Part shown: positions 1 to 44,918 of the stretch, one piece after another | Layout of the letters: each line of letters starts with the position of its first letter | How positions within the stretch are numbered: position 1 is the stretch's first letter | From: Vectrevirus LI10P3 | Sequence record: OZ035798.1 | Strand: one strand, 5' to 3' | Length of the DNA: 44,918 nucleotides | Made by a program: the position numbers and the translations under genes | The notes under the pieces: model-generated | Seen by the model: the letters and a program-made list of their open reading frames with translations, nothing else | Told to the model about the DNA's origin: nothing | The model's database searches: none

Positions 1-29
1 TAATAAGTTCAAGATTTGGAGGGAGAAGC

Positions 30-329
30 GTGAGCGTACACAATAAACATGCAGCTACAGAGGACGAGGTTGGCATTCTGCATGGTGCTATTACCAAAAT
101 CTTCAATAAGAAAGCACAGGCAATACTGGACACTATAGAAGAAGACCCTGATGCAGCATTACATTTAGTGTCTGGTAAGGATATTGGTGCGATGTGTAAG
201 TGGGTTCTTGATAACGGCATTACCGCCACACCTGCTGCACAGCAGGAAGAGTCCCAGTTATCTAAGCGCCTCAAGGCTATCCGAGAGGCATCCAGTGGCA
301 AGATTATTCAGTTTACAAAAGAGGAGTGA
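30..329 (+). CDS. Terminase small subunit (gp18-like), GTG start
   Basis: 99 aa ORF directly after the holin and before the large terminase; GGAGGG RBS 6 nt upstream of GTG. Assignment is by position and size only. Confidence 0.5.
   Translation: MSVHNKHAATEDEVGILHGAITKIFNKKAQAILDTIEEDPDAALHLVSGKDIGAMCKWVLDNGITATPAAQQEESQLSKRLKAIREASSGKIIQFTKEE
121..143 (+). promoter_or_regulatory. Phage RNAP promoter-like site embedded in coding sequence
   Basis: caATACTGGACACTATAGAAGAAG matches the core of the repeated promoter consensus; upstream ATTTA is degenerate. Confidence 0.45.
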
Positions 330-330
330 T

Positions 331-774
331 ATGCATAGATGGTGTGAATCTCAAGGTTATACCATCTTACCTTCTGGTGTCATCCTTTCAAAGGGTGGCA
401 CCCCTCTCAAACCATTCAAGGCGGGTAGGGGTTATTTAGCAGTTAAAATTAAAAATAAAGAAGGTAAATGGCGTAATGTCTATGTTCATCAATTAGTGGC
501 TTATAAGTATTTACCTAAAACTAATAATGAAGTAAACCACAAAGACGGCGATAAGTACAACAATGATGTTAGCAACTTGGAGTGGGTAACAAGAAGCGAG
601 AATAACTATTTAAAATGCAATGGAAATGATAGGAGTGCCTTAAATAGCTATTTAGCAAGATTAAAAGATTGCTTCTTGCAAGGTAAGGGTGTAGCAGAAA
701 CCGCTAGACTTACTGGTAAAAGTGAACCAAGAGTTTCTTCTCTCTTTAAGGAGTGGCGAAATGGCAAAGGCTAG
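331..774 (+). CDS. HNH homing endonuclease
   Basis: ATG at 331 with GAGGAG RBS; motif VNHKDGDKYNNDVSNLEW; sits between the two terminase genes; paralogous to the ORF at 8285. Confidence 0.8.
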   Translation: MHRWCESQGYTILPSGVILSKGGTPLKPFKAGRGYLAVKIKNKEGKWRNVYVHQLVAYKYLPKTNNEVNHKDGDKYNNDVSNLEWVTRSENNYLKCNGNDRSALNSYLARLKDCFLQGKGVAETARLTGKSEPRVSSLFKEWRNGKG

Positions 775-2659
775 AGAATCACAGGCAGAGGCATTAAAGC
801 GGTGGGAAAACCTTAAAGAACTACAAGACACTTTTAAATATACAGCGGAAGGTTTGCTTCTCTTTGCAGATACAGTTATTCATAACTTAATTGCAGGCAA
901 CCCTCATCTGATTCGTATGCAGGCGGATATCTTGAAGTTCCTATTTTACGGACACAAGTACCGCCTCATCGAAGCGCCTCGTGGTATCGCTAAGACAACA
1001 CTATCAGCAATCTATACGGTATTCCGTATTATTCATGAACCGCATAAGCGTATCATGGTTGTGTCCCAAAACGCCAAGCGAGCAGAGGAAATCGCAGGTT
1101 GGGTAGTTAAAATCTTCCGTGGCTTAGACTTTCTTGAGTTTATGCTGCCGGATATCTACGCTGGGGACCGTGCATCCGTTAAGGCGTTTGAGATTCATTA
1201 CACCCTACGTGGTAGTGATAAGTCTCCTTCTGTATCCTGTTACTCAATCGAAGCAGGTATGCAGGGTGCTCGTGCTGATATTATTCTAGCGGATGACGTA
1301 GAGTCGATGCAGAATGCTCGTACGGCAGCGGGCCGTGCCTTGCTTGAGGAACTGACTAAGGAGTTTGAATCTATCAACCAGTTTGGGGATATCATTTACC
1401 TTGGTACACCTCAGAACGTAAACTCTATCTACAACAACCTACCTGCTCGTGGTTACTCTGTTCGTATCTGGACTGCGCGTTACCCTTCAGTAGAGCAAGA
1501 GCAATGTTATGGCGACTTCCTTGCACCTATGATTGTTCAAGATATGAAGGACAACCCAGCACTTCGCTCAGGGTACGGGTTGGATGGTAATAGTGGTGCA
1601 CCTTGTGCCCCTGAAATGTATGATGATGAAGTCCTGATTGAGAAGGAAATCTCTCAGGGTGCTGCTAAGTTCCAGCTTCAGTTCATGCTTAACACTCGCA
1701 TGATGGATGCTGACAGATACCCATTACGCCTGAACAATCTAATCTTCACCTCGTTTGGTACAGAGGAAGTCCCTGTGATGCCTACGTGGAGTAATGATTC
1801 CATAAACATCATTGGTGATGCACCTAAGTATGGTAACAAGCCTACGGATTTCATGTACAGACCTGTAGCTCGCCCATACGAATGGGGTGCTGTCTCCCGC
1901 AAGATTATGTATATTGACCCTGCGGGTGGTGGTAAGAACGGAGACGAGACGGGTGTAGCCATCGTATTCCTGCACGGCACATTCATTTATGTGTATCAGT
2001 GCTTTGGTGTACCTGGCGGATACCGAGAGTCGTCCCTGAATCGCATTGTGCAGGCCGCAAAGCAGGCGGGTGTTAAAGAGGTATTCATTGAGAAGAACTT
2101 TGGTCATGGCGCGTTTGAGGCGGTAATTAAGCCGTACTTTGAACGAGAGTGGCCTGTAACTCTGGAAGAGGATTACGCCACCGGACAGAAAGAGTTGCGT
2201 ATCATTGAGACGCTGGAGCCGCTCATGGCAGCCCATAGGCTTATCTTCAATGCAGAGATGGTGAAGTCAGACTTTGAGTCGGTACAGCACTATCCGCTTG
2301 AACTACGCATGTCCTACAGTCTTTTCAATCAAATGTCGAACATAACGATTGAGAAGAACAGCCTCCGGCACGATGACCGCCTAGACGCCCTGTATGGCGC
2401 TATACGGCAATTAACTTCTCAGATAGACTATGATGAGGTTACACGGATTAATCGCCTCAGAGCGCAGGAGATGCGCGATTACATCCATGCTATGAACACA
2501 CCTCATCTACGCAGGGCAATGCTATATGGAGATTACGGTACTGAGCGAAGAGTGACCAACACTTCCGTAGCGATGCAGCAGCGAGTTTACGGGCAGAACT
2601 ACCGAAATAAATCGGCAAGCAGAAATACACTTTCTGCAAGGATTTCAAGGACTTATTAA
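761..2659 (+). CDS. Terminase large subunit (gp19-like)
   Basis: 632 aa from ATG 761 (RBS AGGAGTGG); size and position fit a T7-like large terminase; 14 nt overlap with the HNH gene. Confidence 0.85.
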   Translation: MAKARESQAEALKRWENLKELQDTFKYTAEGLLLFADTVIHNLIAGNPHLIRMQADILKFLFYGHKYRLIEAPRGIAKTTLSAIYTVFRIIHEPHKRIMVVSQNAKRAEEIAGWVVKIFRGLDFLEFMLPDIYAGDRASVKAFEIHYTLRGSDKSPSVSCYSIEAGMQGARADIILADDVESMQNARTAAGRALLEELTKEFESINQFGDIIYLGTPQNVNSIYNNLPARGYSVRIWTARYPSVEQEQCYGDFLAPMIVQDMKDNPALRSGYGLDGNSGAPCAPEMYDDEVLIEKEISQGAAKFQLQFMLNTRMMDADRYPLRLNNLIFTSFGTEEVPVMPTWSNDSINIIGDAPKYGNKPTDFMYRPVARPYEWGAVSRKIMYIDPAGGGKNGDETGVAIVFLHGTFIYVYQCFGVPGGYRESSLNRIVQAAKQAGVKEVFIEKNFGHGAFEAVIKPYFEREWPVTLEEDYATGQKELRIIETLEPLMAAHRLIFNAEMVKSDFESVQHYPLELRMSYSLFNQMSNITIEKNSLRHDDRLDALYGAIRQLTSQIDYDEVTRINRLRAQEMRDYIHAMNTPHLRRAMLYGDYGTERRVTNTSVAMQQRVYGQNYRNKSASRNTLSARISRTY

Positions 2660-2680
2660 TTACTGGACACTATAGAAGGA
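2658..2680 (+). promoter_or_regulatory. Phage RNAP promoter
   Basis: AATTACTGGACACTATAGAAGGA, near-perfect consensus. Confidence 0.8.
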
Positions 2681-2749
2681 AGGCCCAGAGAATAAGAGAA
2701 ATAACAAGGATAATATAGTTAACCTAGGTTATATAGGTTACTATAGTAT

Positions 2750-2769
2750 GGGTGTACTCCTGTACACCC
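2750..2769 (+). promoter_or_regulatory. Leader stem-loop
   Basis: GGGTGTAC-tcct-GTACACCC, perfect 8 bp stem between the promoter and the gene at 2812. Confidence 0.3.
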
Positions 2770-2811
2770 TATTCCTACTTACTATTTACTTATATGTATA
2801 AGGAGTATTAG

Positions 2812-3093
2812 ATGGCTAATGATTATAGTGATCAACCTTTAACTGGTCGATATGACCGTAAGCAGATTACACCGACCAGTGAGGCATTAATGCTCCCTGT
2901 TGTTACAGAGGAGTCTATTACGAAGAAAGCCAATGTTATCAATGATGCAACCAAATCTGGTAAACAGAAAGCAGCAATGGTATGTCGTCCTGTAGGTGGC
3001 ACTCTTGAGATTGCCATTGCTACTGGTAGCAAAGAGGATGCAGATTGGTTGTCTGTTAAAATGGACAGCGTTGGTCTTATTACACCGGCTTAA
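2812..3093 (+). CDS. Hypothetical protein, paralog A of a tandem pair
   Basis: 93 aa; shares SGKQKxAMV and IAIAxGS blocks with the next ORF. Confidence 0.6.
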   Translation: MANDYSDQPLTGRYDRKQITPTSEALMLPVVTEESITKKANVINDATKSGKQKAAMVCRPVGGTLEIAIATGSKEDADWLSVKMDSVGLITPA

Positions 3094-3110
3094 TAAAAGG
3101 AGAAGATAAT

Positions 3111-3398
3111 ATGTCTAAGTATGGCGATGCAGGTACGACTACTGGTCAGGTTTTTCGTGTAAAAGCAGTACAAACTATTGCAACTGCAATTCCTATGCCT
3201 ATCGTGGCAGAAGCTGACCTTAAAAAGAAAGATCATCCAATTAATATTGAACACCTATCTGGTAAGCAGAAAGGTGCTATGGTGGTTGTAGATAAAGGAG
3301 ATAGCCTTTATATTGCTATTGCGCGTGGCTCTGCACCAACTGACAAGTGGGATGCAACTACTATGGAGGTGACACCTGTCACTCCAGAAGGGGATTAA
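3111..3398 (+). CDS. Hypothetical protein, paralog B of a tandem pair
   Basis: 95 aa; AGGAG-like RBS; same conserved blocks as 2812..3093. Confidence 0.6.
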   Translation: MSKYGDAGTTTGQVFRVKAVQTIATAIPMPIVAEADLKKKDHPINIEHLSGKQKGAMVVVDKGDSLYIAIARGSAPTDKWDATTMEVTPVTPEGD

Positions 3399-3400
3399 TA

Positions 3401-3745
3401 ATGCTTAACAAATACTTCAAGCGTAAAGAGTTCGCTTGCCGTTGTGGGTGCGGTACATCCACTGTTGATGCTGAATTACTACAGGTAGTCACAGATGTGC
3501 GTGAGCACTTTGGTTCTCCTGTAGTTATCACTTCGGGGCATCGCTGTGCTAAGCACAATGCTAATGTAGGAGGGGCTAAGAACTCCATGCATCTTACTGG
3601 TAAGGCTGCTGACATTAAGGTACGAGGTATCTTACCTTCTGATGTACATAAGTATCTTACTGATAAGTACCAAGGCAAATATGGGATTGGTAAGTATAAC
3701 TCCTTTACTCATATTGATGTACGCGACGGGTGTGCACGATGGTAG
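3401..3745 (+). CDS. Endolysin, zinc peptidase M15 family (L-Ala-D-Glu peptidase-like)
   Basis: ATG 3401; SxHxxGxAxD motif (SMHLTGKAAD) plus downstream FTHIDVRD, as in VanY/M15 peptidases; lies in the lysis cassette. Confidence 0.75.
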   Translation: MLNKYFKRKEFACRCGCGTSTVDAELLQVVTDVREHFGSPVVITSGHRCAKHNANVGGAKNSMHLTGKAADIKVRGILPSDVHKYLTDKYQGKYGIGKYNSFTHIDVRDGCARW

Positions 3746-3853
3746 GTTGTGTTGCATGGTGTGAACGCATGGTTGCTAAGGCTTCAGAGGAAGGCAACTA
3801 TGAAGATTGGCAGAACTACTCAACTTTATTAGCTCAATGGAAAGGGAGATGCA

Positions 3854-4003
3854 ATGAAAAAGCTGTTCAAATCTAAGAAGGTTGTAGGTGCACTAGTTGC
3901 ATTGGCAATTGCTCTTGTTTCTGTAGGTCTTGGTGTAGACCTTGGCTCTGGCACGGAATCCTCTGTGACAGACGTGGTCTGCCAAGTGATCACCTGTGAA
4001 TAA
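3854..4003 (+). CDS. Small membrane or secreted protein (possible holin/antiholin)
   Basis: 49 aa; AGGGAG RBS; basic N-terminus then hydrophobic stretch VVGALVALAIALVSVGLGV. Confidence 0.4.
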   Translation: MKKLFKSKKVVGALVALAIALVSVGLGVDLGSGTESSVTDVVCQVITCE

Positions 4004-4217
4004 GTTTCTAGAAGTGCTGGCAGGTCTTATTGGCCTGCTTGTCTCTGCTAAGAAGAAACAAGAAGAGAAGGAGGCACAAAGTGAAGCGAATCATGTTAGT
4101 GACAATCCTGCTGATTGGTTCGCTGACCACTTCCGGGTGTCAGCAGGCGTTACCAGAGAAAGCAATGGTGAAACCTCTGAGGCCGACGCTGACGGAAGTT
4201 TACGAGGTAGACGATAA
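3996..4217 (+). CDS. Putative i-spanin (Rz-like), unusually short
   Basis: GTG start; N-terminal hydrophobic segment followed by charged KKKQEEKEAQ region; overlaps the lipoprotein ORF in another frame. Confidence 0.35.
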   Translation: MNKFLEVLAGLIGLLVSAKKKQEEKEAQSEANHVSDNPADWFADHFRVSAGVTRESNGETSEADADGSLRGRR

Positions 4218-4290
4218 GGTCTGCTTTAGTAAGCCTGACGCTACAAAATTAGGTTTGTATATTCTTTCGCTGGAACGCGGATATAATTAA
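4093..4290 (+). CDS. Putative o-spanin lipoprotein (Rz1-like)
   Basis: Signal-like N-terminus ending in lipobox-like LTTSGC, then Pro-rich segment; starts inside 3996..4217 and runs past its stop. Confidence 0.45.
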   Translation: MLVTILLIGSLTTSGCQQALPEKAMVKPLRPTLTEVYEVDDKVCFSKPDATKLGLYILSLERGYN

Positions 4291-4319
4291 TACATAGCTT
4301 TATGCATCAGTGTCTTACG

Positions 4320-4342
4320 ATTTACTGGACACTATAGAAGAG
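4320..4342 (+). promoter_or_regulatory. Phage RNAP promoter
   Basis: ATTTACTGGACACTATAGAAGAG, perfect consensus upstream of tailspike 1. Confidence 0.85.
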
Positions 4343-4421
4343 GTAAGATAGCGCCGTTCTTTTGAGCGGCCTATTACTAGCCAATCTTCATAGGGAGGGT
4401 TGGAAAGTAATAGGAGATAGC

Positions 4422-6320
4422 ATGGCTAAATTAACCAAACCTAATACTGAAGGAATCTTGCATAAAGGACAATCTTTGTATGAGTACCTTGATGCGAGAG
4501 TTTTAACATCAAAGCCGTTTGGTGCTGTAGGTGACGCCACTACTGATGATACGGAGGTTATAGCTGCTTCATTAAACTCTCAGAAAGCTGTCACAATCTC
4601 AGACGGTGTATTCTCTAGCTCTGGTATTAATAGTAATTACTGTAACTTAGACGGTAGGGGTAGTGGGGTGCTAAGTCACCGTTCCAGTACAGGTAACTAC
4701 TTAGTATTTAACAACCCACGTACAGGTCGCTTAAGTAATATTACGGTAGAAAGTAATAAGGCGACTGATACAACTCAGGGACAGCAGGTATCTCTTGCTG
4801 GTGGAAGTGATGTTACTGTAAGTGACGTTAACTTCTCAAACGTTAAAGGTACTGGTTTCAGTTTAATCGCATACCCTAATGATGCGCCACCTGATGGACT
4901 TATGATTAAAGGCATTCGAGGTAGCTATTCAGGCTATGCTACTAATAAGGCAGCCGGATGCGTACTTGCTGACTCCTCAGTTAACTCCCTCATAGATAAC
5001 GTCATTGCTAAGAACTACCCTCAGTTCGGAGCAGTAGAGTTGAAAGGTACAGCCAGTTACAACATAGTCAGTAATGTTATAGGGGCAGATTGCCAGCATG
5101 TAACTTACAACGGCACTGAAGGGCCAATAGCTCCTTCTAATAACCTTATCAATGGGGTGATGGCTAATAACCCTAAGTATGCAGCGGTTGTTGCAGGCAA
5201 AGGAAGTACGAACTTAATCTCAGACGTGCTCGTAGATTACTCAACTTCTGATGCTAGGCAGGCTCATGGTGTTACAGTAGAGGGTTCTGATAACGTCATA
5301 AATAATGTGCTTATGTCAGGATGTGATGGTACTAACTCTTTAGGACAAGGGCAGACTGCTACAATTGCACGCTTTATAGGTACAGCTAATAACAACTATG
5401 CGTCTGTATTTCCTAGCTACAGTGCTACAGGTGTTATTACTTTCGAATCCGGCTCTACCCGTAACTTCGTAGAGGTAAAGCACCCTGGCAGGAGAAACGA
5501 CCTTCTCAGTTCTGCTAGTACTATTGACGGTGCAGCTACTATTGACGGCACTAGTAATAGTAACGTAGTGCACGCACCTGCCCTAGGGCAGTACATAGGT
5601 AGTATGTCAGGTAGGTTCGAATGGCGGATTAAGTCCATGTCACTCCCTTCAGGCGTTCTTACTTCTGCTGATAAGTACAGAATGCTTGGAGATGGTGCTG
5701 TGTCATTAGCTGTAGGTGGGGGCACTTCTTCTCAAGTTCGCCTATTTACTTCTGATGGTACTTCTCGGACAGTGTCCCTCACCAACGGTAACGTGCGTCT
5801 TTCTACCAGTAGCACAGGCTTTTTGCAGTTAGGTGCTGATGCAATGACCCCAGACAGTACTGGTACATACGCATTAGGTTCCGCCAGTCGAGCATGGTCT
5901 GGCGGTTTTACTCAAGCAGCATTCACTGTTACCTCAGATGCTCGGTGTAAAACAGAACCTCTTACTATCTCAGATGCCTTACTAGATGCTTGGTCTGAAG
6001 TTGACTTTGTGCAGTTTCAGTATTTGGATCGTGTTGAGGAGAAGGGTGCAGACTCAGCTAGATGGCACTTTGGCATCATCGCTCAGCGAGCTAAGGAGGC
6101 CTTCGAACGTCACGGTATAGATGCACATCGCTATGGCTTCTTGTGCTTCGACAGTTGGGATGATGTATACGAGGAAGATGCCAATGGCTCTCGTAAACTG
6201 ATTACACCAGCAGGTTCCCGCTACGGTATTCGTTACGAGGAAGTACTGATATTAGAGGCTGCGTTGATGCGGAGGACTATTAAGCGTATGCAGGAAGCAC
6301 TAGCTTCCCTGCCTAAGTAA
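4422..6320 (+). CDS. Tailspike 1: beta-helix depolymerase with C-terminal intramolecular chaperone (S74-like) domain
   Basis: ATG 4422; N-terminal FGAVGDATTDDTEV pectate-lyase-like motif; Ser/Thr/Gly/Asn-rich core; C-terminal ~128 aa starting at SDARCK (nt 5934). Confidence 0.85.
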   Translation: MAKLTKPNTEGILHKGQSLYEYLDARVLTSKPFGAVGDATTDDTEVIAASLNSQKAVTISDGVFSSSGINSNYCNLDGRGSGVLSHRSSTGNYLVFNNPRTGRLSNITVESNKATDTTQGQQVSLAGGSDVTVSDVNFSNVKGTGFSLIAYPNDAPPDGLMIKGIRGSYSGYATNKAAGCVLADSSVNSLIDNVIAKNYPQFGAVELKGTASYNIVSNVIGADCQHVTYNGTEGPIAPSNNLINGVMANNPKYAAVVAGKGSTNLISDVLVDYSTSDARQAHGVTVEGSDNVINNVLMSGCDGTNSLGQGQTATIARFIGTANNNYASVFPSYSATGVITFESGSTRNFVEVKHPGRRNDLLSSASTIDGAATIDGTSNSNVVHAPALGQYIGSMSGRFEWRIKSMSLPSGVLTSADKYRMLGDGAVSLAVGGGTSSQVRLFTSDGTSRTVSLTNGNVRLSTSSTGFLQLGADAMTPDSTGTYALGSASRAWSGGFTQAAFTVTSDARCKTEPLTISDALLDAWSEVDFVQFQYLDRVEEKGADSARWHFGIIAQRAKEAFERHGIDAHRYGFLCFDSWDDVYEEDANGSRKLITPAGSRYGIRYEEVLILEAALMRRTIKRMQEALASLPK

Positions 6321-6327
6321 GCAACAG

Positions 6328-6350
6328 GCAGTGCGTAAGCACTGCTTTTC
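6328..6350 (+). terminator. Stem-loop with T-run after tailspike 1
   Basis: GCAGTGC-gtaa-GCACTGC followed by TTTT. Confidence 0.5.
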
Positions 6351-6405
6351 ACGCAACTTTTCTTAAAGGTTATCATGGTGGTAGCCTTTCAGAAGAGGAG
6401 GTTAC

Positions 6406-8118
6406 ATGCTTCAAAGATTAAGTGCTTACTTGGTGAAGTACAAGAGTAAACTAACAGGTACTATTGAGCGCCTGCTATCTGATAAACTATCGGATACAAT
6501 AGATGTTGCGGATTTTGGAGTTACTCCATCTTCCAATGACAACAGGCAAGCACTTCAAGCTGCGTTCAATGCAGTCAGAGTGTTAGGCGGTGGCACTGTA
6601 TTAGTCACTAAAGCTGGAAAATACAAACTCAGTGGTACTGTTGAGATATTTGCTAATACACACTTCAAGGTTGCTAAAGGTGTAACATTTGTACGTGACT
6701 ACGAAACAGGAGATACGCTATTCAGATTATCACAAGGGCAAGCTAGTAATGTAACAGTCAGTGGAGGTATCTATGAAGGCAATGGTCACACTAAGGGAGA
6801 TACACCTTTTGTAGTATTTGCATCTACTAGTAATAATGATTTGAAGTTTGAAGGCATAACAGTTAACAATGTAGTGGACTACCACGCCATAGATTTAGCA
6901 GATTGGAACAACGTAGTTATTCGTGATTGTAAATTCCTAGGTTTTAAGAATACAGGCAGTCGTAACTTCTCAGAGGCTATACAGTTAGACCCAGGTCTTA
7001 TTACAGTTGGTCACTATGTACAGTCAAGTGGTATGCTGGTGGAGAATTGCTATGCTGGTCCAAACACAGAATCAGGGTTTGGAGGTTATGGTGCACTAAT
7101 TGGAAATCACGCCTCAGCTTACGGTGTACAGGACAACAATATCCGTATCTTGAATTGCACTACAGATGGTGCTCTCTTTGCAGGTGTACGTGTATTTAAC
7201 TGGAAAAACTGGACAGTGCGTGGTTGCACATTTAGGAACTCTAATGCAAGAGGTGTCCATGTTACACCTTTCTCATCTCAGACTAAACCGCAGGGTACTC
7301 GACAAGGTAGTATTGTAGATTGCACTTTTGATGGCGTAAGGACACCAGTGCTAATTGCTGCACCATCTTGGCCTTTTACCGATATTAGTGACATTTGGCA
7401 TGACCATATTGAAATTTCTAATAATACTATGATCCTCACAGAGGATGTATCCTATGGTGTAGATGCAAGGTGGTGTAAGAATTTAATTGTAAAAGGTAAT
7501 ACAGGCTCTGGTGGCTTAGGGTTAATAGGTTTACGCTTTGGGACAAAATACCACATCGAAGGTAATACTTGGGAAAACGGAAGAGGTAGTGGGATTTGGC
7601 TAGGTGAGTCTGATGCTACTACATTCATTGGTACTGGTTTATCAGGAGAAGGTATACTTAGTCGTAATATCTTCTCTAAATTAGGGCAATATGGTATTCA
7701 TGTAAACTGCAAGGCTAGCGGTCTAGTGATTAAAGCCAATAATATGAAGGAGGTATCTACAGATGAAGCAGGTAGGCACTTCATTAGTATAGACACAGGG
7801 GCTAACAACATCCTAGTAGAAGGTAATATTGGAGTAGATGGAGAAAGCCCTAACAAGCCAAGCCTTGGTATTCGTGTTACTTCTTCTTGTTCCAATATTA
7901 AACTCATTGGCAATGATTGCTATGGCACACAGGCGCCTCAGAATAACCAAGGAGTCGGTTCTAGTACGGTGATTGTTTATGGACTAAATGGCAACCCTAC
8001 AACTTTAGGCGTAGGTGCACCTGTAGGCTCTTTAGCAACTGATATCAATGGTTCTGGTGGTAGTACATTGTACGTTAAAGAATCTGGTACATCTGCTCAA
8101 GGTTGGGTTGCAAAGTAG
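6406..8118 (+). CDS. Tailspike 2: pectate-lyase-superfamily beta-helix depolymerase
   Basis: 570 aa; GAGGAGG RBS; N-terminal DVADFGVTPSSNDNRQALQAAFNA motif; repetitive Gly/Asn-rich beta-helix-like sequence. Confidence 0.8.
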   Translation: MLQRLSAYLVKYKSKLTGTIERLLSDKLSDTIDVADFGVTPSSNDNRQALQAAFNAVRVLGGGTVLVTKAGKYKLSGTVEIFANTHFKVAKGVTFVRDYETGDTLFRLSQGQASNVTVSGGIYEGNGHTKGDTPFVVFASTSNNDLKFEGITVNNVVDYHAIDLADWNNVVIRDCKFLGFKNTGSRNFSEAIQLDPGLITVGHYVQSSGMLVENCYAGPNTESGFGGYGALIGNHASAYGVQDNNIRILNCTTDGALFAGVRVFNWKNWTVRGCTFRNSNARGVHVTPFSSQTKPQGTRQGSIVDCTFDGVRTPVLIAAPSWPFTDISDIWHDHIEISNNTMILTEDVSYGVDARWCKNLIVKGNTGSGGLGLIGLRFGTKYHIEGNTWENGRGSGIWLGESDATTFIGTGLSGEGILSRNIFSKLGQYGIHVNCKASGLVIKANNMKEVSTDEAGRHFISIDTGANNILVEGNIGVDGESPNKPSLGIRVTSSCSNIKLIGNDCYGTQAPQNNQGVGSSTVIVYGLNGNPTTLGVGAPVGSLATDINGSGGSTLYVKESGTSAQGWVAK

Positions 8119-8129
8119 TAGGAAGTTGA

Positions 8130-8273
8130 ATGCCATTAATCAAATCAGTTAAGCAAAGTGCTGTACGCCAGAACACAGAAGAGCTTATTCAATCAGGACG
8201 TGACCCTAAGCAAGCTTATGCCATTGCCAAGGATGTTCAACGTCGTGCCTTGAAGAAACCTTCTGCATCTTAA
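8130..8273 (+). CDS. Small basic hypothetical protein (47 aa)
   Basis: AGGAAG RBS; compact ORF filling the gap before the HNH gene. Confidence 0.35.
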   Translation: MPLIKSVKQSAVRQNTEELIQSGRDPKQAYAIAKDVQRRALKKPSAS

Positions 8274-8284
8274 AGGAGATTGAT

Positions 8285-8659
8285 ATGGAAACGTGGGTAA
8301 CTGTCCCTGGCTACCCACGGTATCAAGTGTCTACTCATGGATGTGTCAAATCACTCATTGGTAATCACAAGATACTGAAGCCGGGCAAGTCAAAGAGTGG
8401 GTATTTGAACGTAGTTCTTAGTAATGAGGAAGGCAAGAAGACATTCCGTGTGCATCGCTTGGTTGCACTGTGTCATTTGCCTAATCCTCATAATCTTCCC
8501 TTAGTGAACCACAAGGATGAAGACAAGGCACATAATCATGTAGACAATTTAGAGTGGTGTACTGAAGAGTACAATCTCAAGTATTCACGTGACTACGATA
8601 GGTCTTCTCTTAGTGTAACCCAAGGACAGAAGAAGGTATGGCTTCCAGTAGACCTGTAA
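8285..8659 (+). CDS. HNH homing endonuclease (NUMOD4-like N-terminus)
   Basis: AAGGAG RBS; WVTVPGYPRYQVSTHGCV then VNHKDEDKAHNHVDNLEW; paralog of 331..774. Confidence 0.8.
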   Translation: METWVTVPGYPRYQVSTHGCVKSLIGNHKILKPGKSKSGYLNVVLSNEEGKKTFRVHRLVALCHLPNPHNLPLVNHKDEDKAHNHVDNLEWCTEEYNLKYSRDYDRSSLSVTQGQKKVWLPVDL

Positions 8660-8699
8660 CATTCAGGTAACAAAGTCAAAATTTTGATATAGGCGTGTG

Positions 8700-8860
8700 T
8701 CAGCTCTCTCGCCCTCGCCCTCGCCGGATTTCCCCCATATAGGGCCGCGCTGCGGTTGGCTTGGGAATTGGGCTGGGCTGGTCCGTCTTCAACCTGCTGC
8801 CGCAGGAAGCTCGACGGGTGGCCTAGGGCTTGCCGAGGTCTGCTCTTAGTGGCTGCACAA
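8700..8860 (+). other. GC-rich non-coding block, probable genome-terminus / terminal-repeat region
   Basis: Composition differs sharply from the rest of the window; no ORF on either strand; lies between the last late gene and the first early gene. Confidence 0.35.
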
Positions 8861-9039
8861 GGAGAACTCCTAGGAAGCGCTAGGGTACGCCTTAGTATTG
8901 GACAAGGTGATTGCCTTAGTTCAACCGCTTAGGGCTTACACGGGCCGTTTTAGGGCCATTCCTGAGCGTTTGACAGGGTGTGAGGGCGTGGACTATCTGT
9001 TCGTTTCGTTCACTCCGCTTGCGCTACGTTCACTCGCTC

Positions 9040-9180
9040 ACGTGTACCTTAGGTTATTCCTTGATGGATAGCTTAGGTTAGCCTTAGTGGATTACCTTAG
9101 TTAAAGCCTTAGTGCTTCACTTAGTATCCGCTTAGTAGTGTACCTTAGTAAGTCTTAGTGTCTTCTCTTAGTGATTGCAC
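9040..9180 (+). repeat. Array of short direct repeats, CTTAGT(G/A), at least 10 copies
   Basis: Irregularly spaced CCTTAGT/CTTAGTG copies; extra copies at 8845-8925 and 9316-9500; analogous to the heptamer arrays next to T7 terminal repeats. Confidence 0.6.
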
Positions 9181-9369
9181 ATGCAAGCATGTAAGATGCC
9201 ATTAGGTCGCGGTCGGTAGACCGCTAAAGAAGAAGTATAGTAATAAGATGCAGTAGGAGGAACACCAGAAACCTAGCCAACCTAGCCTATCCTAGCTCTG
9301 CATCTATTGCTTTTCCTTAGTCTCACATGTTAGACAACCTATCTTATTCTTAGTGATGATAACTTAGTG

Positions 9370-9398
9370 TTGACAAGATAATCTTAGTGTAATACTAT
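9370..9398 (+). promoter_or_regulatory. Candidate host sigma70 early promoter
   Basis: TTGACA, 17 nt spacer, TACTAT. Confidence 0.4.
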
Positions 9399-9470
9399 GC
9401 ATCACGTAGGCGGTGCTGAGGCACCTAGTAGCCAGCTAGTAAGGCATACGAAGAGACTAGCGCTTACATT

Positions 9471-9483
9471 GCTCTTTAACAAT
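9471..9483 (+). promoter_or_regulatory. boxA-like antitermination element, copy 1
   Basis: GCTCTTTAACAAT, identical to the rrn-type boxA core; ~66 nt downstream of the candidate promoter. Confidence 0.5.
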
Positions 9484-9541
9484 TTGCTTAGTGTAACCTA
9501 TGTATGCCGTGGTCAATTACTTATTGAATGAGGGATTAACT

Positions 9542-9721
9542 ATGACATTAAACAACCGTGAACTATCCGTTCTCTTCACTCTGTTGTGCTACATGATTCG
9601 TAAAAACGAATTGCTTACAGATGACGAGTTAGCCTTGTATCACCGCTTTCTTAACGAAGGTTGGACCGATACAGTTAATCAATACCGTAACATGATAGAT
9701 GAGTTGAGGGAGGGTAAATAA
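9542..9721 (+). CDS. Early hypothetical protein (59 aa)
   Basis: GAGGGA RBS; first ORF after the terminus region. Confidence 0.55.
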   Translation: MTLNNRELSVLFTLLCYMIRKNELLTDDELALYHRFLNEGWTDTVNQYRNMIDELREGK

Positions 9722-9945
9722 TGTATCAGCATGAGGTTTTCTTTGAGTCAGCTAGTGAAGCTATCCGCTTCCTTGAAGATATGCTACAAGCTGGCGTAGG
9801 TGTTGATGTACATCACTTCCTACTAGATTACGACACTGAATATCACCGAGTTACCTTAGTATCTGAGTATGACAACCAAGTCATTACTGAGTACCTAGGC
9901 AGTGAAGATTACGATTATGATGAAGTAATCACGACAAATCTCTAA
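9721..9945 (+). CDS. Early acidic hypothetical protein (74 aa)
   Basis: GAGGGAGGG RBS; very Asp/Glu/Tyr-rich C-terminal half. Confidence 0.6.
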   Translation: MYQHEVFFESASEAIRFLEDMLQAGVGVDVHHFLLDYDTEYHRVTLVSEYDNQVITEYLGSEDYDYDEVITTNL

Positions 9946-9953
9946 ATTAACTG

Positions 9954-9982
9954 TTGACAGCCACGGCATACAAGGCTACATT
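9954..9982 (+). promoter_or_regulatory. Candidate host sigma70 early promoter
   Basis: TTGACA, 17 nt spacer, TACATT. Confidence 0.45.
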
Positions 9983-10015
9983 AAGCATCAAGACGGCGAC
10001 GTCTTTAAACATCCC

Positions 10016-10028
10016 GCTCTTTAACAAT
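10016..10028 (+). promoter_or_regulatory. boxA-like antitermination element, copy 2
   Basis: cGCTCTTTAACAAT, ~27 nt downstream of the predicted start site of the promoter at 9954. Confidence 0.5.
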
Positions 10029-10227
10029 ACGGTTTGTGTCTTGATAGGCTAACTAACTAACTAAGGTAATTATCATGAAAGGTTTAATTTGTGTAGAACG
10101 TATGGTCAATGGTAAACTTGAAATATTACCACTGGAAAACCAATCTAGCTTCAAAGAGTGGTATGGCTGTTTCTCACTTATTTAAGGTAAAGGCTGGCAC
10201 TAGTCAGCCTATCAAGGCGCAAACCAA

Positions 10228-10240
10228 GCTCTTTAACAAT
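10228..10240 (+). promoter_or_regulatory. boxA-like antitermination element, copy 3
   Basis: GCTCTTTAACAAT, ~100 nt upstream of the ocr start codon. Confidence 0.5.
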
Positions 10241-10336
10241 TTGGATGGTAGCTTCTTAGTCTGGATAGGTTAAACCTAGGGGACTCTCTTGAGTCTCCTA
10301 TAATGTAACCTAACTAACTAAATGAGGATTAATAAC

Positions 10337-10690
10337 ATGGCTATGTCTAATATGACTTACTCTCAGGTTTACAACACCGCTCATGCTGCATTAGTTGAAC
10401 GTATCTGGAATGATGATATTGATTGTATCGATAACGCACATGATGCAATCCATGAGGTAGCGGACAGTGCTGTACCAATCTATTATGCTGACATCTTCTC
10501 AGTAATGGCGAGTGAGGGTATTGATCACTTCTTCGAAGACTCCGGCCTGATGCCAGATACTAAGGATGTAACGGTCGTACTACAAGCCCGTATTTATGAA
10601 CAACTCACCATTGATTTATGGGAACGTGTTCAAGATATGATTGTTGCGTACACCACTTACGCTGAGTATTCAGAAGAAGAGGAGGAATAA
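10337..10690 (+). CDS. ocr: Ocr (gp0.3-like) DNA-mimic anti-restriction protein
   Basis: MAMSNMTY...[19 protein letters not shown]...[13 protein letters not shown]...[15 protein letters not shown]...EEEEE closely matches recalled T7 Ocr; 117 aa, highly acidic. Confidence 0.85.
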
Positions 10691-10795
10691 GATGGAAAAG
10701 CTATACAACTTCATCTTTTCAGACGGTGTAACCCTGAAGTGTTCCCTGCGTTTCGCACAAATTCGTGAGGAAGTACTAGGCACTACATACAAACT

Positions 10796-10818
10796 ATTTA
10801 GCTGACACTATAAGAGAA
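10796..10818 (+). promoter_or_regulatory. Phage RNAP promoter variant
   Basis: ATTTAGCTGACACTATAAGAGAAGG. Confidence 0.5.
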
Positions 10819-10880
10819 GGCTTAACAAGGCGTTACTAAGGTAGCGCCTGATTAAACTTTCACTTACTAGGAGTAAGACT

Positions 10881-11108
10881 ATGGATTTAGATAGCATCAT
10901 TATGGCATTTGCTCTTATTGGCTTAAGCTGGTGCTCCTATCACCTTTACCGTGAGTTCTTATTTGATAAAGCTAAACGCAAACTAAGAAAGGAAGGCGGT
11001 AATTACCTTTGTGTAAGAGATGGGCTTGTAGAATACATTGCACCTAACGGCACGGAATGCGCCATTAGCAAAGATGCATTTATAGAAACGTGGCATTACA
11101 TCAAGTAA
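10881..11108 (+). CDS. Early small membrane protein (75 aa)
   Basis: AGGAG RBS; N-terminal hydrophobic segment IIMAFALIGLSWCSY. Confidence 0.55.
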   Translation: MDLDSIIMAFALIGLSWCSYHLYREFLFDKAKRKLRKEGGNYLCVRDGLVEYIAPNGTECAISKDAFIETWHYIK

Positions 11109-11171
11109 CTAGCCTATAGCCTACCTGAGTGGGCTATGTGATATTTACTTACACTATATAAGGTGACTATT

Positions 11172-12095
11172 ATGACTACTGAAAACACCCTCCTGTCTGT
11201 TCGTGAAGCTGCAACCGCTGAGATCAAGCAACACTTAGACAATATCGGCACTTCTTACATCAAAGTTGGCGCTTGTCTTAATGAGTTACGCGGTGACTTT
11301 GAAGGTCAAAAAGACTTTTTGGCTTATGTAGAATCAGAATTTGGAATCAAGAAAGCACAATGCTACAAGCTGATGAGTGTAGCCCGTGTCTTTGAAGGAG
11401 ACGAACGCTTTAAAGGTGTGGCTATGCGTGTAATGCTGGCGCTTGTTCCTTTCGCTGATGAAAATATAATCATGGAGAAGGCCGCAGAACTCGCCGCAGA
11501 GGGCAAGCTGGACACTAACGCCGTAAACGCCCTGATTGATCCTAAGAAAGAGACAAAGGCCGAGACGGTACAATCTAAGGTTGAGTCGGTAAAACCGCAG
11601 GAGAACGCGACTGAGGCCGCAGAAACTATGCAAGGACATGCAACCTTTGAGGATTTCATCTTAGAGAAGGCGAAAGAGGATTTACAAAGTGTGCCGCCAG
11701 TAAGTGAGTCGGGTAACGACGAATCCGCACCGTGGGAAGATGAAAGCAAGCCGGAAGACACAAAGGCAGCGCCACGGGATAACACGGCTAATACTGAGAA
11801 TGCCGCTATTGCTGGTCTGCTGGCACAAATTAAAGCACTGACTGAGCAATTACAGGCAGCTAATGACCGCATTGCCTCCTTAAGCAGCGCACGCGAAAGC
11901 AAGAAAGCAGCCGCGCCTATGCTGCCGCAATTCAAATCTTCCTGCTTCTATGCTCGCTTAGGTTTAAGCGCTGAGGAGGCAACGAAGAAAACAGCAGTTA
12001 ACAAGGCACGCCGCGAACTGGTTAAGCTAGGCTACGGCGAAGGCCATGAAGCATGGCCCTTAATCTCTGAGGCAGTAGAAGAATTAACTAAGTAA
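11172..12095 (+). CDS. Early hypothetical protein with predicted N-terminal helical domain and Ala/Glu/Lys-rich C-terminal region
   Basis: 307 aa from ATG 11172; low-complexity charged middle and C-terminal heptad-like region; occupies the slot of T7 gene 0.7 but shows no kinase motifs. Confidence 0.6.
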   Translation: MTTENTLLSVREAATAEIKQHLDNIGTSYIKVGACLNELRGDFEGQKDFLAYVESEFGIKKAQCYKLMSVARVFEGDERFKGVAMRVMLALVPFADENIIMEKAAELAAEGKLDTNAVNALIDPKKETKAETVQSKVESVKPQENATEAAETMQGHATFEDFILEKAKEDLQSVPPVSESGNDESAPWEDESKPEDTKAAPRDNTANTENAAIAGLLAQIKALTEQLQAANDRIASLSSARESKKAAAPMLPQFKSSCFYARLGLSAEEATKKTAVNKARRELVKLGYGEGHEAWPLISEAVEELTK

Positions 12096-12158
12096 CCCTA
12101 TCGGTGGCATCTTATTAGGTGTCACCTATTAAGGTTTCTTTCACTAGGAGTAAACAAG

Positions 12159-14786
12159 ATGCAAGACCTACACGCTATTCAACTTCAACTTGAAGAAGAA
12201 ATGTTTAACGGCGGTATCCGTCGCTTTGAAGCGGACCAACAACGCCAGATTGCATCCGGTAATGAATCAGACACGGCATGGAATCGCCGCTTATTGTCCG
12301 AGTTAATCGCGCCAATGGCTGAAGGTATTCAGGCTTATAAGGAAGAGTACGAAGGCAAGCGCGGTCGTGCACCACGTGCATTGGCTTTCATTAACTGCGT
12401 AGAAAATGAAGTGGCAGCGTATATCACGATGAAGATCGTAATGGATATGCTTAACACTGATGTAACCTTGCAAGCTATCGCTATGAATGTAGCTGACCGC
12501 ATTGAGGACCAAGTGCGCTTCAGTAAACTAGAAGGCCATGCAGCTAAATATTTTGAGAAGGTCAAGAAGTCACTTAAGGCAAGTAAGACTAAATCATATC
12601 GCCATGCGCACAACGTAGCGGTCGTGGCTGAGAAGTCAGTAGCTGACCGTGACGCTGATTTCTCTCGCTGGGAAGCGTGGCCTAAAGATACCTTGCTACA
12701 AATTGGGATGACCTTGCTTGAAATCTTAGAGAATAGCGTATTCTTCAACGGGCAACCTGTCTTCCTCCGCACCTTGCGCACTAATGGCGGCAAACATGGT
12801 GTTTACTACCTACAGACTAGCGAACACGTGGGTGAATGGATAACTGCATTTAAAGAGCACGTAGCTCAGCTGAGTCCAGCCTATGCGCCTTGCGTGATTC
12901 CTCCTCGTCCGTGGGTGTCACCTTTTAATGGCGGTTTTCACACTGAGAAGGTGGCAAGCCGTATTCGTCTGGTTAAAGGTAACCGCGAGCACGTCCGCAA
13001 GCTGACCAAAAAGCAAATGCCAGCGGTTTACAAGGCTGTTAACGCCTTACAAGCTACTAAGTGGCAGGTTAACAAGGAAGTATTGCAGGTAGTAGAAGAT
13101 GTTATTCGTCTAGACCTCGGTTATGGTGTACCTTCCTTTAAGCCGCTCATTGACCGCGAGAACAAACCAGCTAACCCTGTTCCTCTTGAGTTCCAGCACC
13201 TGCGAGGCCGTGAATTGAAAGAGATGCTAACACCGGAGCAATGGCAGGCCTTCATCAACTGGAAGGGTGAATGTACTAAGCTGTATACCGCTGAGACTAA
13301 GCGCGGCAGCAAGTCGGCGGCGACCGTCCGCATGGTAGGACAGGCCCGTAAATACAGCCAGTTTGACGCTATTTATTTTGTATATGCACTGGACAGCCGT
13401 TCACGCGTTTATGCGCAATCTAGCACGCTCTCGCCGCAATCAAACGACTTAGGCAAGGCATTGCTCCGTTTTACCGAAGGGCAGCGTCTTGATAGCGCTG
13501 AGGCGCTTAAGTGGTTTTTGGTGAACGGGGCGAATAACTGGGGTTGGGATAAGAAAACTTTTGACGTGCGCACCTCTAACGTGCTGGATGGCGAATTTCA
13601 AGACATGTGCCGCGACATTGCAGCCGATCCGCTGACCTTCACTCAATGGGTAAATGCCGACTCCCCTTACGGCTTCCTTGCATGGTGCTTTGAATATGCG
13701 CGTTATCTGGATGCACTGGATGAAGGCACGCAAGACCAATTCATGACGCATCTACCCGTCCATCAAGACGGTAGTTGCTCTGGTATCCAGCACTATAGCG
13801 CGATGTTACGCGATGAAGTAGGTGCGAAAGCAGTAAACCTTAAGCCCTCTGACTCTCCTCAAGATATTTATGGTGCCGTTGCGCAGGTAGTAATTCAGAA
13901 GAACTATGCATACATGAATGCAGAGGATGCGGAAACCTTCACTTCTGGCAGCGTGACTTTAACAGGTGCGGAGCTGCGTAGTATGGCTAGTGCGTGGGAT
14001 ATGATAGGAATCACTCGCGGCCTGACCAAAAAGCCCGTAATGACACTACCTTATGGCAGCACACGTCTAACCTGCCGTGAGTCAGTGATTGATTATATCG
14101 TTGATTTAGAAGAAAAAGAGGCCCAACGGGCTATTGCGGAAGGGCGTACCGCCAATCCTGTACACCCTTTTGATAATGACCGTAAGGACAGCCTGACACC
14201 TAGCGCAGCTTATAACTATATGACAGCTTTAATCTGGCCTTCTATTTCGGAAGTGGTTAAAGCTCCTATAGTGGCAATGAAAATGATTCGTCAGCTTGCA
14301 CGTTTCGCAGCTAAAAGGAATGAAGGCTTAGAGTACACCTTGCCTACTGGCTTCATCTTGCAACAAAAGATAATGGCGACAGATATGCTCCGCGTATCTA
14401 CTTGCTTGATGGGAGAAATCAAGATGAGTCTACAGATTGAAACGGACGTAGTGGATGAAACGGCTATGATGGGCGCTGCTGCCCCTAACTTTGTGCACGG
14501 TCATGATGCCAGTCACCTTATCTTAACGGTCTGCGACCTTGTTGATAAAGGGATTACATCTATCGCAGTAATTCATGATTCTTTTGGCACTCATGCAGGT
14601 CGCACCGCAGACCTACGTGATAGTCTAAGGGCAGAAATGGTGAAGATGTATCAAGGCCGTAACGCTCTGCAAAGCCTGTTAGATGAGCATGAAGAACGCT
14701 GGTTAGTAGACACCGGAATCCAAGTGCCAGAGCAAGGAGAGTTTGACCTTAACGAAATCTTAGTATCTGACTATTGCTTCGCATAA
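12159..14786 (+). CDS. Single-subunit DNA-dependent RNA polymerase (T7/SP6 gene 1-like)
   Basis: 875 aa; [52 protein letters not shown] and HDSFGTHAG motifs; C-terminal ...CFA. Confidence 0.95.
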
Positions 14787-14794
14787 TATTAATA

Positions 14795-14824
14795 GGCCAT
14801 TCCTTCGGGAGTGGCCTTTCTTTT
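14795..14824 (+). terminator. Stem-loop with UUCG tetraloop and T-run after the RNAP gene
   Basis: GGCCATTCC-ttcg-GGAGTGGCC then TTTCTTTT; could alternatively be an RNase III-type site. Confidence 0.5.
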
Positions 14825-14858
14825 ACCTACTACCGGTAACATTTCATTAACATAAAGT

Positions 14859-14874
14859 GTCTCACATGTGAGAC
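14859..14874 (+). repeat. Conserved palindrome GTCTCACATGTGAGAC, copy 1
   Basis: Perfect 16 bp palindrome abutting the promoter at 14877. Confidence 0.7.
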
Positions 14875-14876
14875 TT

Positions 14877-14899
14877 ATTTACCGGACACTATAGGATAG
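14877..14899 (+). promoter_or_regulatory. Phage RNAP promoter variant (ori-associated A)
   Basis: ATTTACCGGACACTATAGGATAG. Confidence 0.6.
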
Positions 14900-14947
14900 C
14901 CGTCGGAGACGGGAAAGAAAGGGGAAGATAAAGGATATAAAAAGGAA

Positions 14948-14994
14948 GTAATAGGTATTAAAGGCTATATAGGTTATCTAGGAATACCTATTAC
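14948..14994 (+). promoter_or_regulatory. Large hairpin
   Basis: GTAATAGGTATT ... AATACCTATTAC, perfect 12 bp stem with 23 nt loop. Confidence 0.45.
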
Positions 14995-15000
14995 CTTCTT

Positions 15001-15029
15001 CCTTCCTCTTATTACTACTTAGAGGAAGG
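15001..15029 (+). promoter_or_regulatory. Hairpin
   Basis: CCTTCCTCT-tattactactt-AGAGGAAGG, perfect 9 bp stem. Confidence 0.4.
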
Positions 15030-15042
15030 GCAGATCTAGGTT

Positions 15043-15058
15043 GTCTCACATGTGAGAC
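15043..15058 (+). repeat. Conserved palindrome GTCTCACATGTGAGAC, copy 2
   Basis: Perfect 16 bp palindrome a few nt upstream of the promoter at 15064. Confidence 0.7.
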
Positions 15059-15063
15059 TTCGT

Positions 15064-15086
15064 ATTTACCGGACAGTATAGATAAG
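15064..15086 (+). promoter_or_regulatory. Phage RNAP promoter variant (ori-associated B)
   Basis: ATTTACCGGACAGTATAGATAAG. Confidence 0.5.
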
Positions 15087-15111
15087 ACTAACTTACTTTG
15101 GAGATTTAACC

Positions 15112-15240
15112 ATGCGTAACTTTGAGAAGATGACCCGTAAAGCTAACCGTTTTGACATGGAAGAAGGGCAGAAGAAAGGCAAGAAGCTGAATAAACCTGT
15201 CCGTGACCGTGCATCTAAACGCGCTGCGTGGGAGTTCTAA
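15112..15240 (+). CDS. gp1.1-like small basic protein (42 aa)
   Basis: MRNFEKMTRKANR...KLNKPVRDRASKR matches recalled T7 gp1.1; GGAG RBS; below the 60 aa cut-off of the ORF track. Confidence 0.6.
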   Translation: MRNFEKMTRKANRFDMEEGQKKGKKLNKPVRDRASKRAAWEF

Positions 15241-15243
15241 GTT

Positions 15244-17232
15244 ATGGCTATTATTCAGAATGTACCGTGTCCTGCCTGTCAAAAGAATGGACATGATATT
15301 ACTGGCAACCATCTTATGATATTTGAGGATGGCGCTGGTTACTGTAACCGTGGTCACTTCCATGATAATGGGAAGCCTTATTACCATAAGCCAGAGGGTG
15401 GCATCGAGATAACCGAGTTACCTATTACTGGCAATATCAAATATACACCTTCTCAATTCAAAGAAATGGAGAAGGAAGGGAAGATAAGCGACCCTAAGCT
15501 ACGCGCCATCGCTCTTGGTGGTATGCGTATGAAAGACCGTTGGGAGGTCATGAATGAGCAAGAAAGGGCAGACCAAGAAGCAGAGTGGAAACTTGATGTT
15601 GAATGGTTCCTCACGCTTAAGCGTAAGAACCTTGTATCCCGTCACATTCGAGGTGACATCGCAGCAATGTACGATGTGCGCGTTGGACACGATGAAGAGG
15701 GAAGAGTCAACCGTCACTATTATCCACGATATGAAAAGGGTGTGCTTGTTGGGGCAAAATGCCGGACGTTGCCGAAGGATTTTAAGTTCGGACACCTAGG
15801 TAAACTCTTTGGTATGCAAGATCTTTTCGGTATGAACACTTTGTCTCACGTGTTAGACAAGGGAAGACGAAAGGATTGCTTGCTTATTGTAGGCGGTGAA
15901 CTTGATGCACTAGCAGCGCAGCAGATGCTCCTTGATTCTGCCAAGGGTACTAAGTGGGAAGGCCAGCCATACCATGTATGGTCTGTCAACAAAGGCGAGT
16001 CTTGTCTTGAAGAGATAGTGCAAAACCGTGAGCATATCGCCCAATTCAAGAAGATTATATGGGGTTTTGATGGAGATGAGGTAGGGCAGAAGCAGAATCA
16101 GCAAGCGGCTCGCCTGTTTCCTGGCAAATCCTATATCCTTGAATACCCCTCTGGTTGCAAAGATGCTAACAAGGCATTGATGGCTGGCAAGGCCAAAGAG
16201 TTTGTTGATGCATGGTTTAATGCCAAGTCATCTGATGAAGTCTTTGGTAGCCAGATTAAATCTATCGCCTCTCAAAGGGATAAGCTCAAGGCTGCACGTC
16301 CAGAGCAAGGACTATCATGGCCTTGGCCTAAGCTGAACAAGGTAACGCTAGGTATTCGTAAGAACCAACTTATCATTGTAGGCGCAGGCTCTGGTGTAGG
16401 TAAGACTGAGTTCCTTCGTGAAGTAGTTAAGCACCTCATTGAAGAACACGGTGAATCTGTAGGCATCATTTCTACAGAAGACCCGATGGTCAAGGTGTCC
16501 CGTGCTTTTATCGGCAAGTGGATTGATAAGCGTATTGAGTTACCGCCAACCAACGACCCTAAAGAAGACGGATACCGTGAGGTGTTCGACTACACCGAGG
16601 AAGAAGCTAACGCCGCCATTGATTATGTAGCTGATACAGGTAAGCTGTTTGTAGCTGACCTAGAGGGTGACTATTCGATGGAAAAGGTAGAGCAAACTTG
16701 CCTAGAGTTTGAGGCTATGGGTATTTCTAATATCATCATTGATAACTTAACGGGGATTAAATTAGATGAGCGTGCTTTTGGTGGGAAGGTTGGTGCACTT
16801 GATGAATGCGTCAAGCGGATTGGTACTATCAAAGACCGACACCCGGTTACTATATTCCTTGTATCACACCTTACACGTCCTCCGGCAAACCGTACCCAAC
16901 ACGAAGAAGGTGGCGAAGTTATCCTTTCTGACTTCCGAGGCTCAGGAGCTATCGGATTCTGGGCATCTTACGCCTTGGGGATTGAGCGTAACACAAGAGC
17001 TGAAACGCTTGATGAAAGAACTACCACGTACATCTCATGTGTCAAAGACCGCGACCAAGGTATCTGGACTGGAACCAAGGTCATGCTTAAGGGTGACATT
17101 CAAACCGGACGTTTAATGGAACCACAAGCCCGTACTAAGTCATTTGATACAGGTGAAGCAAGGCAACAAGAAGTACCAGATTTACCGGACACTATAGAAG
17201 AGACTAACTTCGATGAAGAAAGTGAGTTCTGA
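15244..17232 (+). CDS. DNA primase/helicase (gp4-like)
   Basis: N-terminal zinc-binding CPACQ...CNRGH; Walker A GAGSGVGKT; acidic C-terminus FDEESEF. Confidence 0.9.
   Translation: MAIIQNVPCPACQKNGHDITGNHLMIFEDGAGYCNRGHFHDNGKPYYHKPEGGIEITELPITGNIKYTPSQFKEMEKEGKISDPKLRAIALGGMRMKDRWEVMNEQERADQEAEWKLDVEWFLTLKRKNLVSRHIRGDIAAMYDVRVGHDEEGRVNRHYYPRYEKGVLVGAKCRTLPKDFKFGHLGKLFGMQDLFGMNTLSHVLDKGRRKDCLLIVGGELDALAAQQMLLDSAKGTKWEGQPYHVWSVNKGESCLEEIVQNREHIAQFKKIIWGFDGDEVGQKQNQQAARLFPGKSYILEYPSGCKDANKALMAGKAKEFVDAWFNAKSSDEVFGSQIKSIASQRDKLKAARPEQGLSWPWPKLNKVTLGIRKNQLIIVGAGSGVGKTEFLREVVKHLIEEHGESVGIISTEDPMVKVSRAFIGKWIDKRIELPPTNDPKEDGYREVFDYTEEEANAAIDYVADTGKLFVADLEGDYSMEKVEQTCLEFEAMGISNIIIDNLTGIKLDERAFGGKVGALDECVKRIGTIKDRHPVTIFLVSHLTRPPANRTQHEEGGEVILSDFRGSGAIGFWASYALGIERNTRAETLDERTTTYISCVKDRDQGIWTGTKVMLKGDIQTGRLMEPQARTKSFDTGEARQQEVPDLPDTIEETNFDEESEF
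17180..17202 (+). promoter_or_regulatory. Phage RNAP promoter inside the helicase 3' end
   Basis: ATTTACCGGACACTATAGAAGAG. Confidence 0.6.
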
Positions 17233-17248
17233 TTAGTGTATTTATCAG

Positions 17249-17275
17249 GGCTTGTCTCACATGTGAGACAGGCTC
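17249..17275 (+). repeat. Conserved palindrome, copy 3 (extended hairpin, terminator-like)
   Basis: GGCTTGTCTCACATGTGAGACAGGCTC then CTTATT; nearly identical to the copy at 40549. Confidence 0.65.
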
Positions 17276-17308
17276 TTATTAAGTACATTAAATAACTGGA
17301 GATTGATT

Positions 17309-17992
17309 ATGTATAAATTAGTATTGAATGTAGGTGATTATGTTCGTAACATCAATGAAGCCTCACGTCGTTATCGTTGCCGTGGTGTAGTGGCTCGTGT
17401 AAGTGAGAACATGTATCATGTAGAATATGAGGATGGTATTAAGGCTTCTTACCACAAGAAGACAGCACATAAATATCTTGAAAAGATTGTAGAGATAAAC
17501 AATCAATGTAAGTGCATACATGATGAGTTTTGCGATAAATGTGCTCGCCAGATGCTTAAGAATTTCCTAGCTCCTCTTTATTATGGTGCTGGTCCTCAAA
17601 CACTAGCAGAGTACATGGCAGAAAAGAAAACCACACTCAAGAAAGAGCGCCGCAATGTAATCACTGGTAAGACTCAAAGTGAAATGATTAAACTATGTGG
17701 CACTGCATTAGGTGTTACGCAGTTTAATACTCGTTCATTGGGTAAATCCACAGGGCAAGCTATGGTGAAGATTGGTGAAGCCATGATGCATCCAAATGTA
17801 CCTGTACGAATCAGGGATGTTGACCATGCAATCACAGAACATGGTACGCAACGACGTGTAATTAATAAGCATTTTGCCGACACTATAGAAGGTATTATTC
17901 GTAAGCAAGGGTTGAAAGGTCTTCACATCTTGAATGATGAAGAGTTACTGTACCTCCCTATTGTTACTGAAGAAACCTACGTGAATATCTAA
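17309..17992 (+). CDS. Hypothetical protein (227 aa) with Cys cluster
   Basis: GGAG RBS; CKCIHDEFCDKC cluster; lies between helicase and DNA polymerase. Confidence 0.6.
   Translation: MYKLVLNVGDYVRNINEASRRYRCRGVVARVSENMYHVEYEDGIKASYHKKTAHKYLEKIVEINNQCKCIHDEFCDKCARQMLKNFLAPLYYGAGPQTLAEYMAEKKTTLKKERRNVITGKTQSEMIKLCGTALGVTQFNTRSLGKSTGQAMVKIGEAMMHPNVPVRIRDVDHAITEHGTQRRVINKHFADTIEGIIRKQGLKGLHILNDEELLYLPIVTEETYVNI
17871..17893 (+). promoter_or_regulatory. Weak phage promoter-like site inside a CDS
   Basis: ATTTTGCCGACACTATAGAAGGT; core conserved, upstream part divergent. Confidence 0.35.
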
Positions 17993-18002
17993 GGAGTTAA
18001 TC

Positions 18003-18221
18003 ATGACTAAAGTATTAATTTATATGCGTGGACCTCATAAATGCTATGCAGTTGTAGCACCAAATGGTGTTAAGCCCTATAGTACTTCAAAAGGATTGGC
18101 ATTAATAGGTGCTAGTAGTAGTGCAAGTTTCCAAATGGAACTTTTTGGTCATTGGAATGAAAGGCAATTCCGTGAGGATTTTAAAGTCATTGGCAGCTTC
18201 ATGGTGAAACATGCAGAATAA
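18003..18221 (+). CDS. Hypothetical protein (72 aa)
   Basis: AAGGAG RBS. Confidence 0.5.
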   Translation: MTKVLIYMRGPHKCYAVVAPNGVKPYSTSKGLALIGASSSASFQMELFGHWNERQFREDFKVIGSFMVKHAE

Positions 18222-18387
18222 ACATAGTCTTAAAATGTTCGATGGTCATGAAGACCTGCAAGCCAAGATTACTAACCAAGCCTTCCTGTTTGCACAGTTA
18301 ACTATGGCTGAAGCAAAGAAGAATAGCCTGACGCGTGAACAGGTTATCAAGGAAAGTGAAGTGAAACGTAAGATTCGCAGTCGATAA
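18211..18387 (+). CDS. Hypothetical small protein (58 aa)
   Basis: GGTGA RBS; short overlap with the previous gene; below ORF-track cut-off. Confidence 0.3.
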   Translation: MQNKHSLKMFDGHEDLQAKITNQAFLFAQLTMAEAKKNSLTREQVIKESEVKRKIRSR

Positions 18388-18393
18388 GTCAAG

Positions 18394-18417
18394 GGTTGTC
18401 TCACGTGTGAGACAGCC
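18394..18417 (+). repeat. Conserved palindrome, copy 4 (G at centre)
   Basis: GGTTGTCTCACGTGTGAGACAGCC then TTTCAT. Confidence 0.65.
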
Positions 18418-18444
18418 TTTCATCATATTGATTGGAGGTGCATT

Positions 18445-18552
18445 ATGCCACGTGATTATGATTCTGATTGGGATTTCCAAGATTCAATGAATCCAAAACC
18501 AGAACGTTCAGATGATTACTACGAAACAGAGGCAATGTATGAAGACTATTAA
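18445..18552 (+). CDS. Acidic micro-protein (35 aa)
   Basis: Strong GGAGGTG RBS; MPRDYDSDWDFQDSMNPKPERSDDYYETEAMYEDY. Confidence 0.35.
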   Translation: MPRDYDSDWDFQDSMNPKPERSDDYYETEAMYEDY

Positions 18553-18757
18553 ATTAAGCAAGGTTTGCTCTTGCGGTAAAGGTTATCGCAGTCGTATTGA
18601 TGGTAAGTGTGGGCATTGCAGGTCTAAGAAAGAGGCTGCTTTGTTTGATAAGTACCACAATGAATTAGCATATAACTATCCTCATCTAACACCTAATTCT
18701 TTATTAGGACTTGGTTATAGGGTTAAATACTTTGGAGCAATCTATGAAATCAATTGA
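18539..18757 (+). CDS. Small zinc-ribbon-like protein (72 aa)
   Basis: CSCGKGYRSRIDGKCGHC; overlaps the DNA polymerase start. Confidence 0.45.
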   Translation: MKTIKLSKVCSCGKGYRSRIDGKCGHCRSKKEAALFDKYHNELAYNYPHLTPNSLLGLGYRVKYFGAIYEIN

Positions 18758-21290
18758 TTGGAAGAAGGAGGCAGAAGGTCGTATCCTCGTGATGGATGCG
18801 GAAGCTAAAGGACTCCTTGACGCTATCCGATATGGACACCGTGAAGATGTGCATATCATTTGCTGCATGGATTTGCTTACTACCGAGGAGTTTCTCTTCT
18901 TTGACCCGTATGAGATGCGTGACCCTGAAGCAAGAGAACGCCTGAAGGAATGGGAAGGTCATCAAGACGGAACCTTGGTTGATGGTGTTAACTTCCTGAA
19001 GCATTGTGAAGCTATTGTGTCACAGAACTTCCTAGGGTATGACGGACTTCTCTTTGAGAAAGCATTCCCTGATATTTGGAAAGGCTTTAACTATACCGAG
19101 AAGCGCGGTAAGGGCAGACTCCGTGCTGACCTGTGTCCGGTGCGAGTCATGGATACGCTGGTGATGAGTCGCCTGTTAAACCCCGATAGACGCCTTCCTC
19201 CGCAAGCATATGCCAAAGGTATGGGTAACGTCGCCCCTCACTCAATTGAGGCGCACGGCATCCGTATAGGCCGCTATAAACCGGAGAACGAGGACTGGTC
19301 TAAACTAACTGACCACATGGTTCACCGTGTACGTGAGGACGTGGCGATTGGTCGTGACTTGTTCCTCTGGCTCTTTAACGGGGAATGGATGGAGCACAAA
19401 CGCCGTGGCGTGAATAAACGCACTGGCCTAGGTATTGAGACAGCCTTCCACATGGAGTCCATTGTGGCGCTGGAGATGAGCCGTCAGGCAGAGCGTGGAT
19501 TCCGTCTGGATATTGACAAAGCACTAGCGCGATGCGAAGAACTGGACGCTAAGATTGACGAGACAGTCGCAGCGTTCCGCCCTCACATGCCTATGCGTAT
19601 CAAGTCTAAGCCTTTTAAACCGGAAGAAAAGAATGAAGTATGCCAACGCGCAAATGAGTATGGAGCTAGCAACAATATACCTACTGTCCTTGACCCCTCA
19701 CACTTTCTTCATGCCGAGAGACGAGGAGATCGCAAGACAGTATGGAGTGTCACTACTAAGTCTGGTGATTGGTCGGCTAGTGTCAAGAAAGACTTTCCTC
19801 ACCTTAGAGGAAACCGTAATGACACGCCAAGCATCAAGTGGATTGGCGCTTACTCGCCTGTTACTTTCGAAGAGATTCCCTTGGGTAACAGGGATACAGT
19901 TAAGCAAGTGCTCTATGAGTATGGATGGAAAGGTGTTGAATTTAACGATACCGAGCAAGCTCATCTCGATGAGCACGGAGTGTTACCAAAACCTTGGAGT
20001 GGTAAGATAAATGAAAAGTCCCTCACTTTATGGCAAGAAAGAGCCGCACGTGAAGGTAAAACAGTCCCTGATTGGTGCTTGGGTATCGCTGCATGGTACA
20101 TACTCGTATCCCGTCGTGGTCAGATACTCAACCGTGGTGACGTTGAAGCCTTCAACGAGAAGGGAACGTGGCCCTCGCAGGCTGGTGTACGAAAGTGTCG
20201 CGGCCTTGTACCTGTAGCATTCAACAAGGAGCTAGGAATCAATGCGCAGCAATACTACGAGAGGTACGGATGTTGGCCTACGTCTGACAAAGATGACGGA
20301 GAGTGGCGTGTTCCAGCTGTTGCTATTAGTATTGGCACTTCTACGTTCCGTATGCGTCATCGTAATGTGGTTAATATTCCTGCCCGTGGCTTGTATCCTT
20401 TACGTGATTTATTCATAGCAGGGAAAGGCAAGCTAATCCTTGGTTGTGACGGTGCAGGTCTTGAACTGCGTGTCCTGTCTCACTTCATGAATGACCCTGA
20501 GTACCAAGAGATTGTACTGCACGGTGATATTCATACGCATAACCAGATGAAGGCTGGTCTTCCTAAGCGTGATATGGCGAAGACGTTTATATACGCCTTC
20601 CTCTATGGTTCTGGTATAGCCAACCTTGCAGCAGTCTGCGGTGTTACTGAGGAAGAAATGAAGGAAGTTGTGGCAAGATTCGAGATTGAACTACCGTCTC
20701 TTGCACGTCTTCGTGAGAATGTTATCGCACAAGGTAACAAGTTTGGCTACCTGCAAGCACCTGATGGGCATTGGGGTCGCATCCGCATGTCTGGTGGTGA
20801 ACTTAAAGAGCACACGATGCTTAACGTATTACTCCAGATGACTGGCTCTTTGTGTATGAAATATGCACTAGTCAAGGCATTTGCAGTAATGCGCAAGGAA
20901 GGTGTAGCTTTGGATGCTATGGGAAATCCTTGTGGTGTGGCTAACGTGCATGATGAAATCCAGATGGAAGTTCCTGAAGAGGAGGTCTTGTATCTTAACT
21001 ACGACCTACCTTTCACCTTAGATGGGTTCGAAACAGAGAAGGCTGCTGTGAAAGCAGTTTTCGATGCAGAGGAGAAACGTGTTCATGTGGATTCTGAAGG
21101 ACGTATGTGGTCTGCTGCAAACCTCGTTAGCGTTGATGCTGATGCTGGTGTATTGCATTGCCAGCGCCGTTATCACCGTGCAGGTCATATCATTGCCGAC
21201 GCCATGACTTGGGCAGGGCAGTATCTGAAGATGCGTTGCCCGATGGCAGGAGAATATAAGATTGGCGCAAGCTGGAAGGAAACACACTGA
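18744..21290 (+). CDS. DNA polymerase, family A (gp5-like)
   Basis: ATG 18744 with GGAG RBS; motif B RDMAKTFIYAFLYGSG; motif C VANVHDEIQMEV; N-terminal exonuclease-like LVMDAEAKG. Confidence 0.9.
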   Translation: MKSIDWKKEAEGRILVMDAEAKGLLDAIRYGHREDVHIICCMDLLTTEEFLFFDPYEMRDPEARERLKEWEGHQDGTLVDGVNFLKHCEAIVSQNFLGYDGLLFEKAFPDIWKGFNYTEKRGKGRLRADLCPVRVMDTLVMSRLLNPDRRLPPQAYAKGMGNVAPHSIEAHGIRIGRYKPENEDWSKLTDHMVHRVREDVAIGRDLFLWLFNGEWMEHKRRGVNKRTGLGIETAFHMESIVALEMSRQAERGFRLDIDKALARCEELDAKIDETVAAFRPHMPMRIKSKPFKPEEKNEVCQRANEYGASNNIPTVLDPSHFLHAERRGDRKTVWSVTTKSGDWSASVKKDFPHLRGNRNDTPSIKWIGAYSPVTFEEIPLGNRDTVKQVLYEYGWKGVEFNDTEQAHLDEHGVLPKPWSGKINEKSLTLWQERAAREGKTVPDWCLGIAAWYILVSRRGQILNRGDVEAFNEKGTWPSQAGVRKCRGLVPVAFNKELGINAQQYYERYGCWPTSDKDDGEWRVPAVAISIGTSTFRMRHRNVVNIPARGLYPLRDLFIAGKGKLILGCDGAGLELRVLSHFMNDPEYQEIVLHGDIHTHNQMKAGLPKRDMAKTFIYAFLYGSGIANLAAVCGVTEEEMKEVVARFEIELPSLARLRENVIAQGNKFGYLQAPDGHWGRIRMSGGELKEHTMLNVLLQMTGSLCMKYALVKAFAVMRKEGVALDAMGNPCGVANVHDEIQMEVPEEEVLYLNYDLPFTLDGFETEKAAVKAVFDAEEKRVHVDSEGRMWSAANLVSVDADAGVLHCQRRYHRAGHIIADAMTWAGQYLKMRCPMAGEYKIGASWKETH

Positions 21291-21406
21291 TGGATAGGCT
21301 TGACATTATTTGCCTATTCTTCACTCTCTTTCTTACACTCCTTATGCTTGCTTGTTATGGGAGTATGAGACTAGATGTACCTGATGAAGAAGAGGGTTAC
21401 GACTAA
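21290..21406 (+). CDS. Hydrophobic micro-protein (38 aa)
   Basis: ATG overlaps the polymerase stop (TGATG); MDRLDIICLFFTLFLTLLMLACYG...PDEEEGYD. Confidence 0.4.
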   Translation: MDRLDIICLFFTLFLTLLMLACYGSMRLDVPDEEEGYD

Positions 21407-21504
21407 TGCAAACTGCTTTTATTATTCTTGGTATCATATTATTTATGGTAGTACTCTGGGCCTTCTCTGGCATTGACCCGGATTGTGATGGTAACTACGA
21501 CTGA
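21406..21504 (+). CDS. Hydrophobic micro-protein (32 aa), similar to the previous one
   Basis: TAATG coupling; MQTAFIILGIILFMVVLWAFSGIDPDCDGNYD. Confidence 0.4.
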   Translation: MQTAFIILGIILFMVVLWAFSGIDPDCDGNYD

Positions 21505-21511
21505 GTTATAC

Positions 21512-21545
21512 TCAAGGTCACTTACGAGTGGCCTTTATGGATAAC
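21512..21545 (+). promoter_or_regulatory. T7-type RNase III processing site-like hairpin
   Basis: ACTCAAGGTCACTTACGAGTGGCCTTTATGG resembles the recalled T7 R-site pattern CTCAAGGTC...GAGTGGCCTTTATGAT. Confidence 0.45.
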
Positions 21546-21572
21546 TTATCCCTACTTATTTTGTCTAACATG

Positions 21573-21595
21573 ATTTACTGGACACTATAGAAGGA
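21573..21595 (+). promoter_or_regulatory. Phage RNAP promoter
   Basis: ATTTACTGGACACTATAGAAGGA, perfect consensus. Confidence 0.85.
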
Positions 21596-21659
21596 AAGCC
21601 TAGACAATCTAGGTTTATAAGGTAGTATAGGTAATTAAGTAAATATAGGAGATATAAAT

Positions 21660-22037
21660 ATGTCTATGGTAACTACTCTGGTATTCGTGGCTCAATACTT
21701 TCGTGGTCTGGCTAATAAGTTCAAGTCCAAGGCTATCAAAGCTATTGAGGCTCGCATCGAAGCAGTACAGGCAGAGCAAGTTAAAGTTGAAGAACATCGT
21801 AGTTCTCAAATGATTGACTGCCATAACCGCTACTATGCATCTCGTGATGACCTTAATGCACGCCAAGTCAAAGAGGTTGAAGATATGATGGCACGTCACC
21901 AGCAAGAGCGTGACAGCATGAAAGCTGAATTTGAAGAGAACAAGGCATCCATTGCTCTGGTACACCAATCTGCATCTGACAGTCTGAAGAAAGAGATTGT
22001 TATGCTTGAAATCGAACTGGACAACCTGACCAAATAA
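21660..22037 (+). CDS. Hypothetical coiled-coil protein (125 aa)
   Basis: AGGAG RBS; hydrophobic N-terminus then charged heptad-like sequence. Confidence 0.6.
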   Translation: MSMVTTLVFVAQYFRGLANKFKSKAIKAIEARIEAVQAEQVKVEEHRSSQMIDCHNRYYASRDDLNARQVKEVEDMMARHQQERDSMKAEFEENKASIALVHQSASDSLKKEIVMLEIELDNLTK

Positions 22038-22043
22038 GGAATT

Positions 22044-22343
22044 ATGATGGAAGAAGTAATTCAAGCTAAACATGTAGGTATCATTTTTCGTGATCTAGAG
22101 CAGCGTAAAGTTGCAGGTCACACTCGTCTGGCTAAAGAGGAAGACACCGCAATCACTACGGTAGAACAAGCAGATGCCTATCGTGGTCCGGAGTTCACTC
22201 AAGGTGAAACTTGTCACCAATTGAGCCTATCACTTTGTGACACTATGGCTATTGTAAATGTGCAAGAAGTCGAAGAGGGTGAGTGTGTCAGTTACATCTA
22301 CCCTTTAGATACTATTGCACGCATTAAGGTAATCCATAAGTAA
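22044..22343 (+). CDS. Hypothetical protein (99 aa)
   Basis: AAGGA RBS; compact ORF ending at the next promoter. Confidence 0.55.
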   Translation: MMEEVIQAKHVGIIFRDLEQRKVAGHTRLAKEEDTAITTVEQADAYRGPEFTQGETCHQLSLSLCDTMAIVNVQEVEEGECVSYIYPLDTIARIKVIHK

Positions 22344-22364
22344 TTACTGGACACTATAGAACAA
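22342..22364 (+). promoter_or_regulatory. Phage RNAP promoter
   Basis: AATTACTGGACACTATAGAACAA; followed by a structured ~140 nt leader. Confidence 0.75.
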
Positions 22365-22503
22365 TAGGTCGGCTTAGTTCGGCCTATGATTGTAAAGTGT
22401 TGAACCATTGTGCATCTTGCACAACCCGATACCGTATCGGGCTTTCTAGTGAGTACATGCTTGTGCTCAGTACAAAGCTAACTGACAATAGGAGACTAAA
22501 TAA

Positions 22504-23310
22504 ATGGCACGTGGTGATTTTGATTTTGGTGCTTCCGTATCTAAAGCTGAAGGTAAAGTCTTTAAGAACCCAGAAGTAGGTGATCATGAAGCAGTAATCT
22601 CTGGCATCATTCATGTTGGTTCCTTCCAAGACATCTTTAAGAAAGGTAATACCACTGAAGTTAAGAAGCCAGCAAACTTTGTTCTAGTTAAGATTGTCCT
22701 GATGGGCGACGATGACAAGAACGAAGATGATTCTCGCATGGAACAATGGATGGCTGTTCCTCTGAAGTCTGGTGATAAGGCAACACTGACTAAGTTCCTA
22801 AATGCAGTTGACCCTAAAGAGCTGCTTGGTGGTTTCGATGACTTCATCGGTGAATGCCTGACTGCAACTATGGTTGGCTCTGGCGACAAGAATGATGATG
22901 GTACTTTCAAGTATGTTAACTGGAAAGGCTTTGGCGGTATGCCTGATAAGTTGAAGAAGCTTGTACTGGCTCAGGTAGAAGAGGAAGGTCTGTCTATGAC
23001 AGGTCATATCACCTTCGACAAGCTGACCAAAGAAATCCTTGATGACATCCCAGCTAACTTGGTGCGTCAATACTTCCTTAATGAAACACCTCGTGGTAAG
23101 AACCTGTCTGTTGCTGGTTCTCACGTAGAAGCAATCATTAAAGCTGCTCGTGAAGAAGACCCAGAGTGGAAGAAAGCCAAGAAGAAAGATGACGAGGATG
23201 CTACTCCAGCTAATCGTAAATCTCTGGATACTGGTGAGTCTGTTCCACAGGAAGTACCTGAAGCAGAAGATACTCCTGCACCGGAGATGGATGAGGACGC
23301 GGAATATTAA
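22504..23310 (+). CDS. Single-stranded DNA-binding protein (gp2.5-like)
   Basis: 268 aa; acidic C-terminal tail ending in aromatic residue (...EMDEDAEY), as in T7 gp2.5; AGGAGA RBS. Confidence 0.65.
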   Translation: MARGDFDFGASVSKAEGKVFKNPEVGDHEAVISGIIHVGSFQDIFKKGNTTEVKKPANFVLVKIVLMGDDDKNEDDSRMEQWMAVPLKSGDKATLTKFLNAVDPKELLGGFDDFIGECLTATMVGSGDKNDDGTFKYVNWKGFGGMPDKLKKLVLAQVEEEGLSMTGHITFDKLTKEILDDIPANLVRQYFLNETPRGKNLSVAGSHVEAIIKAAREEDPEWKKAKKKDDEDATPANRKSLDTGESVPQEVPEAEDTPAPEMDEDAEY

Positions 23311-23319
23311 GGAGAAAGG

Positions 23320-23538
23320 ATGAAAGTACAAATCGTAACTCTGCACTGCAAGAAAGGTATCACAACGCTCGGAGGTAGCACTTTCCACTCTTTCTCCGAA
23401 GGGGAGATTTATGCTGACCTGCACTACATCTGGCGCGACGGACAGCACGTGGTGAACTACAGCGACCCAGCTACGGGGAAGCGCCACGGCGTATCGCTTC
23501 CGGCGCATGACATTGCTCAGGTGAACACAGTTTTATAA
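23320..23538 (+). CDS. Hypothetical protein (72 aa)
   Basis: GGAGAAAGG RBS. Confidence 0.5.
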   Translation: MKVQIVTLHCKKGITTLGGSTFHSFSEGEIYADLHYIWRDGQHVVNYSDPATGKRHGVSLPAHDIAQVNTVL

Positions 23539-23539
23539 A

Positions 23540-23555
23540 GTCTCACGTGTGAGAC
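23540..23555 (+). repeat. Conserved palindrome GTCTCACGTGTGAGAC, copy 5
   Basis: Perfect palindrome 15 nt upstream of the promoter at 23571. Confidence 0.65.
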
Positions 23556-23570
23556 AAATCGGTGTCCGGT

Positions 23571-23593
23571 ATTTACTGGACACTATAGAAGAG
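23571..23593 (+). promoter_or_regulatory. Phage RNAP promoter
   Basis: ATTTACTGGACACTATAGAAGAG, perfect consensus. Confidence 0.85.
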
Positions 23594-23642
23594 AAGAATT
23601 TTAATCGGCGATAATGCCACAACTAACAAAGGAGAATTTAAT

Positions 23643-24023
23643 ATGTTCAAGATTGAAACTATCGTAAACCGTGTTGTTAAAGGTGCTGCTCTGGTATCCG
23701 TTGAGTCTTTCATTATCGTCGATGAAGCTGATCAACTGGTAGCTGGTACTAAGGCTTACGATACCCGTGAAGAAGCTCAGGCTAAGATTGACAGCATGGG
23801 TAACTTCGCTGCTGGTCTGGAGTTCGCTCGCGCTTGCTTCCCTGAGCAGGCTGACAAAGCTCAGATTGGTAAGGCTAATATCGTAGCTGAATATCTGGAT
23901 TGGATTGCTGCTGGTAAGCCGGTGAAAGAAGTTAAGTCTGCTGAAGAAGCTGAATCTCAGGCAGTAGAAGAAGAAGTAGCTGCACCGGTAGATGCTCCGG
24001 TAAGCGAAGAGGAAGAGTTTTAA
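23643..24023 (+). CDS. Hypothetical protein (126 aa) with acidic C-terminal tail ending in Phe
   Basis: AAGGAGAA RBS; ends ...PVSEEEEF; codon usage looks like a highly expressed gene. Confidence 0.65.
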   Translation: MFKIETIVNRVVKGAALVSVESFIIVDEADQLVAGTKAYDTREEAQAKIDSMGNFAAGLEFARACFPEQADKAQIGKANIVAEYLDWIAAGKPVKEVKSAEEAESQAVEEEVAAPVDAPVSEEEEF

Positions 24024-24028
24024 TTGAT

Positions 24029-24061
24029 GCCCTGTCTGCCTTAGTGTAGGCAGGGTCTTTT
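24029..24061 (+). terminator. Terminator-like hairpin
   Basis: Imperfect GC-rich stem (CTGCC/GGCAG) followed by TCTTTT. Confidence 0.35.
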
Positions 24062-24087
24062 GCGTAATAGTTATTGGAGAATGAATT

Positions 24088-24393
24088 ATGCCGACTATTA
24101 AATCTCGTTTAGTAGCAGACTATGTGTATGGTCGTGACTTAAAGTTAATGCAAGATTACTTTAAAGTAATCATCCTGCTGGATGGAGAAGTGTTTCACAC
24201 TAAAACATTCACCCTTCCTGAATTGTTTGATTTAGGTTATTGGGGTTATGCATATCAGGCCATAGCAGACAAGGTGCTACTCAGTGTATTAGAGGAGTGG
24301 CCTACATGCGACCAAACTTCGACTTCGGAGCTACAGTATCGGAAGACAATAACCTGTTGCTGTGGCCGACTGAAGGTAATCGAATCGCTTTAA
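24088..24393 (+). CDS. Hypothetical protein (101 aa)
   Basis: GGAG RBS; overlaps the exonuclease start by ~88 nt, so the gene model is uncertain. Confidence 0.3.
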   Translation: MPTIKSRLVADYVYGRDLKLMQDYFKVIILLDGEVFHTKTFTLPELFDLGYWGYAYQAIADKVLLSVLEEWPTCDQTSTSELQYRKTITCCCGRLKVIESL

Positions 24394-25334
24394 TAGATGC
24401 TGATATGTTACCTTACATCGTCGGGTATACAATCAGTGACATGACTTATGTACGAGCTACAACTCGTGTTAAGTCAGGACAAGTCCCATCAATCAAAGAT
24501 ACCCCTGAGTGTAAGCAAGCGTGTGACCGTGTGAACTCCTTGCTTAACTCTTGGGTGTATGCAGCAGAGTGTGATGCTGCTAAGTTATTCATGACGAAAT
24601 CAGAAGCTAACTTCCGAGTTCGCCTAGCCTTCACCAAACCTTATAAGGGTCAACGTAAGACCGAGAAGCCTCCGTTCTTCTATGAATTGCGAGAGCATCT
24701 CTTAGAGGTTCATGGTGCAATATTGGCAGATGGAGAAGAGGCTGATGACCTCATGAGCATTGCACAATGGGACAGCCACCGCCGCTTCCAGCAAGATACA
24801 GGTAACGAGTTCCCTATCGGTAGTCCAGAGCATAAAGCATTCTCTGATACTTGCATCGTTTCCTTAGATAAGGATTTGATGATTGTTCCCGGTTGGCATC
24901 TTCAGCCGGGTCAAGAGAAGAAATGGGTAGAGCCTATGGGTTGGCTTGAGTTACGCCGTAAGGCTAATGGTCAGGTTAAAGACCTTAAAGGTGCTGGCCT
25001 CATGTTTCATTATGCACAGATGATTATCGGTGATGATATTGATAACTATGCTGGCATACCTGGACGTGGTGCTAAATACGCCTATGATCTTCTCAAAGAT
25101 TGTAAGACAGAGAAAGAGTTGTACATGGCAGTGCTTGGTGCTTACAAGGCTAAGTTCGGACATGGACAAGTTAAGATTAAGAATTACCGAGGTGGTTATC
25201 GTATCGGCAAGGCTTTTGACCTGATGCTCGAATGTGGTCGCCTAGCTCACATGGCAAGATTCAAAGGTGATATATGGCGAGCCGATAAGAACCCAATCTT
25301 GTGGGGAGATGATGCAGAATGGTTAGCAAATTAA
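24306..25334 (+). CDS. 5'-3' exonuclease (gp6-like, FEN family)
   Basis: IALIDADMLPYIVGYT, EEADDLMSIA, LDKDLMIVPGW and IGDDIDNYAGIPGRG blocks parallel recalled T7 gp6. Confidence 0.8.
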   Translation: MRPNFDFGATVSEDNNLLLWPTEGNRIALIDADMLPYIVGYTISDMTYVRATTRVKSGQVPSIKDTPECKQACDRVNSLLNSWVYAAECDAAKLFMTKSEANFRVRLAFTKPYKGQRKTEKPPFFYELREHLLEVHGAILADGEEADDLMSIAQWDSHRRFQQDTGNEFPIGSPEHKAFSDTCIVSLDKDLMIVPGWHLQPGQEKKWVEPMGWLELRRKANGQVKDLKGAGLMFHYAQMIIGDDIDNYAGIPGRGAKYAYDLLKDCKTEKELYMAVLGAYKAKFGHGQVKIKNYRGGYRIGKAFDLMLECGRLAHMARFKGDIWRADKNPILWGDDAEWLAN

Positions 25335-25729
25335 AATCATCGGAGGTAGCAGCTTATAAGAGGGAACTGCTAGAGAAGCAAGGATGGAAGTGCCCCCTAT
25401 GTGGCGGCAGCCTCAAGGCTGTTACTCCTATAAACCGTGTACTTGACCATGACCATGAGACAGGATTCTGCCGTGCTGTTGTATGCCGAGGCTGCAATGG
25501 TGCAGAAGGAAAGATTAAGGGTGTTATCTCTGGTTATGGTAAGGCTGGTAACAACCGTTACTTCCAGCTTCAATGGTTAGAGCGACTATATGAATACTGG
25601 AAGTTACATAGTACGCCTCAGACAGATAAGTTATATCACAAACATCAAACGGAGGCAGAGAAGCGCGAGGTTAAGAACCGTAAGGCACGCCTTGCTTATG
25701 CAAGAAAGAAGGAGGTTAAAGTTGGGTAA
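25319..25729 (+). CDS. Endonuclease VII-family junction-resolving nuclease
   Basis: CPLCGG...LDHDHETGFCRAVVCRGCNGAEG, typical Endonuclease_7 zinc-binding and catalytic motif. Confidence 0.75.
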   Translation: MVSKLKSSEVAAYKRELLEKQGWKCPLCGGSLKAVTPINRVLDHDHETGFCRAVVCRGCNGAEGKIKGVISGYGKAGNNRYFQLQWLERLYEYWKLHSTPQTDKLYHKHQTEAEKREVKNRKARLAYARKKEVKVG

Positions 25730-26729
25730 GCTTCGCAGCTTGTACAAAGACTCCGAGGTACTTGATGCAATCGAGCAAGCTACCGACGAGAAAGGTAATG
25801 TTAATTACAATGAGATGGCACGTGTATTATCGTGTCACCCTGTGGGTAAGAAGATTACCCGCCAGTTGGCTCGATACTGGCATGGTCAATTCAAGAAGAC
25901 CAAGAAGAATGGTGATTATTACCAGACCCTTCTGCAAGAAGATAAGCGTATCAAAGAAGAGCGTAAGCTCAGGACTCCTGACCGCTACGAGGATTTGGCT
26001 ATTGTACCATTGCCTGACTCGCCTCATCGAAGTGTATTGGTAATCCCTGATACTCATGCACCTTATGAGCATCCAGATACCTTAGAGTTCCTTGCAGCAG
26101 TCGCGGCACGTTACCGTCCAGACACAGTGGTACACCTAGGAGATGAGGCAGACAAACATGCCTTGTCATTCCACGATTCGGACCCAAATCTGGATAGTGC
26201 TGGCATGGAGTTAGAGAAGTCTCGTATCTTCATGCACAAATTGCACAAGATGTTCCCTGTGATGCGCCTGTGTCACTCCAACCACGGCTCTATGCACTTC
26301 CGTAAGGCAAGCGCCAAGGGCATCCCTGTGCAATACCTGCGCACCTACCGTGAAGTTTTCTTCCCGCAGGGAGGTGGCGACCAGTGGGATTGGCAACATA
26401 CGCACGTCCTTGAGTTGCCGAATGGTGAGCAAGTGGCATTCAAGCATCAACCTGCTGGCTCTGTCCTAGCGGATGCAGCGCATGAGCGTATGAACCTTGT
26501 GTGTGGTCACTTGCACGGTAAGATGTCTGTGGAGTACGCACGTAATACACATGAACAGTATTGGGCTGTGCAAGGTGGCTGCTTAATTGATGAGTCATCC
26601 CGTGCATTTGCCTATGGGCGTGAGTCTAAATACAAGCCAGCATTAGGTTGTGTGGTTATTCTGGAGGGTGTACCTCATATTGTCCCGATGCAAACCAATA
26701 GCGACAACCGTTGGATTGGCAAGATTTAG
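25722..26729 (+). CDS. Calcineurin-like metallophosphoesterase
   Basis: Motifs PDTHAPYEHPD, HLGDEADKHA, SNHGSMH, CGHLHG; proposed TTG start with GGAGG RBS, start uncertain. Confidence 0.65.
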   Translation: MGKLRSLYKDSEVLDAIEQATDEKGNVNYNEMARVLSCHPVGKKITRQLARYWHGQFKKTKKNGDYYQTLLQEDKRIKEERKLRTPDRYEDLAIVPLPDSPHRSVLVIPDTHAPYEHPDTLEFLAAVAARYRPDTVVHLGDEADKHALSFHDSDPNLDSAGMELEKSRIFMHKLHKMFPVMRLCHSNHGSMHFRKASAKGIPVQYLRTYREVFFPQGGGDQWDWQHTHVLELPNGEQVAFKHQPAGSVLADAAHERMNLVCGHLHGKMSVEYARNTHEQYWAVQGGCLIDESSRAFAYGRESKYKPALGCVVILEGVPHIVPMQTNSDNRWIGKI

Positions 26730-26746
26730 TTGACACTATAGAACAA
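26724..26746 (+). promoter_or_regulatory. Phage RNAP promoter
   Basis: ATTTAGTTGACACTATAGAACAA, SP6-like. Confidence 0.7.
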
Positions 26747-26829
26747 AGGGCTAGGTAAGACTTTATCGGCTGGCGTATCCAAATGATATTGCACTAGCCC
26801 TTGATTGTATAGTGAATGGAGGATTCAAT

Positions 26830-27333
26830 ATGTCACACTATGAATGTAAGAAGTGTCATAAGCGTTATGATTACTGTACTTGTGGTCAAGAGAAAACATC
26901 TTTTAAAGTTGGAGACAAGGTATTTCGTAATGAAAAAGATTCTATTCCTTGGAATCAATTCTGCAAAGAAGCTGGTATTGACCCTGATAGCCCTGTAACC
27001 ATAGATGATATTGATGGCATTAACTTGTGCTTTCGTGAGGTGAGGGGTACAGGTTGGGATTCCAAAAAATTCAAACTTGCATCTGATAAGTTAGACAACA
27101 ATATGGTAACTCAGCCTAAGCACTACGAGTTCTTTGATGGTGTAGAGGCAATCACTATCATTGCCCGCAGTATGACTGAAAAGCAATTCGCTGGGTACTG
27201 CATGGGTAATGCCCTTAAGTATCGCCTGCGTGCAGGTAAGAAGTTCAATACTGAAGAAGACTTGAAGAAGGCAGACTATTATAAAGAGTTATTCCAGAAG
27301 CATCGTCACGAATGTATTGATGAGGATATTTAA
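26830..27333 (+). CDS. gp1.7-like protein (DUF3310 C-terminal domain, putative nucleotide kinase) with N-terminal Cys cluster
   Basis: KHYEFFDGVEAITIIARSMTEKQFAGYCMGNALKYRLRAGKK...ADYYKELFQKH parallels the recalled T7 gp1.7 C-terminus; GGAGGA RBS. Confidence 0.65.
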   Translation: MSHYECKKCHKRYDYCTCGQEKTSFKVGDKVFRNEKDSIPWNQFCKEAGIDPDSPVTIDDIDGINLCFREVRGTGWDSKKFKLASDKLDNNMVTQPKHYEFFDGVEAITIIARSMTEKQFAGYCMGNALKYRLRAGKKFNTEEDLKKADYYKELFQKHRHECIDEDI

Positions 27334-27334
27334 T

Positions 27335-27508
27335 ATGGAAGGTAAACTGTATAGAGGGTACTTCGGTAACTTATATAAAGTAAGCTCTCGCGGTTTTGTA
27401 TTGACCTCTGATGATGAAGGTGCAATGTGGCACCTAAGTGCATATGGTTCTAACTTAGCACACTTTAAAGAGGCAATAGTCAAAGGTGTGATGAAGGAGG
27501 TGAAATGA
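27335..27508 (+). CDS. Hypothetical protein (57 aa)
   Basis: GAGGA RBS; couples to the ligase start. Confidence 0.4.
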   Translation: MEGKLYRGYFGNLYKVSSRGFVLTSDDEGAMWHLSAYGSNLAHFKEAIVKGVMKEVK

Positions 27509-28452
27509 ACATCTTCCAATTCCTAGGTCTTCCAGAAGACCACCGCAATCATCCATTCATGCTGGTGAAGCATCGCGGTGAAGTTCCTGAGAAGAAACTT
27601 ACTTTTCCATGTTATGCACAGGTGAAACGAGATGGAATATTCAGTGCTGTTGTGGTGCGCAATGATGGTGCTGTTGCCATCTTTGGTCGTACTGGTAAGA
27701 AGCTCGCAAATGTTGAATCCTTGGAAAAGACATTTAGTGTATTTCCTGTCGGGTTGTATCTTGGTGAGTTGCAATCTATGGCTGTTGATGTTTATCTTGA
27801 AGCTCTGTCAGGAGTGGTAAACCCTAATCGTACAGAGCCACTTGACTTCATAGGCCAGCAGATTAAAGACAACCTGTATATCGACTTCTTCGATATGTTA
27901 ACTATTAAGGCATTCCATGATGGATTCACTGATGTTTCTTATCTCAAACGTTACGATGCTTTACATCGCCGCATCGGCGCTCATCTTAGCGGGTACAACG
28001 CTATCCTTCCTATTACTCCTTGCCATAATGAGCGAGAAGTTGAAGCGTTTGCGCAAGAGCAGATAGACGCAGGCCGAGAAGGTGCGGTATTTAAACTTGA
28101 CGTGGAGTACGAAAGTGGGCACAAGGGCTATCGTCAAACGAAGATCGTTCGTATGGTATCTTACGACCTAACCTGTATTGGGTGGGAGGAAGGAAAAGGT
28201 AAGTATAAAGGTAAAGTAGCTAATTTAATCTTTAAATGGAAAGGTGGTAAGTCCGTTAAGGCTATGCTGGGGCGTGGCTGGTCACATGAGGATGCAGCAC
28301 AGATGTATCACGATATTAAACACGGTGGCGAACTAAACGTCATTGGGAAAATCTTCGCTGTTAAGGCGTTACAGGAATCTAGTAAGGGAGTTCTGAGACT
28401 TCCCAAGGTTTCTGAACTTAGGTTTGATAAGGAAGTCCCTGATGTCTTCTAA
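27505..28452 (+). CDS. ATP-dependent DNA ligase
   Basis: Adenylation motif I KRDG (AQVKRDGIF); 315 aa; GGAGGTG RBS. Confidence 0.85.
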   Translation: MNIFQFLGLPEDHRNHPFMLVKHRGEVPEKKLTFPCYAQVKRDGIFSAVVVRNDGAVAIFGRTGKKLANVESLEKTFSVFPVGLYLGELQSMAVDVYLEALSGVVNPNRTEPLDFIGQQIKDNLYIDFFDMLTIKAFHDGFTDVSYLKRYDALHRRIGAHLSGYNAILPITPCHNEREVEAFAQEQIDAGREGAVFKLDVEYESGHKGYRQTKIVRMVSYDLTCIGWEEGKGKYKGKVANLIFKWKGGKSVKAMLGRGWSHEDAAQMYHDIKHGGELNVIGKIFAVKALQESSKGVLRLPKVSELRFDKEVPDVF

Positions 28453-28927
28453 TCCAAATTATCGAAAACCACCTCGTACACCGCCAAGACCACTTGCCTA
28501 CTGTCCTTTTACTGGAAAGCTTTTCCGTAAGTTCAAAGATGGCTGGAGAGAAACAGGACTTAGCAGAAAGAGTGATGGATATTTACAGTGTAAAGTCGAT
28601 GGTAAGACTGTAAGTGTTCATGTTTTAGCAATGAATATGATGGGTTATGACACTACCGGCTTTACAGTAGATCACATAAATCATATACGCTGGGATAATA
28701 GGTTTATTAATCTACGTCTATTATCTCATAAAGATAATTGTTTAAATAGAGAGGCGATACATATAAGTAAGCTGCCGAGTGGTAACTACAGAGCGCGATG
28801 TGGAAATGTTCATCTTGGCGTATTTGAGGATAAGTTACTTGCTCGTGGTGCTATCCTATGGTATCGCCATAGGAGATTTAATAATGTTAAATTCAATGAA
28901 GGCAACGCGTGCCGTAGAAGTAGCTGA
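28442..28927 (+). CDS. HNH endonuclease
   Basis: VDHINHIRWDNRFINLRLLSHKDN motif; overlaps the ligase stop. Confidence 0.75.
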   Translation: MSSNPNYRKPPRTPPRPLAYCPFTGKLFRKFKDGWRETGLSRKSDGYLQCKVDGKTVSVHVLAMNMMGYDTTGFTVDHINHIRWDNRFINLRLLSHKDNCLNREAIHISKLPSGNYRARCGNVHLGVFEDKLLARGAILWYRHRRFNNVKFNEGNACRRSS

Positions 28928-29078
28928 AGCTATATTTGAAACTCTATCCTGTGGCATGGAAGTGCCATATACTTTACTGGCTGATGCAGAAGCGCTTGGT
29001 CTTTCTGTAGAAGCTATCCAAGAGAAGGTTGACGAATTATATGGTACAGACGAAGAAGAAACCGACGATTTCATTTGA
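28884..29078 (+). CDS. Hypothetical small acidic protein (64 aa)
   Basis: GGAG RBS; ends ...TDEEETDDFI; start uncertain. Confidence 0.3.
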   Translation: MLNSMKATRAVEVAEAIFETLSCGMEVPYTLLADAEALGLSVEAIQEKVDELYGTDEEETDDFI

Positions 29079-29207
29079 AGGAATGGAGATGCTTGAGATG
29101 ATTCTCAAGCCTTCTTCTCCTAAGGTGACTAAGACTCATGAAGAGTTAATCGTTGATGAGGTTAAGCGTTACATCATGGATTGTGTCAGAGCACAACTGG
29201 TGATCCA

Positions 29208-29669
29208 ATGATACGTCCAGCTTCCTTCCTAGATATTCCTGAGATTATAAACCTTGGGAATAAATATGTGGAAGAGGAAGTCAAGGTTGTAGCCCACCAC
29301 TCAGCCTCATGGAATGCAGAACAAAGTGCACATAACCTTTGTGCATCTCTTAGTAGAGAAGATTTATTCCTATGGGTTGCTGTAGATGAAGGGCAGATTG
29401 TAGGGTTCCTGTGGGCTGGCTATCACGAGTTGGCCCCTTGGACACCTGTAAGAGTTGCCTCTGACATTCTCTTTTATATTATACCAGAGAGGCGAGGAAC
29501 ACTTCTTGGTATGCGTCTCATCAAAGCCCTAAAGCAATGGGCTAGTGATAATGAATGCTCTGAGGTTCGCCTGTCTATCGCCTCTGGTATTAATGAAGAA
29601 CGTGTCGGACGTATGTATAAGCGACTTGGCTTTGAACCGTTTGGCACTGTGTATAACATGAAGTTCTAA
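29208..29669 (+). CDS. GNAT-family N-acetyltransferase
   Basis: 153 aa; acetyl-CoA-binding type motif RRGTLLGMRLIKAL and overall GNAT-like pattern. Confidence 0.55.
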   Translation: MIRPASFLDIPEIINLGNKYVEEEVKVVAHHSASWNAEQSAHNLCASLSREDLFLWVAVDEGQIVGFLWAGYHELAPWTPVRVASDILFYIIPERRGTLLGMRLIKALKQWASDNECSEVRLSIASGINEERVGRMYKRLGFEPFGTVYNMKF

Positions 29670-29678
29670 GGAGATAAC

Positions 29679-29888
29679 ATGGGTGTTGTAAAGAAAGCAT
29701 TTAAGGCTATCGGTCTTGCTCAAGATGCACCACGTATTGAAGCCAAAGTACCAGCACAGCAGCTTGAGCGTAAGCCTGAGACTGAAGCTGAAGATATTCA
29801 AATTGGTGCAGGTGGTGATGATGCGACTGCATCTGCAAAAGGTAAGCGCGGCCTTGTCCGTCCGGTAGCTTCTAGCTTGAAGGTGTGA
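29679..29888 (+). CDS. gp6.7-like small virion protein
   Basis: AAGGAGA RBS; Gly/Ala-rich, basic C-terminus; sits immediately before the portal gene. Confidence 0.45.
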   Translation: MGVVKKAFKAIGLAQDAPRIEAKVPAQQLERKPETEAEDIQIGAGGDDATASAKGKRGLVRPVASSLKV

Positions 29889-29889
29889 T

Positions 29890-31440
29890 ATGAAACAGAG
29901 CACAGATTTGGAGTATGGAGGTAAGAGATCTAAGATACCTAAGCTATGGGAGAAGTTCTCCACTAAACGTAGCTCTTTCCTTGATAGGGCGAAGCATTAC
30001 TCCAAATTAACCTTGCCCTATCTGATGAATGACAAAGGTGATAATGAGACTTCGCAGAATGGATGGCAAGGTGTGGGTGCTCAGGCAACTAATCATCTAG
30101 CCAACAAGCTAGCGCAAGTACTATTCCCTGCACAGCGTTCCTTCTTCCGTGTAGACTTAACTGCACAAGGTGAGAAGGTTCTTAATCAGCGTGGCCTGAA
30201 GAAGACAGAGCTAGCTACCATCTTCGCTCAAGTGGAAACACGGGCAATGAAAGAGTTAGAGCAACGTCAATTCCGGCCTGCTGTAGTAGAAGCATTTAAG
30301 CATCTTATTGTTGCTGGCAGCTGTATGCTATACAAGCCGAGCAAAGGTGCAATCAGTGCTATCCCAATGCATCACTACGTAGTTAACCGTGATACCAATG
30401 GCGACCTGTTAGACATTATCTTGCTACAAGAGAAAGCCTTACGTACCTTTGACCCAGCTACACGTGCTGTAGTAGAGGTTGGCCTGAAAGGTAAGAAGTG
30501 CAAGGAAGATGACAGCGTTAAGCTGTACACACATGCTAAGTATCTTGGTGATGGATTTTGGGAACTCAAGCAATCTGCTGATGATATCCCTGTGGGTAAG
30601 GTGAGTAAAATCAAATCAGAAAAGCTACCTTTCATCCCATTAACTTGGAAGCGAAGCTATGGTGAGGATTGGGGTCGCCCTCTTGCAGAGGATTACTCCG
30701 GTGATTTATTCGTTATCCAATTCTTATCTGAAGCGGTTGCCCGTGGTGCTGCGCTGATGGCAGATATCAAGTACCTGATTCGTCCGGGTGCTCAAACTGA
30801 TGTTGACCACTTTGTTAACTCTGGCACTGGTGAGGTTGTCACTGGTGTAGAAGAAGACATCCATATTGTACAGTTAGGTAAGTACGCAGACCTCACACCT
30901 ATTAGCGCGGTTCTAGAGGTATACACTCGCCGTATCGGTGTTGTCTTTATGATGGAGACAATGACACGCCGTGACGCCGAACGTGTTACTGCTGTAGAAA
31001 TCCAGCGAGATGCGTTAGAGATTGAGCAGAACATGGGTGGTGTATACTCCCTCTTTGCTACTACTATGCAATCGCCAGTAGCGATGTGGGGTCTGCTGGA
31101 GGCAGGGGAGTCCTTCACTAGTGACCTAGTGGACCCTGTGATTATCACAGGTATTGAAGCTTTAGGACGCATGGCTGAGTTGGATAAACTGGCTAACTTT
31201 GCCCAGTATATGTCACTGCCATTACAATGGCCTGAGCCTGTCCTAGCTGCTGTGAAATGGCCTGACTATATGGATTGGGTGCGTGGTCAAATCTCTGCTG
31301 AACTGCCGTTCCTTAAATCGGCTGAAGAGATGGCACAAGAACAGGAAGCACAGATGCAAGCACAGCAAGCACAGATGCTTGAAGAAGGTGTGGCTAAGGC
31401 CGTGCCGGGTGTAATTCAACAAGAACTTAAGGAGGCGTAA
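29890..31440 (+). CDS. Portal (head-tail connector, gp8-like)
   Basis: QNGWQGVGAQATNHLANKLAQVLFP and ERVTAVEIQRDALEIEQNMGGVYS blocks parallel recalled T7 gp8; 516 aa. Confidence 0.9.
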   Translation: MKQSTDLEYGGKRSKIPKLWEKFSTKRSSFLDRAKHYSKLTLPYLMNDKGDNETSQNGWQGVGAQATNHLANKLAQVLFPAQRSFFRVDLTAQGEKVLNQRGLKKTELATIFAQVETRAMKELEQRQFRPAVVEAFKHLIVAGSCMLYKPSKGAISAIPMHHYVVNRDTNGDLLDIILLQEKALRTFDPATRAVVEVGLKGKKCKEDDSVKLYTHAKYLGDGFWELKQSADDIPVGKVSKIKSEKLPFIPLTWKRSYGEDWGRPLAEDYSGDLFVIQFLSEAVARGAALMADIKYLIRPGAQTDVDHFVNSGTGEVVTGVEEDIHIVQLGKYADLTPISAVLEVYTRRIGVVFMMETMTRRDAERVTAVEIQRDALEIEQNMGGVYSLFATTMQSPVAMWGLLEAGESFTSDLVDPVIITGIEALGRMAELDKLANFAQYMSLPLQWPEPVLAAVKWPDYMDWVRGQISAELPFLKSAEEMAQEQEAQMQAQQAQMLEEGVAKAVPGVIQQELKEA

Positions 31441-32360
31441 TGTCTTTCTCATTTACTGAACCGTCAACCACTCACCCTACTGCTGAAGAGGGTCCGGTAG
31501 AAACCAAGGAGGTAACAACTGATGCTGCTACTACTGATGCTCCTGCTGACGCTGGCACTGCTGTACAAGATGACAATGCTGGTGCACAACCTACTGAAGA
31601 CACCGGAGGAGAAGCTTCTGGACAGCCTTCAGAAAAAGGAGACAATGGCGGAGAGAATGGTGAACCTAAGCCAGATGATACCACGACCGACACTGAGGAA
31701 GTGCAATACTTCTTCGGAGAACATGAAGTAACAGTAGACATCCCACAGGATGTAACTGACAGCCTTAAAGAGAAAGGCATTGATGCCAAGCAGGTTGCCA
31801 AGGAACTCTATTCCAAAGGTGGCAAGTTTGAACTGTCAGATGCAACCAAGCAGAAATTGTATGATGCTTTTGGCAAGTTTGCGGTAGATGCTTACCTGTC
31901 AGGTCTTAAGGCTCAAAATGAAGCCTTCTTCCTGAAAGAAGCCAACGCAGCTAAAGAGTTGGAAGCAGCTAACACCCAACGCTTCTCTGATGTTTCTAAG
32001 GAAATTGGTGGCGAAGAAGGTTGGTCCCGTCTTGAGGAGTGGGCACTTGAAGCGCTGTCTGATGACGAACTAATGGCATTCAATGCGGTGATGGAGTCTG
32101 GCAACCAGTACCTCCAGCAGTACGCTGTGCGTGAACTGGAGAGCCGCCGTAAGGCTGCACAGGGTGATGATAGGCCATCCCTGATTGAGCCATCAGCACC
32201 TGCTAAGGCTAATGAAGAGAATGGCCCACTGACGCGAGATCAGTACGTTCAAGCAATCGCAACTCTTAGCCAGAAGTACGGCAATGACCGTAAAGCTATG
32301 GCAGAAGCTCAGGCTAAACTGGACGCCCGTCGCCGTGCTGGCATGGCTCGCGGTATCTAA
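31440..32360 (+). CDS. Capsid assembly scaffolding protein (gp9-like)
   Basis: Acidic low-complexity N-terminus, helical C-terminus; position between portal and capsid. Confidence 0.75.
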   Translation: MSFSFTEPSTTHPTAEEGPVETKEVTTDAATTDAPADAGTAVQDDNAGAQPTEDTGGEASGQPSEKGDNGGENGEPKPDDTTTDTEEVQYFFGEHEVTVDIPQDVTDSLKEKGIDAKQVAKELYSKGGKFELSDATKQKLYDAFGKFAVDAYLSGLKAQNEAFFLKEANAAKELEAANTQRFSDVSKEIGGEEGWSRLEEWALEALSDDELMAFNAVMESGNQYLQQYAVRELESRRKAAQGDDRPSLIEPSAPAKANEENGPLTRDQYVQAIATLSQKYGNDRKAMAEAQAKLDARRRAGMARGI

Positions 32361-32366
32361 TTCAGT

Positions 32367-32389
32367 ATTTACTGGACACTATAGAAGGG
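32367..32389 (+). promoter_or_regulatory. Phage RNAP promoter (major late, capsid)
   Basis: ATTTACTGGACACTATAGAAGGG, perfect consensus upstream of the capsid gene. Confidence 0.9.
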
Positions 32390-32439
32390 AGAAAAGTTCT
32401 CCCTAGTTATCAATTTGATTTATAAGGAGATTATAATAC

Positions 32440-33648
32440 ATGTCTACACCGAATACTCTGACTAACGTTGCTGTATCTGCATCCGGTGAGGTTGACAGCC
32501 TTCTCATTGAGAAGTTTAATGGTAAGGTCAATGAGCAGTACCTGAAAGGTGAGAACATTCTGTCCTACTTTGATGTACAAACTGTTACTGGCACTAACAC
32601 AGTGAGCAACAAATATTTGGGCGAAACTGAGTTGCAGGTGCTAGCACCGGGTCAGTCTCCTAATGCCACCCCTACTCAGGCGGATAAAAACCAGTTGGTA
32701 ATTGATACCACTGTCATTGCTCGTAACACTGTGGCTCACATCCACGATGTACAAGGTGACATCGATAGCCTGAAACCAAAACTGGCTATGAACCAAGCCA
32801 AGCAACTGAAACGTCTGGAAGACCAGATGGCAATCCAGCAGATGCTGTTAGGCGGTATTGCTAACACCAAGGCCAAACGTAACAAGCCGCGTGTTAAAGG
32901 GCATGGCTTCTCTATCAACGTTAACGTAACTGAGAGTGAAGCACTGGCTAACCCTCAGTATGTTATGGCTGCGGTAGAGTATGCTCTGGAGCAACAGCTT
33001 GAGCAGGAAGTGGACATCTCTGATGTAGCTATCATGATGCCGTGGAAGTTCTTCAATGCTCTGCGTGATGCAGACCGAATTGTAGATAAGACTTACACTA
33101 TCAGCCAGTCTGGTGCAACCATTAATGGCTTCGTTCTCTCTTCTTATAACTGCCCTGTGATCCCGTCTAACCGATTCCCTACCTTCGCTCAGAATCAGGC
33201 TCACCACCTGCTGTCTAATGAAGATAACGGCTATCGTTATGACCCTATCGCAGAGATGAATGGTGCAGTTGCTGTTCTGTTCACTGCCGACGCACTGCTG
33301 GTGGGTCGTACCATTGAAGTGACTGGTGACATCTTCTATGAGAAGAAAGAGAAGACTTATTACATTGACACCTTCATGGCTGAGGGTGCAATCCCTGACC
33401 GTTGGGAAGCAGTGTCTGTAGTTACCACTAAACGTAATGCAACTACTGGTGCTGCTGAAGGTTCTGGTGATGATCACGCAACCGTACTGGCTCGTGCACA
33501 GCGTAAGGCTGTATATGTCAAAACCGAAGGTGCTGCGGCTGCATTCTCTGCTGCCCCAGCAGGTATCCAAGCGGAAGACCTTGTAGCGGCGGTACGTGCT
33601 GTAATGGCAAATGACATCAAGCCGACTGCAATGAAACCTGCTGAGTAA
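32440..33648 (+). CDS. Major capsid protein (gp10-like)
   Basis: AAGGAGA RBS; 402 aa; N-terminal pattern similar to recalled T7 gp10; followed by a strong terminator. Confidence 0.9.
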   Translation: MSTPNTLTNVAVSASGEVDSLLIEKFNGKVNEQYLKGENILSYFDVQTVTGTNTVSNKYLGETELQVLAPGQSPNATPTQADKNQLVIDTTVIARNTVAHIHDVQGDIDSLKPKLAMNQAKQLKRLEDQMAIQQMLLGGIANTKAKRNKPRVKGHGFSINVNVTESEALANPQYVMAAVEYALEQQLEQEVDISDVAIMMPWKFFNALRDADRIVDKTYTISQSGATINGFVLSSYNCPVIPSNRFPTFAQNQAHHLLSNEDNGYRYDPIAEMNGAVAVLFTADALLVGRTIEVTGDIFYEKKEKTYYIDTFMAEGAIPDRWEAVSVVTTKRNATTGAAEGSGDDHATVLARAQRKAVYVKTEGAAAAFSAAPAGIQAEDLVAAVRAVMANDIKPTAMKPAE

Positions 33649-33656
33649 TACCTATG

Positions 33657-33689
33657 CCCTATCTACCTTGCGTAGGTAGGGTTCTTTTT
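33657..33689 (+). terminator. Intrinsic terminator after the capsid gene
   Basis: CCCTATCTAC-cttgc-GTAGGTAGGG, 10 bp stem, then TTCTTTTT. Confidence 0.6.
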
Positions 33690-33702
33690 GTTAGGAGGAT
33701 TC

Positions 33703-34440
33703 ATGCCTGTTATTAAACAACAAAGTTACACTGGCTATACTGTCTCAGATGTAGCCTTTCAAGTGATTGATAGTAAGCTGGAGGCTGTTAACCTTTGTAT
33801 GCGAGCCATTGGTCGTGAGGGTGTGGATTCTCTCGACTCAGGCGACCTTGATGCTGAAGATGCTAGCAAAATGATTGATATCGTCTCCCAACGTTTCCAA
33901 TACAACAAAGGAGGTGGTTGGTGGTTTAACCGTGAGCCTAACTGGCAGCTTGCACCAGATACTAATGGTGAGGTTAACTTGCCTAATAACTGCCTAGCTG
34001 TATTGCAGTGCTACGCATTGGGTGAGAAGAAAGTGCCTATGACTATGCGTGCAGGTAAGCTTTACTCCACATGGAGTCACACCTTTGATATGCGCAAGCA
34101 TGTTAATGCTAATGGCATGATTCGTCTTACCTTACTTACCTTACTACCCTACGAGCATCTACCTACAAGTGTAATGCAGGCTATTGCCTATCAAGCTGCT
34201 GTAGAGTTTATTGTGTCTAAGGATGCAGATCAGACTAAGCTAGCCACTGCGCAGCAGATAGCCACTCAGCTTCTTATGGATGTACAATCTGAGCAAATGT
34301 CACAGAAGCGATTAAACATGCTGGTACATAACCCCACTCAGCGACAGTTTGGCATCATGGCTGGTGGCTCTCAGAATGTACCTGCTTACTCTCATTCACC
34401 TTATGATAGTTGGGCGCTCCGTCCGTGGGAGGATCGTTAA
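33703..34440 (+). CDS. Tail tubular protein A (gp11-like)
   Basis: GGAGGA RBS; position and size. Confidence 0.8.
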   Translation: MPVIKQQSYTGYTVSDVAFQVIDSKLEAVNLCMRAIGREGVDSLDSGDLDAEDASKMIDIVSQRFQYNKGGGWWFNREPNWQLAPDTNGEVNLPNNCLAVLQCYALGEKKVPMTMRAGKLYSTWSHTFDMRKHVNANGMIRLTLLTLLPYEHLPTSVMQAIAYQAAVEFIVSKDADQTKLATAQQIATQLLMDVQSEQMSQKRLNMLVHNPTQRQFGIMAGGSQNVPAYSHSPYDSWALRPWEDR

Positions 34441-36842
34441 TGGAAGTACAAGGTTCATTAGGTAGACAAATCCAAGGCATTAGCCAGCAGCCGCCAGCGG
34501 TACGCTTGGATGGTCAGTGCACAGCCATGATTAATATGATACCTGATGTAGTGAATGGTACTCAATCACGCATGGGTACAACTCATATTGCAAAGATACT
34601 TGATGCGGGGACTGATGACATGGCTACTCATCATTATCGCAGAGGTGATGGTGATGAAGAGTATTTCTTCACGTTGAAGAAAGGACAAGTTCCTGAGATA
34701 TTTGATAAGTATGGGCGCAAATGTAATGTGACTTCACAAGATACACCTATGGCTTACTTGGCTGAGGTGATAAACCCAAGAGAAGATGTACAATTCATGA
34801 CGATAGCTGATGTTACTTTCATGCTTAATCGTAGGAAAGTAGTTAAAGCTAGTAACAGGAAGTCACCTAAAGTTGGAAACAAAGCCATTGTGTTTTGTGC
34901 GTATGGTCAATATGGTACATCTTATTCCATTGTAATTAATGGGACCAACGCTGCTAGTTTTAAAACACCGGATGGTGGAAGTGCAGACCATGTTGAACAA
35001 ATTCGAACTGAACGTATCACTTCTGAATTGTACTCTAAGTTGCAGCAATGGAGCGGTGTGAGTGACTATGAAATACAAAGAGACGGTACTAGTATATTTA
35101 TCGAGAGACGGGATGGTGCTAGCTTTACAATAACAACCACCGATGGTGCAAAAGGTAAGGACTTAGTGGCTATCAAGAATAAAGTTAGCTCTACTGACCT
35201 ACTCCCTTCTCGTGCTCCTGCTGGTTATAAAGTACAAGTGTGGCCCACTGGCAGCAAACCTGAGTCTCGTTACTGGCTGCAAGCTGAGCCTAAAGAGGGA
35301 AACCTTGTGTCTTGGAAAGAAACAATAGCTGCCGATGTATTACTTGGGTTTGATAAAGGCACAATGCCTTATATCATTGAACGTACAGGTATCGTAGACG
35401 GCATAGCTCAATTCAAGATAAGACAAGGCGATTGGGAAGATCGTAAAGTAGGAGATGACCTGACTAACCCTATGCCTTCTTTTATTGATGAAGAAGTACC
35501 TCAGACAATAGGTGGGATGTTCATGGTGCAGAACCGCCTATGCTTTACAGCAGGTGAAGCTGTTATTGCTTCTCGTACATCATACTTCTTCGATTTCTTT
35601 CGTTATACGGTTATCTCTGCATTGGCAACTGACCCATTTGATATTTTCTCAGATGCTAGTGAAGTCTACCAGCTAAAACATGCAGTGACCTTAGATGGCG
35701 CTACCGTGTTGTTCTCTGATAAGTCACAATTCATACTGCCAGGAGATAAGCCTTTAGAGAAGTCAAATGCATTGCTTAAGCCTGTTACAACATTTGAAGT
35801 GAACAATAAAGTGAAGCCAGTAGTAACTGGTGAATCGGTAATGTTTGCCACTAATGATGGTTCTTACTCTGGTGTACGAGAGTTCTATACAGACTCTTAT
35901 AGTGACACTAAGAAGGCACAAGCAATCACAAGTCATGTGAATAAACTCATCGAAGGTAACATTACCAACATGGCAGCAAGCACCAATGTCAACAGGTTAC
36001 TTGTCACTACCGATAAGTATCGTAACATAGTCTACTGCTACGATTGGTTATGGCAAGGAACAGACCGTGTACAATCAGCATGGCATGTATGGAAGTGGCC
36101 TATAGGTACAAAGGTGCGAGGTATGTTTTATTCTGGCGAATTACTTTACCTGCTCCTTGAGAGAGGCAATGGTGTCTATCTGGAGAAGATGGATATGGGT
36201 GATGCATTAACCTATGGTTTAAATGATCGCATCCGAATGGATAGACAGGCAGAGTTAATCTTCCAGCATTTCAAAGCAGAAGATGAATGGGTATCTGAAC
36301 CGCTACCTTGGGTTCCTACTAACCCAGAACTTTTAGATTGCATCTTAATCGAGGGTTGGGATTCATATATTGGTGGTTCTTTCCTATTCAAATACAACCC
36401 CGGTGATAACACCTTGTCTACAACCTTTGATATGCATGATGATAGCCACGTAAAAGCGAAGGTTATTGTTGGTCAGATTTACCCTCAAGAGTTTGAACCA
36501 ACACCTGTAGTTATCAGAGATAGGCAAGACCGTGTATCCTATATTGATGTACCTGTTGTGGGACTAGTTCACCTTAATCTTGATATGTATCCTGATTTCT
36601 CCGTGGAGGTTAAGAATGTGAAGAGTGGTAAAGTACGCAGGGTGCTAGCGTCAAACCGTATAGGTGGTGCTCTCAACAATACAGTAGGTTATGTTGAACC
36701 AAGAGAAGGTGTCTTCAGATTCCCACTGAGAGCTAAGAGTACGGATGCTGTTTATCGTATTATTGTAGAATCACCTCACACATTCCAGCTTCGTGATATT
36801 GAGTGGGAAGGGAGCTACAATCCAACCAAAAGGAGGGTCTAA
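34440..36842 (+). CDS. Tail tubular protein B (gp12-like)
   Basis: TAATG coupling; N-terminal GISQQP motif as in recalled T7 gp12; 800 aa. Confidence 0.85.
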   Translation: MEVQGSLGRQIQGISQQPPAVRLDGQCTAMINMIPDVVNGTQSRMGTTHIAKILDAGTDDMATHHYRRGDGDEEYFFTLKKGQVPEIFDKYGRKCNVTSQDTPMAYLAEVINPREDVQFMTIADVTFMLNRRKVVKASNRKSPKVGNKAIVFCAYGQYGTSYSIVINGTNAASFKTPDGGSADHVEQIRTERITSELYSKLQQWSGVSDYEIQRDGTSIFIERRDGASFTITTTDGAKGKDLVAIKNKVSSTDLLPSRAPAGYKVQVWPTGSKPESRYWLQAEPKEGNLVSWKETIAADVLLGFDKGTMPYIIERTGIVDGIAQFKIRQGDWEDRKVGDDLTNPMPSFIDEEVPQTIGGMFMVQNRLCFTAGEAVIASRTSYFFDFFRYTVISALATDPFDIFSDASEVYQLKHAVTLDGATVLFSDKSQFILPGDKPLEKSNALLKPVTTFEVNNKVKPVVTGESVMFATNDGSYSGVREFYTDSYSDTKKAQAITSHVNKLIEGNITNMAASTNVNRLLVTTDKYRNIVYCYDWLWQGTDRVQSAWHVWKWPIGTKVRGMFYSGELLYLLLERGNGVYLEKMDMGDALTYGLNDRIRMDRQAELIFQHFKAEDEWVSEPLPWVPTNPELLDCILIEGWDSYIGGSFLFKYNPGDNTLSTTFDMHDDSHVKAKVIVGQIYPQEFEPTPVVIRDRQDRVSYIDVPVVGLVHLNLDMYPDFSVEVKNVKSGKVRRVLASNRIGGALNNTVGYVEPREGVFRFPLRAKSTDAVYRIIVESPHTFQLRDIEWEGSYNPTKRRV

Positions 36843-37588
36843 TGGCTATAGGTTCAGCCGTTATGGCTGGTATGTCTTCTATTGGTAGTATGTTTGCAGG
36901 TAGCGGTGCAGCCGCCGCTGCTGGTGGTACTGCCGCAGCCGCAGGAGGGACAGCCGCCGCAGGTGGCGGAGGTTTGCTTGGCTCCCTTGGTAGTTTCTTA
37001 GGAGGTTCTTCTGCTGGCTTCTCTAATGCAGGACTGCTTAGTGCAGGTATGCAAGGTCTTGGTCTTCTAGGCAATCTTTTTGGTGGAAGTGATGAAGCCA
37101 AAGCTATGAAGAAAGCTCAGGAGGAGCAATGGCGGCAGCAGTTAATTGCTACACAAGAAGCATATAAGACAGTGGCAGATGCAGAACGCTCTGCTGCTAA
37201 ACAGTATCATGCGGATGCAATAAGCAATCAGGCTTCACTGCTACAGCAAAGAGCGCAGGTTGCACTACTTGCAGGTGCAACTGGCACTGGTGGTAACTCT
37301 GTATCTTCTATGCTGAATGACTTAGCAGCAGAGGGCGGGAGGAACCAGAGTACAATTATTGATAACTATGAGAATCAGAAGATTAACTTCACCAATCAGC
37401 TTAAGTCTATCCAGCGAGGTGGACAGATGCAGATGCGTGAGTTTAAGAAGCCTTCTGCCGTGAGCACCTTGGTGCAAGGTATACCGAGTCTGGCATCTGC
37501 CTATGTAACAGGTAGTAAGTCCGGCATGGCTTTAGGTAAAGCTTTAACTGATTCTCGTACATATTCATCTGGAACAAGAGGTATTTAA
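36842..37588 (+). CDS. Internal virion protein (Gly/Ala-rich)
   Basis: GGAGGG RBS; poly-Ala/Gly low-complexity N-terminal half; translationally coupled on both sides. Confidence 0.7.
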   Translation: MAIGSAVMAGMSSIGSMFAGSGAAAAAGGTAAAAGGTAAAGGGGLLGSLGSFLGGSSAGFSNAGLLSAGMQGLGLLGNLFGGSDEAKAMKKAQEEQWRQQLIATQEAYKTVADAERSAAKQYHADAISNQASLLQQRAQVALLAGATGTGGNSVSSMLNDLAAEGGRNQSTIIDNYENQKINFTNQLKSIQRGGQMQMREFKKPSAVSTLVQGIPSLASAYVTGSKSGMALGKALTDSRTYSSGTRGI

Positions 37589-40536
37589 TGGCAATTGAGC
37601 GACAAGCAGTACAAGGTCTGCCACAAGTGCAGGCCACTTCTCCTAATGTCATGACCTTTGCACCTCAGCGAGTTGGAGGTGTGGAGGCTGGCGTAGCTTC
37701 TACCTCCGGTAGTCGATTTATCGAAGACCTTATTCGAGCAGCCAGTAGTGTAGCTGATGTAACCACTGGTATCCTTAATCAAAAGATTGAGGAAGATAAG
37801 GTTGTTCAAATGGAACGGGCATATAACGGATTAATGCCTTCTGAGGATGCAACTCGTGGTGGCGCTCGTGCTAACATGCTTGTCAAAGCTCAACTGCTAG
37901 CTAATGATGAAGCAGCACGAATGAAAGACATGGCTACTCGTTTCCAAGGAACGGATGACGAGTGGACACAACTTATGGTTGACTCTCGTAATGAGATGCA
38001 GAATAAGCTGTTCCAGCAATACCCTGAGTTGCAAGGTGACAAAGATACTATGCGTATGGTCACTAATGTCTTCCAAGAACAGCAGCCTCAGATTTGGGCT
38101 ACACGAACCCAGCATAAACTTGACCGTGAACAAGCAGACCGTGAGGATACCTTTGACGGTCGAGTGGCTTCTACTTGGGATTCTAATATTGACCCTGAAG
38201 CCTCTGGCTATGCTTTACAGGAACGAATCCGCGAAGGTCTTACTCAAGGATTACTACCTGAACAGATGCACAAGAAGTTAGTCCAGCGAGCAATTTCACT
38301 TGCACAAGGCGGTGATGTTAGCATGGCTGAAGCCCTGAAGTATGTGAAGGACGATAAGGGTGTTTCTGTTTATGCTAAGAATCCACAGCTTATCACAGCC
38401 ATCACTAGTGGTAATGCAGTTTGGGCTAGGAATAATGTAGCTGATGTAACTCGTATGTCTTTCGAAGTTAAAGAATCCTACCTTGCAGGTGATTTAACTG
38501 ATGAAGAATTGTTGGAACGAGCACAGCACATTAATAATCTGACAGGTAACTCTGTCTTCTCTAATCCAGAGCTAGAGGCACTGATGCGCCAACGGGCTAA
38601 GCAGAATGCAGAGCTAGGTGCAATGCAGGATATGCGACGTGAGCTTTACTCCGACCGCCTGACTGGCTTCCAAGGTAAGACTGATAAAGAGAAGAAGGCT
38701 TACATTGATGTTATCAAACAGGATAGCCAACTTTATGCAGACCAGCAAATCAAACAACGTGGCTTGGACCCTTACAGTCAAGAGGCTGAAGCTATTCGTG
38801 GTGCAGTGGAAGTGCAGCGCCTGCAATTCATGAACTCCAAAGGCTTAGTGGATGATACCTTTGAGTCTCGTATCAAAGCCATGGAATCTATGCTATCGCC
38901 TGAGCACTTTGCCAAGGGCGAACCACAGGAGTTGATGACTATTCGCCAGTTGTGGGAACAGTTGCCAGAAGAGAGCCGAGGTGTCTTTGGTGACACGGTG
39001 AATGGCTACATGGATAACTACAACACTGCACTACAAATGGGAGAGACACCTTTGCAGGCTGCAAGGTTTGCGCGTGAAGCACAGCAGAAATTCTCTCGTA
39101 CTGAGAAGGAAACCAAGAAGTTCAACTCAGCTATTGGAGATGCACTGGATGAGGTATCTGGTGCTGGCTGGTTTGATGGTAAAACCGAAGTGTCAGACTT
39201 AGGTAAAGCTATTGCGGAAGAAGAGTTACGAGCTAAGGCCAATATGTTGTGGTCTAGTGGTATGCGTAACATGGATTCTATCAAGAAGGCTTTAATTACT
39301 TGGGGCAATAAACGCTACACTCAAACAGAGGATGCAAAGACTTCCGGTGGCTATTTCATTAAAGGTGATTACACTTCTGCATCTGATATGCTTATGTCAG
39401 TTGGGAAAGGCGTAAACCCTACCGATGTACCTCTGGCGCTTGGTAGGTATGTAGAAACACAGATGCCAGAATTGAAGAAGGAGCTTCAAGAGTGGGAAAC
39501 TAAAGATGATATATACATTGATTACAATGAACAGAAAGGAACTTTTGTGATTCGTGCTGGTGCAGCAGGTCGCCCTCTTTCTGGAGTAATCCCTGTAACC
39601 TCTTTAGATACTACTTCACTACTAGATTCTGCCTATCAGAAGAAAGTAGAGGAACGAGATAAAGGCGAGTATGTCCACCCGTATCGTACAGATATTGGTG
39701 CACAAGAGCCTATGCCAGCTAAACCAACTGCCAAAGATATTGGTAAATTTGGACTAGCTAACTTCCTCATGTCTTCTGCTTTTGCTTCTGGTGAGAATCT
39801 GCCTTCTAACTTCGAGATTAACTATCGAGGTAATATGCAACAATTCTATGACAAGCTAGCTATGGATGAGAATAAAGATAAAGTTGGCTTTAATAAGGCA
39901 ACTGGAACCTTTACTCCATATAAAGACGCTCGCGGTGAGTCTATCGGTTACGGTCATTTCTTAACGGAAGAAGAGAAGCGAAACGGGTATATTAAGATTG
40001 GTGATGAACTAGTTCCCTATCGAGGGTCTATGTCTCAGCTTACAGAGAGCAAGGCTCGCGCTCTTATGGAGCAAGATGCTAAGAAGCATGTGCCTCCTAC
40101 TCGTGACTGGAAGATTCCGTTTGACCAGATGCATCCTGCACAGCAACGTGGCTTGATGGATTTAACCTACAATTTAGGTAAAGGTGGAATCCAGAACTCA
40201 CCGCGTGCTTTTGCTGCATTCAAAGCTGGTAAGCTTACGGAAGGCTTTATCGAAATGCTGGGCACTGCATCAAGTGAAGGTAAGCGTATTCCTGGCCTAC
40301 TGAAGCGACGCGCTGAGGCATACAATATGGCATCTGCTGGTGGTGTGCCTAAGATTACCGAAGTGGAGACTCGTGAAGATGGCTCCATGTGGGTTAGGTT
40401 TGGTGGACCTATGCCAGCAGGTTCTGTCTCGGCATGGACTCATAAACGTATTGGCGCGGATGGTTGGTATCAGGTTTATGAGGCTGCACCTACCAAGTTA
40501 GCTAAAGGTTCTAAGGTAGGTAAATTTAAGTTGTAG
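37588..40536 (+). CDS. Internal virion (ejection) protein with C-terminal lysozyme-like domain
   Basis: 982 aa; region ~aa 780-930 (YKDARGESIGYGHFLTEEEK...GLMDLTYNLGKGG...KRRAEAYNM) resembles a T4-lysozyme-type (GH24) fold. Confidence 0.75.
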   Translation: MAIERQAVQGLPQVQATSPNVMTFAPQRVGGVEAGVASTSGSRFIEDLIRAASSVADVTTGILNQKIEEDKVVQMERAYNGLMPSEDATRGGARANMLVKAQLLANDEAARMKDMATRFQGTDDEWTQLMVDSRNEMQNKLFQQYPELQGDKDTMRMVTNVFQEQQPQIWATRTQHKLDREQADREDTFDGRVASTWDSNIDPEASGYALQERIREGLTQGLLPEQMHKKLVQRAISLAQGGDVSMAEALKYVKDDKGVSVYAKNPQLITAITSGNAVWARNNVADVTRMSFEVKESYLAGDLTDEELLERAQHINNLTGNSVFSNPELEALMRQRAKQNAELGAMQDMRRELYSDRLTGFQGKTDKEKKAYIDVIKQDSQLYADQQIKQRGLDPYSQEAEAIRGAVEVQRLQFMNSKGLVDDTFESRIKAMESMLSPEHFAKGEPQELMTIRQLWEQLPEESRGVFGDTVNGYMDNYNTALQMGETPLQAARFAREAQQKFSRTEKETKKFNSAIGDALDEVSGAGWFDGKTEVSDLGKAIAEEELRAKANMLWSSGMRNMDSIKKALITWGNKRYTQTEDAKTSGGYFIKGDYTSASDMLMSVGKGVNPTDVPLALGRYVETQMPELKKELQEWETKDDIYIDYNEQKGTFVIRAGAAGRPLSGVIPVTSLDTTSLLDSAYQKKVEERDKGEYVHPYRTDIGAQEPMPAKPTAKDIGKFGLANFLMSSAFASGENLPSNFEINYRGNMQQFYDKLAMDENKDKVGFNKATGTFTPYKDARGESIGYGHFLTEEEKRNGYIKIGDELVPYRGSMSQLTESKARALMEQDAKKHVPPTRDWKIPFDQMHPAQQRGLMDLTYNLGKGGIQNSPRAFAAFKAGKLTEGFIEMLGTASSEGKRIPGLLKRRAEAYNMASAGGVPKITEVETREDGSMWVRFGGPMPAGSVSAWTHKRIGADGWYQVYEAAPTKLAKGSKVGKFKL

Positions 40537-40548
40537 TATCTAACTCAA

Positions 40549-40575
40549 GGCTTGTCTCACATGTGAGACAGGTCT
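40549..40575 (+). repeat. Conserved palindrome, copy 6 (extended hairpin, terminator-like)
   Basis: GGCTTGTCTCACATGTGAGACAGGTCT then TTATG. Confidence 0.65.
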
Positions 40576-40600
40576 TTATGATAGGCACTATGGAGGAATT

Positions 40601-43600
40601 ATGGAACAAGACATTAAGACTAATTGGGCTGGATATGTCCAGTCTACTCCTGAGCCGTTTTCTATTGAGGCGGCTCCGGTATCGGCTCCTACGATACGCC
40701 AGCGTAATGAGTTACAAGAGCAAGTTCTTGAAGCTAAAGCTGATGCTGATATCTTAGGTGCTGTAGGTGCTGCCTTCCAGAATGAGTGGTTGGCATTCGG
40801 AGGCAAGCGGTGGTATGACCGTGCCACTGCTGATTTCACACCTCAACCAGACTTCGAGATACAACCTGAGCAACGTGAAGCACTACGTTTCAAATATGGT
40901 ACAGATATGATGCAGACAATCACTGAGGGTGTTCGTTCTGAGGATGAATTGAACTTCCGTATTCAGAATGCTGATGAAGACCTTGAGCGCAATAAGCGCA
41001 TTACTCAGGCTGGCTGGGTTGGCTCTGTGGCGACGATTGGCGCTGCTGTGCTTGACCCAGTGGGTTGGGTTGCCTCTATCCCAACTGGCGGTGCAGCCAA
41101 AGTCGGCCTCGTAGGTCGTGCCGTGCGTGGCGCTATCGCCGCTGGCGTGAGCAATGCCGCTATTGAATCCGTATTGGTCCAAAGTGACATGACTCGTGAT
41201 TTAGATGACATTATGGTAGCACTAGGTTCCGGTATGGCTATGGGTGGCGTTATTGGCGCTGTAGCGCGTGGTAGGGCCACTAAGCTCAGTGAGCAAGGGG
41301 ATGACAGGGCTGCGAGCATTGTGCGCAGTGCAGACGCAGGGGACCGCTATGTGCGTGCTGTTGCTGATGACAGTATCGGTGCGATGCGTGTTAAGGGCGA
41401 AGAGGTACTCACTGAGGGCGCATTTGATATATCTAGTAAAGGCGAAGACTTGCTGAAAACATTGCAGAGGGAGGGGAACTCTATTGATATGACCCCTCGC
41501 CGCTGGGCCGGAACCATGTCTGCCCTTGGGACTGTCGTGCACTCCTCTCATGATGCTAGTGTTCGTGGCCTCGGTGCTCGCCTGTTTGAGTCTCCGCAAG
41601 GTTTAGGTATGCAAAAGGCATCTGCCAGTCTTATGCAGAATACCAACTTGAATCGACTGAAGTCTGCTGATATGAACCGTTTCAATGACGGGTTTGACTT
41701 ATGGCTCAAAGAAAATAATATCAATCCAGTTGCAGGCCATACTAACTCTCACTATGTGCAGCAATATAATGAGAAGGTATGGGAAGCTGTACGCATCGGT
41801 ATGGATGAGTCTACGCCTAAGTCTATCCGTATGGCAGCAGAGGGGCAGCAAGCTATGTACCGAGAAGCCTTAGCTTTAAGGAAGCGCTCCGGTGAAGCTG
41901 GCTTTGAAAACATTAAAGCAGATAATAAGTATATGCCTGATATCTTTGACACTATGAAAGCTCGCCGTCAATTTGATAGGATAGGAAAGGATATAGATAA
42001 AGAAGATATCATTGAGTTATTCTCTCGTGCTTATCAGAACGGCGCTCGTAAAATTCCAAAAGAAGTAGCGGATGAAATTGCACGAGCACAAGTAAACCGT
42101 GTTGTGGATGCCACTCTGACAGGACGTATGAGTTTCGAAAAGGCTATGTCTGGTCAGACTAAAGCCGAGTATGAAGCAATAATGCGCAAGGCAGGCTTCA
42201 GTGATGAAGAAATTGAAAAGATGGTAGAAGCTCTGGATAACAAAGAAACCAGAGATAACATCTCTAACCGAGCTAAAATGAGTTTAGGATTAGATGTTAC
42301 TCAAGAATACAATGGTATTCGTATGCGTGACTTCATGAATACCAACGTGGAAGAGCTAACAGATAACTATATGAAGGAGGCAGCAGGTGGCGCTGCATTG
42401 GCCCGTCAAGGATTCTCTACCTATCAGGCTGCACTTAATGCAATTGACCTTGTAGAGCGAAATGCACGAAACGCGGCTAAGGATAGCAAGGCTAGCTTAG
42501 CACTAGATGAAGAGATTCGTCAAATGCGAGAAGGGCTTCGCTTGATTATGGGTAAATCTATCGATGTAGACCCACAGGCTTTGTCTACTAAAATGCTGCG
42601 ACGTGGTCGTGACATTACAGGTGTACTTCGCTTAGGTCAGATGGGCTTCGCACAGCTAGGTGAACTTGCTAACTTCATGGGTGAGTTTGGTATTGCTGCA
42701 ACCACTATAGCTTTAGGTAAGCAATTCCGCTTTACATCTAAGGCTTTGCGGAGCGGTGATGGCTTCTTTCGAGATAAGAACTTGGCAGAAGTAGAGAGAA
42801 TGGTAGGTTACATTGGTGAGGATAACTGGCTAACAACCAAGGGTGCACGTCCAGATGAGTTTGGTGATGTAACCACAGTAAAAGGGATGATGGCTCACTT
42901 TGACCAATCCATGAACTCAATACGTCGTGCTCAGACCAACCTATCACTTTTCCGCATGGCACAGGGTTCTCTGGAGCGAATGACCAATAGGCAAATAGCT
43001 TTGTCTTTCATTGACCACCTTGAAGGCAAGAAGATTATTCCTCAGAAGAAACTGGAGGAACTTGGTCTTACTCAGGAGTTCATGACTAATCTACAGAAGC
43101 ACTATGATGCTAACTCTAAAGGTTCTGGCTTGCTTGGCTTTGATACAATGCCTTATGCCATGGGTGAAACTTTAGCTAATGCTATTCGTCGTAAGTCAGG
43201 TCTAATTATCCAACGTAACTTCATTGGTGATGAAGGTATCTGGATGAACAAAGCACTAGGTAAGACATTTGCACAGCTTAAGTCATTCTCTCTTGTATCT
43301 GGTGAGAAGCAATTTGGTCGAGGGATTCGCCACGATAAAATTGGTCTTGCTAAGAAGACAGCTTACGGGTTTGCTTTGGGTTCAATAGTATATGCGGCAA
43401 AAGCCTATGTGAACTCTATTGGGCGAGAAGACCAAGATGAATATTTGGAAGAGAAGTTATCTCCTAAAGGGTTGGCCTTTGGTGCAATGGGTATGATGAG
43501 TACAACTGCTGTATTTAGTCTAGGTGGAGATTTCTTAGGTGGCCTAGGTGTTCTACCTTCTGAGTTAGTACAATCCCGTTATGAGGCTGGCTTTCAGACT

Positions 43601-43798
43601 AAGGGTTTGATAGACCAAATACCACTAGTAGGTGTTGGTCAAGATGCATATCGTTTAGCAGATTCTATAACTAAATATGCAGAGGGTGATACAGAAGGTG
43701 TAGATGTGGCACGTAGGGCTTTACGCTTAGTGCCTCTAACTAATGTAATAGGAATCCAGAACGCATTGCGTTATGGCTTAGATGAACTGGAGGATTGA
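40601..43798 (+). CDS. Large internal virion / core protein
   Basis: 1065 aa; GGAGGA RBS; position after the other internal proteins. Confidence 0.75.
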   Translation: MEQDIKTNWAGYVQSTPEPFSIEAAPVSAPTIRQRNELQEQVLEAKADADILGAVGAAFQNEWLAFGGKRWYDRATADFTPQPDFEIQPEQREALRFKYGTDMMQTITEGVRSEDELNFRIQNADEDLERNKRITQAGWVGSVATIGAAVLDPVGWVASIPTGGAAKVGLVGRAVRGAIAAGVSNAAIESVLVQSDMTRDLDDIMVALGSGMAMGGVIGAVARGRATKLSEQGDDRAASIVRSADAGDRYVRAVADDSIGAMRVKGEEVLTEGAFDISSKGEDLLKTLQREGNSIDMTPRRWAGTMSALGTVVHSSHDASVRGLGARLFESPQGLGMQKASASLMQNTNLNRLKSADMNRFNDGFDLWLKENNINPVAGHTNSHYVQQYNEKVWEAVRIGMDESTPKSIRMAAEGQQAMYREALALRKRSGEAGFENIKADNKYMPDIFDTMKARRQFDRIGKDIDKEDIIELFSRAYQNGARKIPKEVADEIARAQVNRVVDATLTGRMSFEKAMSGQTKAEYEAIMRKAGFSDEEIEKMVEALDNKETRDNISNRAKMSLGLDVTQEYNGIRMRDFMNTNVEELTDNYMKEAAGGAALARQGFSTYQAALNAIDLVERNARNAAKDSKASLALDEEIRQMREGLRLIMGKSIDVDPQALSTKMLRRGRDITGVLRLGQMGFAQLGELANFMGEFGIAATTIALGKQFRFTSKALRSGDGFFRDKNLAEVERMVGYIGEDNWLTTKGARPDEFGDVTTVKGMMAHFDQSMNSIRRAQTNLSLFRMAQGSLERMTNRQIALSFIDHLEGKKIIPQKKLEELGLTQEFMTNLQKHYDANSKGSGLLGFDTMPYAMGETLANAIRRKSGLIIQRNFIGDEGIWMNKALGKTFAQLKSFSLVSGEKQFGRGIRHDKIGLAKKTAYGFALGSIVYAAKAYVNSIGREDQDEYLEEKLSPKGLAFGAMGMMSTTAVFSLGGDFLGGLGVLPSELVQSRYEAGFQTKGLIDQIPLVGVGQDAYRLADSITKYAEGDTEGVDVARRALRLVPLTNVIGIQNALRYGLDELED

Positions 43799-44760
43799 TG
43801 AGTTATACTTTCACAGAACATATAGCCAACGGTACGCAAGTAACCTATCCCTTTAGATTTGCTGGCAGGGATAAAGGCTATCTTCGTGCCTCAGATGTGA
43901 TAGTGGAATCTCTTCAAGGTAACACTTGGATTGAGGTTACATCTGGCTGGCAACTAACTGGCACGCACCAGATTACTTTTGATGTAGCACCAGTTGCAGG
44001 TTTGAAGTTCCGTATTCGAAGGGAAGTACAAAAGGAGTATCCATACGCTGAGTTTGACCGTGGTGTTACCTTGGATATGAAGTCTTTAAATGGTTCTTTC
44101 ATTCATATACTGGAGATTACACAGGAGTTACTTGACGGGTTTTATCCAGAAGGATACTTCATTAAACAGAATGTAAGCTGGGGCGGCAATAAGATTACTG
44201 ATTTGGCTGATGGCACAAATCCTGGAGATGCAGTAAATAAAGGGCAGCTTGATGCCATCGACAAGAAGCATACAGATTGGAACGCCAAACAGGACATTGA
44301 GATTGCTGGCCTTAAGGCTGGTATGACTTCTGGTATTGCGCACAGAACTGTTCCTTGGTACACGATAGCCAAAGGTGGTGAGATTTCCGTAAAACCACCT
44401 TATGAATTTCAAGATGCACTAGTTTTCCTTAATGGGGTGTTGCAGCACCAAATTGTAGGCGCATACTCTATAAGCAACAACACTATCACTTTCGCAGAGC
44501 CGCTTGTGGCGGGTACAGAGGTGTATGTGCTGATTGGTAGTCGTGTGGCTACATCTGAACCTAATATTCAGTTAGAGTTGAACTTTGACTTAGTAGAAGG
44601 CCAACAAGTAGTACAGATTGGCTCTGCATTTAAGTACATTGAGGTCTACCTTGATGGATTATTACAACCTAAACTTGCTTATCAGGTAGACGGTGACATT
44701 GTTACTTTCTCAGAAAGAGTACCAGAATGCCGGATGACTGCTAAGATTATCACAGCATAA
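43798..44760 (+). CDS. Tail-fibre adaptor protein (T7 gp17 N-terminal-domain-like)
   Basis: ATGA coupling with the upstream gene; 320 aa; N-terminus has the gp17 tail-attachment pattern; likely anchors the two tailspikes. Confidence 0.75.
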   Translation: MSYTFTEHIANGTQVTYPFRFAGRDKGYLRASDVIVESLQGNTWIEVTSGWQLTGTHQITFDVAPVAGLKFRIRREVQKEYPYAEFDRGVTLDMKSLNGSFIHILEITQELLDGFYPEGYFIKQNVSWGGNKITDLADGTNPGDAVNKGQLDAIDKKHTDWNAKQDIEIAGLKAGMTSGIAHRTVPWYTIAKGGEISVKPPYEFQDALVFLNGVLQHQIVGAYSISNNTITFAEPLVAGTEVYVLIGSRVATSEPNIQLELNFDLVEGQQVVQIGSAFKYIEVYLDGLLQPKLAYQVDGDIVTFSERVPECRMTAKIITA

Positions 44761-44769
44761 GGAGGTGGG

Positions 44770-44918
44770 ATGATTAACTCCGAACTGGTAGATAGTGGTG
44801 TGAAGCTTGCGCCACCTGCACTCGTATCAGGTGGGTACTTCCTCGGTATCAGTTGGGATAATTGGGTGTTAATAGCAACATTCATTTATACCGTGTTGCA
44901 AATTGGGGACTGGTTTTA
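44770..44918 (+). CDS. Holin (gp17.5-like), truncated by the window end
   Basis: MINSELVDSGVKLAPPALVSGGYFLGISWDNWVLIATFIYTVLQIGDWF... parallels recalled T7 holin; ORF runs off the window. Confidence 0.65.
   Translation, partial: MINSELVDSGVKLAPPALVSGGYFLGISWDNWVLIATFIYTVLQIGDWF

Follow-up and report, generated by a model that had tools for sequence, protein, structure and literature searches.

The window analysed here, 44,918 nucleotides of Vectrevirus LI10P3 (OZ035798.1), encodes an early 307-aa protein directly ahead of its RNA polymerase (RNAP) gene. T7 has its gp0.7 kinase at the same position, in the early region before the RNAP gene, which raises the question of whether the 307-aa protein stands in for gp0.7 and, if not, what it is built to do.

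Gene 6 and its family

The locus is 99.9% identical in DNA to a Vectrevirus genome and about 95% identical to K1E genes 4-7, and K1E gp6 is annotated at the position matching the coding sequence (11172-12095, plus strand, stop codon included). The product is the orthologue of K1E gp6 and SP6 gene 6, an early-region protein of SP6-like Autographiviridae, and gene 6 was present in all SP6/K1E/K1-5-type phages examined. The reading frame of 307 codons directly before the RNAP gene, as originally predicted, is upheld by the ORF list and by a Shine-Dalgarno-like AAGGTG (11160-11165, plus strand), read directly off the sequence 6 nt ahead of the ATG; a GTG at 11163 is merely the mechanical first start of the ORF. 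The SP6-type RNAP gene follows directly (12159-14786). Because gene 6 lies downstream of sigma70-like promoters (9331-9398 and 9954-9982) and upstream of a terminator-like hairpin after the RNAP gene (14794-14817), it can be assigned to the early region, which agrees with its earlier description as an early gene.

A consensus scan of the window also found a phage-type (SP6/K1E-like) promoter-like sequence, ATTTAGCTGACACTATAAGAG (10796-10816, plus strand), that precedes genes 5 and 6 and the RNAP gene and has an identical copy at the matching place in K1E. Hairpins with 10-bp stems lie on either side of gene 6 on the plus strand. The one between genes 5 and 6 (11115-11138), found in a terminator scan, is terminator-like or possibly an RNA processing site, and the 76 nt around it fold at -20.2 kcal/mol (z -2.3); for the one seen in the sequence between gene 6 and the RNAP gene (12103-12127), the surrounding 73 nt fold at -18.9 kcal/mol (z -2.2). 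Minus-strand ORFs are present within gene 6 (11363-11935 and 11334-11639), and the protein-level conservation found at the gene is that of the plus-strand frame throughout.

The 307-aa protein matched PHROG 4571 (function unknown) at E 2.8e-130, tblastn with it recovered 213 phage records, 210 of them covering at least 80% of its length, and an exhaustive search for relatives yielded 132 representative clusters at 50% identity, which together make the ORF real far beyond chance. Other searches with the protein were largely silent: a direct Pfam search gave weak coiled-coil noise only, NCBIfam and PDB sequence searches gave no match, and a Foldseek comparison of the full-length model with the PDB gave none at E <= 0.001. 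Kinase families in Pfam, PHROGs and NCBIfam were likewise without a match, in keeping with the original prediction that the protein is not a kinase. The literature searched on SP6 gp6 and K1E gp6, on DUF3102, on early proteins of SP6-like phages and on transcriptomes of Vectrevirus held no study of function, and the homologues are labelled 'hypothetical' or wrongly named in databases.

A fixed build of four parts

Behind these labels, gp6 has a fixed build: a DUF3102-type helical head, an acidic disordered tether carrying a short peptide, a zipper-like helix and a C-terminal J-like domain. This build turns an anonymous ORF into a set of testable hypotheses, namely interaction with DnaK or DnaJ, DNA binding and clients of the peptide motif. 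The original prediction had a single long, heptad-patterned region rich in Ala, Glu and Lys after the N-terminal domain. The composition holds, with these residues leading in 100-135 and 245-307, but the single region resolves into a linker, a helix and a folded C-terminal domain, and the clean heptads lie in the helix at 206-247.

The C-terminal domain (residues 248-307, 60 aa; 11913-12092, plus strand) was recognised from profiles and its predicted fold. Modelled alone by AlphaFold2 (AF2), it is compact (pLDDT 95.6), with the helix I and antiparallel helix II/III hairpin with core that define the J fold, and with helix IV absent. A profile built from 49 family C-domains and compared with the PDB returned predominantly J domains (best E 1.5e-4 for 2ys8 and 8e-4 for DnaJ, 6jzb). 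Pfam DnaJ was the sole recurrent family for these domains, matching 16 of the 49 with a best E of 5.6e-4 and every match under the gathering threshold (27.8 bits); the window protein itself had no match to this model (PF00226). In a Foldseek search of the PDB with a 62-aa domain, the top four matches were J domains (TM 0.65-0.66, rmsd 2.7-3.3 Å over 57-60 columns), at probabilities of 0.66-0.89 and E of about 1-3. Pfam, the PDB profile and Foldseek thus provide three independent lines, from sequence and model, that identify the domain as a J domain without the HPD motif. The original prediction had missed this folded domain altogether.

HPD was missing in 131 of 132 family representatives, the window protein among those without it. 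A shortened loop, GYGEGH (287-292), about 5 residues shorter than the HPD loop of J domains, takes its place, and sub-branches of the family replace the motif differently (GYGxGH, IYTKA or LFKGN). The J core is retained, including LGL, A-[YF]-R on helix II and the aromatic and Ala/Leu residues of helix III, and a nearly invariant PxLPQF stands at 249-254. Position R281 is R or K in 53 of 54 sequences, and W295 is aromatic at the equivalent of DnaJ F47; in DnaJ, residues Y25/K26 and F47 have roles known from the mutational literature. The C-domain is basic, with a median pI of 8.7 across the family. A single distant relative, P0244, carries FHPDK just where HPD is expected, which would fit descent of the gp6 tail from a true J domain; P0244 is a singleton on a 1.5-kb contig and has no relatives.

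To assess conservation, we compared modules across phages of Escherichia, Salmonella, Erwinia, Vibrio, Pseudomonas and Marinomonas. The J-like domain was the most conserved module (100, 95, 68 and 52-57% identity versus 97, 76, 54 and 30-49% for the head), a pattern in keeping with a target that different hosts or phages have in common. Recognisable J domains in which HPD has been replaced non-conservatively have been defined as 'type IV', or pseudo-J (PMC13254874), and the gp6 tail shows both features. The mitochondrial protein Pam16/Tim16 likewise has a J core with HPD replaced non-conservatively, and binds the Pam18 J domain instead of stimulating Hsp70 (PMC13254874). Unlike Pam16, the gp6 domain is phage-encoded and C-terminal, its loop is about 5 residues shorter and helix IV is missing; PxLPQF stands before it, and a DUF3102 head is fused to it. 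Among phage proteins, Rki (ORF057w) of the T4-like phage RB43 was the first J-domain protein described; it is reported to be functional, interacting with DnaK and stabilising sigma32 (PMC3486835). The J domain of Rki is aimed at the host DnaK system, whereas gp6 lacks HPD, has a different architecture and comes from an unrelated phage group. HPD is held to be essential to productive contact with Hsp70 (PMC13254874), so a link between gp6 and DnaK is not implied by the fold alone. The domain would give the debate over the purpose of HPD-less J domains a case from a bacteriophage.

Ahead of this domain, AF2 predicts a single long helix (residues 206-247; 11787-11912, plus strand) with a leucine-zipper-like stretch at 213-237 and pLDDT 86-95 over residues 211-240. 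Its best register places I, L, I, L, L, A, I and L at the a/d positions, giving four clean heptads, and on this pattern the helix is a probable dimerisation element.

Between helix and head lies an acidic, Pro-containing, disordered linker (residues 126-205; 11547-11786, plus strand; pLDDT 41-73) of variable length and sequence. Its net charge is -11 in the window protein; across the family the linker is 49-93 aa long with a median charge of -7. Identity to homologues is 19-61%, with indels, among them a 13-aa insertion relative to K1E inside residues 157-173. Within it stands a short linear motif, DESAPWEDES (residues 183-192; 11718-11747, plus strand), with the family pattern [DE][DE]xxP[WF][DE]. 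The pattern was found in 35 of 96 family representatives, whereas shuffled linkers lead one to expect 4.5 (and reached at most 14 in 200 shuffles), an enrichment of about 8-fold, and in 116 of 120 close relatives as well as in SP6, phi-A318 and Njord. Because it is missing from about 60% of the representatives, and from Era103 and ECBP5, it is not the core function of the family.

The head (residues 10-125; 11199-11546, plus strand) is all-helical, with six helices and pLDDT 88-97 over residues 11-120 in the AF2 model; the compact helical domain originally predicted is thus present, although larger than the roughly 90 aa then given. Of 41 family N-domains, 27 matched PF11300 (DUF3102), the best at E 4.6e-7, and no other family competed for them. 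The window protein, whole or as its N-domain alone, did not match the DUF3102 Pfam model (gathering score 24.4 bits), and the link runs through relatives reached from it that exceed this score: P0239 (E 1.5e-6 to the window protein; 25.0 bits against DUF3102), P0241 (E 1.1e-5; 29.0 bits) and P0247 (E 2e-4; 41.4 bits). In a Foldseek search of BFVD, DUF3102 viral proteins matched the head at probabilities of 0.98-1.0, the best after a direct homologue. The gp6 head is therefore a distant DUF3102 homologue, reached through intermediates and sharing the same predicted fold. DUF3102 had rightly been one of two helix-turn-helix (HTH)-type families named for checking; the other, KfrA_N (PF11740), did not figure in the list of 25 Pfam families that the 41 N-domains matched at E <= 1, so that at most one member could match it.

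DUF3102 proteins occur in phages, prophages and other mobile elements. The weakest-matching gp6 relatives that we inspected, including those over the DUF3102 threshold, have tails unlike the J-like tail of gp6. No function of DUF3102 is reported in the literature, and the build of gp6 offers a functional handle on this family.

The sequence pattern of the head suggests an HTH core at residues 57-74, FGIKKAQCYKLMSVARVF (11340-11393, plus strand), corresponding to model helices 46-57 and 61-74. Conserved head columns include K61 (52 of 54), Y65 (49 of 54), K/R66 (43 of 54) and R86 (41 of 54), and conserved basic residues fall on what would be the recognition helix. The head is acidic overall, with a median pI of 5.3 across the family. 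It probably binds DNA, although the support for this is weak.

A possible tethering adaptor and its alternatives

From this build we tentatively propose that gp6 is a dimeric tethering adaptor, a reading of the mechanism that is plausible and may well be wrong. The zipper would pair two gp6 chains. The target of the heads would be a nucleic acid, with DNA the likeliest and the HTH-like helices bearing K61, K/R66 and R86 making the contact, or alternatively a protein. On flexible acidic arms, the pseudo-J domains and the P[WF] peptide would be offered to a partner that is itself strongly conserved. The first candidate for this partner would be the Hsp70 system of the host, be it DnaK or, as in the Pam16-Pam18 pair, a J-protein, and gp6 may recruit or sequester it without classical co-chaperone stimulation. 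A more specific form of the proposal is that SP6/K1E-like phages make an early, dimeric, DNA-anchored decoy of the Hsp70 co-chaperone system, in which the pseudo-J domain, lacking HPD, would keep DnaK or a J-protein of the host either close to the phage genome or away from it, and the P[WF] peptide would contact proteins of the replisome or clients of SSB. We consider this form unlikely as it stands; if true, gp6 would represent a novel type of phage device for taking over the host, made from a disabled chaperone module.

The strongest competing explanation, which we regard as less probable than the adaptor yet worth serious consideration, makes gp6 a DNA-binding regulator or phage-genome organiser in the style of KorB, ParB or KfrA. 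Its head would recognise defined DNA sites in the phage or the host, for instance in order to silence early or host transcription or mark an origin, its zipper would dimerise, and its J-like tail would be a small protein-protein or oligomerisation module with no Hsp70 link. ParB and KfrA consist of a head, a flexible linker and a C-terminal dimerising part, and gp6 parallels this plan with an HTH-type head carrying conserved K61, K/R66 and R86, a flexible linker and a C-terminal helical pairing element. The best solved-structure matches of the full model in Foldseek point the same way, with the P1 ParB-DNA complex (2ntz_B) and the KorB DNA-binding domain (1r71_A) ranking first and second and the KorB-KorA complex (8qa9_B) seventh, but at E 2.5-6.3 and probabilities of 0.2-0.3 these matches are non-significant, including that to 1r71, whose TM normalised by target is 0.50. 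Sequence gives no signal for the ParB, KorB or KfrA_N families; gp6 differs from KorB/ParB in lacking a CTPase/ParB N-domain and in its acidic head, and two N-domain profiles compared with PDB sequences found no ParB or KorB chain and no solved relative. The loss of HPD, which speaks against chaperone stimulation (PMC13254874), favours the regulator, which nevertheless leaves the top conservation and the kept J core of the tail unexplained.

The N-domain profiles drew nothing from the PDB except short, spurious matches to ETV6 fusions and protein A. A sequence-level link to ParB was rejected after hhalign of the N-domain alignment with a Spo0J HTH segment gave a probability of 0.13. Origin as a plasmid KfrA/KorB-type gene was also set aside, tblastn having found no gp6 homologue among 72,556 plasmids.

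Whereas the tethering adaptor would bind its partner without stimulating it, gp6 could instead be a working non-canonical J-protein, its HPD-less C-domain engaging DnaK and productively stimulating or recruiting it wherever the head is bound. The models for such a protein are polyomavirus large T antigen, which joins a J module with DNA binding, and the immediate-early protein ICP22 of HSV-1. Both are early viral proteins that recruit Hsc70, but they belong to eukaryotic viruses, the analogy implies no homology to gp6, and a DnaK link of gp6 is hypothetical. ICP22 lacks HPD and yet reportedly brings Hsc70 into nuclear foci, and a J analogue designed without HPD is, like ICP22, reported to be functional with Hsc70 (PMC13254874). 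The J-domain homology and fold of the C-domain, its basic charge, the equivalents of DnaJ Y25/K26 and F47 kept in A-[YF]-R (R281) and W295, and the HPD of one relative are all consistent with such activity. Against it, HPD is swapped non-conservatively and differently among sub-branches, the loop is shortened, and known J-proteins no longer stimulate the ATPase once HPD has been changed, even conservatively (PMC13254874). On balance, a working J-protein seems improbable.

The tempting idea that gene 6 stands in for the T7 gp0.7 kinase is corrected by Vibrio phage phi-A318, in which a gp6 homologue, a gp0.7-type kinase and the RNAP gene follow one another in a row. For the phi-A318 kinase, phrog_15752 gave E 3.2e-47, and its identity with T7 0.7 is 39.5%; kinases of this type are carried by 12 Vibrio phage records. 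With a gp6 homologue beside a true kinase, the two genes are independent and not alternatives, and the likeness to gp0.7 is one of position only; the host-takeover role that the original prediction had drawn from position is a conjecture. BLASTP of the window protein against the phi-A318 kinase found no similarity (best E 0.24, over 12 residues). Despite its shared gene position, gp6 is therefore without homology to gp0.7 and without a kinase domain, and is neither a kinase nor a gp0.7 replacement. One could still imagine a non-kinase functional substitute that shuts off host transcription, given the location in the early unit just ahead of the RNAP gene, the lack of an annotated gp0.7-type kinase or gp2-like RNAP inhibitor in the close relative vB_Eco_Sem2 and the lack of any Vectrevirus among the ten most frequent names in the gp0.7-kinase search tally. 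The coexistence with a genuine kinase, the missing similarity and domains that give no pointer to RNA polymerase make this very unlikely.

Equally doubtful is a hub keyed on the acidic P[WF] peptide. The acidic tail of E. coli SSB ends in ...DDDIPF, and T7 gp2.5 and gp4 have acidic tails as well; by mimicking such acidic, Phe-ended tails of single-strand DNA-binding proteins, the peptide might dock onto SSB-client enzymes of the host or onto the phage DNA polymerase and make gp6 a replication or anti-recombination factor. The motif is a conserved island within a fast-evolving linker, some family members have an SSB-like DDIPFD, and in a close relative no SSB-like gene is annotated and nine hypothetical proteins have no such PHROG match. 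The resemblance, however, is only a lead, and the motif is internal (183-192 of 307), with P-W followed by acidic residues, whereas SSB tails use a free C-terminal carboxylate; at its extreme C-terminus the window protein lacks an acidic run with a Pro-Phe end.

The names endolysin ('andolysin'), 'late transcription factor VLTF-4' and 'periplasmatic protein', used in a few GenBank records, are almost certainly wrong, as gp6 matches no lysozyme, peptidase or transcription-factor family, its gene is in the early region, and in a close relative a genuine endolysin-type gene sits at another locus. We set these names aside as annotation artefacts, contradicted by the domain analysis, that probably arose from low-complexity matches. 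Among the phages that carry gp6 are some that serve, or have been suggested, as therapeutic agents against E. coli K1, Klebsiella, Salmonella and Erwinia.

A conserved early gene beside the RNA polymerase gene

The open reading frame at 11172-12095 (+) lies where originally predicted, encodes 307 amino acids and has an AAGGTG 6 nt ahead of its ATG. Its product, the counterpart of K1E gp6 and SP6 gene 6, matches PHROG 4571 (E = 2.8e-130), a family of unknown function. Using tblastn, we found homologues in 213 phage records (at least 80% of the length covered in 210), with identities falling to about 29% and hosts including Klebsiella, Salmonella, Proteus, Erwinia, Pectobacterium, Vibrio, Pseudomonas syringae and Marinomonas. 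Searched exhaustively with HMMER, 1.84 billion representatives yielded 132 clusters at 50% identity. The gp6 family is already catalogued, without an assigned function, and we found no paper on it. Many relatives, such as ECBP5 (L006:695-1729), P0172 and P0205, carry an extra 60-200 N-terminal amino acids with a loosely conserved TLKDAK...TK motif and no consistent Pfam match. In metagenomic relatives, many of which have this extension, SAM lyase genes, which likewise mark the early region, lie upstream of the gene.

The 1.4 kb around gene 6 shares 99.9% identity with a Vectrevirus genome and ~95% with K1E over K1E genes 4-7; this group consists of SP6-like Autographiviridae of the subfamily Molineuxvirinae. 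Gene order in the window opens with tailspike and HNH genes, the HNH endonuclease gene (8285-8659, +; phrog_59, E = 1.5e-39) standing just before a GC-richer, ORF-poor stretch at ~8.7-9.4 kb. Genome ends or a terminal repeat probably fall within this stretch, at about 8700-9400, and the window is therefore a circularly permuted whole SP6-like genome. Sigma70-like promoters (9331-9398 and 9954-9982) precede the small early genes. An Ocr homologue of the T7 gp0.3 anti-restriction type (10322-10690, +; phrog_2568, E = 9.3e-48), whose K1E counterpart gp3 is annotated as putative ocr, lies two genes upstream of gene 6.

Predicted architecture of gp6

An AlphaFold2 model built with a 54-sequence family alignment (mean pLDDT 80.9 over the full length) has sharply separated parts, and we consider a four-part architecture of head, linker, helix and J-like domain highly probable. 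The helical head and heptad-patterned region of the original prediction have places in this architecture, but a compact C-terminal domain (residues 248-307) had gone unnoticed.

The head (residues 10-125) comprises six helices, with pLDDT 88-97 over residues 11-120. The window protein itself matches no Pfam family, but DUF3102 (PF11300) is matched by 27 of 41 family N-domains (best E = 4.6e-7), other families recurring in at most four, and three relatives found with the window protein (P0239, P0241 and P0247) exceed the DUF3102 gathering score. The best structure matches in BFVD were the direct homologue, then viral DUF3102 proteins (probability 0.98-1.0). The head is a distant DUF3102 relative through transitive homology; of the DUF3102 or KfrA_N affinities originally suggested, the former stands through these intermediates, whereas sequence profiles of the head gave no signal for KfrA, ParB or KorB. 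The modelled helix pair 46-57 and 61-74 resembles a helix-turn-helix; K61 hardly varies across the family, and conservation extends to K/R66 and R86. However, the best two matches among solved structures, the P1 ParB-DNA complex and the KorB DNA-binding domain, were non-significant (E = 2.5-3.1), and the head is acidic (median pI 5.3). Given these features and the lack of a profile signal, DNA binding is no more than plausible.

The linker (residues 126-205; pLDDT 41-73) has a net charge of -11, varies from 49 to 93 residues across the family and shares 19-61% identity with homologues, with indels. The single conservation island of this disordered, fast-evolving segment is the peptide DESAPWEDES (11718-11747, +; residues 183-192). 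Its pattern, [DE][DE]xxP[WF][DE], occurs in 35 of 96 representatives, compared with 4.5 expected in shuffled linkers, and in 116 of 120 close relatives, plus SP6, phi-A318 and Njord. A 13-amino-acid insertion (11640-11690, +; residues 157-173) distinguishes the 307-amino-acid form of the window phage and its closest relatives from the 294-amino-acid K1E form; a short, low-confidence helix is modelled in this region, at residues 159-167. Beyond the linker, residues 206-247 are modelled as a long single helix, probably a dimerising zipper, with Ile or Leu at positions a and d of four clean heptads within 213-237.

A J-like domain lacking HPD

Three independent lines of prediction identify residues 248-307 as a J domain. 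DnaJ was the sole Pfam family to recur among 49 C-domains (16 of 49, best E = 5.6e-4). J domains also dominated a search of PDB sequences with the C-domain profile (best 2ys8, E = 1.5e-4; bacterial DnaJ 6jzb, E = 8e-4). A separate AlphaFold2 model of the domain (pLDDT 95.6) had J domains as its top four Foldseek matches (TM 0.65-0.66, rmsd 2.7-3.3 Å, probability 0.66-0.89), at E values of about 1-3 for this very short query; the E. coli DnaJ J domain ranked seventh. The J core is retained at L263-G264-L265, at A279-x-R281 on helix II and at W295, A301 and L305 on helix III.

The HPD site, by contrast, reads GYGEGH in the window protein and IYTKA or LFKGN in other branches, in a loop ~5 residues shorter, and HPD is absent from 131 of 132 representatives. 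The sole exception, P0244 (L010, 276 amino acids), a distant singleton on a 1.5-kb metagenomic contig, has a canonical FHPDK exactly at the expected place, which fits descent of the gp6 domain from a true J domain.

The J-like domain, preceded by a nearly invariant PxLPQF, is the most conserved gp6 module. Its identity to the window protein is 100% in K1E, 95% in SP6, 68% in Era103 and 52-57% in Vibrio, Pseudomonas and Marinomonas phages and ECBP5, compared with 97%, 76%, 54% and 30-49%, respectively, for the head.

The defining marks of functional J-domain proteins, HPD and a score above the Pfam threshold, are lacking in gp6, which by definition counts as an HPD-less J-like protein. It belongs to neither gp0.7 nor KfrA_N, nor demonstrably to ParB/KorB. 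We found no earlier description of a protein in which an acidic tether bearing a conserved peptide and then a zipper connect a DUF3102 head to a pseudo-J tail. With this build, a gene that was anonymous, though conserved across SP6/K1E-like phages, becomes directly testable.

Possible roles of gp6 and its transcription

The modular build of gp6 and the conservation pattern of its parts are what the analysis shows. We infer from them a dimeric tethering adaptor in which two chains would pair through the zipper, the heads would hold DNA or some other ligand, and the flexible acidic arms would offer the pseudo-J domain and P[WF] peptide to partners. Because no other part is as well conserved as the tail when phages of distant hosts are compared, the tail's partner should be highly conserved. 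The first candidate would be the Hsp70 system, either DnaK or, as in Pam16-Pam18, a J-protein of the host; the phage's own RNA polymerase or replisome could serve instead. HPD-less J-like proteins are known ('type IV'), and ICP22, an early protein of HSV-1, reportedly recruits Hsc70 although it has no HPD (PMC13254874); Rki of RB43, a functional phage-encoded J-protein, is a precedent for DnaK as a phage target (PMC3486835). An Hsp70-directed adaptor is nevertheless a tentative reading.

Also possible, if doubtful, is a KorB/ParB/KfrA-like DNA organiser with the tail as a mere interaction module; the helix-turn-helix-like head speaks for it and the sequence profiles against it. The tail is unlikely to stimulate ATPase activity in the classical way, since known J-proteins lose this ability even when HPD is changed conservatively (PMC13254874), and a non-canonical yet working J-protein, which the retained core might suggest, is improbable. 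We give little credence to an SSB-tail-mimic hub built on the P[WF] peptide, which is internal in gp6 and missing from ~60% of the family; in some relatives the peptide is DDIPFD, a form that recalls the SSB C-terminal tail.

A functional analogue of gp0.7 is a similarly poor prospect. Family searches bore out the original view that gp6 has no kinase signature, and the homologue lies directly upstream of the polymerase gene in SP6 and Era103, with one small ORF between them in Njord, CPP1m and ECBP5. In Vibrio phage phi-A318, however, a 298-amino-acid kinase (L002:1988-2884; gp0.7 PHROG match, E = 3.2e-47; 39.5% identity with T7 0.7), unrelated to gp6, lies between the two. The gp6 and kinase genes therefore coexist, and their common position does not imply that one replaces the other. 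The phi-A318 record also annotates a phage promoter within the 3' end of its gp6 homologue. Endolysin, VLTF-4 and periplasmatic protein, names given in database records, can be set aside as almost certainly wrong.

Because a phage-type promoter-like sequence, ATTTAGCTGACACTATAAGAG (10796-10816, +), lies upstream of genes 5 and 6 and the RNA polymerase gene, the phage polymerase may transcribe gene 6 and the polymerase gene as well, gene 6 then being read by both polymerases. An identical copy occurs in K1E (L011:2779-2799), and the corresponding SP6 stretch has no SP6 promoter consensus match at three or fewer mismatches. A strongly structured leader follows (10800-10885; -28.2 kcal/mol, z = -5.1). 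Hairpins with 10-bp stems (11115-11138 and 12103-12127, +; z about -2.2 each) flank gene 6 in the intergenic spacers and could serve as sites of RNase III-type processing, like those of T7 early mRNA, or else as weak terminators. Directly after gene 6 comes the SP6-type RNA polymerase gene (12159-14786), followed by a terminator-like hairpin (14794-14817). Downstream of this terminator, a stretch of 200 bp holds two copies of the perfect palindrome GTCTCACATGTGAGAC (14859-14874 and 15043-15058, +), the first copy adjoining a phage promoter-like site at 14877.

Follow-up and report, generated by a model that had tools for sequence, protein, structure and literature searches.

A densely constrained gap between the RNA polymerase and gp1.1 genes of Vectrevirus LI10P3 is a candidate T7-type replication origin

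The gap between the RNA polymerase (RNAP) gene and the gp1.1 gene of Vectrevirus LI10P3 can be described as an early-to-middle transcription switch that is most likely also a T7-type, transcript-primed primary replication origin, a reading to which we give roughly even chances. The origin activity itself, which we infer from the sequence, is held with about the same middling confidence. Since the gap matches the site of the main origin of T7, it is the best origin candidate. SP6, K1-5 and K1E are phages in wide use: SP6 RNAP serves as a standard reagent, and phages specific for K1 have applications in therapy and engineering. In the searchable literature we found no mapping of the replication origin of SP6, K1-5 or K1E, and no replication data for SP6-like phages. 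The gap offers a precise, testable origin candidate for SP6/K1-5-like phages. If it is an origin, plasmid and continuous-evolution systems of the kind now built with T7 parts could draw on a further phage origin with its own RNA polymerase, orthogonal to the T7 pair, and the features indispensable to a transcript-primed origin could be told from those peculiar to a lineage.

The window, which is the whole stretch of DNA that was analysed, is the 44,918-nt genome OZ035798.1 of a K1-5/K1E-like Vectrevirus. The gene order is RNAP, gap, gp1.1 homologue and primase/helicase. The 42-aa ORF that follows the gap has 56% identity to T7 gp1.1 and matches Pfam PF08200 with 58.6 bits (E = 8e-16), and it is a true homologue of T7 gp1.1. 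An earlier note on this DNA had put the non-coding interval at about 290 bp; it is longer, 325 bp (14787-15111), since 14786 is the last position of the RNAP ORF and 15112 the first of the ORF behind it. Its elements are a terminator hairpin, a 16-bp palindrome present in two copies, two promoters of the SP6 type, a purine-rich tract and two hairpins. The features of the region are as follows.

12159-14786, plus strand: single-subunit RNAP gene, 875 aa (ORF; Pfam RNA_pol and RPOL_N; K1-5 gp7 annotation), left boundary
14794-14825, plus strand: intrinsic terminator, a 10-bp hairpin AGGCCATTCC-TTCG-GGAGTGGCCT followed by the T-run TTCTTTTA (terminator scan, fold, alignment)
14822-14853, plus strand: near-invariant block TTTACCTACTACCGGTAACATTTCATTAACAT (alignment A1 across genera)
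14859-14874, no strand assigned: palindrome copy 1, GTCTCACATGTGAGAC, 2 nt upstream of P1
14877-14899, plus strand: putative promoter P1 of the SP6 type, ATTTACCGGACACTATAGGATAG, +1 at 14894, initial transcribed sequence GGATAG (match to phage consensus)
14900-14912, plus strand: hairpin H1, CCGTCGGAGACGG, CCGTC-GGA-GACGG, +7 to +19 of the P1 transcript (RNAalifold)
14919-14982, plus strand: phased array of seven (A/T)AGG motifs starting at 14919, 14931, 14942, 14952, 14961, 14970 and 14979
14942-15000, plus strand: hairpin H2, long and imperfect, with 18-nt arms, a perfect 12-bp core and a 23-nt apical loop
15001-15029, plus strand: hairpin H3, CCTTCCTCT / AGAGGAAGG, perfect 9-bp stem 15001-15009/15021-15029
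15030-15032, plus strand: the only GCA triplet in the gap on either strand (triplet search; genome-wide minimum)
15043-15058, no strand assigned: palindrome copy 2, GTCTCACATGTGAGAC, 5 nt upstream of P2
15064-15086, plus strand: putative promoter P2, ATTTACCGGACAGTATAGATAAG, +1 at 15081, start GATAAG, C-to-G at -5 (match to phage consensus)
15100-15104, plus strand: ribosome-binding site GGAGA ahead of the gp1.1 homologue
15112-15240, plus strand: gp1.1 homologue, 42 aa (ORF; PF08200), right boundary

All the elements that the earlier note had described in the gap were recovered. There are two tandem phage promoters, as sequence matches, both off consensus at the initiating region (GGAT and GATA starts), and each has a palindrome copy ahead of it. 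The purine-rich tract is present, the purine content of the 60-mer from 14905 (85%, z ~4.6) being the highest in the window, and the two perfect hairpins with stems of 12 bp and 9 bp correspond to the core of H2 and to H3. The intrinsic terminator (14794-14817), the 5' hairpin (14900-14912) and the phasing of about 10 nt in the purine tract were absent from that first reading.

The gap is 95% identical among relatives, compared with 78-79% at the flanking third codon positions, which indicates that the whole of it is under strong purifying selection. Its identity is 92-99% within Vectrevirus and about 70% to SP6 and to the Klebsiella phages. The corresponding gaps of K1-5, K1E, SP6 and other Molineuxvirinae have the same architecture, which is held over three genera and three more distant lineages. 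The gap is a densely constrained 325-bp non-coding module with a phased repeat array.

The first element, directly after the RNAP gene, has the features of a rho-independent terminator, with a hairpin at 14794-14817 followed by TTCTTTT. The hairpin folds with z = -4.15, and its stem covaries across genera in alignment A1, with four forms between lineages. A predicted terminator annotated at this place in MK373771 is the sole regulatory annotation of the gap in public records. The terminator probably closes the early operon, which contains the RNAP gene and is transcribed by the host RNAP. The block that follows (14822-14853) is almost unchanged in Vectrevirus, Zindervirus and the Klebsiella phages in alignment A1, and it is absent in the distant lineages L029-L034.

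The window contains 12 matches to the phage promoter consensus, against 0.01 expected by chance, and the putative promoters P1 and P2 are two of them. Most of the others start with GAAG or GAAC. P1 is present in all six lineages and a second promoter is found in every lineage, with departures at -5 to -1 that arose by different substitutions in four lineages. These departures of P2 fit a weak, poorly clearing promoter. The promoter at 17180 has a ATTTACCGG class in common with P1 and P2, so that the three look like a regulatory class, and in relatives HNH genes sit behind P1 or P2. Judged by their positions, P1 and P2 should start transcription anew, rightward through gp1.1 and on into the gene for primase/helicase.

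P1 is followed by a stretch of unusual composition. The most purine-rich 60-mer begins at +12 of the P1 transcript; a purine bias of this strength is peculiar to Vectrevirus and missing from SP6. The 61-mer 14925-14985 has 73.8% A+T (99.7th percentile, z = 2.9), compared with 72.1% at the same place in SP6 and 78.7% after phi1.1B in T7 (z = 4.6). An AT-rich tract of about 60 bp directly after the promoter, as in a T7-type origin, is therefore present here in a weaker form. The (A/T)AGG array overlaps both the purine-rich tract and this most AT-rich 61-mer of the region. Its seven motifs per 75 nt, with 0.87 expected, are the unique maximum of the genome. The motifs are spaced by 9-12 nt here and by 8-11 nt in most other lineages. 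The array is kept in six lineages as 5-7 direct repeats, and its indels between lineages are whole units. Tandem Repeats Finder reported nothing for 14780-15120 because the array is too degenerate. Two identities proposed for the motifs were rejected: CsrA-type GGA sites, since the motif is mostly AGGT outside Vectrevirus, and promoter decoys, since the motif does not change with promoter specificity. The phage PST_H2 is viable although an HNH gene has taken the place of H2, H3 and the latter half of its array, which counts against the origin reading.

The leader of the P1 transcript contains three hairpins. RNAalifold, run on a MAFFT alignment of 24 leaders, recovered only H1, with five pairs, of which the middle one is GC (n = 16), AU (n = 4) or UA (n = 2), with a CG variant in L027. 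Hairpins at the 5' end are also predicted after most other promoters of the window, and H1 is therefore not special to the gap. It would probably stabilise the P1 transcripts, which double as mRNA. The core stem of H2 (14948-14959/14983-14994) extends to 18 nt at 89% complementarity, and the counterpart of H3 in SP6 has 7 bp. A long hairpin at the position of H2 is predicted in all 12 lineages, with different sequences and z values from -1.0 to -4.6, the leader of the window itself folding weakly (z = -1.0 to -1.7). There is no formal covariation for H2 and H3, because the central hairpins are misaligned between genera. H2 is a probable processing site of the RNase III type, in the role of R1.1 of T7.

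In T7, the primary origin consists of phi1.1A and phi1.1B, and a T7 promoter is required at every T7 origin (PMC8373140; PMC12796468). The layout there is the end of gene 1 at 5822, phi1.1A at 5848, phi1.1B at 5923 and the start of gene 1.1 at 6007. In both phages the gap between the RNAP and gp1.1 genes contains two rightward promoters of the phage RNAP whose initiating regions deviate from the late consensus, and a tract of about 60 bp of AT-rich DNA 3' of a promoter; homologous replisome genes are nearby. Local alignment of the gap to the T7 origin region gave a score of 31, compared with 17.8 +/- 2.3 for shuffled sequences, none of 500 shuffles scoring as high; this similarity is confined to the hairpin and the following block, with the promoters and the AT tract outside the alignment. 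In T7, the part that aligns with the terminator hairpin and the block is the spacer separating phi1.1A from phi1.1B; this places P1 at the position of phi1.1B. The two regions also fold alike. The first half of the block aligns with T7 GACCTTCTTCCGGT. The tract after P1 would then occupy the place of the AT-rich origin core of T7, and the resemblance is real homology with the promoters arranged differently. The order in T7 is phi1.1A, hairpin, phi1.1B, AT tract and gene 1.1, whereas in Vectrevirus LI10P3 it is hairpin (terminator), P1, AT tract with the array, long hairpins, P2 and gene 1.1. As the order differs, the tandem promoters are not one-to-one counterparts of phi1.1A and phi1.1B. The parallel with the T7 origin drawn in the earlier note thus stands for the location in the same gap, the gp1.1 homologue and the alignment with T7, and falls for the equivalence of the promoter pairs. 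The two systems also differ in promoter separation (187 bp here, 75 bp in T7) and in the A+T content of the tract (74% and 79%). T7 has neither a phased (A/T)AGG array nor a palindromic hairpin element ahead of its promoters, and origin activity, demonstrated in T7, is a proposal for Vectrevirus LI10P3.

The RNase III site R1.1 of T7 was reportedly placed by Dunn and Studier in 1983 at nt 5887, between phi1.1A and phi1.1B. Both phages have a stable transcript hairpin between tandem promoters upstream of gene 1.1, here H2. However, the T7 hairpin GGUCAUUCG-CAAG-AGUGGCC resembles in sequence and fold a different one in the window, GGCCAUUCC-UUCG-GGAGUGGCC. This sequence counterpart of R1.1 lies upstream of both promoters, and its T-run makes it look like a terminator. 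H2, which is at the inter-promoter position, is unrelated to R1.1 in sequence.

From these elements, the following course of initiation can be proposed. Downstream of the RNAP gene, the first phage promoters with a strong consensus would be P1 and P2, and transcripts from them would cross the AT-rich tract, which in Vectrevirus is extremely purine-rich, with GG clusters about every 10 nt on the non-template strand. Such an AT- and purine-rich tract should favour a persistent RNA-DNA hybrid, which the phage DNA polymerase could extend rightward. The displaced strand could then serve for loading of the primase/helicase and for the leftward fork, as at phi1.1A/B of T7. ColE1 RNA II and oriF and oriG of phage T4, which are R-loop or transcript-primed origins, have a similar arrangement: behind a promoter lies a stretch in which the RNA-like strand has many purines and clustered Gs, so that the RNA tends to stay paired with the DNA and can be elongated by a DNA polymerase. 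In Vectrevirus LI10P3 such a hybrid is presumed, and the extreme purine bias is confined to Vectrevirus.

Two other sequence marks of origins were considered. A T7-type origin contains a single primase recognition site (PMC2910064), and the SP6 primase, the one whose specificity is established, recognises the triplet GCA (PMC2034472; PMC5737085). The single GCA at 15030 lies outside the AT tract and is missing in the Klebsiella clade and in BP12B. The scarcity of GCA/TGC was rejected as an origin mark, as it is accounted for by the local dinucleotide content (P = 0.55). The slope of the cumulative GC skew changes at the gap, with a detrended minimum at 14893 (6690 in SP6). The skew was likewise rejected as evidence of an origin, because T7 has no break at its known origin and the break coincides with the early/middle boundary.

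Every element of the gap is also explicable by transcription and mRNA processing. The gap could control gene expression only, setting the level and timing of gp1.1 and of the primase/helicase through an early terminator, two middle-class promoters, a leader with a 5' stabiliser, an RNase III-type site and 3'-end hairpins, while replication starts elsewhere, for example at another promoter, or close to the genome ends or to the DNA polymerase gene. We consider this quite possible, at somewhat less than an even chance. It agrees with the covariation of the terminator stem and of H1 as an RNA hairpin, with the long hairpin whose predicted place is constant in 12 lineages while its sequence turns over, with the 5' hairpins at most other promoters, with the regulatory-looking class formed by P1, P2 and the promoter at 17180, and with the HNH genes of relatives that use P1 or P2 as plain promoters. 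In T7, RNase III processes the transcripts at defined sites (PMC6938266), and PMC4837284 states at second hand, quoting Dobbins 2004, that the DNA polymerase gene was proposed as the place of the SP6 origin. The plus strand is the better folder in 18 of 24 non-independent sequences, but the preference is small, about 2 kcal/mol, and the fold of the window's own leader is weak. Moreover, a leader has no obvious need for a 10-nt phasing of AGG that evolves by whole-unit indels, and control of expression leaves unexplained why an AT-rich tract lies right behind the promoter, as in T7. The corresponding gap of T7 serves both expression and origin functions, so that a role in expression does not exclude a role as an origin.

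The other explanations start from the array and the palindromes. P1 could direct the synthesis of a discrete non-coding RNA of about 165 nt, from 14894 to the hairpin of palindrome 2, whose AGG array binds or titrates an RNA-binding factor or the ribosome. The entire spacer between P1 and P2 is strongly conserved, and its conserved 5' hairpin, single-stranded AGG array and then H2, H3 and the palindrome at the 3' end would suit such an RNA. However, a scan of 14700-15300 against Rfam (E up to 10) gave only chance-level matches and no family for the gap, the palindrome is without a U-run in all lineages, L029-L034 lack palindrome 2, and a 10-nt period has no obvious meaning in a single-stranded RNA. 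Outside Vectrevirus the motifs read AGGU more often than GGA, which argues against sites of the CsrA type. We regard this RNA as quite unlikely. Slightly less probable still, and in our judgement very unlikely, is an iteron-type origin, in which a putative phage-encoded initiator binds the array, and possibly the palindromes, and melts the AT-rich tract. The 5-7 direct repeats are genome-unique, with a spacing of about 10 bp near the helical repeat, a conserved phase and whole-unit indels, and inverted repeats and the AT-rich tract adjoin them. On the other hand, the units have only 4-6 conserved bases and escaped Tandem Repeats Finder, PST_H2 lacks half of the array, and the palindromes occur at 8-9 sites of the genome, with two variants co-existing in one genome. 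No initiator-like gene was recognisable among the neighbours by annotation and Pfam. To our knowledge, the well-studied gene set of the SP6/K1-5 type includes no such gene, and homologues of the T7 replisome need no dedicated initiator. A related idea, which is unlikely, is that the phased array is a recognition platform for a factor that licenses initiation, instead of bare T7-style priming. The array would then possibly act with the genome-wide GTCNNAC..GTNNGAC hairpin element. As the factor, one could think of a phage protein, possibly gp1.1, which is small, basic and encoded beside the array, or of the primase/helicase.

The palindrome occurs eight times in the window at up to 2 mismatches, with 0.28 expected. 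The eight sites correspond in position to those of SP6, where copy 1 is at 6093 and copy 2 at 6264. In palindrome 1, positions 4/5 covary with 13/12 between lineages. Palindrome 2 is 100% conserved in 11 Vectrevirus relatives. No U-run follows the palindrome in any lineage in the alignments; after palindrome 2 there is none because the next bases are promoter P2. The palindrome is a genome-wide element that behaves as a hairpin, and not a feature of the origin, and its copies may mark the borders of transcription units. Its interpretation as an operator of a genus-specific factor is weakened by the presence of both variants in the single genome of PST_H2 and by the centre of 3 nt instead of 2 nt in L029. 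A derivation of its left arm from a relic T7 promoter (GTCTCAC compared with GACTCAC) was dismissed, as the likeness in a hand comparison was not above chance once the anchor bases were discounted. A literature search with the palindrome strings found no paper. In the RefSeq record of SP6, the gp1.1 ORF is drawn further upstream, over promoter P2 and into palindrome 2.

The window is a whole genome of 44,918 bp, circularly permuted relative to K1-5, so that the window position minus 8858 gives the K1-5 position. About 100 phage records match the stretch 14400-15500 by megablast; the best of these are Vectrevirus genomes with 99.5% identity, and K1-5 is 94.7% identical over the same stretch. 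The gap between the RNAP and gp1.1-like genes, which an earlier note had described as a likely primary origin, is present, but it measures 325 bp (14787-15111) rather than the claimed ~290 bp. The gap and its neighbourhood comprise the following features.

12159-14786: RNAP gene, 875 aa
14877-14899: promoter P1, +1 at 14894, transcript starting GGAT
14919, 14931, 14942, 14952, 14961, 14970 and 14979 (starts): seven (A/T)AGG motifs, the array
15064-15086: promoter P2, +1 at 15081, transcript starting GATA, C-to-G change at -5
15112-15240: 42-aa ORF, gp1.1 homologue
15244-17232: primase/helicase gene
18711-21290: DNA polymerase gene

P1 and P2 are indeed two tandem variant promoters whose start regions are off consensus. 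They represent two of the 12 consensus promoter matches in the genome (0.01 expected), and most of the remaining ones start with GAAG or GAAC. The other elements claimed by the note were also recovered: a 16-bp palindrome copy ahead of each promoter (14859 and 15043), two perfect hairpin stems of 12 bp, which extends to 18 nt, and of 9 bp, and a purine-rich tract, whose 60-mer from 14905 is, at 85% purine, the highest in the genome. The note had missed an intrinsic terminator (14794-14817, with a T-run behind it), a 13-nt hairpin, H1, at +7 to +19 of the P1 transcript, and the repeat structure inside the purine tract. Genome-wide, promoters of the class ATTTACCGG (14877, 15064, 17180) lie ahead of replication genes, and those of the class A(T/A)TTACTGG (2658, 4320, 21573, 22342, 23571, 32367) ahead of later genes.

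The likeness to T7 in position holds, and the 42-aa ORF is a true homologue of T7 gp1.1 (56% identity; PF08200 at 58.6 bits). The T7 map has the end of gene 1 at 5822, phi1.1A at 5848, phi1.1B at 5923 and the start of gene 1.1 at 6007. The T7 primary origin consists of phi1.1A and phi1.1B, and a T7 promoter is required at every T7 origin (PMC8373140; PMC12796468). Local alignment of the two gaps matched GAGTGGCCTTTCT--TTTACCTACTACCGGT of the window to GAGTGGCCTTTATGATTGACCTTCTTCCGGT of T7 with a score of 31, which was reached by none of 500 shuffles (17.8 +/- 2.3). The aligned segments have a common predicted fold, composed of a 10-bp tetraloop hairpin, a U-rich stretch and a small second hairpin. 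In T7 this hairpin, which we take to be the R1.1 RNase III site, sits between phi1.1A and phi1.1B, whereas in the window it is upstream of both promoters and carries a T-run, and for this reason it looks like an early terminator. Since the hairpins are alike in sequence and fold, the comparison suggests that the T7 hairpin (5848-5912) and the post-RNAP terminator of the SP6 group (window 14787-14860) derive from one ancestral element, which would now be a processing site in T7 and a terminator in the SP6 group.

The hairpin alignment therefore places P1 at the position of phi1.1B, both having a GGA start with a short hairpin behind it, and the tract after P1 at the position of the AT-rich core of the T7 origin. 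P2 has no counterpart in T7, and phi1.1A has none in the window. The 61-nt stretch 14925-14985 is 73.8% A+T (99.7th percentile of the genome); the matching tract is 72.1% A+T at the same place in SP6 and 78.7% after phi1.1B in T7. The gap is the counterpart of the T7 interval between genes 1 and 1.1, and it carries a predicted terminator and two putative promoters of the phage's own type, the first of them with an AT-rich tract behind it.

Conservation was examined in a gap alignment of ten annotated phages and in the gap extracted from 25 IMG/VR loci. The architecture is common to Vectrevirus, Zindervirus (SP6), a Klebsiella clade and three more distant lineages (L029, L030/L031 and L032-L034; RNAP C-terminus 72-77% identical). 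The conserved order is terminator hairpin, palindrome, P1, H1, AGG array, long hairpin, P2, ribosome-binding site and gp1.1. The terminator stem covaries across lineages, and H1 has the consensus CCNTC-GRA-GANGG, in which the middle pair is G-C, A-U, U-A or C-G by lineage. Across 11 Vectrevirus relatives, identity is 95% over the gap and at least 91% over each sub-element, compared with 78-79% at the third codon positions of RNAP and primase on either side. This difference argues that the gap is strongly constrained throughout, all 325 bp being under strong purifying selection. A 32-nt block between terminator and palindrome 1 (14822-14853) is almost invariant in three genera and absent from the more distant lineages. 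In SP6, the annotated start of SP6p09 (NC_004831, 6271-6468, 65 aa) falls within palindrome 2 and the ORF spans P2; this start is probably wrong, because the conserved 42-aa gp1.1 ORF begins at 6340.

The array has a density of 7 motifs per 75 nt (0.87 expected), the sole maximum in the genome. All lineages carry five to seven motifs, some of them CAGG in the most distant lineages, and the motif is unchanged when promoter specificity changes. Spacing is 9-12 nt in the window and 8-11 nt in most other lineages, with a single 21-nt spacing in the distant lineage L031, which lacks a unit there. Indels between lineages are whole units: relative to Vectrevirus, SP6 and the Klebsiella phages have an 11-13-nt gap, and ULINTec4 has a 10-bp duplication. 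The ~10-bp period suggests a DNA-level property, either bending or binding along a single helix face. Clusters of GG on the non-template strand favour R-loops, and those of the array would do so as well. CsrA-like sites were rejected, as the motif outside Vectrevirus is not of CsrA type. The long hairpin H2 arises by pairing of the second array half with the pyrimidine tract behind it, and a long hairpin is predicted at this position in 12 of 12 lineages, from unrelated sequence (z -1.0 to -4.6). In ULINTec4 (MZ997839), ~230 nt of near-pure poly-T within the terminator T-run (330-555), annotated as a protein-coding gene, are most likely an assembly artefact.

At the T7 origin the transcript is the primer for DNA polymerase. 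In the window, the phage DNA polymerase would use P1 transcripts as primers within the AT-rich, purine-rich tract, and perhaps also abortive or short products of the weakened P2, and the displaced strand would then load primase/helicase, as in T7. Such a transcript-primed origin, with RNA of P1 and perhaps P2 as primer, is a reading for which we find the case evenly balanced. On the main rival reading, possible if somewhat doubtful, the gap would govern only how the replication genes are expressed and their mRNA processed; the corresponding T7 gap has both roles, so one reading does not shut out the other. A discrete non-coding RNA and an origin driven by a dedicated initiator are minor alternatives, both very unlikely. 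Specialists would expect an origin beside the RNAP gene, and the gap sequence is already public (K1-5, K1E and others), essentially unannotated. What is new is the homology to T7 with another promoter arrangement, the phased array and the density of constraint over the gap.

Several other properties bear on origin function. SP6 primase recognizes 5'-GCA-3' (PMC2034472; PMC5737085), and the gap has one GCA and no TGC, the genome minimum, a scarcity reminiscent of the T7 origin with its one primase site (PMC2910064). Shuffled versions of the gap that keep its dinucleotides contain 1.5 GCA/TGC on average, and two clades have none. Cumulative GC skew rises over the whole genome, its slope doubling near the gap (per nt, ~0.026 left and 0.053 right of 14893), and the detrended minimum, 14893, is at the P1 start site; SP6 has a similar pattern (minimum, 6690). 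This break was discarded as origin evidence, since it falls on the early/middle boundary and T7 GC skew has no break at the origin known for that phage. In PST_H2, an HNH gene takes the place of the second array half, H2 and the 9-bp-stem hairpin H3; such a gene lies between P2 and gp1.1 in UAB78 and follows gp1.1 in BP12B; VEc3 has an HNH endonuclease gene at the gap, its extra ~420 bp lying near the end of the gap. Given these insertions and the replacement, the full spacer is not strictly essential. Homing-endonuclease genes have entered the surroundings of the gap repeatedly, at points that differ by phage (some four units into the array, between P2 and gp1.1, after gp1.1). For SP6, the passage of PMC4837284 that quotes Dobbins 2004 places a proposed origin at the DNA polymerase gene.

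The palindrome occurs genome-wide. The window has eight copies (9320, 14859, 15043, 15843, 17254, 18398, 23540, 40554) of the form GTCTCAC-AT/GT-GTGAGAC, and SP6 has nine (493, 6093, 6264, 7071, 8547, 9383, 14255, 17752, 30569) of the form GTC(C/T)AAC-RY-GTTGGAC, eight of which match window copies by gene order. In both phages, one copy sits within the primase gene, 599 nt from its start (15843-15858; SP6 7071), and PST_H2 has one in this gene too (34749). Its arm is of Vectrevirus type in the window and PST_H2 and of SP6 type in SP6, altering the encoded primase residue (His in the window, Asn in SP6). Positions 4/5 covary with 13/12, seven extra flanking pairs at the post-gene copies (17254, 18398, 40554) vary between copies and phages yet stay complementary, plus-strand U-G wobbles occur in seven of the nine SP6 copies, and the PST_H2 genome holds both variants. 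These features point to a hairpin marking transcription-unit borders, most likely acting in RNA, which may signal 3' ends, processing or pausing. An origin-specific site is not indicated, as copies lie genome-wide at matching positions in both genera, and an operator of a genus-specific factor is made less likely by both variants in PST_H2 and a 3-nt centre in the distant lineage L029. Seven SP6 RNAP terminators have been counted, some at most 14 bp from a start site (PMC11347151), and some of them may be the palindrome element. SP6 and PST_H2 carry the left-end copy in inverted orientation. Near the left genome end of K1-5 type, ~12 CTTAG(T/G) repeats every 9-12 nt (9040-9175) are followed by three CCTAGC repeats (9270-9296), the palindrome at 9320 and a sigma-70-like promoter, TTGACA...TAATAC, at ~9370. 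The T7 terminal repeat is adjoined by short repeat arrays, and the repeats at 9040-9296 are similar.

What the first reader, a model, noticed from the sequence alone, without database searches (positions are those of the whole stretch)
14859..40575. A near-identical 16-18 bp palindrome, TGTCTCAC(A/G)TGTGAGACA, at six intergenic sites
Perfect copies lie at 14859, 15043, 17253, 18397, 23540 and 40553, with degenerate copies at ~9318 and ~15842. Three abut phage promoters (14877, 15064, 23571); three follow long genes and are extended into ~12 bp hairpins with U-rich tails (17249-17275 and 40549-40575 are almost identical over 27 nt). Conservation is at the level of primary sequence, not just structure, which argues for a sequence-specific ligand (a dimeric DNA- or RNA-binding protein, or a nuclease site) rather than generic terminator hairpins.
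Basis: seen in the sequence. Interest (0 to 1): 0.75.

Follow-up and report, generated by a model that had tools for sequence, protein, structure and literature searches.

The report
Phage-wide operator-like palindrome, likely protein-bound
A 16-bp palindrome repeated eight times in this SP6/K1E-type phage genome is real, is conserved across two whole phage subfamilies, and is most likely the DNA docking site of a previously uncharacterised early phage protein with a ParB/KorB-like DNA-binding domain; three copies also cap RNase III-type RNA processing hairpins.

Summary
There are 8 sites of GTCTCAC-RY-GTGAGAC, against about 0.1 expected, and it is the only multi-copy palindrome in this Vectrevirus genome.

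Three copies (17253, 18397, 40553) are not plain terminators. They form the top of two-stem hairpins whose flanks match the T7 RNase III sites, with strong covariation.

RNA structure does not explain the motif:
- The 7-bp arms are frozen while the neighbouring stem pairs covary freely.
- A copy upstream of the early promoters keeps its half-sites but not its pairing.
- Copies inside the primase and RNA polymerase genes are held by nucleotide-level selection, which even changes amino acids.

The 7-2-7 (sometimes 7-3-7) repeat sits at syntenic positions in more than 15 genera of Molineuxvirinae, Colwellvirinae and Gajwadongvirus.

Its half-site co-varies with the putative recognition helix of one conserved early protein, K1E gp6 (window 11172-12095):
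- Lys with GTCTCAC
- Asn/His with GTCYAAC
- other helices with GTCTAGT or GTTCGAG

The predicted fold of its N-terminal domain resembles ParB/KorB/SopB DNA-binding domains. T7 has neither the protein nor the palindrome.

The best reading is operator or parS-like sites for a dimeric phage HTH protein. No binding or function has been shown; this is inference.

The parts
9319..9336 (.). Left-end copy AGTCTCAC-AT-GTTAGACA. It lies upstream of the early sigma-70-like promoter, whose -35 TTGACA is at 9370. The arms are mismatched (C.U) but both half-sites belong to the allowed set.
   Evidence: An orthologous copy lies between the terminal repeat and the early promoters in all 11 full genomes.
11172..12095 (+). 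Candidate ligand gene (K1E gene 6 / SP6 gene 7 family). It is an early gene just upstream of the RNA polymerase gene. The HTH is at residues 46-74 (F57-G-I-K-K-A-Q-C-Y-K66-L-M), followed by a coiled coil (about 206-247) and a J-domain-like C-terminus.
14858..14875 (.). Core-only copy. It lies 41 nt after the early terminator hairpin (14794-14817) and 2 nt before the first phage promoter (TATTTACCGGACACTATAG).
15042..15059 (.). Core-only copy, 5 nt before the second phage promoter upstream of gene 8.
15842..15859 (.). Intragenic copy in the primase/helicase gene, read as TTG TCT CAC GTG TTA GAC (L-S-H-V-L-D). The right arm carries T instead of G because TGA would be a stop codon.
   Evidence: Synonymous positions are fixed in 8 genomes, and His/Asn tracks the allele.
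17233..17291 (+). T7-type RNase III hairpin after the primase/helicase gene. It has a lower stem, an asymmetric internal loop and a 13-bp upper stem whose apex is the palindrome (17253-17270).
18374..18437 (+). T7-type RNase III hairpin after gene 11 and before the DNA polymerase region. Its apex is the palindrome (18397-18414).
21510..21538 (+). Reference element: a T7-type RNase III site without the palindrome (ACTCAAGGTCACTTACGAGTGGCCTTTAT). It shows that the RNase III flanks do not need the palindrome.
   Evidence: Conserved in K1E, SP6 and R4596.
23539..23556 (.). Core-only copy that starts directly after the stop codon of gene 17, 15 nt before the gene-18 phage promoter.
40531..40593 (+). 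T7-type RNase III hairpin between the gp35 and gp36 genes (analogues of T7 gp15/gp16). Its flanks AACTCAAGG ... GGTCTTTAT|GAT match the T7 R-site consensus. The cleavage predicted by analogy is after 40579. Its apex is the palindrome (40553-40570).

Best explanation
The palindrome is a 7-2-7 inverted repeat with half-site 5'-GTCYMAC. It most likely acts on double-stranded DNA as the binding site (an operator or parS-like site) of a dimer of the conserved early protein encoded at 11172-12095 (the K1E gp6 family).

That protein has:
- an N-terminal helix-turn-helix domain with a predicted ParB/KorB/SopB-like fold
- a coiled coil that could dimerise it
- a J-domain-like C-terminus

It is made early from host-RNA-polymerase transcripts. 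It would occupy about 8 sites: one upstream of the early promoters, three at the upstream edge of middle phage promoters, one inside the primase gene, and three at gene boundaries.

The genome is transcribed on one strand only, so every copy downstream of a promoter also becomes an RNA hairpin. At three gene boundaries the phage has built T7-type RNase III processing sites around it. The palindrome forms the apical stem there, and the processed upstream mRNA would end in this hairpin.

What is shown:
- the existence of the sites, their enrichment, synteny and conservation across subfamilies
- the RNA two-stem structure, with covariation, at three sites
- nucleotide-level selection inside genes
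- co-variation of helix and half-site

What is inferred:
- that gp6 binds the sites
- that it binds as a dimer
- what binding does. My guess is KorB-like modulation or insulation of neighbouring promoters, or organisation of the replication-gene region.
For: 1. Enrichment and uniqueness.

2. The same 7-2-7 element lies at syntenic sites in K1E, R4596, SP6, Klebsiella HY, PP1, phD2B, Kp7, PM116, phiEa100 and Nifs112. It is also found in Colwellvirinae (Vp670 9 copies, Njord 10, BUCT553 7, CPP1m 3), in Gajwadongvirus and in Vibrio BD1.

3. Primary sequence matters, not pairing:
- Core pairs are invariant while adjacent stem pairs covary.
- The left-end copies mix allowed half-sites with mismatched arms.
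- Primase and RNAP copies keep synonymous positions fixed. Asn to His follows the CTC allele even though it creates a C.U mismatch.
- In Vp670 the RNAP-internal copy is kept in another reading frame, giving VSRCET instead of VS[NH]VLD.

4. The centre is R-Y in 88 of 91 two-nt centres. That is symmetric, as expected for a dyad.

5. Ligand candidate:
- A scan of 24 ortholog alignments for columns that segregate with the allele gave few hits. gp6 and the acetyltransferase had the highest densities (about 1.2-1.3% of columns), and one gp6 column lies in an HTH.
- gp6 residue 66 is Lys in every genome with GT(C/T)TCAC: Vectrevirus, Eracentumvirus, L267, Vp670, Njord, BUCT553.
- It is Asn or His in every genome with GTCYAAC: SP6, HY, PP1, phD2B, Kp7, PM116, BD1.
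- The helix KKAWAYRLM goes with GTCTAGT, and GKSSVSEWC goes with GTTCGAG.
- The Vectrevirus Lys differs from the Asn of its nearest relatives by one nucleotide, AAG versus AAC.
- Residue 66 falls at position 17 of a canonical 20-residue HTH pattern (Gly at 9; hydrophobics at 4, 8, 10, 15, 18). That is a base-contacting position, equivalent to lambda Cro Lys32 (established knowledge, recalled from memory).

6. Fold:
- In the AF2 model of residues 1-125, the HTH region (residues about 30-75) has pLDDT about 79-87.
- BFVD gives weak hits to DUF3102 and to ParB/Sulfiredoxin.
- 5 of 10 distant homologues hit Pfam DUF3102 over the HTH region, below threshold.

7. The half-site TGTCTCAC matches the parS half-site TGTTTCAC at 7 of 8 positions (parS sequence from PMC8299390).

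8. T7 has neither a gp6 homologue nor a multi-copy palindrome.
Against: - No binding data exist, and no paper in the searchable library mentions the motif or the protein's function.
- The Lys/Asn switch corresponds to only about 3 independent evolutionary events.
- Edwardsiella phage WCT72P1 has the Gajwadong helix but the heptamer GTATAGT rather than GTCTAGT. The helix therefore does not explain position 3.
- The spacer is 3 nt in Acadevirus, Vp670 and the Uliginviruses. A rigid dimer would not tolerate that without co-adaptation.
- In transcribed intergenic copies the arms always pair, and the only non-Watson-Crick state is U.G on the sense strand (SP6). An RNA-level constraint is therefore also present.
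- The parS resemblance fails on spacing (2 extra central bp), and gp6 lacks a detectable ParB N-terminal CTPase domain.
Confidence: 0.55

Rival explanations
1. The element is purely RNA-level. All copies are sense-strand RNA hairpins that act as processing, stability or pause signals (RNase III or a 3'-exonuclease barrier). Their shared sequence is kept by gene conversion among copies, or by an RNA-binding factor that reads the stem.
For: - Three copies are embedded in covariation-supported RNase III-type structures.
- G.U pairs in the extensions exist only on the sense strand.
- SP6 copies carry U.G rather than C.A.
- The +1 nt centre in PM116, Vp670 and Njord is easily tolerated in a loop.
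- Many Colwellvirinae copies sit 1-3 nt before a Shine-Dalgarno sequence.
- The R4596 record annotates one copy as a terminator.
Against: - According to PMC1540722, no conserved sequence has been identified that acts as a positive recognition determinant for E. coli RNase III.
- The window's own palindrome-free site at 21510 works with a different stem.
- Five copies lack the lower stem and the flanks.
- The left-end copy is upstream of the early promoters and has unpaired arms.
- The intragenic Asn to His change breaks an A-U pair to match the left arm.
- Core pairs never covary while their neighbours do.
- 16 bp of homology is a poor substrate for conversion across three different flank classes.
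- The protein helix co-varies with the half-site.
Confidence: 0.2
2. The site is a DNA site for a different activity. Candidates are a site-specific nuclease or nickase (HNH or endonuclease VII acting on an extruded cruciform), a recombination hotspot that marks module boundaries, or a replication-origin or priming element that uses the terminal 5'-TGTC (the T7-type primase recognises GTC).
For: - The copies cluster around the RNAP, primase and DNAP genes and next to phage promoters, as the T7 primary origin does (T7 knowledge from memory).
- In Eracentumvirus a promoter's recognition half is flanked by two copies, as if recombined.
- HNH genes often lie next to copies.
- The invariant outer GTC/GAC fits a gp4-type primase triplet.
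Against: - Positions are syntenic rather than polymorphic in 11 genomes.
- HNH genes are sporadic while the motif is universal.
- Arms of 7 bp are too short for stable cruciform extrusion (general knowledge).
- Primase triplets need no 16-bp context.
- None of these ideas explains the co-variation with the gp6 helix.
Confidence: 0.15
3. The site binds a conserved host protein, for example a nucleoid or division-site factor. The phage carries decoy or recruitment sites for it.
For: - GTCTCAC is identical in phages of E. coli, Erwinia, Vibrio and Pseudomonas.
- It resembles parS, and loosely resembles SlmA and MatP sites (from memory).
Against: - The allele does not follow the host. E. coli K1 phages use CTC while Salmonella and Klebsiella phages use CAA.
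- Enterobacterial chromosomes lack ParB/parS (established knowledge).
- The spacing differs from parS.
- Marinomonas and Gajwadong phages use unrelated half-sites that change together with the phage protein.
Confidence: 0.05

Closest known systems
KorB-OB and ParB-parS / SopB-sopC / VirB-box systems (ParB-family HTH dimers on dispersed palindromic sites of plasmids and chromosomes)
   Same: - A 13-18 bp inverted repeat is present in several to about 12 copies spread over one replicon, often next to promoters.
- The cognate protein is encoded on the same replicon.
- The predicted fold of the gp6 HTH domain matches these DNA-binding domains.
- The half-site TGTCTCAC matches the parS half-site TGTTTCAC at 7 of 8 positions.
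   Different: - The host is a virulent T7-supergroup podovirus with no need for partition.
- No ParB N-terminal CTPase domain and no ParA partner was detected.
- The half-sites are 2 bp (or 3 bp) further apart than in parS.
- gp6 carries a coiled coil and a J-like domain instead.
- Several sites are overprinted on coding sequence or on RNase III hairpins.
Bacteriophage T7 RNase III processing sites (R0.3, R0.5, R1.1, R4.7, R18.5)
   Same: The three long hairpins share the flanks ACUCAAGG ... CCUUUAU|GAU. They share the two-stem architecture with an internal loop and the position at gene boundaries. The expected outcome is a single cut that leaves a protective 3' hairpin (PMC1540722).
   Different: - The upper stem is replaced by the 16-bp palindrome, and is 13 bp rather than about 9 bp.
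- Five of the eight palindromes have none of the RNase III features.
- Cleavage has not been tested.
NarL/GerE-type '7-2-7' heptamer sites
   Same: The geometry is the same: two inverted heptamers separated by 2 bp, read by an HTH dimer (from memory).
   Different: The sequences are unrelated and the gp6 domain is not a GerE fold. A GerE HTH does occur on the Eracentumvirus metallophosphoesterase, but that protein is not conserved across motif-bearing phages.
PeSL cassettes of T4-type phages and bacterial REP elements (repeated hairpins beside promoters or after genes)
   Same: These are repeated intergenic hairpins, some directly next to promoters, with conserved primary sequence.
   Different: The positions are fixed and syntenic across genera rather than mobile or polymorphic. 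Copies also occur inside genes. No associated transposase (RAYT) is present.

Membership tests
T7-type RNase III processing site (copies at 17253, 18397, 40553) | Conserved flanks ACUCAAGG (5') and CCUUUAU|GAU (3') around the hairpin | tested here: met
   40553 matches exactly. 18397 and 17253 are variants (AAGUCAAGG...GCCUUUCAU; UAUCAGGG...GCUCUUAUU).
T7-type RNase III processing site (copies at 17253, 18397, 40553) | Upper and lower stems separated by an asymmetric internal loop, supported by covariation | tested here: met
   24 pairs, 13 of them with compensatory changes in 23 sequences from 9 genomes.
T7-type RNase III processing site (copies at 17253, 18397, 40553) | Cleavage by host RNase III at the predicted bond | not testable with these tools
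   Needs 5'/3'-end mapping in wild-type versus rnc hosts, or in-vitro cleavage.
T7-type RNase III processing site (the other five copies) | Flanking consensus and lower stem | tested here: not met
   only a 6-7 bp hairpin forms at 9319, 14858, 15042, 15842 and 23539; the flanks are unrelated.
Intrinsic (hairpin plus U-run) terminator | G+C-rich stem immediately followed by a run of U | tested here: not met
   - The tails are CUCUUAUUAAG, CCUUUCAUCAU and GUCUUUAUGAU, with at most 3 consecutive U.
- The pattern scan flags 14859 and 15043 only because the promoter's A+T-rich upstream part follows.
- The true early terminator is the separate hairpin at 14794-14817.
ParB/KorB-type operator (parS-like site) | Dyad-symmetric site in multiple dispersed copies on the replicon | tested here: met
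ParB/KorB-type operator (parS-like site) | Cognate ParB-family HTH protein encoded by the same genome | tested here: inconclusive
ParB/KorB-type operator (parS-like site) | Recognition helix and half-site change together across lineages | tested here: met
   There are 4 helix types and 4 half-site types. One partial exception is Edwardsiella (position 3).
ParB/KorB-type operator (parS-like site) | Same sequence and spacing as canonical parS (TGTTNCAC|GTGAAACA) | tested here: not met
   The half-site matches at 7 of 8 positions, but 2 extra central bp are present.
ParB/KorB-type operator (parS-like site) | ParB N-terminal (ParB/Srx, CTP-binding) domain in the protein | tested here: not met
   No ParBc or Srx hit in Pfam for gp6 or its 9 orthologues.
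ParB/KorB-type operator (parS-like site) | Direct, sequence-specific binding of the protein to the site | not testable with these tools
   Needs EMSA, DAP-seq or ChIP-seq.
Mobile repeated hairpins (REP / PeSL-like) | Insertion polymorphism between related genomes | tested here: not met
   The same syntenic positions are occupied in 11 full genomes of 8 genera.
Any curated RNA family (Rfam 15) | Match at gathering threshold | tested here: not met
   0 matches in the whole window.

The most novel reading that the evidence does not exclude
SP6/K1E-like and Colwellvirinae podoviruses, all strictly virulent, may carry a KorB/ParB-like DNA-binding network. In this reading a conserved early HTH-coiled-coil-J-like protein binds about 8-10 palindromic sites. 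These sites are overprinted on promoter edges, on RNase III hairpins and even on the coding sequences of the RNA polymerase and primase genes. The protein would act as a global organiser of phage transcription and/or replication, for example promoter insulation, early or middle shut-off, or recruitment of DnaK or the replisome to the replication-gene cluster. In these phages, which lack a T7-lysozyme-type regulator, it would fill that role.
Probability: 0.45. Interest if true: 0.85.

Novelty: new variant of a known kind. Interest (0 to 1): 0.72.

Why it matters
- SP6 and K1E-type phages supply widely used RNA polymerases and are phage-therapy candidates. Yet about half their genes have no known function, and nothing is known about how they time middle and late expression without T7 lysozyme.
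- A genome-wide operator set with an identifiable candidate regulator would give the conserved gene-6 family its first function.
- It would reveal a regulatory layer shared by at least two subfamilies of Autographiviridae.
- It would extend the ParB/KorB DNA-binding fold to virulent phages.
- It is a clean example of one short sequence under triple constraint: a protein site on DNA, an RNA processing hairpin, and a protein-coding sequence.
- Practically, the sites and the protein could serve as orthogonal parts alongside SP6- and K1E-polymerase expression systems. The motif also explains why annotation pipelines call 'terminators' here.

Tried and rejected
- **Rfam scan of the window:** nothing found.
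- **Literature:** searches for the motif strings, for SP6/K1-5 stem-loops, palindromes or RNase III sites, for ParB-like proteins in lytic podoviruses and for DUF3102 found nothing relevant. The two original genome papers (Dobbins 2004, Scholl 2004) are not held, so I cannot exclude that they mention the repeat.
- **PHROG and Pfam annotation of 19 ORFs of unknown or poorly defined function:** no annotated DNA-binding protein.
- **gp22 metallophosphoesterase as ligand:** the Eracentumvirus analogue has a GerE HTH. The N-terminus is not conserved (PP1 has an endonuclease VII fusion) and the Eracentumvirus protein is not a clear orthologue. Rejected.
- **gp17 (72 aa, one segregating column, gene abuts copy 23539):** only 2 homologues were retrievable, and the adjacent copy is missing in Eracentumvirus and Kp7. 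Not pursued.
- **Exact-pattern scans of IMG/VR:** singletons are chance. Multi-copy contigs are SP6-like. The 3-nt-centre form with the GTCCAAC half-site is multi-copy only in a Proteus-phage-like contig.
- **Metagenome scan for gp6 relatives:** added no new lineage with enough flanking DNA.
- **Full-length gp6 model:** too poor for fold search. The afdb50 library was unavailable.
- **boxA-plus-hairpin (nut-like) idea:** the boxA-like GCTCTTTAACAA motifs lie in the early region and are not next to the palindromes. Rejected as an explanation.
- **Host-factor look-alikes (LexA, CRP, SlmA, MatP, PurR family):** compared from memory. None fits in both half-site order and spacing.

Full report
**What the window is.** The 44.9-kb window is a complete, circularly permuted genome of a Vectrevirus. 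This is a K1E/K1-5-like member of the SP6 group (Autographiviridae, Molineuxvirinae). It is 93-98% identical to many E. coli K1 phages. All genes are on the + strand. I took gene names from the K1E record.

**The observation.**
- The 18-mer TGTCTCACRTGTGAGACA with up to 3 mismatches occurs at 8 places, against 0.10 expected.
- The 16-bp core GTCTCAC-RY-GTGAGAC is perfect at 14859, 15043, 17254, 18398, 23540 and 40554.
- It is near-perfect at 9320, and at 15843, which lies inside the primase/helicase gene.
- It is the only multi-copy palindrome in the genome. After the phage promoter it is the second most repeated sequence.
- Three copies sit 2-15 nt upstream of phage promoters.

**Three copies are RNase III-type hairpins, not terminators.**
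- T7's RNase III sites read ACTCAAGG-hairpin-GCCTTTAT|GAT. I took the sequences from the T7 genome at the classical R-site coordinates, which I recalled from Dunn and Studier 1983.
- The copy at 40553 has exactly these flanks: AACTCAAGG...GGTCTTTATGAT. The copies at 18397 and 17253 have close variants.
- Each folds into a lower stem, a small asymmetric internal loop and a 13-bp upper stem tipped by the palindrome.
- An alignment of these three sites from nine genomes gives a consensus two-stem structure. 13 of its 24 pairs show compensatory changes, and its G.U pairs exist only on the sense strand.
- The window also has a palindrome-free site of the same kind at 21510-21538, with a T7-like upper stem.
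- According to PMC1540722, internal loops restrict RNase III to a single cut that leaves a protective 3' hairpin. The same paper reports that no conserved sequence has been identified that acts as a positive recognition determinant for the E. coli enzyme.
- RNase III therefore explains the flanks but not the 16 conserved nucleotides. The other five copies form only a 6-7-bp hairpin and lack these flanks.

**The motif is ancient and positionally fixed.** It occurs in K1E, R4596, SP6, Klebsiella HY, Pectobacterium PP1, Lelliottia phD2B, Klebsiella Kp7, Proteus PM116, Erwinia phiEa100 and Pantoea Nifs112. In these genomes the same element occupies the same places:
- between the terminal repeat and the early promoters
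- next to the first phage promoter(s) after the RNA polymerase gene
- inside the primase gene
- after the primase gene
- before the DNA polymerase gene
- before the gene-18 promoter
- between the gp35 and gp36 genes

Some lineages have extra copies inside the RNAP, ligase or kinase genes.

The consensus is GTC[C/T][C/A]AC-RY-GT[G/T][A/G]GAC. The centre is R-Y in 88 of 91 two-nt centres. Two alleles exist. CTC/GAG is found in Vectrevirus and Eracentumvirus. CAA/TTG is found in the rest, with SP6 mostly TAA/TTG. All copies in a genome share the allele. In the Proteus phage lineage five copies have a 3-nt centre.

**Sequence, not pairing, is selected.**
1. In the RNase III hairpins, pairs just outside the palindrome change freely, while the palindrome's own pairs are invariant apart from the lineage-wide allele switch.
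2. The left-end copy lies 34 nt upstream of the -35 of the first sigma-70-type promoter. Its two arms are drawn from the allowed half-sites (GTCTCAC, GTCTAAC, GTCCAAC) but often do not pair.
3. In the primase gene the copy is read xxG TCY MAC GTG TTR GAC. All synonymous positions that belong to the motif are fixed in eight genomes, while neighbouring codons vary. The residue is His in CTC-allele genomes and Asn in CAA-allele genomes. Because TGA would be a stop codon, the right arm cannot follow, so the His change creates a C.U mismatch.
4. The same Asn-to-His switch occurs independently at the RNAP-internal copy of Eracentumvirus. Where the peptide SNVLD is present without motif codons, as in the window's own RNAP, other codons are used.
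5. In Vibrio phage Vp670 the RNAP-internal copy is kept at the orthologous place but in another frame. The peptide changes to VSRCET.

**A candidate ligand.**
- I aligned the 24 protein families that have an orthologue in all 11 genomes. I then looked for columns that separate CTC-allele genomes from CAA-allele genomes against the phylogeny.
- Only 22 columns of about 9,000 do so. The early protein gp6 and the acetyltransferase had the highest densities, about 1.2-1.3% of columns.
- One of the gp6 columns lies in the motif F-G-I-K-K-A-Q-C-Y-[K/N/H]-L-M.
- This motif fits the canonical helix-turn-helix pattern. The variable residue falls at position 17, a base-contacting position (lambda Cro Lys32; from memory).
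- Lys goes with C:G at half-site position 5, and Asn or His goes with A:T. Vectrevirus Lys (AAG) differs by one nucleotide from the Asn (AAC) of its closest relatives.
- The rule holds in all 60 loci examined.

More distant phages that carry a gp6 homologue provide further tests:

| Phage | Site | Copies found | Helix |
|---|---|---|---|
| Vp670 | GTCTCAC-NNN-GTGAGAC | 9 | Lys |
| Njord | GTCTCAC-NNN-GTGAGAC | 10 | Lys |
| BUCT553 | GTCTCAC-NNN-GTGAGAC | 7 | Lys |
| contig L267 | GTTTCAC-AT-GTGAAAC | 3 (one with a 3-nt centre) | Lys |
| Vibrio BD1 | GTCTAAC-RY-GTTAGAC | 7 | Asn |
| Gajwadongvirus | GTCTAGT-RY-ACTAGAC | about 4 | KKAWAYRLM |
| Marinomonas CPP1m | GTTCGAG-AT-CTCGAAC | 3 | GKSSVSEWC |

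T7 has neither the protein nor a repeated palindrome.

One partial exception exists. An Edwardsiella phage has the Gajwadong helix but A instead of C at half-site position 3.

**What the protein looks like.**
- AlphaFold2 gives a helical N-terminal domain. The HTH region (residues about 30-75) has pLDDT about 79-87, with helices 46-57 and 61-74 forming the HTH. A confident long coiled coil spans 206-247, and a small helical C-terminal domain follows.
- Weak BFVD hits point to DUF3102 and to ParB/Sulfiredoxin.
- The family has 163 clusters at 50% identity. Distant members hit Pfam DUF3102 over the HTH and DnaJ over the C-terminus, all below the curated thresholds.
- The half-site TGTCTCAC matches the parS half-site TGTTTCAC at 7 of 8 positions, but the two halves are 2 bp further apart.
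- I therefore say the system works like a ParB/KorB-operator system. I do not file gp6 as a ParB, because no CTPase domain is detectable and the fold evidence is moderate.

**Mechanism proposed.**
- gp6 is transcribed by host RNA polymerase before the phage polymerase gene. It dimerises through its coiled coil and binds the 7-2-7 sites on duplex DNA.
- The sites lie at one early-promoter upstream region, at the upstream edge of three middle promoters, within the primase gene and at three gene boundaries.
- This placement suggests a KorB-like role in setting or insulating transcription units, or in organising the replication-gene cluster. It sits where T7 has its promoter-based primary origin. 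This functional step is inference.
- Every transcribed copy folds in the mRNA, so the phage has incorporated three of them as the apical stem of RNase III hairpins. This explains why arms in transcribed copies always pair, with U.G only on the sense strand.

**Rivals.**
- A purely RNA role with gene conversion (0.2) is contradicted by the left-end and intragenic copies and by the frozen stem.
- Another DNA activity, such as a nuclease, a recombination site or an origin/priming element (0.15), is not excluded. It does not explain the protein co-variation.
- A host factor (0.05) does not fit the distribution of alleles across hosts.

**Limits.**
- There are no experimental data.
- The number of independent helix/half-site switches is small, about 3 for Lys/Asn plus two radical changes.
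- The structural model is of medium confidence.
- The two original SP6/K1-5 genome papers could not be read, so prior description of the repeat cannot be ruled out.

Noticed in passing
window 9471-9482, 10016-10027, 10228-10239: There are three copies of GCTCTTTAACAA, identical to the rrn-type boxA antitermination sequence. All lie in the early region transcribed by host RNA polymerase, and each follows a hairpin that starts CAAGG or TAAGG. The same motif is in the early regions of K1E, SP6, R4596, Klebsiella HY, PM116, phD2B, Nifs112 and Kp7. A fourth copy at 19370 inside the DNA polymerase gene is probably chance.
   Followed up: partly
window 21510-21538: A T7-type RNase III site without the palindrome (ACTCAAGGTCACTTACGAGTGGCCTTTAT). 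It is almost identical to T7 R0.5/R1.1 and is conserved in K1E, SP6 and R4596.
   Followed up: partly
window 28424-28927: A free-standing HNH endonuclease ORF (PHROG 99, Pfam HNH_3) lies directly after the ligase gene. No HNH gene is annotated at the corresponding position in K1E.
   Followed up: no
window 22504-23310 and 23643-24023: gp16 and gp18 both end in acidic tails with a terminal aromatic residue (...MDEDAEY...SEEEEF). This is the hallmark of T7 gp2.5-type proteins that dock on the DNA polymerase. gp16 is probably the SSB.
   Followed up: no
window 11900-12095 (gp6 C-terminus): The most conserved part of gp6 (PMLPQFKSSCFYARLGLSAEEA...KLGYGEGHEAW) resembles a J-domain but lacks the HPD motif. 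Distant homologues hit Pfam DnaJ below threshold.
   Followed up: partly
L007 7068-7118 and L129 6736-6786 (Eracentumvirus): Directly after the RNAP gene, the recognition half of a phage promoter (ATTAACCACCCAGGAA) is flanked by two palindrome copies. Its initiation half is missing. This is either a polymerase-binding site without a start or a recombination scar.
   Followed up: no
L130 (Klebsiella phage Kp7), whole genome: About 10 copies of CTGTGGATAA, the complement of a DnaA-box-like TTATCCACAG, appear among the most repeated 10-mers.
   Followed up: no
L292 162, 7940, 8018, 16306; L293, L294 (Gajwadongvirus): A second palindrome family, GTACTAG-N4-CTAGTAC, sits next to the GTCTAGT-RY-ACTAGAC family. 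One copy of the latter lies inside the gp6-like gene itself, at PP99 3875 and ECBP5 1372.
   Followed up: no
L080 2433-2512 and L107 8702-8830 (unrelated viral contigs): Two to three tandem copies of GTCTCAC-NN-GTGAGAC, with non-RY centres, lie in a TATA-rich intergenic region. The region is near a winged-helix-like ORF in a different phage type. It looks like an ordinary repressor operator array.
   Followed up: partly
window 25722-26729 and L129 19011-20135: The metallophosphoesterase gp22 has an unannotated HTH-like N-terminus. Its Eracentumvirus analogue carries a clear GerE/LuxR HTH, and in PP1 the N-terminus is an endonuclease VII domain.
   Followed up: partly
window about 15100-15244 and about 17232-17253: The window lacks K1E genes 8.5 and 9.5. 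This follows from shifts in the coordinate offset between orthologous motif copies.
   Followed up: no

Follow-up and report, generated by a model that had tools for sequence, protein, structure and literature searches.

Two small genes and a predicted T7-type RNase III hairpin at the probable 3' end of the DNA polymerase transcription unit of a Vectrevirus phage

The closest described counterparts of the RNA element reported here are the phage T7 RNase III sites R0.5, R1.1, R4.7, and R18.5 (Dunn & Studier 1983; Nicholson laboratory), which have in common with it the boxes ACUCAAGGUC...GUGGCCUUUAUGR, an asymmetric internal loop of 4 nt facing 5 nt, a lower stem of approximately 8-10 pairs, and an upper stem closed by a tetraloop. 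Internal loops hold RNase III to one cut, and the 3' hairpin left after the cut guards against 3'-5' exonucleases (PMC1540722, PMC3867540). The closest counterparts of the two small genes reported here are genes 13.5 and 14, which are annotated at homologous positions in the K1E and K1-5 records; the SP6 record annotates the gene-14-type ORF as gene 15. The K1E and K1-5 gp13.5 proteins (CAJ29420.1, AAR90054.1; phrog_15860) are 38-aa peptides, while K1E/K1-5 gp14 and SP6 gp15 (CAJ29421.1, AAR90055.1, AAP48754.1; phrog_4539) are 32-aa peptides with an invariant DPD-x-DGNYD tail. Neither phrog_15860 nor phrog_4539 carries a function annotation. In the open literature that we searched, which did not extend to the K1-5/SP6 and K1E genome papers, we found no paper on SP6-like RNase III sites or on gp13.5/gp14, and no expression, localization, or cleavage data for the peptides or the hairpin.

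We analyzed a window consisting of the whole 44,918-nucleotide sequence of Vectrevirus LI10P3 (OZ035798.1), a K1E/K1-5/SP6-like podophage; all features described below lie on its + strand. A second record, OZ035735.1, is 100% identical to it across the 1.1 kb surrounding the two micro-ORFs and the hairpin. The DNA polymerase gene, a homologue of K1E gene 13, occupies positions 18744..21290. Its mechanically called ORF begins at TTG 18711, but from ATG 18744 the length is 848 aa, as K1E annotates, and its TGA stop codon lies at 21288-21290. The window contains 7 matches to an SP6/K1E-type promoter consensus versus 0 expected by chance. One of these, ATTTACCGGACACTATAGAAGA at 17180..17201, is the closest upstream phage RNA polymerase promoter whose transcripts would cover the polymerase gene and both micro-ORFs. 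Another, ATTTACTGGACACTATAGAAGG at 21573..21594, agrees with the scan consensus at every position, has an expected +1 at G21590, and drives the gene 15 homologue (125 aa, 21660..22037), which is the first gene 3' of the hairpin and promoter. The 5' leader of the gene 15 transcript contains a short hairpin, CCTAGACAATCTAGG at 21599..21613, noted here for context; similar hairpins are seen 3' of other promoters in the window.

Two ORFs follow the polymerase gene directly. The first encodes the 38-aa peptide MDRLDIICLFFTLFLTLLMLACYGSMRLDVPDEEEGYD (21290..21406), and its ATG shares an A with the polymerase stop codon to give TGATG. The second encodes the 32-aa peptide MQTAFIILGIILFMVVLWAFSGIDPDCDGNYD (21406..21504), and its ATG overlaps the stop codon of the first to give TAATG. 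This arrangement is as the initial annotation had described it. The first peptide matches phrog_15860 with an E-value of 2.7e-27 over residues 1-38 of the 38-position profile and is 82% identical to K1E/K1-5 gp13.5, whose position and overlap with the polymerase stop codon are as in the window; there is no material difference, and it is the same gene. The second matches phrog_4539 with an E-value of 2e-16 and is 88% identical to K1E/K1-5 gp14 and SP6 gp15. Genes 13.5 and 14 are therefore not new but are already catalogued hypothetical genes. The gp13.5 family occurs in 67 phage records, all of them named as Escherichia, Vectrevirus, Citrobacter, Klebsiella, or Raoultella phages, and the gp14 family occurs in 68, including Salmonella Zindervirus. 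A single-sequence search of 1.84 billion representative proteins with gp14 returned only its own cluster, and scanning IMG/VR with alignments of both peptides brought no additional diversity. Neither peptide has a significant match of any kind in Pfam, NCBIfam, or PADLOC, and hence none to holin, type I toxin, or defence/anti-defence families there.

Patterns of substitution in relatives indicate that both ORFs are real genes on which purifying selection acts. Among distinct nucleotide versions (12 of gene 13.5 and 7 of gene 14), pN/pS in the annotated frame is 0.21 for each gene versus 0.79-1.03 in the other two frames (about 0.9 for gene 13.5 and 0.8-1.0 for gene 14). Together with the conserved junctions described next and the K1E/K1-5 annotation, this frame-specific signature bears out the proposal that the micro-ORFs are genes. 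Among the loci examined, that of NTNC80A is the sole exception to a TGATG, TAATG, or TAGTG stop/start junction; its 38-aa ORF shares 14 nt with the homing-endonuclease gene ahead of it. Where the stop codon is TAG, the start codon switches to GTG, yielding TAGTG. Such junctions suggest translation by reinitiation, against which counts the weakness of the Shine-Dalgarno-like elements located 9-10 nt 5' of both start codons.

A different account of these ORFs is that they are not translated separately, and that what is conserved is RNA or DNA, or else that a -1 frameshift adds a hydrophobic C-terminus to the polymerase by way of the first ORF. The first ORF does lie in the -1 frame of the polymerase gene and begins within its stop codon, and T7-like phages do frameshift, T7 gene 10B, 0.6B, and 5.5-5.7 being annotated as joined CDS. 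However, the selection signature is confined to the annotated frames, and an ATG or GTG start codon is retained at the junction in 14 of 14 loci for gene 13.5 and 16 of 16 for gene 14. In NTNC80A the 38-aa ORF follows a homing-endonuclease gene rather than polymerase, and in SP6 the 32-aa ORF stands in the first position. We rejected a frameshift fusion to polymerase because the sequence leading into the stop codon (AGC TGG AAG GAA ACA CAC TGA) contains no X-XXY-YYZ slippery heptamer and because the cassettes are also found after other genes. We regard the absence of separate peptides as extremely improbable, and genes 13.5 and 14 are probably translated in their own right.

Comparison of close relatives suggests that genes 13.5 and 14 are dispensable accessory genes that are swapped as cassettes. 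Close relatives carry both cassettes, 13.5 alone, 14 alone, or neither, and this optional presence means that the polymerase can work without the peptides. The gene-14-type ORF directly follows polymerase, without 13.5, in SP6, UAB_Phi78, and mutPK1A2, whereas in the window gene 13.5 lies between them. Gene 14 is always the final ORF ahead of the hairpin or, in UAB_Phi78, ahead of the promoter. Since UAB_Phi78 has gene 14 and lacks the hairpin, the gene and the hairpin are separable.

Each peptide is predicted to consist of a single hydrophobic helix and a flexible acidic tail. The highest 19-residue Kyte-Doolittle means are 2.5 for the gene 13.5 peptide and 2.7 for the gene 14 peptide, and single-sequence AlphaFold2 models place helices at residues 3-28 and 2-20, respectively, each followed by a low-confidence tail, in agreement with the single-helix description in the initial annotation. 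The tails are acidic, as that annotation also stated (...DVPDEEEGYD for gene 13.5 and ...IDPDCDGNYD for gene 14), but the motif it gave, D-x-D-x-(E/G)-x-Y-D, matches neither tail literally; the motif common to both is P-D-x-[DE]-[EG]-x-Y-D (PDEEEGYD versus PDCDGNYD). The further suggestion that the two are twins gained weak and indecisive support and was not adopted. An hhalign comparison of the peptides aligned only 8 tail residues (E 0.038, probability 1.3%), and their global alignment score was reached in 205 of 5000 shuffles that preserve the helix-plus-tail architecture. Paralogy is thus not established, and these sequence comparisons do not demonstrate a common origin of gp13.5 and gp14.

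The tails resemble two known features. The gp14 tail reads D24-P-D26-C-D28-G29-N-Y-D32, and all 6 variants keep its D, D, D, and G unchanged. Rigden and Galperin reportedly described in 2004 an EF-hand-like DxDxDG calcium-binding loop of the form D-x-[DN]-x-[DN]-G with an acidic ligand at approximately position 12. Relative to that loop, the gp14 peptide ends at position 9 and gives no Pfam match, and the gp13.5 tail, PDEEEGYD, does not fit the motif. The second resemblance is to the acidic C-terminal tails of T7 gp2.5 (...EADEDGDF) and gp4 (...WSNDTDF), which we take to dock on T7 DNA polymerase. It is a resemblance only: like these tails, the peptides have short, strongly acidic C-termini with an aromatic residue at or adjacent to the end, but they end in Y-D, whereas the T7 tails end in the aromatic residue itself, and unlike the T7 tails they are joined to a predicted membrane helix. 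The peptides would also be co-expressed with a polymerase, and the window's own primase/helicase has an acidic C-terminus (...NFDEESEF, ending ...DEESEF). We consider it improbable that the peptides are membrane-anchored mimics of polymerase-docking acidic tails, or, in a variant of this idea, that gp14 uses its DxDxDG tail to bind a divalent cation. If the mimic reading were true, the coupled peptides would tether or titrate at the inner membrane either part of the polymerase pool or some other protein that binds such tails. In more general terms, a role at the inner membrane during the phase of DNA metabolism is most likely.

The stop codon of gene 14 lies within a hairpin at 21499..21550, which we predict to be a T7-type RNase III processing site on the basis of its fold, its covariance-model score, and its T7 boxes. 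The lower stem pairs 21499-21509 with 21541-21550 and includes the gene 14 UGA (21502-21504). An internal loop places ACUC (21510-21513) opposite UAUGG (21536-21540), and the upper stem pairs 21514-21522 with 21527-21535 around the tetraloop UACG (21523-21526). The hairpin quoted in the initial annotation corresponds to 21510-21540. The full hairpin folds with -19 kcal/mol and z = -4.2, none of 200 shuffles being equally stable. Its centroid fold has a 10-pair lower stem, a 4-nt/5-nt internal loop, a 9-pair upper stem, and the tetraloop, which is the topology of T7 R1.1 and R4.7 when these are folded by the same procedure.

We then scored the window with a covariance model trained on 7 T7 RNase III sites and no others. 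The hairpin ranks first on either strand, with 46.7 bits and an E-value of about 2e-8. Applied to T7M, the model recovers exactly eight annotated RNase III stem-loops at 33.9-61.7 bits, a range that includes the score of the hairpin, and gives no further match at E <= 1 in that genome. A BLASTN search with the hairpin matches the T7M feature 'RNase III recognition site R18.5', and few other stretches gave BLASTN matches between phages of the SP6-like and T7-like groups. Both T7 RNase III boxes, ACUCAAGG on the 5' side and CCUUUAUGR, which contains the scissile bond, on the 3' side, are exactly present as ACTCAAGG at 21510-21517 and CCTTTATGG at 21532-21540, and they align with those of T7 R0.5, R1.1, and R18.5. 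The seven upper-stem pairs adjoining the internal loop are identical to those of R1.1, and the following two match R0.5 and R18.5. As suspected from its initial likeness to T7 sites, the hairpin thus belongs, by sequence and fold, to the T7-type RNase III signals with the R1.1 layout. Rfam at gathering thresholds reports no family anywhere in the window, and the K1E, K1-5, and SP6 records annotate no RNase III site at the hairpin.

The position of the hairpin also follows T7 practice. It begins at the stop codon of gene 14, and 22 nt separate its 3' end from the promoter at 21573; likewise, R0.5, R4.7, and R18.5 of T7M begin at or overlap the upstream stop codon on the transcribed strand, and T7 R4.7/phi4.7 has the same hairpin-then-promoter order. 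The differences are that this genome belongs to the Molineuxvirinae (SP6-like) and the T7 sites to the Studiervirinae, that the hairpin follows the DNA polymerase module whereas T7 has no site after gene 5, and that its upper stem has 9 pairs and a UACG loop versus 10 pairs and GCAA in R1.1, although T7 R0.3 also has 9 standard pairs in the alignment. Removal of one pair from the minimal substrate uR1.1, which has 11 pairs between the cut and the loop and lacks the lower stem, lowers reactivity 50-fold (PMC1540722). The hairpin in the window, unlike uR1.1, keeps a full lower stem.

By homology with R0.3, R0.5, R1.1, R4.7, and R18.5, a single RNase III cut is predicted at CCUUUAU|GG (21538..21539), after U21538 on the 3' side of the internal loop and 35 nt before the phage promoter. 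The cut was placed using T7 cleavage coordinates reportedly given by Dunn and Studier in 1983; in five T7 sites these coordinates share one position relative to the motif, directly following UUUAU or UUCAU. In contrast to the T7 sites, cleavage of the hairpin in the window is a prediction from sequence and fold.

A stable hairpin directly 3' of a gene cluster and just 5' of a new promoter could instead be a transcription terminator for the phage or host RNA polymerase. However, the sequence after the stem, UAUGGAUAAC, has no U-run, for which reason we rejected an intrinsic terminator with a G+C-rich stem and U-run, and a terminator scan found no + strand site at this position. The bipartite stem, the 4/5-nt internal loop, and the boxes ACUCAAGG...CCUUUAUG are features of T7 RNase III sites, and T7M annotates Tphi in a feature class separate from its RNase III stem-loops. 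A terminator is therefore very unlikely, and a processing site remains our reading of the hairpin.

Sequence divergence in the hairpin is about one tenth of that at synonymous sites in the adjoining polymerase gene: the mean pairwise difference is 0.034 in the 47-nt hairpin element versus 0.33 at polymerase third codon positions in the same loci. Conservation this strong is expected of a signal read by a host enzyme. In two contigs, L027 and L029, adjacent upper-stem pairs have changed from C-G to A-U and from A-U to U-G, and 93.9% of cells are paired versus 33-56% when the partners are slid. The remaining variation lies in loops, except for one lower-stem change each in L020 and L025; contig L020 appears error-prone. 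The two contigs that show covariation are related to each other, and the hairpin is mostly identical from copy to copy; the covariation lends slight support to the view that its base pairing has been maintained in evolution.

Conservation could also have a DNA-level cause, with the hairpin serving as a recombination linker, a homing target, or part of an origin and its RNase III likeness being incidental. The element does form a sharp mosaic boundary: the ORF ahead of it, whether polymerase, 13.5, or 14, terminates at the element's own TGA, and insertions of 86-aa and 194-aa ORFs start immediately after ...ATAACTTA. In addition, T7 R1.1 sits between promoters phi1.1A and phi1.1B, which we take to be the primary-origin region of T7. 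However, the compensatory changes in L027 and L029 keep RNA pairing, including a G-U pair that is meaningless in duplex DNA, and the model match is strand-specific, scoring 46.7 bits on the + strand versus 10.8 bits on the - strand. GC skew stays positive throughout and does not inflect at the hairpin, and a replication origin was rejected on this ground. A purely DNA-level explanation thus seems unlikely, and a recombination-linker role is compatible with conservation of the RNA signal and probably a consequence of it.

We consider it probable that the DNA polymerase transcription unit has its 3' end at this locus, with translationally coupled peptides and an RNase III-processed hairpin. In the proposed mechanism, phage RNA polymerase starting at the promoter at 17180, or farther upstream, would produce a transcript carrying polymerase followed by 13.5 and 14. 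Ribosomes would end polymerase at its UGA, restart at the AUG of 13.5 (UGAUG), and restart again at that of 14 (UAAUG), yielding two peptides of approximately 4 kDa, each with one membrane-spanning helix and a short, flexible, strongly acidic C-terminal tail. With the gene 14 stop codon lying within the lower stem of an R1.1-type hairpin, host RNase III would bind the two-turn helix and cut after U21538, on one strand only because of the 4/5-nt internal loop. The polymerase-13.5-14 mRNA would retain the upper stem at its 3' end, as a hairpin shielding it from 3' exonucleases, and the cut would part this message from gene 15 read-through, the promoter of gene 15 lying 35 nt downstream. A candidate for the 5' boundary of the processed mRNA is an intergenic RNase III-like hairpin 5' of the polymerase gene (18373..18439), to which the T7-derived model gives 23.1 bits (E about 0.01) and which folds (z = -5.8) into a lower stem, a 4-5 nt internal loop, an upper stem, and a tetraloop.

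The hairpin is a further member of an already known class of RNA sites, and the finding is real and ordinary for this phage group. For annotation, its value is that genes 13.5 and 14 are real genes omitted from several deposited Vectrevirus genomes; gene 13.5, for example, is unannotated in the GenBank records of R4596 and the vB_EcoP_B/C/D/K/R series. The role of the peptides is readily testable, since natural variants with and without genes 13.5 and 14 exist, and the hairpin marks a boundary at which small gene cassettes and bigger inserts are swapped. The model built from T7 sites carries over cleanly to this subfamily, in which the window holds at least 4 more candidate sites, and these candidates provide a first map of possible transcript processing in SP6-like phages.

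The stop codon of the polymerase gene (TGA, 21288-21290) overlaps the start of a 38-codon ORF that runs from the ATG at 21290 to 21406, forming a TGATG junction, and this ORF is joined by a TAATG junction to a 32-codon ORF that runs from the ATG at 21406 to 21504, exactly as the initial annotation had placed them. These two ORFs, genes 13.5 and 14, are not new: the GenBank entries for K1-5, SP6, and K1E already annotate them, at exactly these positions in K1E (AM084415) and K1-5 (AY370674), and SP6 gene 15 is of the 32-aa (gene 14) type. Over the surrounding 1.1 kb, the window matches Vectrevirus LI10P3 OZ035735.1 at 100% identity, phage K1E at 93-94%, and K1-5 at about 93%; K1E and K1-5 are SP6-like podophages of the subfamily Molineuxvirinae. 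Compared with the reference coordinates of K1E and K1-5, the window assembly is circularly permuted, with the polymerase gene at 18.7-21.3 kb in the window versus 11.1-13.6 kb in K1E.

The 38-aa peptide matches phrog_15860 (E 2.7e-27) and the 32-aa peptide matches phrog_4539 (E 2e-16), both PHROGs of unknown function, and public protein databases list each peptide as 'hypothetical protein'. By tblastn, 67 phage records contain the 38-aa peptide and 68 contain the 32-aa one, and all of these records belong to this lineage; a search of 1.84 billion representative proteins with gp14 returned its own cluster only, and searches of Pfam, NCBIfam, and PADLOC with the peptides gave no significant match. 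The 38-aa ORF is unannotated in several of the tblastn-matched records. Gene 13.5 is absent from the annotation of the vB_EcoP_B/C/D/K/R GenBank records and of R4596 (L006, 691-807), where it has a GTG start and a TAGTG junction. Erwinia phage Era103 (L015) carries at 1632-1730, downstream of its polymerase and in a frame that differs from that of the annotated gp18, an unannotated 32-aa ORF (MKWLTLSVPCFLYTVTLLAVLCAVRGIEPSYD) with a hydrophobic helix and a ...GIEPSYD tail, which resembles gp14 (...SGIDPDCDGNYD) by inspection only.

We compared the 12 distinct nucleotide versions of gene 13.5 and the 7 of gene 14 among GenBank and IMG/VR loci by Nei-Gojobori pairwise counts. Read in frame, gene 13.5 has a pS of 0.37, a pN of 0.08, and a pN/pS of 0.21, and its other two frames give pN/pS values of 0.89 and 0.91; the corresponding in-frame values for gene 14 are 0.32, 0.07, and 0.21, and its other frames give 0.79 and 1.03. 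In both peptides, the acidic tail and the residues that close the helix are invariant. The overlap of each start codon with the preceding stop is conserved in all loci but NTNC80A, in which the 38-aa ORF shares 14 nt with the gene before it, and where the stop is TAG the start becomes GTG, giving TAGTG. The in-frame pN/pS of 0.21, the invariant tails, and the conserved stop/start overlap thus provide strong evidence that the micro-ORFs are translated genes. Coupling by termination and reinitiation, which we infer, fits these data. Expression of the 38-aa ORF as a frameshift fusion to the polymerase is unlikely, as a slippery site is absent, start codons are retained, and the cassettes are also found after other genes. 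The same DNA string, TACGA(C/T)T(G/A)A, closes both ORFs and each begins with TG directly after a stop, so that either can follow the polymerase gene or the other ORF with the overlap kept. In the gene 14 copy of metagenomic contig L020, several differences break the reading frame and look like errors of sequencing.

Each peptide, initially described as a single hydrophobic helix, contains one very hydrophobic stretch of 19 residues, with Kyte-Doolittle means of 2.5 for gp13.5 and 2.7 for gp14. Single-sequence AlphaFold2 models place a helix at residues 3-28 of gp13.5 and 2-20 of gp14, with low-confidence tails, and the net charges are -6 and -4, respectively. The tails are indeed acidic, but the D-x-D-x-(E/G)-x-Y-D motif assigned to them, the one inexact point of the initial annotation, fits neither peptide; the common pattern is P-D-x-[DE]-[EG]-x-Y-D. 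The peptides had also been called twins. In a profile-profile comparison only the last eight residues align (E 0.038, probability 1.3%), and the observed global score is reached by 4% of shuffles that keep the helix-plus-tail architecture; therefore, a common origin is possible from these sequences but not demonstrated.

Several window proteins have strongly acidic tails, most of which finish in an aromatic residue: the primase/helicase (15244-17232, ...NFDEESEF), a 268-aa phrog_862 protein (22504-23310, ...EMDEDAEY), a 126-aa phrog_4429 protein (23643-24023, ...VSEEEEF), the product of a conserved 35-aa micro-ORF (18445-18552, + strand, ...EAMYEDY; phrog_15473, E 2.5e-24), and an ocr-like 122-aa protein (10322-10690, ...EYSEEEEE). 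They resemble the tails of T7 gp4 and gp2.5, which dock on T7 polymerase. By analogy, the gp13.5 and gp14 tails, ending in Y-D, might mimic such acidic, aromatic-ended tails at the membrane, an idea to which we assign a low probability.

Gene 14 is followed by a hairpin (21499-21550), in which the string quoted in the initial annotation is located at 21510-21540. It folds with a free energy of -19 kcal/mol (z = -4.2) into two stems separated by a 4-nt/5-nt internal loop: a lower one of 10 pairs, within which the stop codon of gene 14 falls, and an upper one of 9 pairs capped by a UACG loop. We extracted T7 RNase III sites using coordinates that we take to be those of Dunn & Studier 1983; on these coordinates, five T7 sites are cut at the same point (slash) of a common motif, ...ACUCAAGGUC...GUGGCCUUUAU/GA..., and the window hairpin carries the same boxes. 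In its upper stem, the seven pairs adjoining the internal loop are those of T7 site R1.1 and the next two are those of R0.5 and R18.5. The proposed likeness to T7 sites was borne out by a covariance model built from seven T7 sites and nothing else, which ranks the hairpin first in the window (46.7 bits, E about 2e-8) and scores the opposite strand at 10.8 bits. As an independent control, we applied this model to phage T7M, whose RNase III stem-loops are annotated in GenBank; all 8 matches at E <= 1 are annotated sites (33.9-61.7 bits), with no further match at that threshold. BLASTN with the hairpin also gives matches outside the SP6 group, in phages of the T7 group; among them is the T7M feature 'RNase III recognition site R18.5'. 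By alignment, the predicted cut falls after U21538. A transcription terminator would be a different reading of the same hairpin, against which stand the absence of a U-run and a terminator scan without a match at this position. The RNA site, a new member of a well-known class, is unannotated in the K1E, K1-5, and SP6 records; we found no open paper describing it, and an earlier mention in the original genome papers is possible.

Across 29 loci, the element starts at the TGA of the last ORF, whichever ORF that is, and is nearly invariant. Over 14 loci, the per-site difference is 0.034 in the 47-nt element and, for essentially the same loci, 0.33 at third codon positions of the polymerase gene next to it. 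The variable columns comprise one base of the internal loop, the apical loop of a single phage, and, in contigs L027 and L029, three positions of the stem that change jointly from C-G to A-U and from A-U to U-G; single lower-stem changes occur in L025 and in contig L020, which looks error-prone. UAB_Phi78 keeps gene 14 and lacks the hairpin. The element does act as a mosaic boundary, as conservation for a DNA-level function only would have it, but such a function leaves the strand specificity and the G-U-containing compensatory changes unexplained.

Both genes follow the polymerase gene in the window, K1E, K1-5, 6949, LL11, AAPEc6, and ACG-C91, gene 14 alone in SP6, UAB_Phi78, and mutPK1A2, and gene 13.5 alone in R4596, LF31P3, NTNC80A, and CrRp3; neither is found in NIC06P3, BP12B, PST_H2, PDP21P6, and several metagenomic contigs. 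In NTNC80A, a homing-endonuclease gene lies between the polymerase gene and gene 13.5. Given relatives with both, one, or neither, and the placement in NTNC80A, the peptides are accessory and dispensable to the polymerase. The hairpin is also an insertion hot spot (window 21504-21572; homologous positions in L003, L008, L009, L011, L014, and L007): an 86-aa ORF lies between hairpin and promoter in LF31P3, PDP21P6, and PST_H2, truncated to 48 aa in SP6, and phage 6949 has a 194-aa ORF there.

The SP6/K1E-type promoter ATTTACTGGACACTATAGAAGG occurs in 7 copies in the window, all on the + strand, with none expected by chance, and one copy (21573-21594, +) lies just 3' of the hairpin. In T7 sites, internal loops restrict RNase III to one phosphodiester, and the resulting 3' hairpin shields the upstream RNA from 3'-5' exonucleases (PMC1540722, PMC3867540). 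By analogy, RNase III cleavage here would leave the polymerase-13.5-14 message ending in a protective hairpin and would part it from gene 15, whose own promoter lies 35 nt 3' of the predicted cut. T7 R4.7 and promoter phi4.7 show the same site-then-promoter layout. Gene 15 itself (21660-22037, phrog_7450) is labelled 'polysaccharide chain length determinant protein', a propagated name that looks weakly founded; its product is hydrophobic at the N-terminus and then charged, in a region rich in Glu, Lys, and Gln.

An 18-nt palindrome, (A/T)GTCTCAC(A/G)TGTGAGAC(A/T), occurs in eight copies with <=2 mismatches (9319, 14858, 15042, 15842, 17253, 18397, 23539, and 40553), with none expected by chance. 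Three of the eight each supply the upper stem of an RNase III-like hairpin. The 23539 copy stops 15 nt short of the promoter at 23571, and a half-site, TGTCTAACATG, at 21562-21572 adjoins the promoter at 21573.

The T7-derived model has six further matches, all on the + strand and all within or straddling inter-ORF gaps: 40529-40595 (29.7 bits), 18373-18439 (23.1 bits), 17229-17295 (21.2 bits), 10261-10317 (19.4 bits), and the weaker 11098-11155 and 6347-6405 (16.2 and 15.8 bits). The four best share the arrangement of lower stem, 4-5 nt internal loop, upper stem, and tetraloop (z -3.7 to -8.7), and the site at 40529 has canonical ACUCAAGG...CUUUAUGA boxes. The match at 18373-18439, weaker than the hairpin after gene 14, lies just upstream of the polymerase gene, with the 35-aa micro-ORF between it and the polymerase start; the processed polymerase mRNA may thus be delimited at both ends. 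Together, the further sites suggest a map of RNase III processing that spans the genome of this phage.

Follow-up and report, generated by a model that had tools for sequence, protein, structure and literature searches.

The window analysed here (Vectrevirus LI10P3, record OZ035798.1; 44,918 bp) is the complete genome of an SP6/K1-5-like podophage of the genus Vectrevirus, subfamily Molineuxvirinae. Escherichia phage vB-Eco-KMB47 is 99.7% identical to it over the 1.1 kb compared. The open reading frame at 23643..24023 on the + strand encodes a protein of 126 aa and corresponds to gene 18 in the K1E/SP6 numbering (records AM084415 and AY370673); under another SP6 numbering, the family is named 'gp20' (PMC4837284). 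In the public annotations inspected, all gp18 homologues are hypothetical proteins, with the exception of the record of Klebsiella phage Kp7, which names a 'putative ATPase', and the paper on SP6-like phage UAB_Phi78 enters the homologues as 'Unknown'. The protein matches PHROG 4429 ('unknown function') over its full length (residues 1–126 against profile positions 1–121 of 121, E = 2.3e-56). Besides this family, searches of Pfam, NCBIfam, PHROGs and PDB sequences with gp18 and 29 family members returned chance-level matches only, and those of Pfam, NCBIfam and PDB sequences for gp2.5 or SSB families were empty. The first-pass annotation had noted no recognisable domain in this protein, and with Pfam and NCBIfam empty and PHROG 4429 as the sole match, that description holds. 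No study of the gp18 family was found in the literature on SP6, K1-5 and K1E, Molineuxvirinae, SSBs, acidic tails and gene-essentiality screens.

The predicted structure of gp18 begins with a conserved alpha/beta domain of about 95 aa (residues 1–95; 23643..23927, + strand), with an AlphaFold pLDDT of about 90. It is composed of a beta-hairpin (residues 3–13 and 16–26) and helices at residues 42–51, 55–65 and 71–89. The family alignment features the conserved motif G58-L-E-F-A...K77-A-N-x-x-A82...W87...G91-K-P, and surface conservation peaks on the helical hairpin rather than on the beta-strands. An OB fold (five-stranded beta-barrel), for which the first-pass annotation had proposed looking by structure prediction, is not seen; the model is confident and its fold is a different one. 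Fold comparison matched the model to no known DNA-binding fold, and the only structural relative among viral models (BFVD) was a member of the same family. Among the non-significant matches (E = 0.1–0.35), two BFVD entries bear the name 'single stranded DNA binding protein'. As modelled, the domain is a family-specific fold with no known relative. Matches to the beta-beta-beta-alpha units of DUF1508 / UPF0339 (YegP-like) were sub-significant, covered half of the domain and had no Pfam counterpart, and this likeness is uninformative on gp18 function. A by-eye reading of the helix G-K-A-N-x-V-A-x-Y-L-x-W as SAP/HeH-like or helix-hairpin-helix was dropped for want of profile support.

The domain is followed by a linker (residues 96–120; 23928..24002, + strand) that is variable, acidic, rich in Ala, Pro and Glu (with Val) and predicted to be disordered (pLDDT 31–55); both its length and its sequence differ among homologues. 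Residues 96–126 together contain 12 D/E and a single K/R, with a pI of 4.05 and pLDDT values below 55. The net charge of the N-terminal domain is −3, identical to that of the T7 gp2.5 core, so that charge is compatible with DNA binding by gp18. A word-indexed search yielded 212 relatives of gp18, 120 of which were listed. Searching 1.84 billion cluster representatives exhaustively with an HMM gave only 32 clusters at E ≤ 0.001; most consist of proteins of about 90–150 aa, and the weakest matches include a few long, low-complexity sequences.

The protein ends in ...PVSEEEEF, the tail tip S-E-E-E-E-F lying at 24003..24020 (+ strand) with an aromatic residue at the C-terminus. Tails of the same kind are carried by the primase-helicase (gene 15244..17232, 662 aa, DnaB-type helicase domain confirmed with NCBIfam), which ends in ...NFDEESEF with the tail FDEESEF at 17209..17229 (+ strand), and by the 268-aa gp16 (gene 22504..23310), with the tail EMDEDAEY at 23284..23307 (+ strand). 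All three tails had been pointed out in the first-pass annotation and are present in the translated genes. A C-terminus ending in F, Y or W, with at least two acidic residues among the last eight and no basic residue among the last five, is found in only four of the 258 window ORFs with 40 aa or more, counting both strands, namely helicase, gp16, gp18 and DNA ligase. All four are known or putative replication proteins.

Conservation of the gp18 tip extends far past the close relatives of the window. Each of the 120 close homologues listed (of 212) ends in EEEF. The C-terminal residue is aromatic in 24 of 36 representatives below 70% identity, and 27 carry an aromatic within the final three positions, while the background in the 27 residues ahead of the tip is 22/972 (2.3%); the enrichment of aromatics at the last position is about 30-fold. 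Distant homologues keep a [DE]-rich tip with F or Y at the end, and the short forms of the protein (86–92 aa, from more distant lineages) end in ETF, EDF or EEF. The aromatic tip is missing in a few family members (P0135, P0137, P0142 and the homologue in contig L021). Judged from these sequences, selection has preserved the gp18 tail as a motif of the helicase/gp16 type, and we are confident that its tip is functional.

The gene is framed by expression signals of its own. A predicted phage RNA-polymerase promoter at 23571..23593 (+ strand), about 50 nt upstream of the start codon, matches the consensus ATTTACTGGACACTATAGAAGAG at 23 of 23 positions. This consensus has eight matches in the genome at up to three mismatches, with none expected by chance, and is perfect only at 4320 and 23571. 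A Shine-Dalgarno sequence AAGGAG, read from the sequence at 23629..23634 (+ strand), lies 8 nt ahead of the ATG. Six nucleotides past the stop codon there is an intrinsic-terminator-like hairpin (24029..24062, + strand), consisting of a stem-loop at 24029..24056 with 11 bp and a 6-nt loop and a subsequent T-run; its folding energy is −18.3 kcal/mol (z = −3.7). The perfect promoter and the hairpin claimed for this gene by the earlier reading were thus both recovered. Further predicted promoters on the + strand precede gene 15 (21573..21595, two mismatches) and gp16 (22342..22364, three mismatches). With these, transcription would build up over gp15–gp18 and then be cut back before the exonuclease gene.

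A similar arrangement was found in other phages of the group. In seven of eight divergent phages, a phage-specific recurring motif is located 60–70 nt upstream of gp18 (113 nt in ECBP5). These motifs recur 6–10 times per genome, also ahead of the capsid gene, and their sequences differ between phages; the motif upstream of gp18 is the predicted promoter of each phage. A GC-rich hairpin with a U-run is present 3′ of gp18 in all eight. The putative promoter–gene–terminator cassette is therefore conserved across subfamilies.

Codon usage was scored as the share of codons that are optimal in E. coli. By this measure, gp18 is first of the 43 window genes (0.756 vs 0.676 for the capsid gene), and gp15, gp16 and gp17 have ranks 2, 4 and 5. 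The share is also highest for gp18 in ECBP5 (0.795 vs 0.699 for the capsid gene) and PM116 (0.660 vs 0.549). Given the top codon optimisation and the promoter cassette, it is very probable that few phage proteins exceed gp18 in abundance during infection. Expression apparently above that of the capsid gene points to a protein used in stoichiometric amounts, for coating, buffering or titrating for example, and less to a catalyst or a 1:1 accessory.

The genomic neighbourhood of gp18 is stable. Across subfamilies, the genes follow the order DNA polymerase, gp16, gp17-like protein, gp18, 5′-3′ exonuclease, endonuclease VII, phosphoesterase, kinase and ligase, and the small gp17-like protein is found in most gp18-bearing phages. 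In the phages compared, gp18 invariably lies within the DNA-metabolism genes. gp16 and gp18 are distributed alike (215 and 212 phage records), and their phyletic range is also that of the SP6-type polymerase. No gene is annotated as an SSB in the SP6/K1-5-like phages compared.

The label 'gp2.5-like SSB', given to gp16 in the first-pass annotation, finds no sequence or profile support. Comparison of gp16 with PDB sequences (phmmer and hmmsearch) gave no gp2.5 or SSB match, hhalign of eight gp16 sequences against T7 gp2.5 was negative and hhalign of 24 gp16 sequences against eight gp2.5 representatives returned a probability of 1%. Homology of gp16 to gp2.5 was rejected as undetectable by all three programs. 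The sole family match of gp16 is the 'phage replication initiation protein' NF046043, which is sub-threshold (E = 9.5e-4). The protein nevertheless resembles T7 gp2.5 in size (215-aa core), pI (4.70 in both) and tail.

Helicase, gp16 and gp18 were located by HMMs in whole genomes or 20-kb segments of some 20 lineages whose polymerase is of the SP6 type, and viral contigs were recruited with polymerase and gp16 alignments. The sample comprised Molineuxvirinae, Colwellvirinae, Gajwadongvirus, unclassified phages and metagenomic contigs, and the hosts included Escherichia, Klebsiella, Proteus, Erwinia, Lelliottia, Edwardsiella, Vibrio, Aeromonas, Shewanella, Marinomonas and Pseudomonas. Acidic, aromatic-ended tails are present on all three proteins throughout nearly the whole sample; the exceptions are the helicase of Pseudomonas phage Alpheus, which ends in ...EEAKY, and the gp18 of contig L021, which has no aromatic tip.

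The tips tend to change together. In the order helicase, gp16 and gp18, they read ESEF, DAEY and EEEF in the window, TQEF, EQEF and DEEF in Vibrio phage Vp670 and DGEF, DEEF and DETF in Escherichia phage ECBP5. All three end in Tyr in the clade of Klebsiella phage Kp7 (EEESEY, DEGEEY and TEAEEY) and in Aeromonas phage MJG (GASY, EATY and DAAY), while Aeromonas phage Tola, which shares its host genus with MJG, has EREF, EDEF and DETF. One or two residues follow the Phe in the Pseudomonas phages of Uliginvirus: the tips are KTFE, QTFD and ESFS in Njord, ETFD, EVFE and EAFEG in uligo and, apart from the helicase tip AKY, EFGE and SFEG in Alpheus. A shift of the aromatic residue off the very end is limited to one genus of Pseudomonas phages, one Vibrio phage and one metagenomic lineage. 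Tyr-ended gp18 is restricted to lineages in which the helicase and gp16 also end in Tyr. Both cases of gp18 ending in Tyr (2/2) coincide with a Tyr-ended helicase, which is present in four of about 21 lineages (hypergeometric P of about 0.03, from a rough count). Such concerted change of the tips is the pattern expected of three tails that fit one receptor. It is suggestive rather than proof, because the independent events are few (about two for the replacement of Phe by Tyr and about two for the extension beyond the aromatic residue).

The best-studied precedent is the replisome of phage T7, the textbook minimal replisome, whose coordination rests on two acidic Phe-ended tails competing for the polymerase. 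In T7 the tails, which dock on gp5/thioredoxin at basic patches in the loops of the thioredoxin-binding domain and at the front, read ...DEDGDF (gp2.5) and ...NDTDF (gp4), and a DF end is present in eight of eight gp2.5 representatives. The tails of gp2.5 and gp4 anchor to basic patches on T7 polymerase, where the front basic patch K587/K589/R590/R591 holds the gp2.5 tail (PMC12339929). The likeness to gp18 consists of a disordered acidic segment with a C-terminal aromatic residue, borne by more than one known or putative replication protein per phage, and of membership in the same middle-gene class. The difference is that gp18 is a third, small tail bearer, which is no helicase, is not recognisable as an SSB and has no homologue in T7.

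The window DNA polymerase, encoded at 18744..21290, belongs to family A. However, the loop of the T7 front patch (K587–R591) falls in a gap in all seven SP6-type polymerases aligned, and the thioredoxin-binding region is replaced in these enzymes by a larger, unrelated insertion with conserved basic residues. Consequently, the T7 docking sites are not simply transferable to the SP6-type polymerase, and their direct transfer was rejected given the missing front-patch loop; sequence by itself does not name the receptor. The T7-like reading put forward earlier for this locus is therefore retained in one part, the conserved tail of one type on helicase, gp16 and gp18, and weakened in another, the deletion of the T7 front-patch loop counting against it.

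Two other groups of proteins invite comparison. The C-terminus of bacterial SSB (...D-D-D-I-P-F) and T4 gp32 share with gp18 a folded domain, a flexible linker, an acidic tip and a terminal Phe; gp18 differs from both in having no OB fold and in a tip, S-E-E-E-E-F, without the I-P-F triplet, and from the SSB C-terminus also in that some lineages have Tyr or one or two residues beyond the aromatic. By these features of the tip (no I-P, and Tyr or F plus 1–2 residues in some lineages), gp18 does not qualify as a mimic of the bacterial SSB C-terminus. T7 gp5.5 and gp5.9 resemble gp18 as small proteins encoded between DNA polymerase and the 5′-3′ exonuclease (gene 6); gp5.5 is strongly expressed, and gp5.9 acts as an acidic mimic of DNA. 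Unlike gp18, their C-termini (...REVF and ...LNGTS) are not acidic aromatic tails, and gp18 has no sequence similarity to them and no match to Pfam DUF2675. A DNA mimic of the Ocr or gp5.9 type was rejected, with no family match, with the acidic residues of gp18 sitting in the disordered tail and with a charge of only −3 on the folded domain.

The reading that we prefer describes gp18 as an abundantly made, middle-class protein of DNA metabolism, built of a domain of about 95 aa, a flexible acidic tether and an acidic F/Y motif. The motif would act as a docking peptide for the receptor site of the primase-helicase and gp16 tails. By analogy with T7 gp4 and gp2.5, this receptor would most plausibly lie on the phage DNA polymerase. 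Through docking, the N-terminal domain of gp18 would reach the replication or recombination machinery; alternatively, gp18 would share the site with helicase and gp16 and exchange it with them. We consider it fairly probable that the three tails share one receptor. Identification of this receptor with the polymerase is more tentative and falls somewhat short of an even chance. The role of gp18 as an abundant replication accessory that uses the helicase/gp16 docking site, probably on the polymerase, is given about an even chance. A shared host partner would be expected to produce the same co-variation of tails. The deleted T7 receptor loop in SP6-type polymerases weighs against docking on the polymerase, and a few family members without an aromatic tip also count against the preferred reading. 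A 1:1 polymerase accessory would need less protein than an apparent expression above the capsid gene implies, and coating or titrating fits this level better.

A version of the docking reading in which gp18 is no conventional subunit but a free, over-produced tail on a small carrier domain, regulating the replisome as a motif-level competitor, is rather unlikely in our estimation. Here gp18, seated in the common receptor, would set the timing of exchanges among helicase, gp16 and polymerase or buffer them, or would keep spare polymerases available for exchange. If true, this would be a kind of motif-level competitor that has not been described for any phage replisome.

Other explanations of the gp18 tail were weighed against shared docking. 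The protein might coat nucleic acid as a non-OB SSB or DNA binder, with a tail that masks its own DNA-binding surface and recruits partners, and gp16 would then be, for example, an annealing or initiation protein. A small domain with a disordered acidic linker and an aromatic tip is the layout of bacterial SSB, T4 gp32 and T7 gp2.5, and the top codon adaptation, own promoter and terminator suit a stoichiometric need. The missing SSB annotation in all phages compared, the lack of gp2.5 homology in gp16 together with its sub-threshold replication-initiation match, the domain charge equal to that of the T7 gp2.5 core and the two SSB-named BFVD matches point the same way. However, those matches are non-significant, neither an OB fold nor any other known DNA-binding fold is recognised in the confident model, the conservation peak is on the helical hairpin and not on the beta-strands, and gp16 is closer to gp2.5 in size, pI and tail. 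That gp18 itself is such an SSB or DNA binder is regarded as unlikely. It is improbable that gp18 is a decoy aimed at the host, with a tail that imitates the SSB C-terminus and either blocks SSB-docking host proteins (among them RecQ, ExoI, PriA and Pol III chi) or weakens a defence system that recognises the tails of phage SSBs. High abundance would fit such a decoy, and SSB interaction hubs generally work through acidic Phe-ended tails; it is reported that such tails can be partly swapped between T7 gp2.5, E. coli SSB and T4 gp32. Tail changes that follow the host genus in Pseudomonas, Aeromonas and Klebsiella phages could also reflect a host partner. Against this, tips such as EEEF, ETF and AAY differ from the near-universal bacterial D-D-D-I-P-F, and the aromatic residue is non-terminal in Pseudomonas phages (FE, FEG), whereas SSB-tip pockets hold the terminal carboxylate. 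Moreover, the tip follows the helicase and gp16 tails of the phage itself instead of staying constant, and the gene lies among middle replication genes, not among early host-takeover genes.

The tail could also have no partner at all and be a generic acidic, disordered solubility segment, or 'entropic bristle', with an incidental aromatic end. Many phage proteins have acidic, disordered C-termini, and one window ORF (10322..10690) ends in EYSEEEEE. This explanation is disfavoured because the gp18 tip is conserved: it stays constant among close homologues while the linker varies, the aromatics are strongly enriched at the last position and the tip changes together with those of helicase and gp16. 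We regard a generic tail as very improbable.

Many phages of the SP6/K1-5 group come from isolations aimed at treating infections with K1 E. coli, Klebsiella and Salmonella, and we know of no identified replisome or SSB for this group. The proposed role is the first testable function for the orphan family PHROG 4429. It offers an experimental handle on the SP6-group replisome, comprising the peptide SEEEEF, three proteins and a single candidate receptor. In a clade with three tails, fork traffic through tails may involve more players than in the T7 model. As a device, the tail motif is of a kind already known. In the literature searched, such a tail was not found on a third, orphan-fold, top-expressed protein across a large phage clade, nor were the co-variation of the gp18 tail with the helicase and gp16 tails and the conserved single-gene expression cassette.

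Tails also differ in dialect between phage groups, being D-x-D-F in gp2.5 and gp4 of the T7 group and mostly E-x-E-F/Y in the SP6 group. The T7-group dialect again shows tails that appear to evolve together within a group. In more distant podophages recovered by the polymerase profile, gp16 and gp18 are both missing, and the helicases end in F or L behind acidic residues.

The sequence is a complete phage genome, circularly permuted relative to its GenBank relatives, with putative late or packaging-type genes at both ends and the RNA polymerase gene at positions 12159..14786. Genes 15, 16 and 18 are each preceded by a phage promoter, at positions 21573, 22342 and 23571, respectively, and a single terminator after gene 18 closes this stacked-promoter block (21573..24062). 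When the 43 genes of the genome are ranked by the fraction of E. coli optimal codons, gene 18 is first, gene 15 second, gene 16 fourth and gene 17 fifth. The stacked promoters, the single terminator and the codon ranks together mark the block as a high-expression island inside the DNA-metabolism genes. The product of gene 15 is a 125 aa protein with a coiled coil, and the label “polysaccharide chain length determinant” carried by its relatives is a mis-annotation.

The only family-level lead for gp16 (22504..23310) is a weak match of residues 20–106 to NCBIfam NF046043, annotated as “phage replication initiation protein, NGO0469 family” (E = 9.5e-4; 18.8 bits, below the cut-off of 75). In Colwellvirinae, a single protein of 91–93 aa is encoded between gp16 and gp18 (14373..14654 in comparison genome L005). 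This protein is 42% identical to gp15.5 (22044..22343) of the genome studied here (E = 5e-19). In addition, gp17 (23320..23538) can be aligned with the C-terminal half of the Colwellvirinae protein. The phage LI10P3 thus possesses two related small proteins flanking gp16.

Several replication-region genes are split in related phages. In Proteus phage PM116, the gp18 gene is in two pieces (15792..16115 and 16187..16339 in L011), the domain being located on a 107 aa ORF and the ...TSEEEEF end on a separate annotated 50 aa ORF. The split may stem from a frameshift, from a small insertion or from an error in sequencing, and it leaves the coding sequence of the tail in place. In Klebsiella phage RCIP0089 (2215..4477 in L188) and Vibrio phage JSF38 (2414..5170 in L190), the primase-helicase is divided between two ORFs, with the ...DTDGEF tail retained on the C-terminal one. 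In Erwinia phage phiEa1H (10946..13942 in L007), the DNA polymerase is annotated as two parts with an insertion between them, and an HNH gene lies directly downstream. The split helicases and the split polymerase resemble replication genes that mobile elements have interrupted.

The ATP-dependent DNA ligase (27505..28452) has homologues in the comparison genomes L005–L010 and L188–L195. The protein terminates in D-[FY], a few residues past an R-x-D-K motif: the C-terminus is ...DKEVPDVF in LI10P3, ...DKTTGDF in Alpheus, ...DKTQPDY in phiEa1H and ...DKATPDY in Tola. The ligases of Kp7 and BD5 are without this ending, and T7 ligase, unlike that of LI10P3 and several homologues, ends in ...NPQEKM. 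The D-[FY] end may represent a fourth, shorter docking tip in the SP6-type clade, in addition to the tails of primase-helicase, gp16 and gp18.

Acidic C-termini were also observed in other proteins. Downstream of the ligase, a short protein with roughly 65 residues (28881..29078, the C-terminal part of ORF 28779..29078) ends in ...YGTDEEETDDFI, and its 55% identical PM116 homologue ends in ...GEEETDYQF; both feature an acidic tail with an aromatic residue close to the end. The 122 aa product of an early-region ORF (10322..10690) has a strongly acidic C-terminus as well, but, in contrast to the three replication tails, no terminal aromatic residue. Outside the replication genes, a 115 aa protein in the small-terminase position of Marinomonas phage CB5A (38574..38921 in L008) carries a Phe-terminated acidic tail, ...FDDSEEDF.
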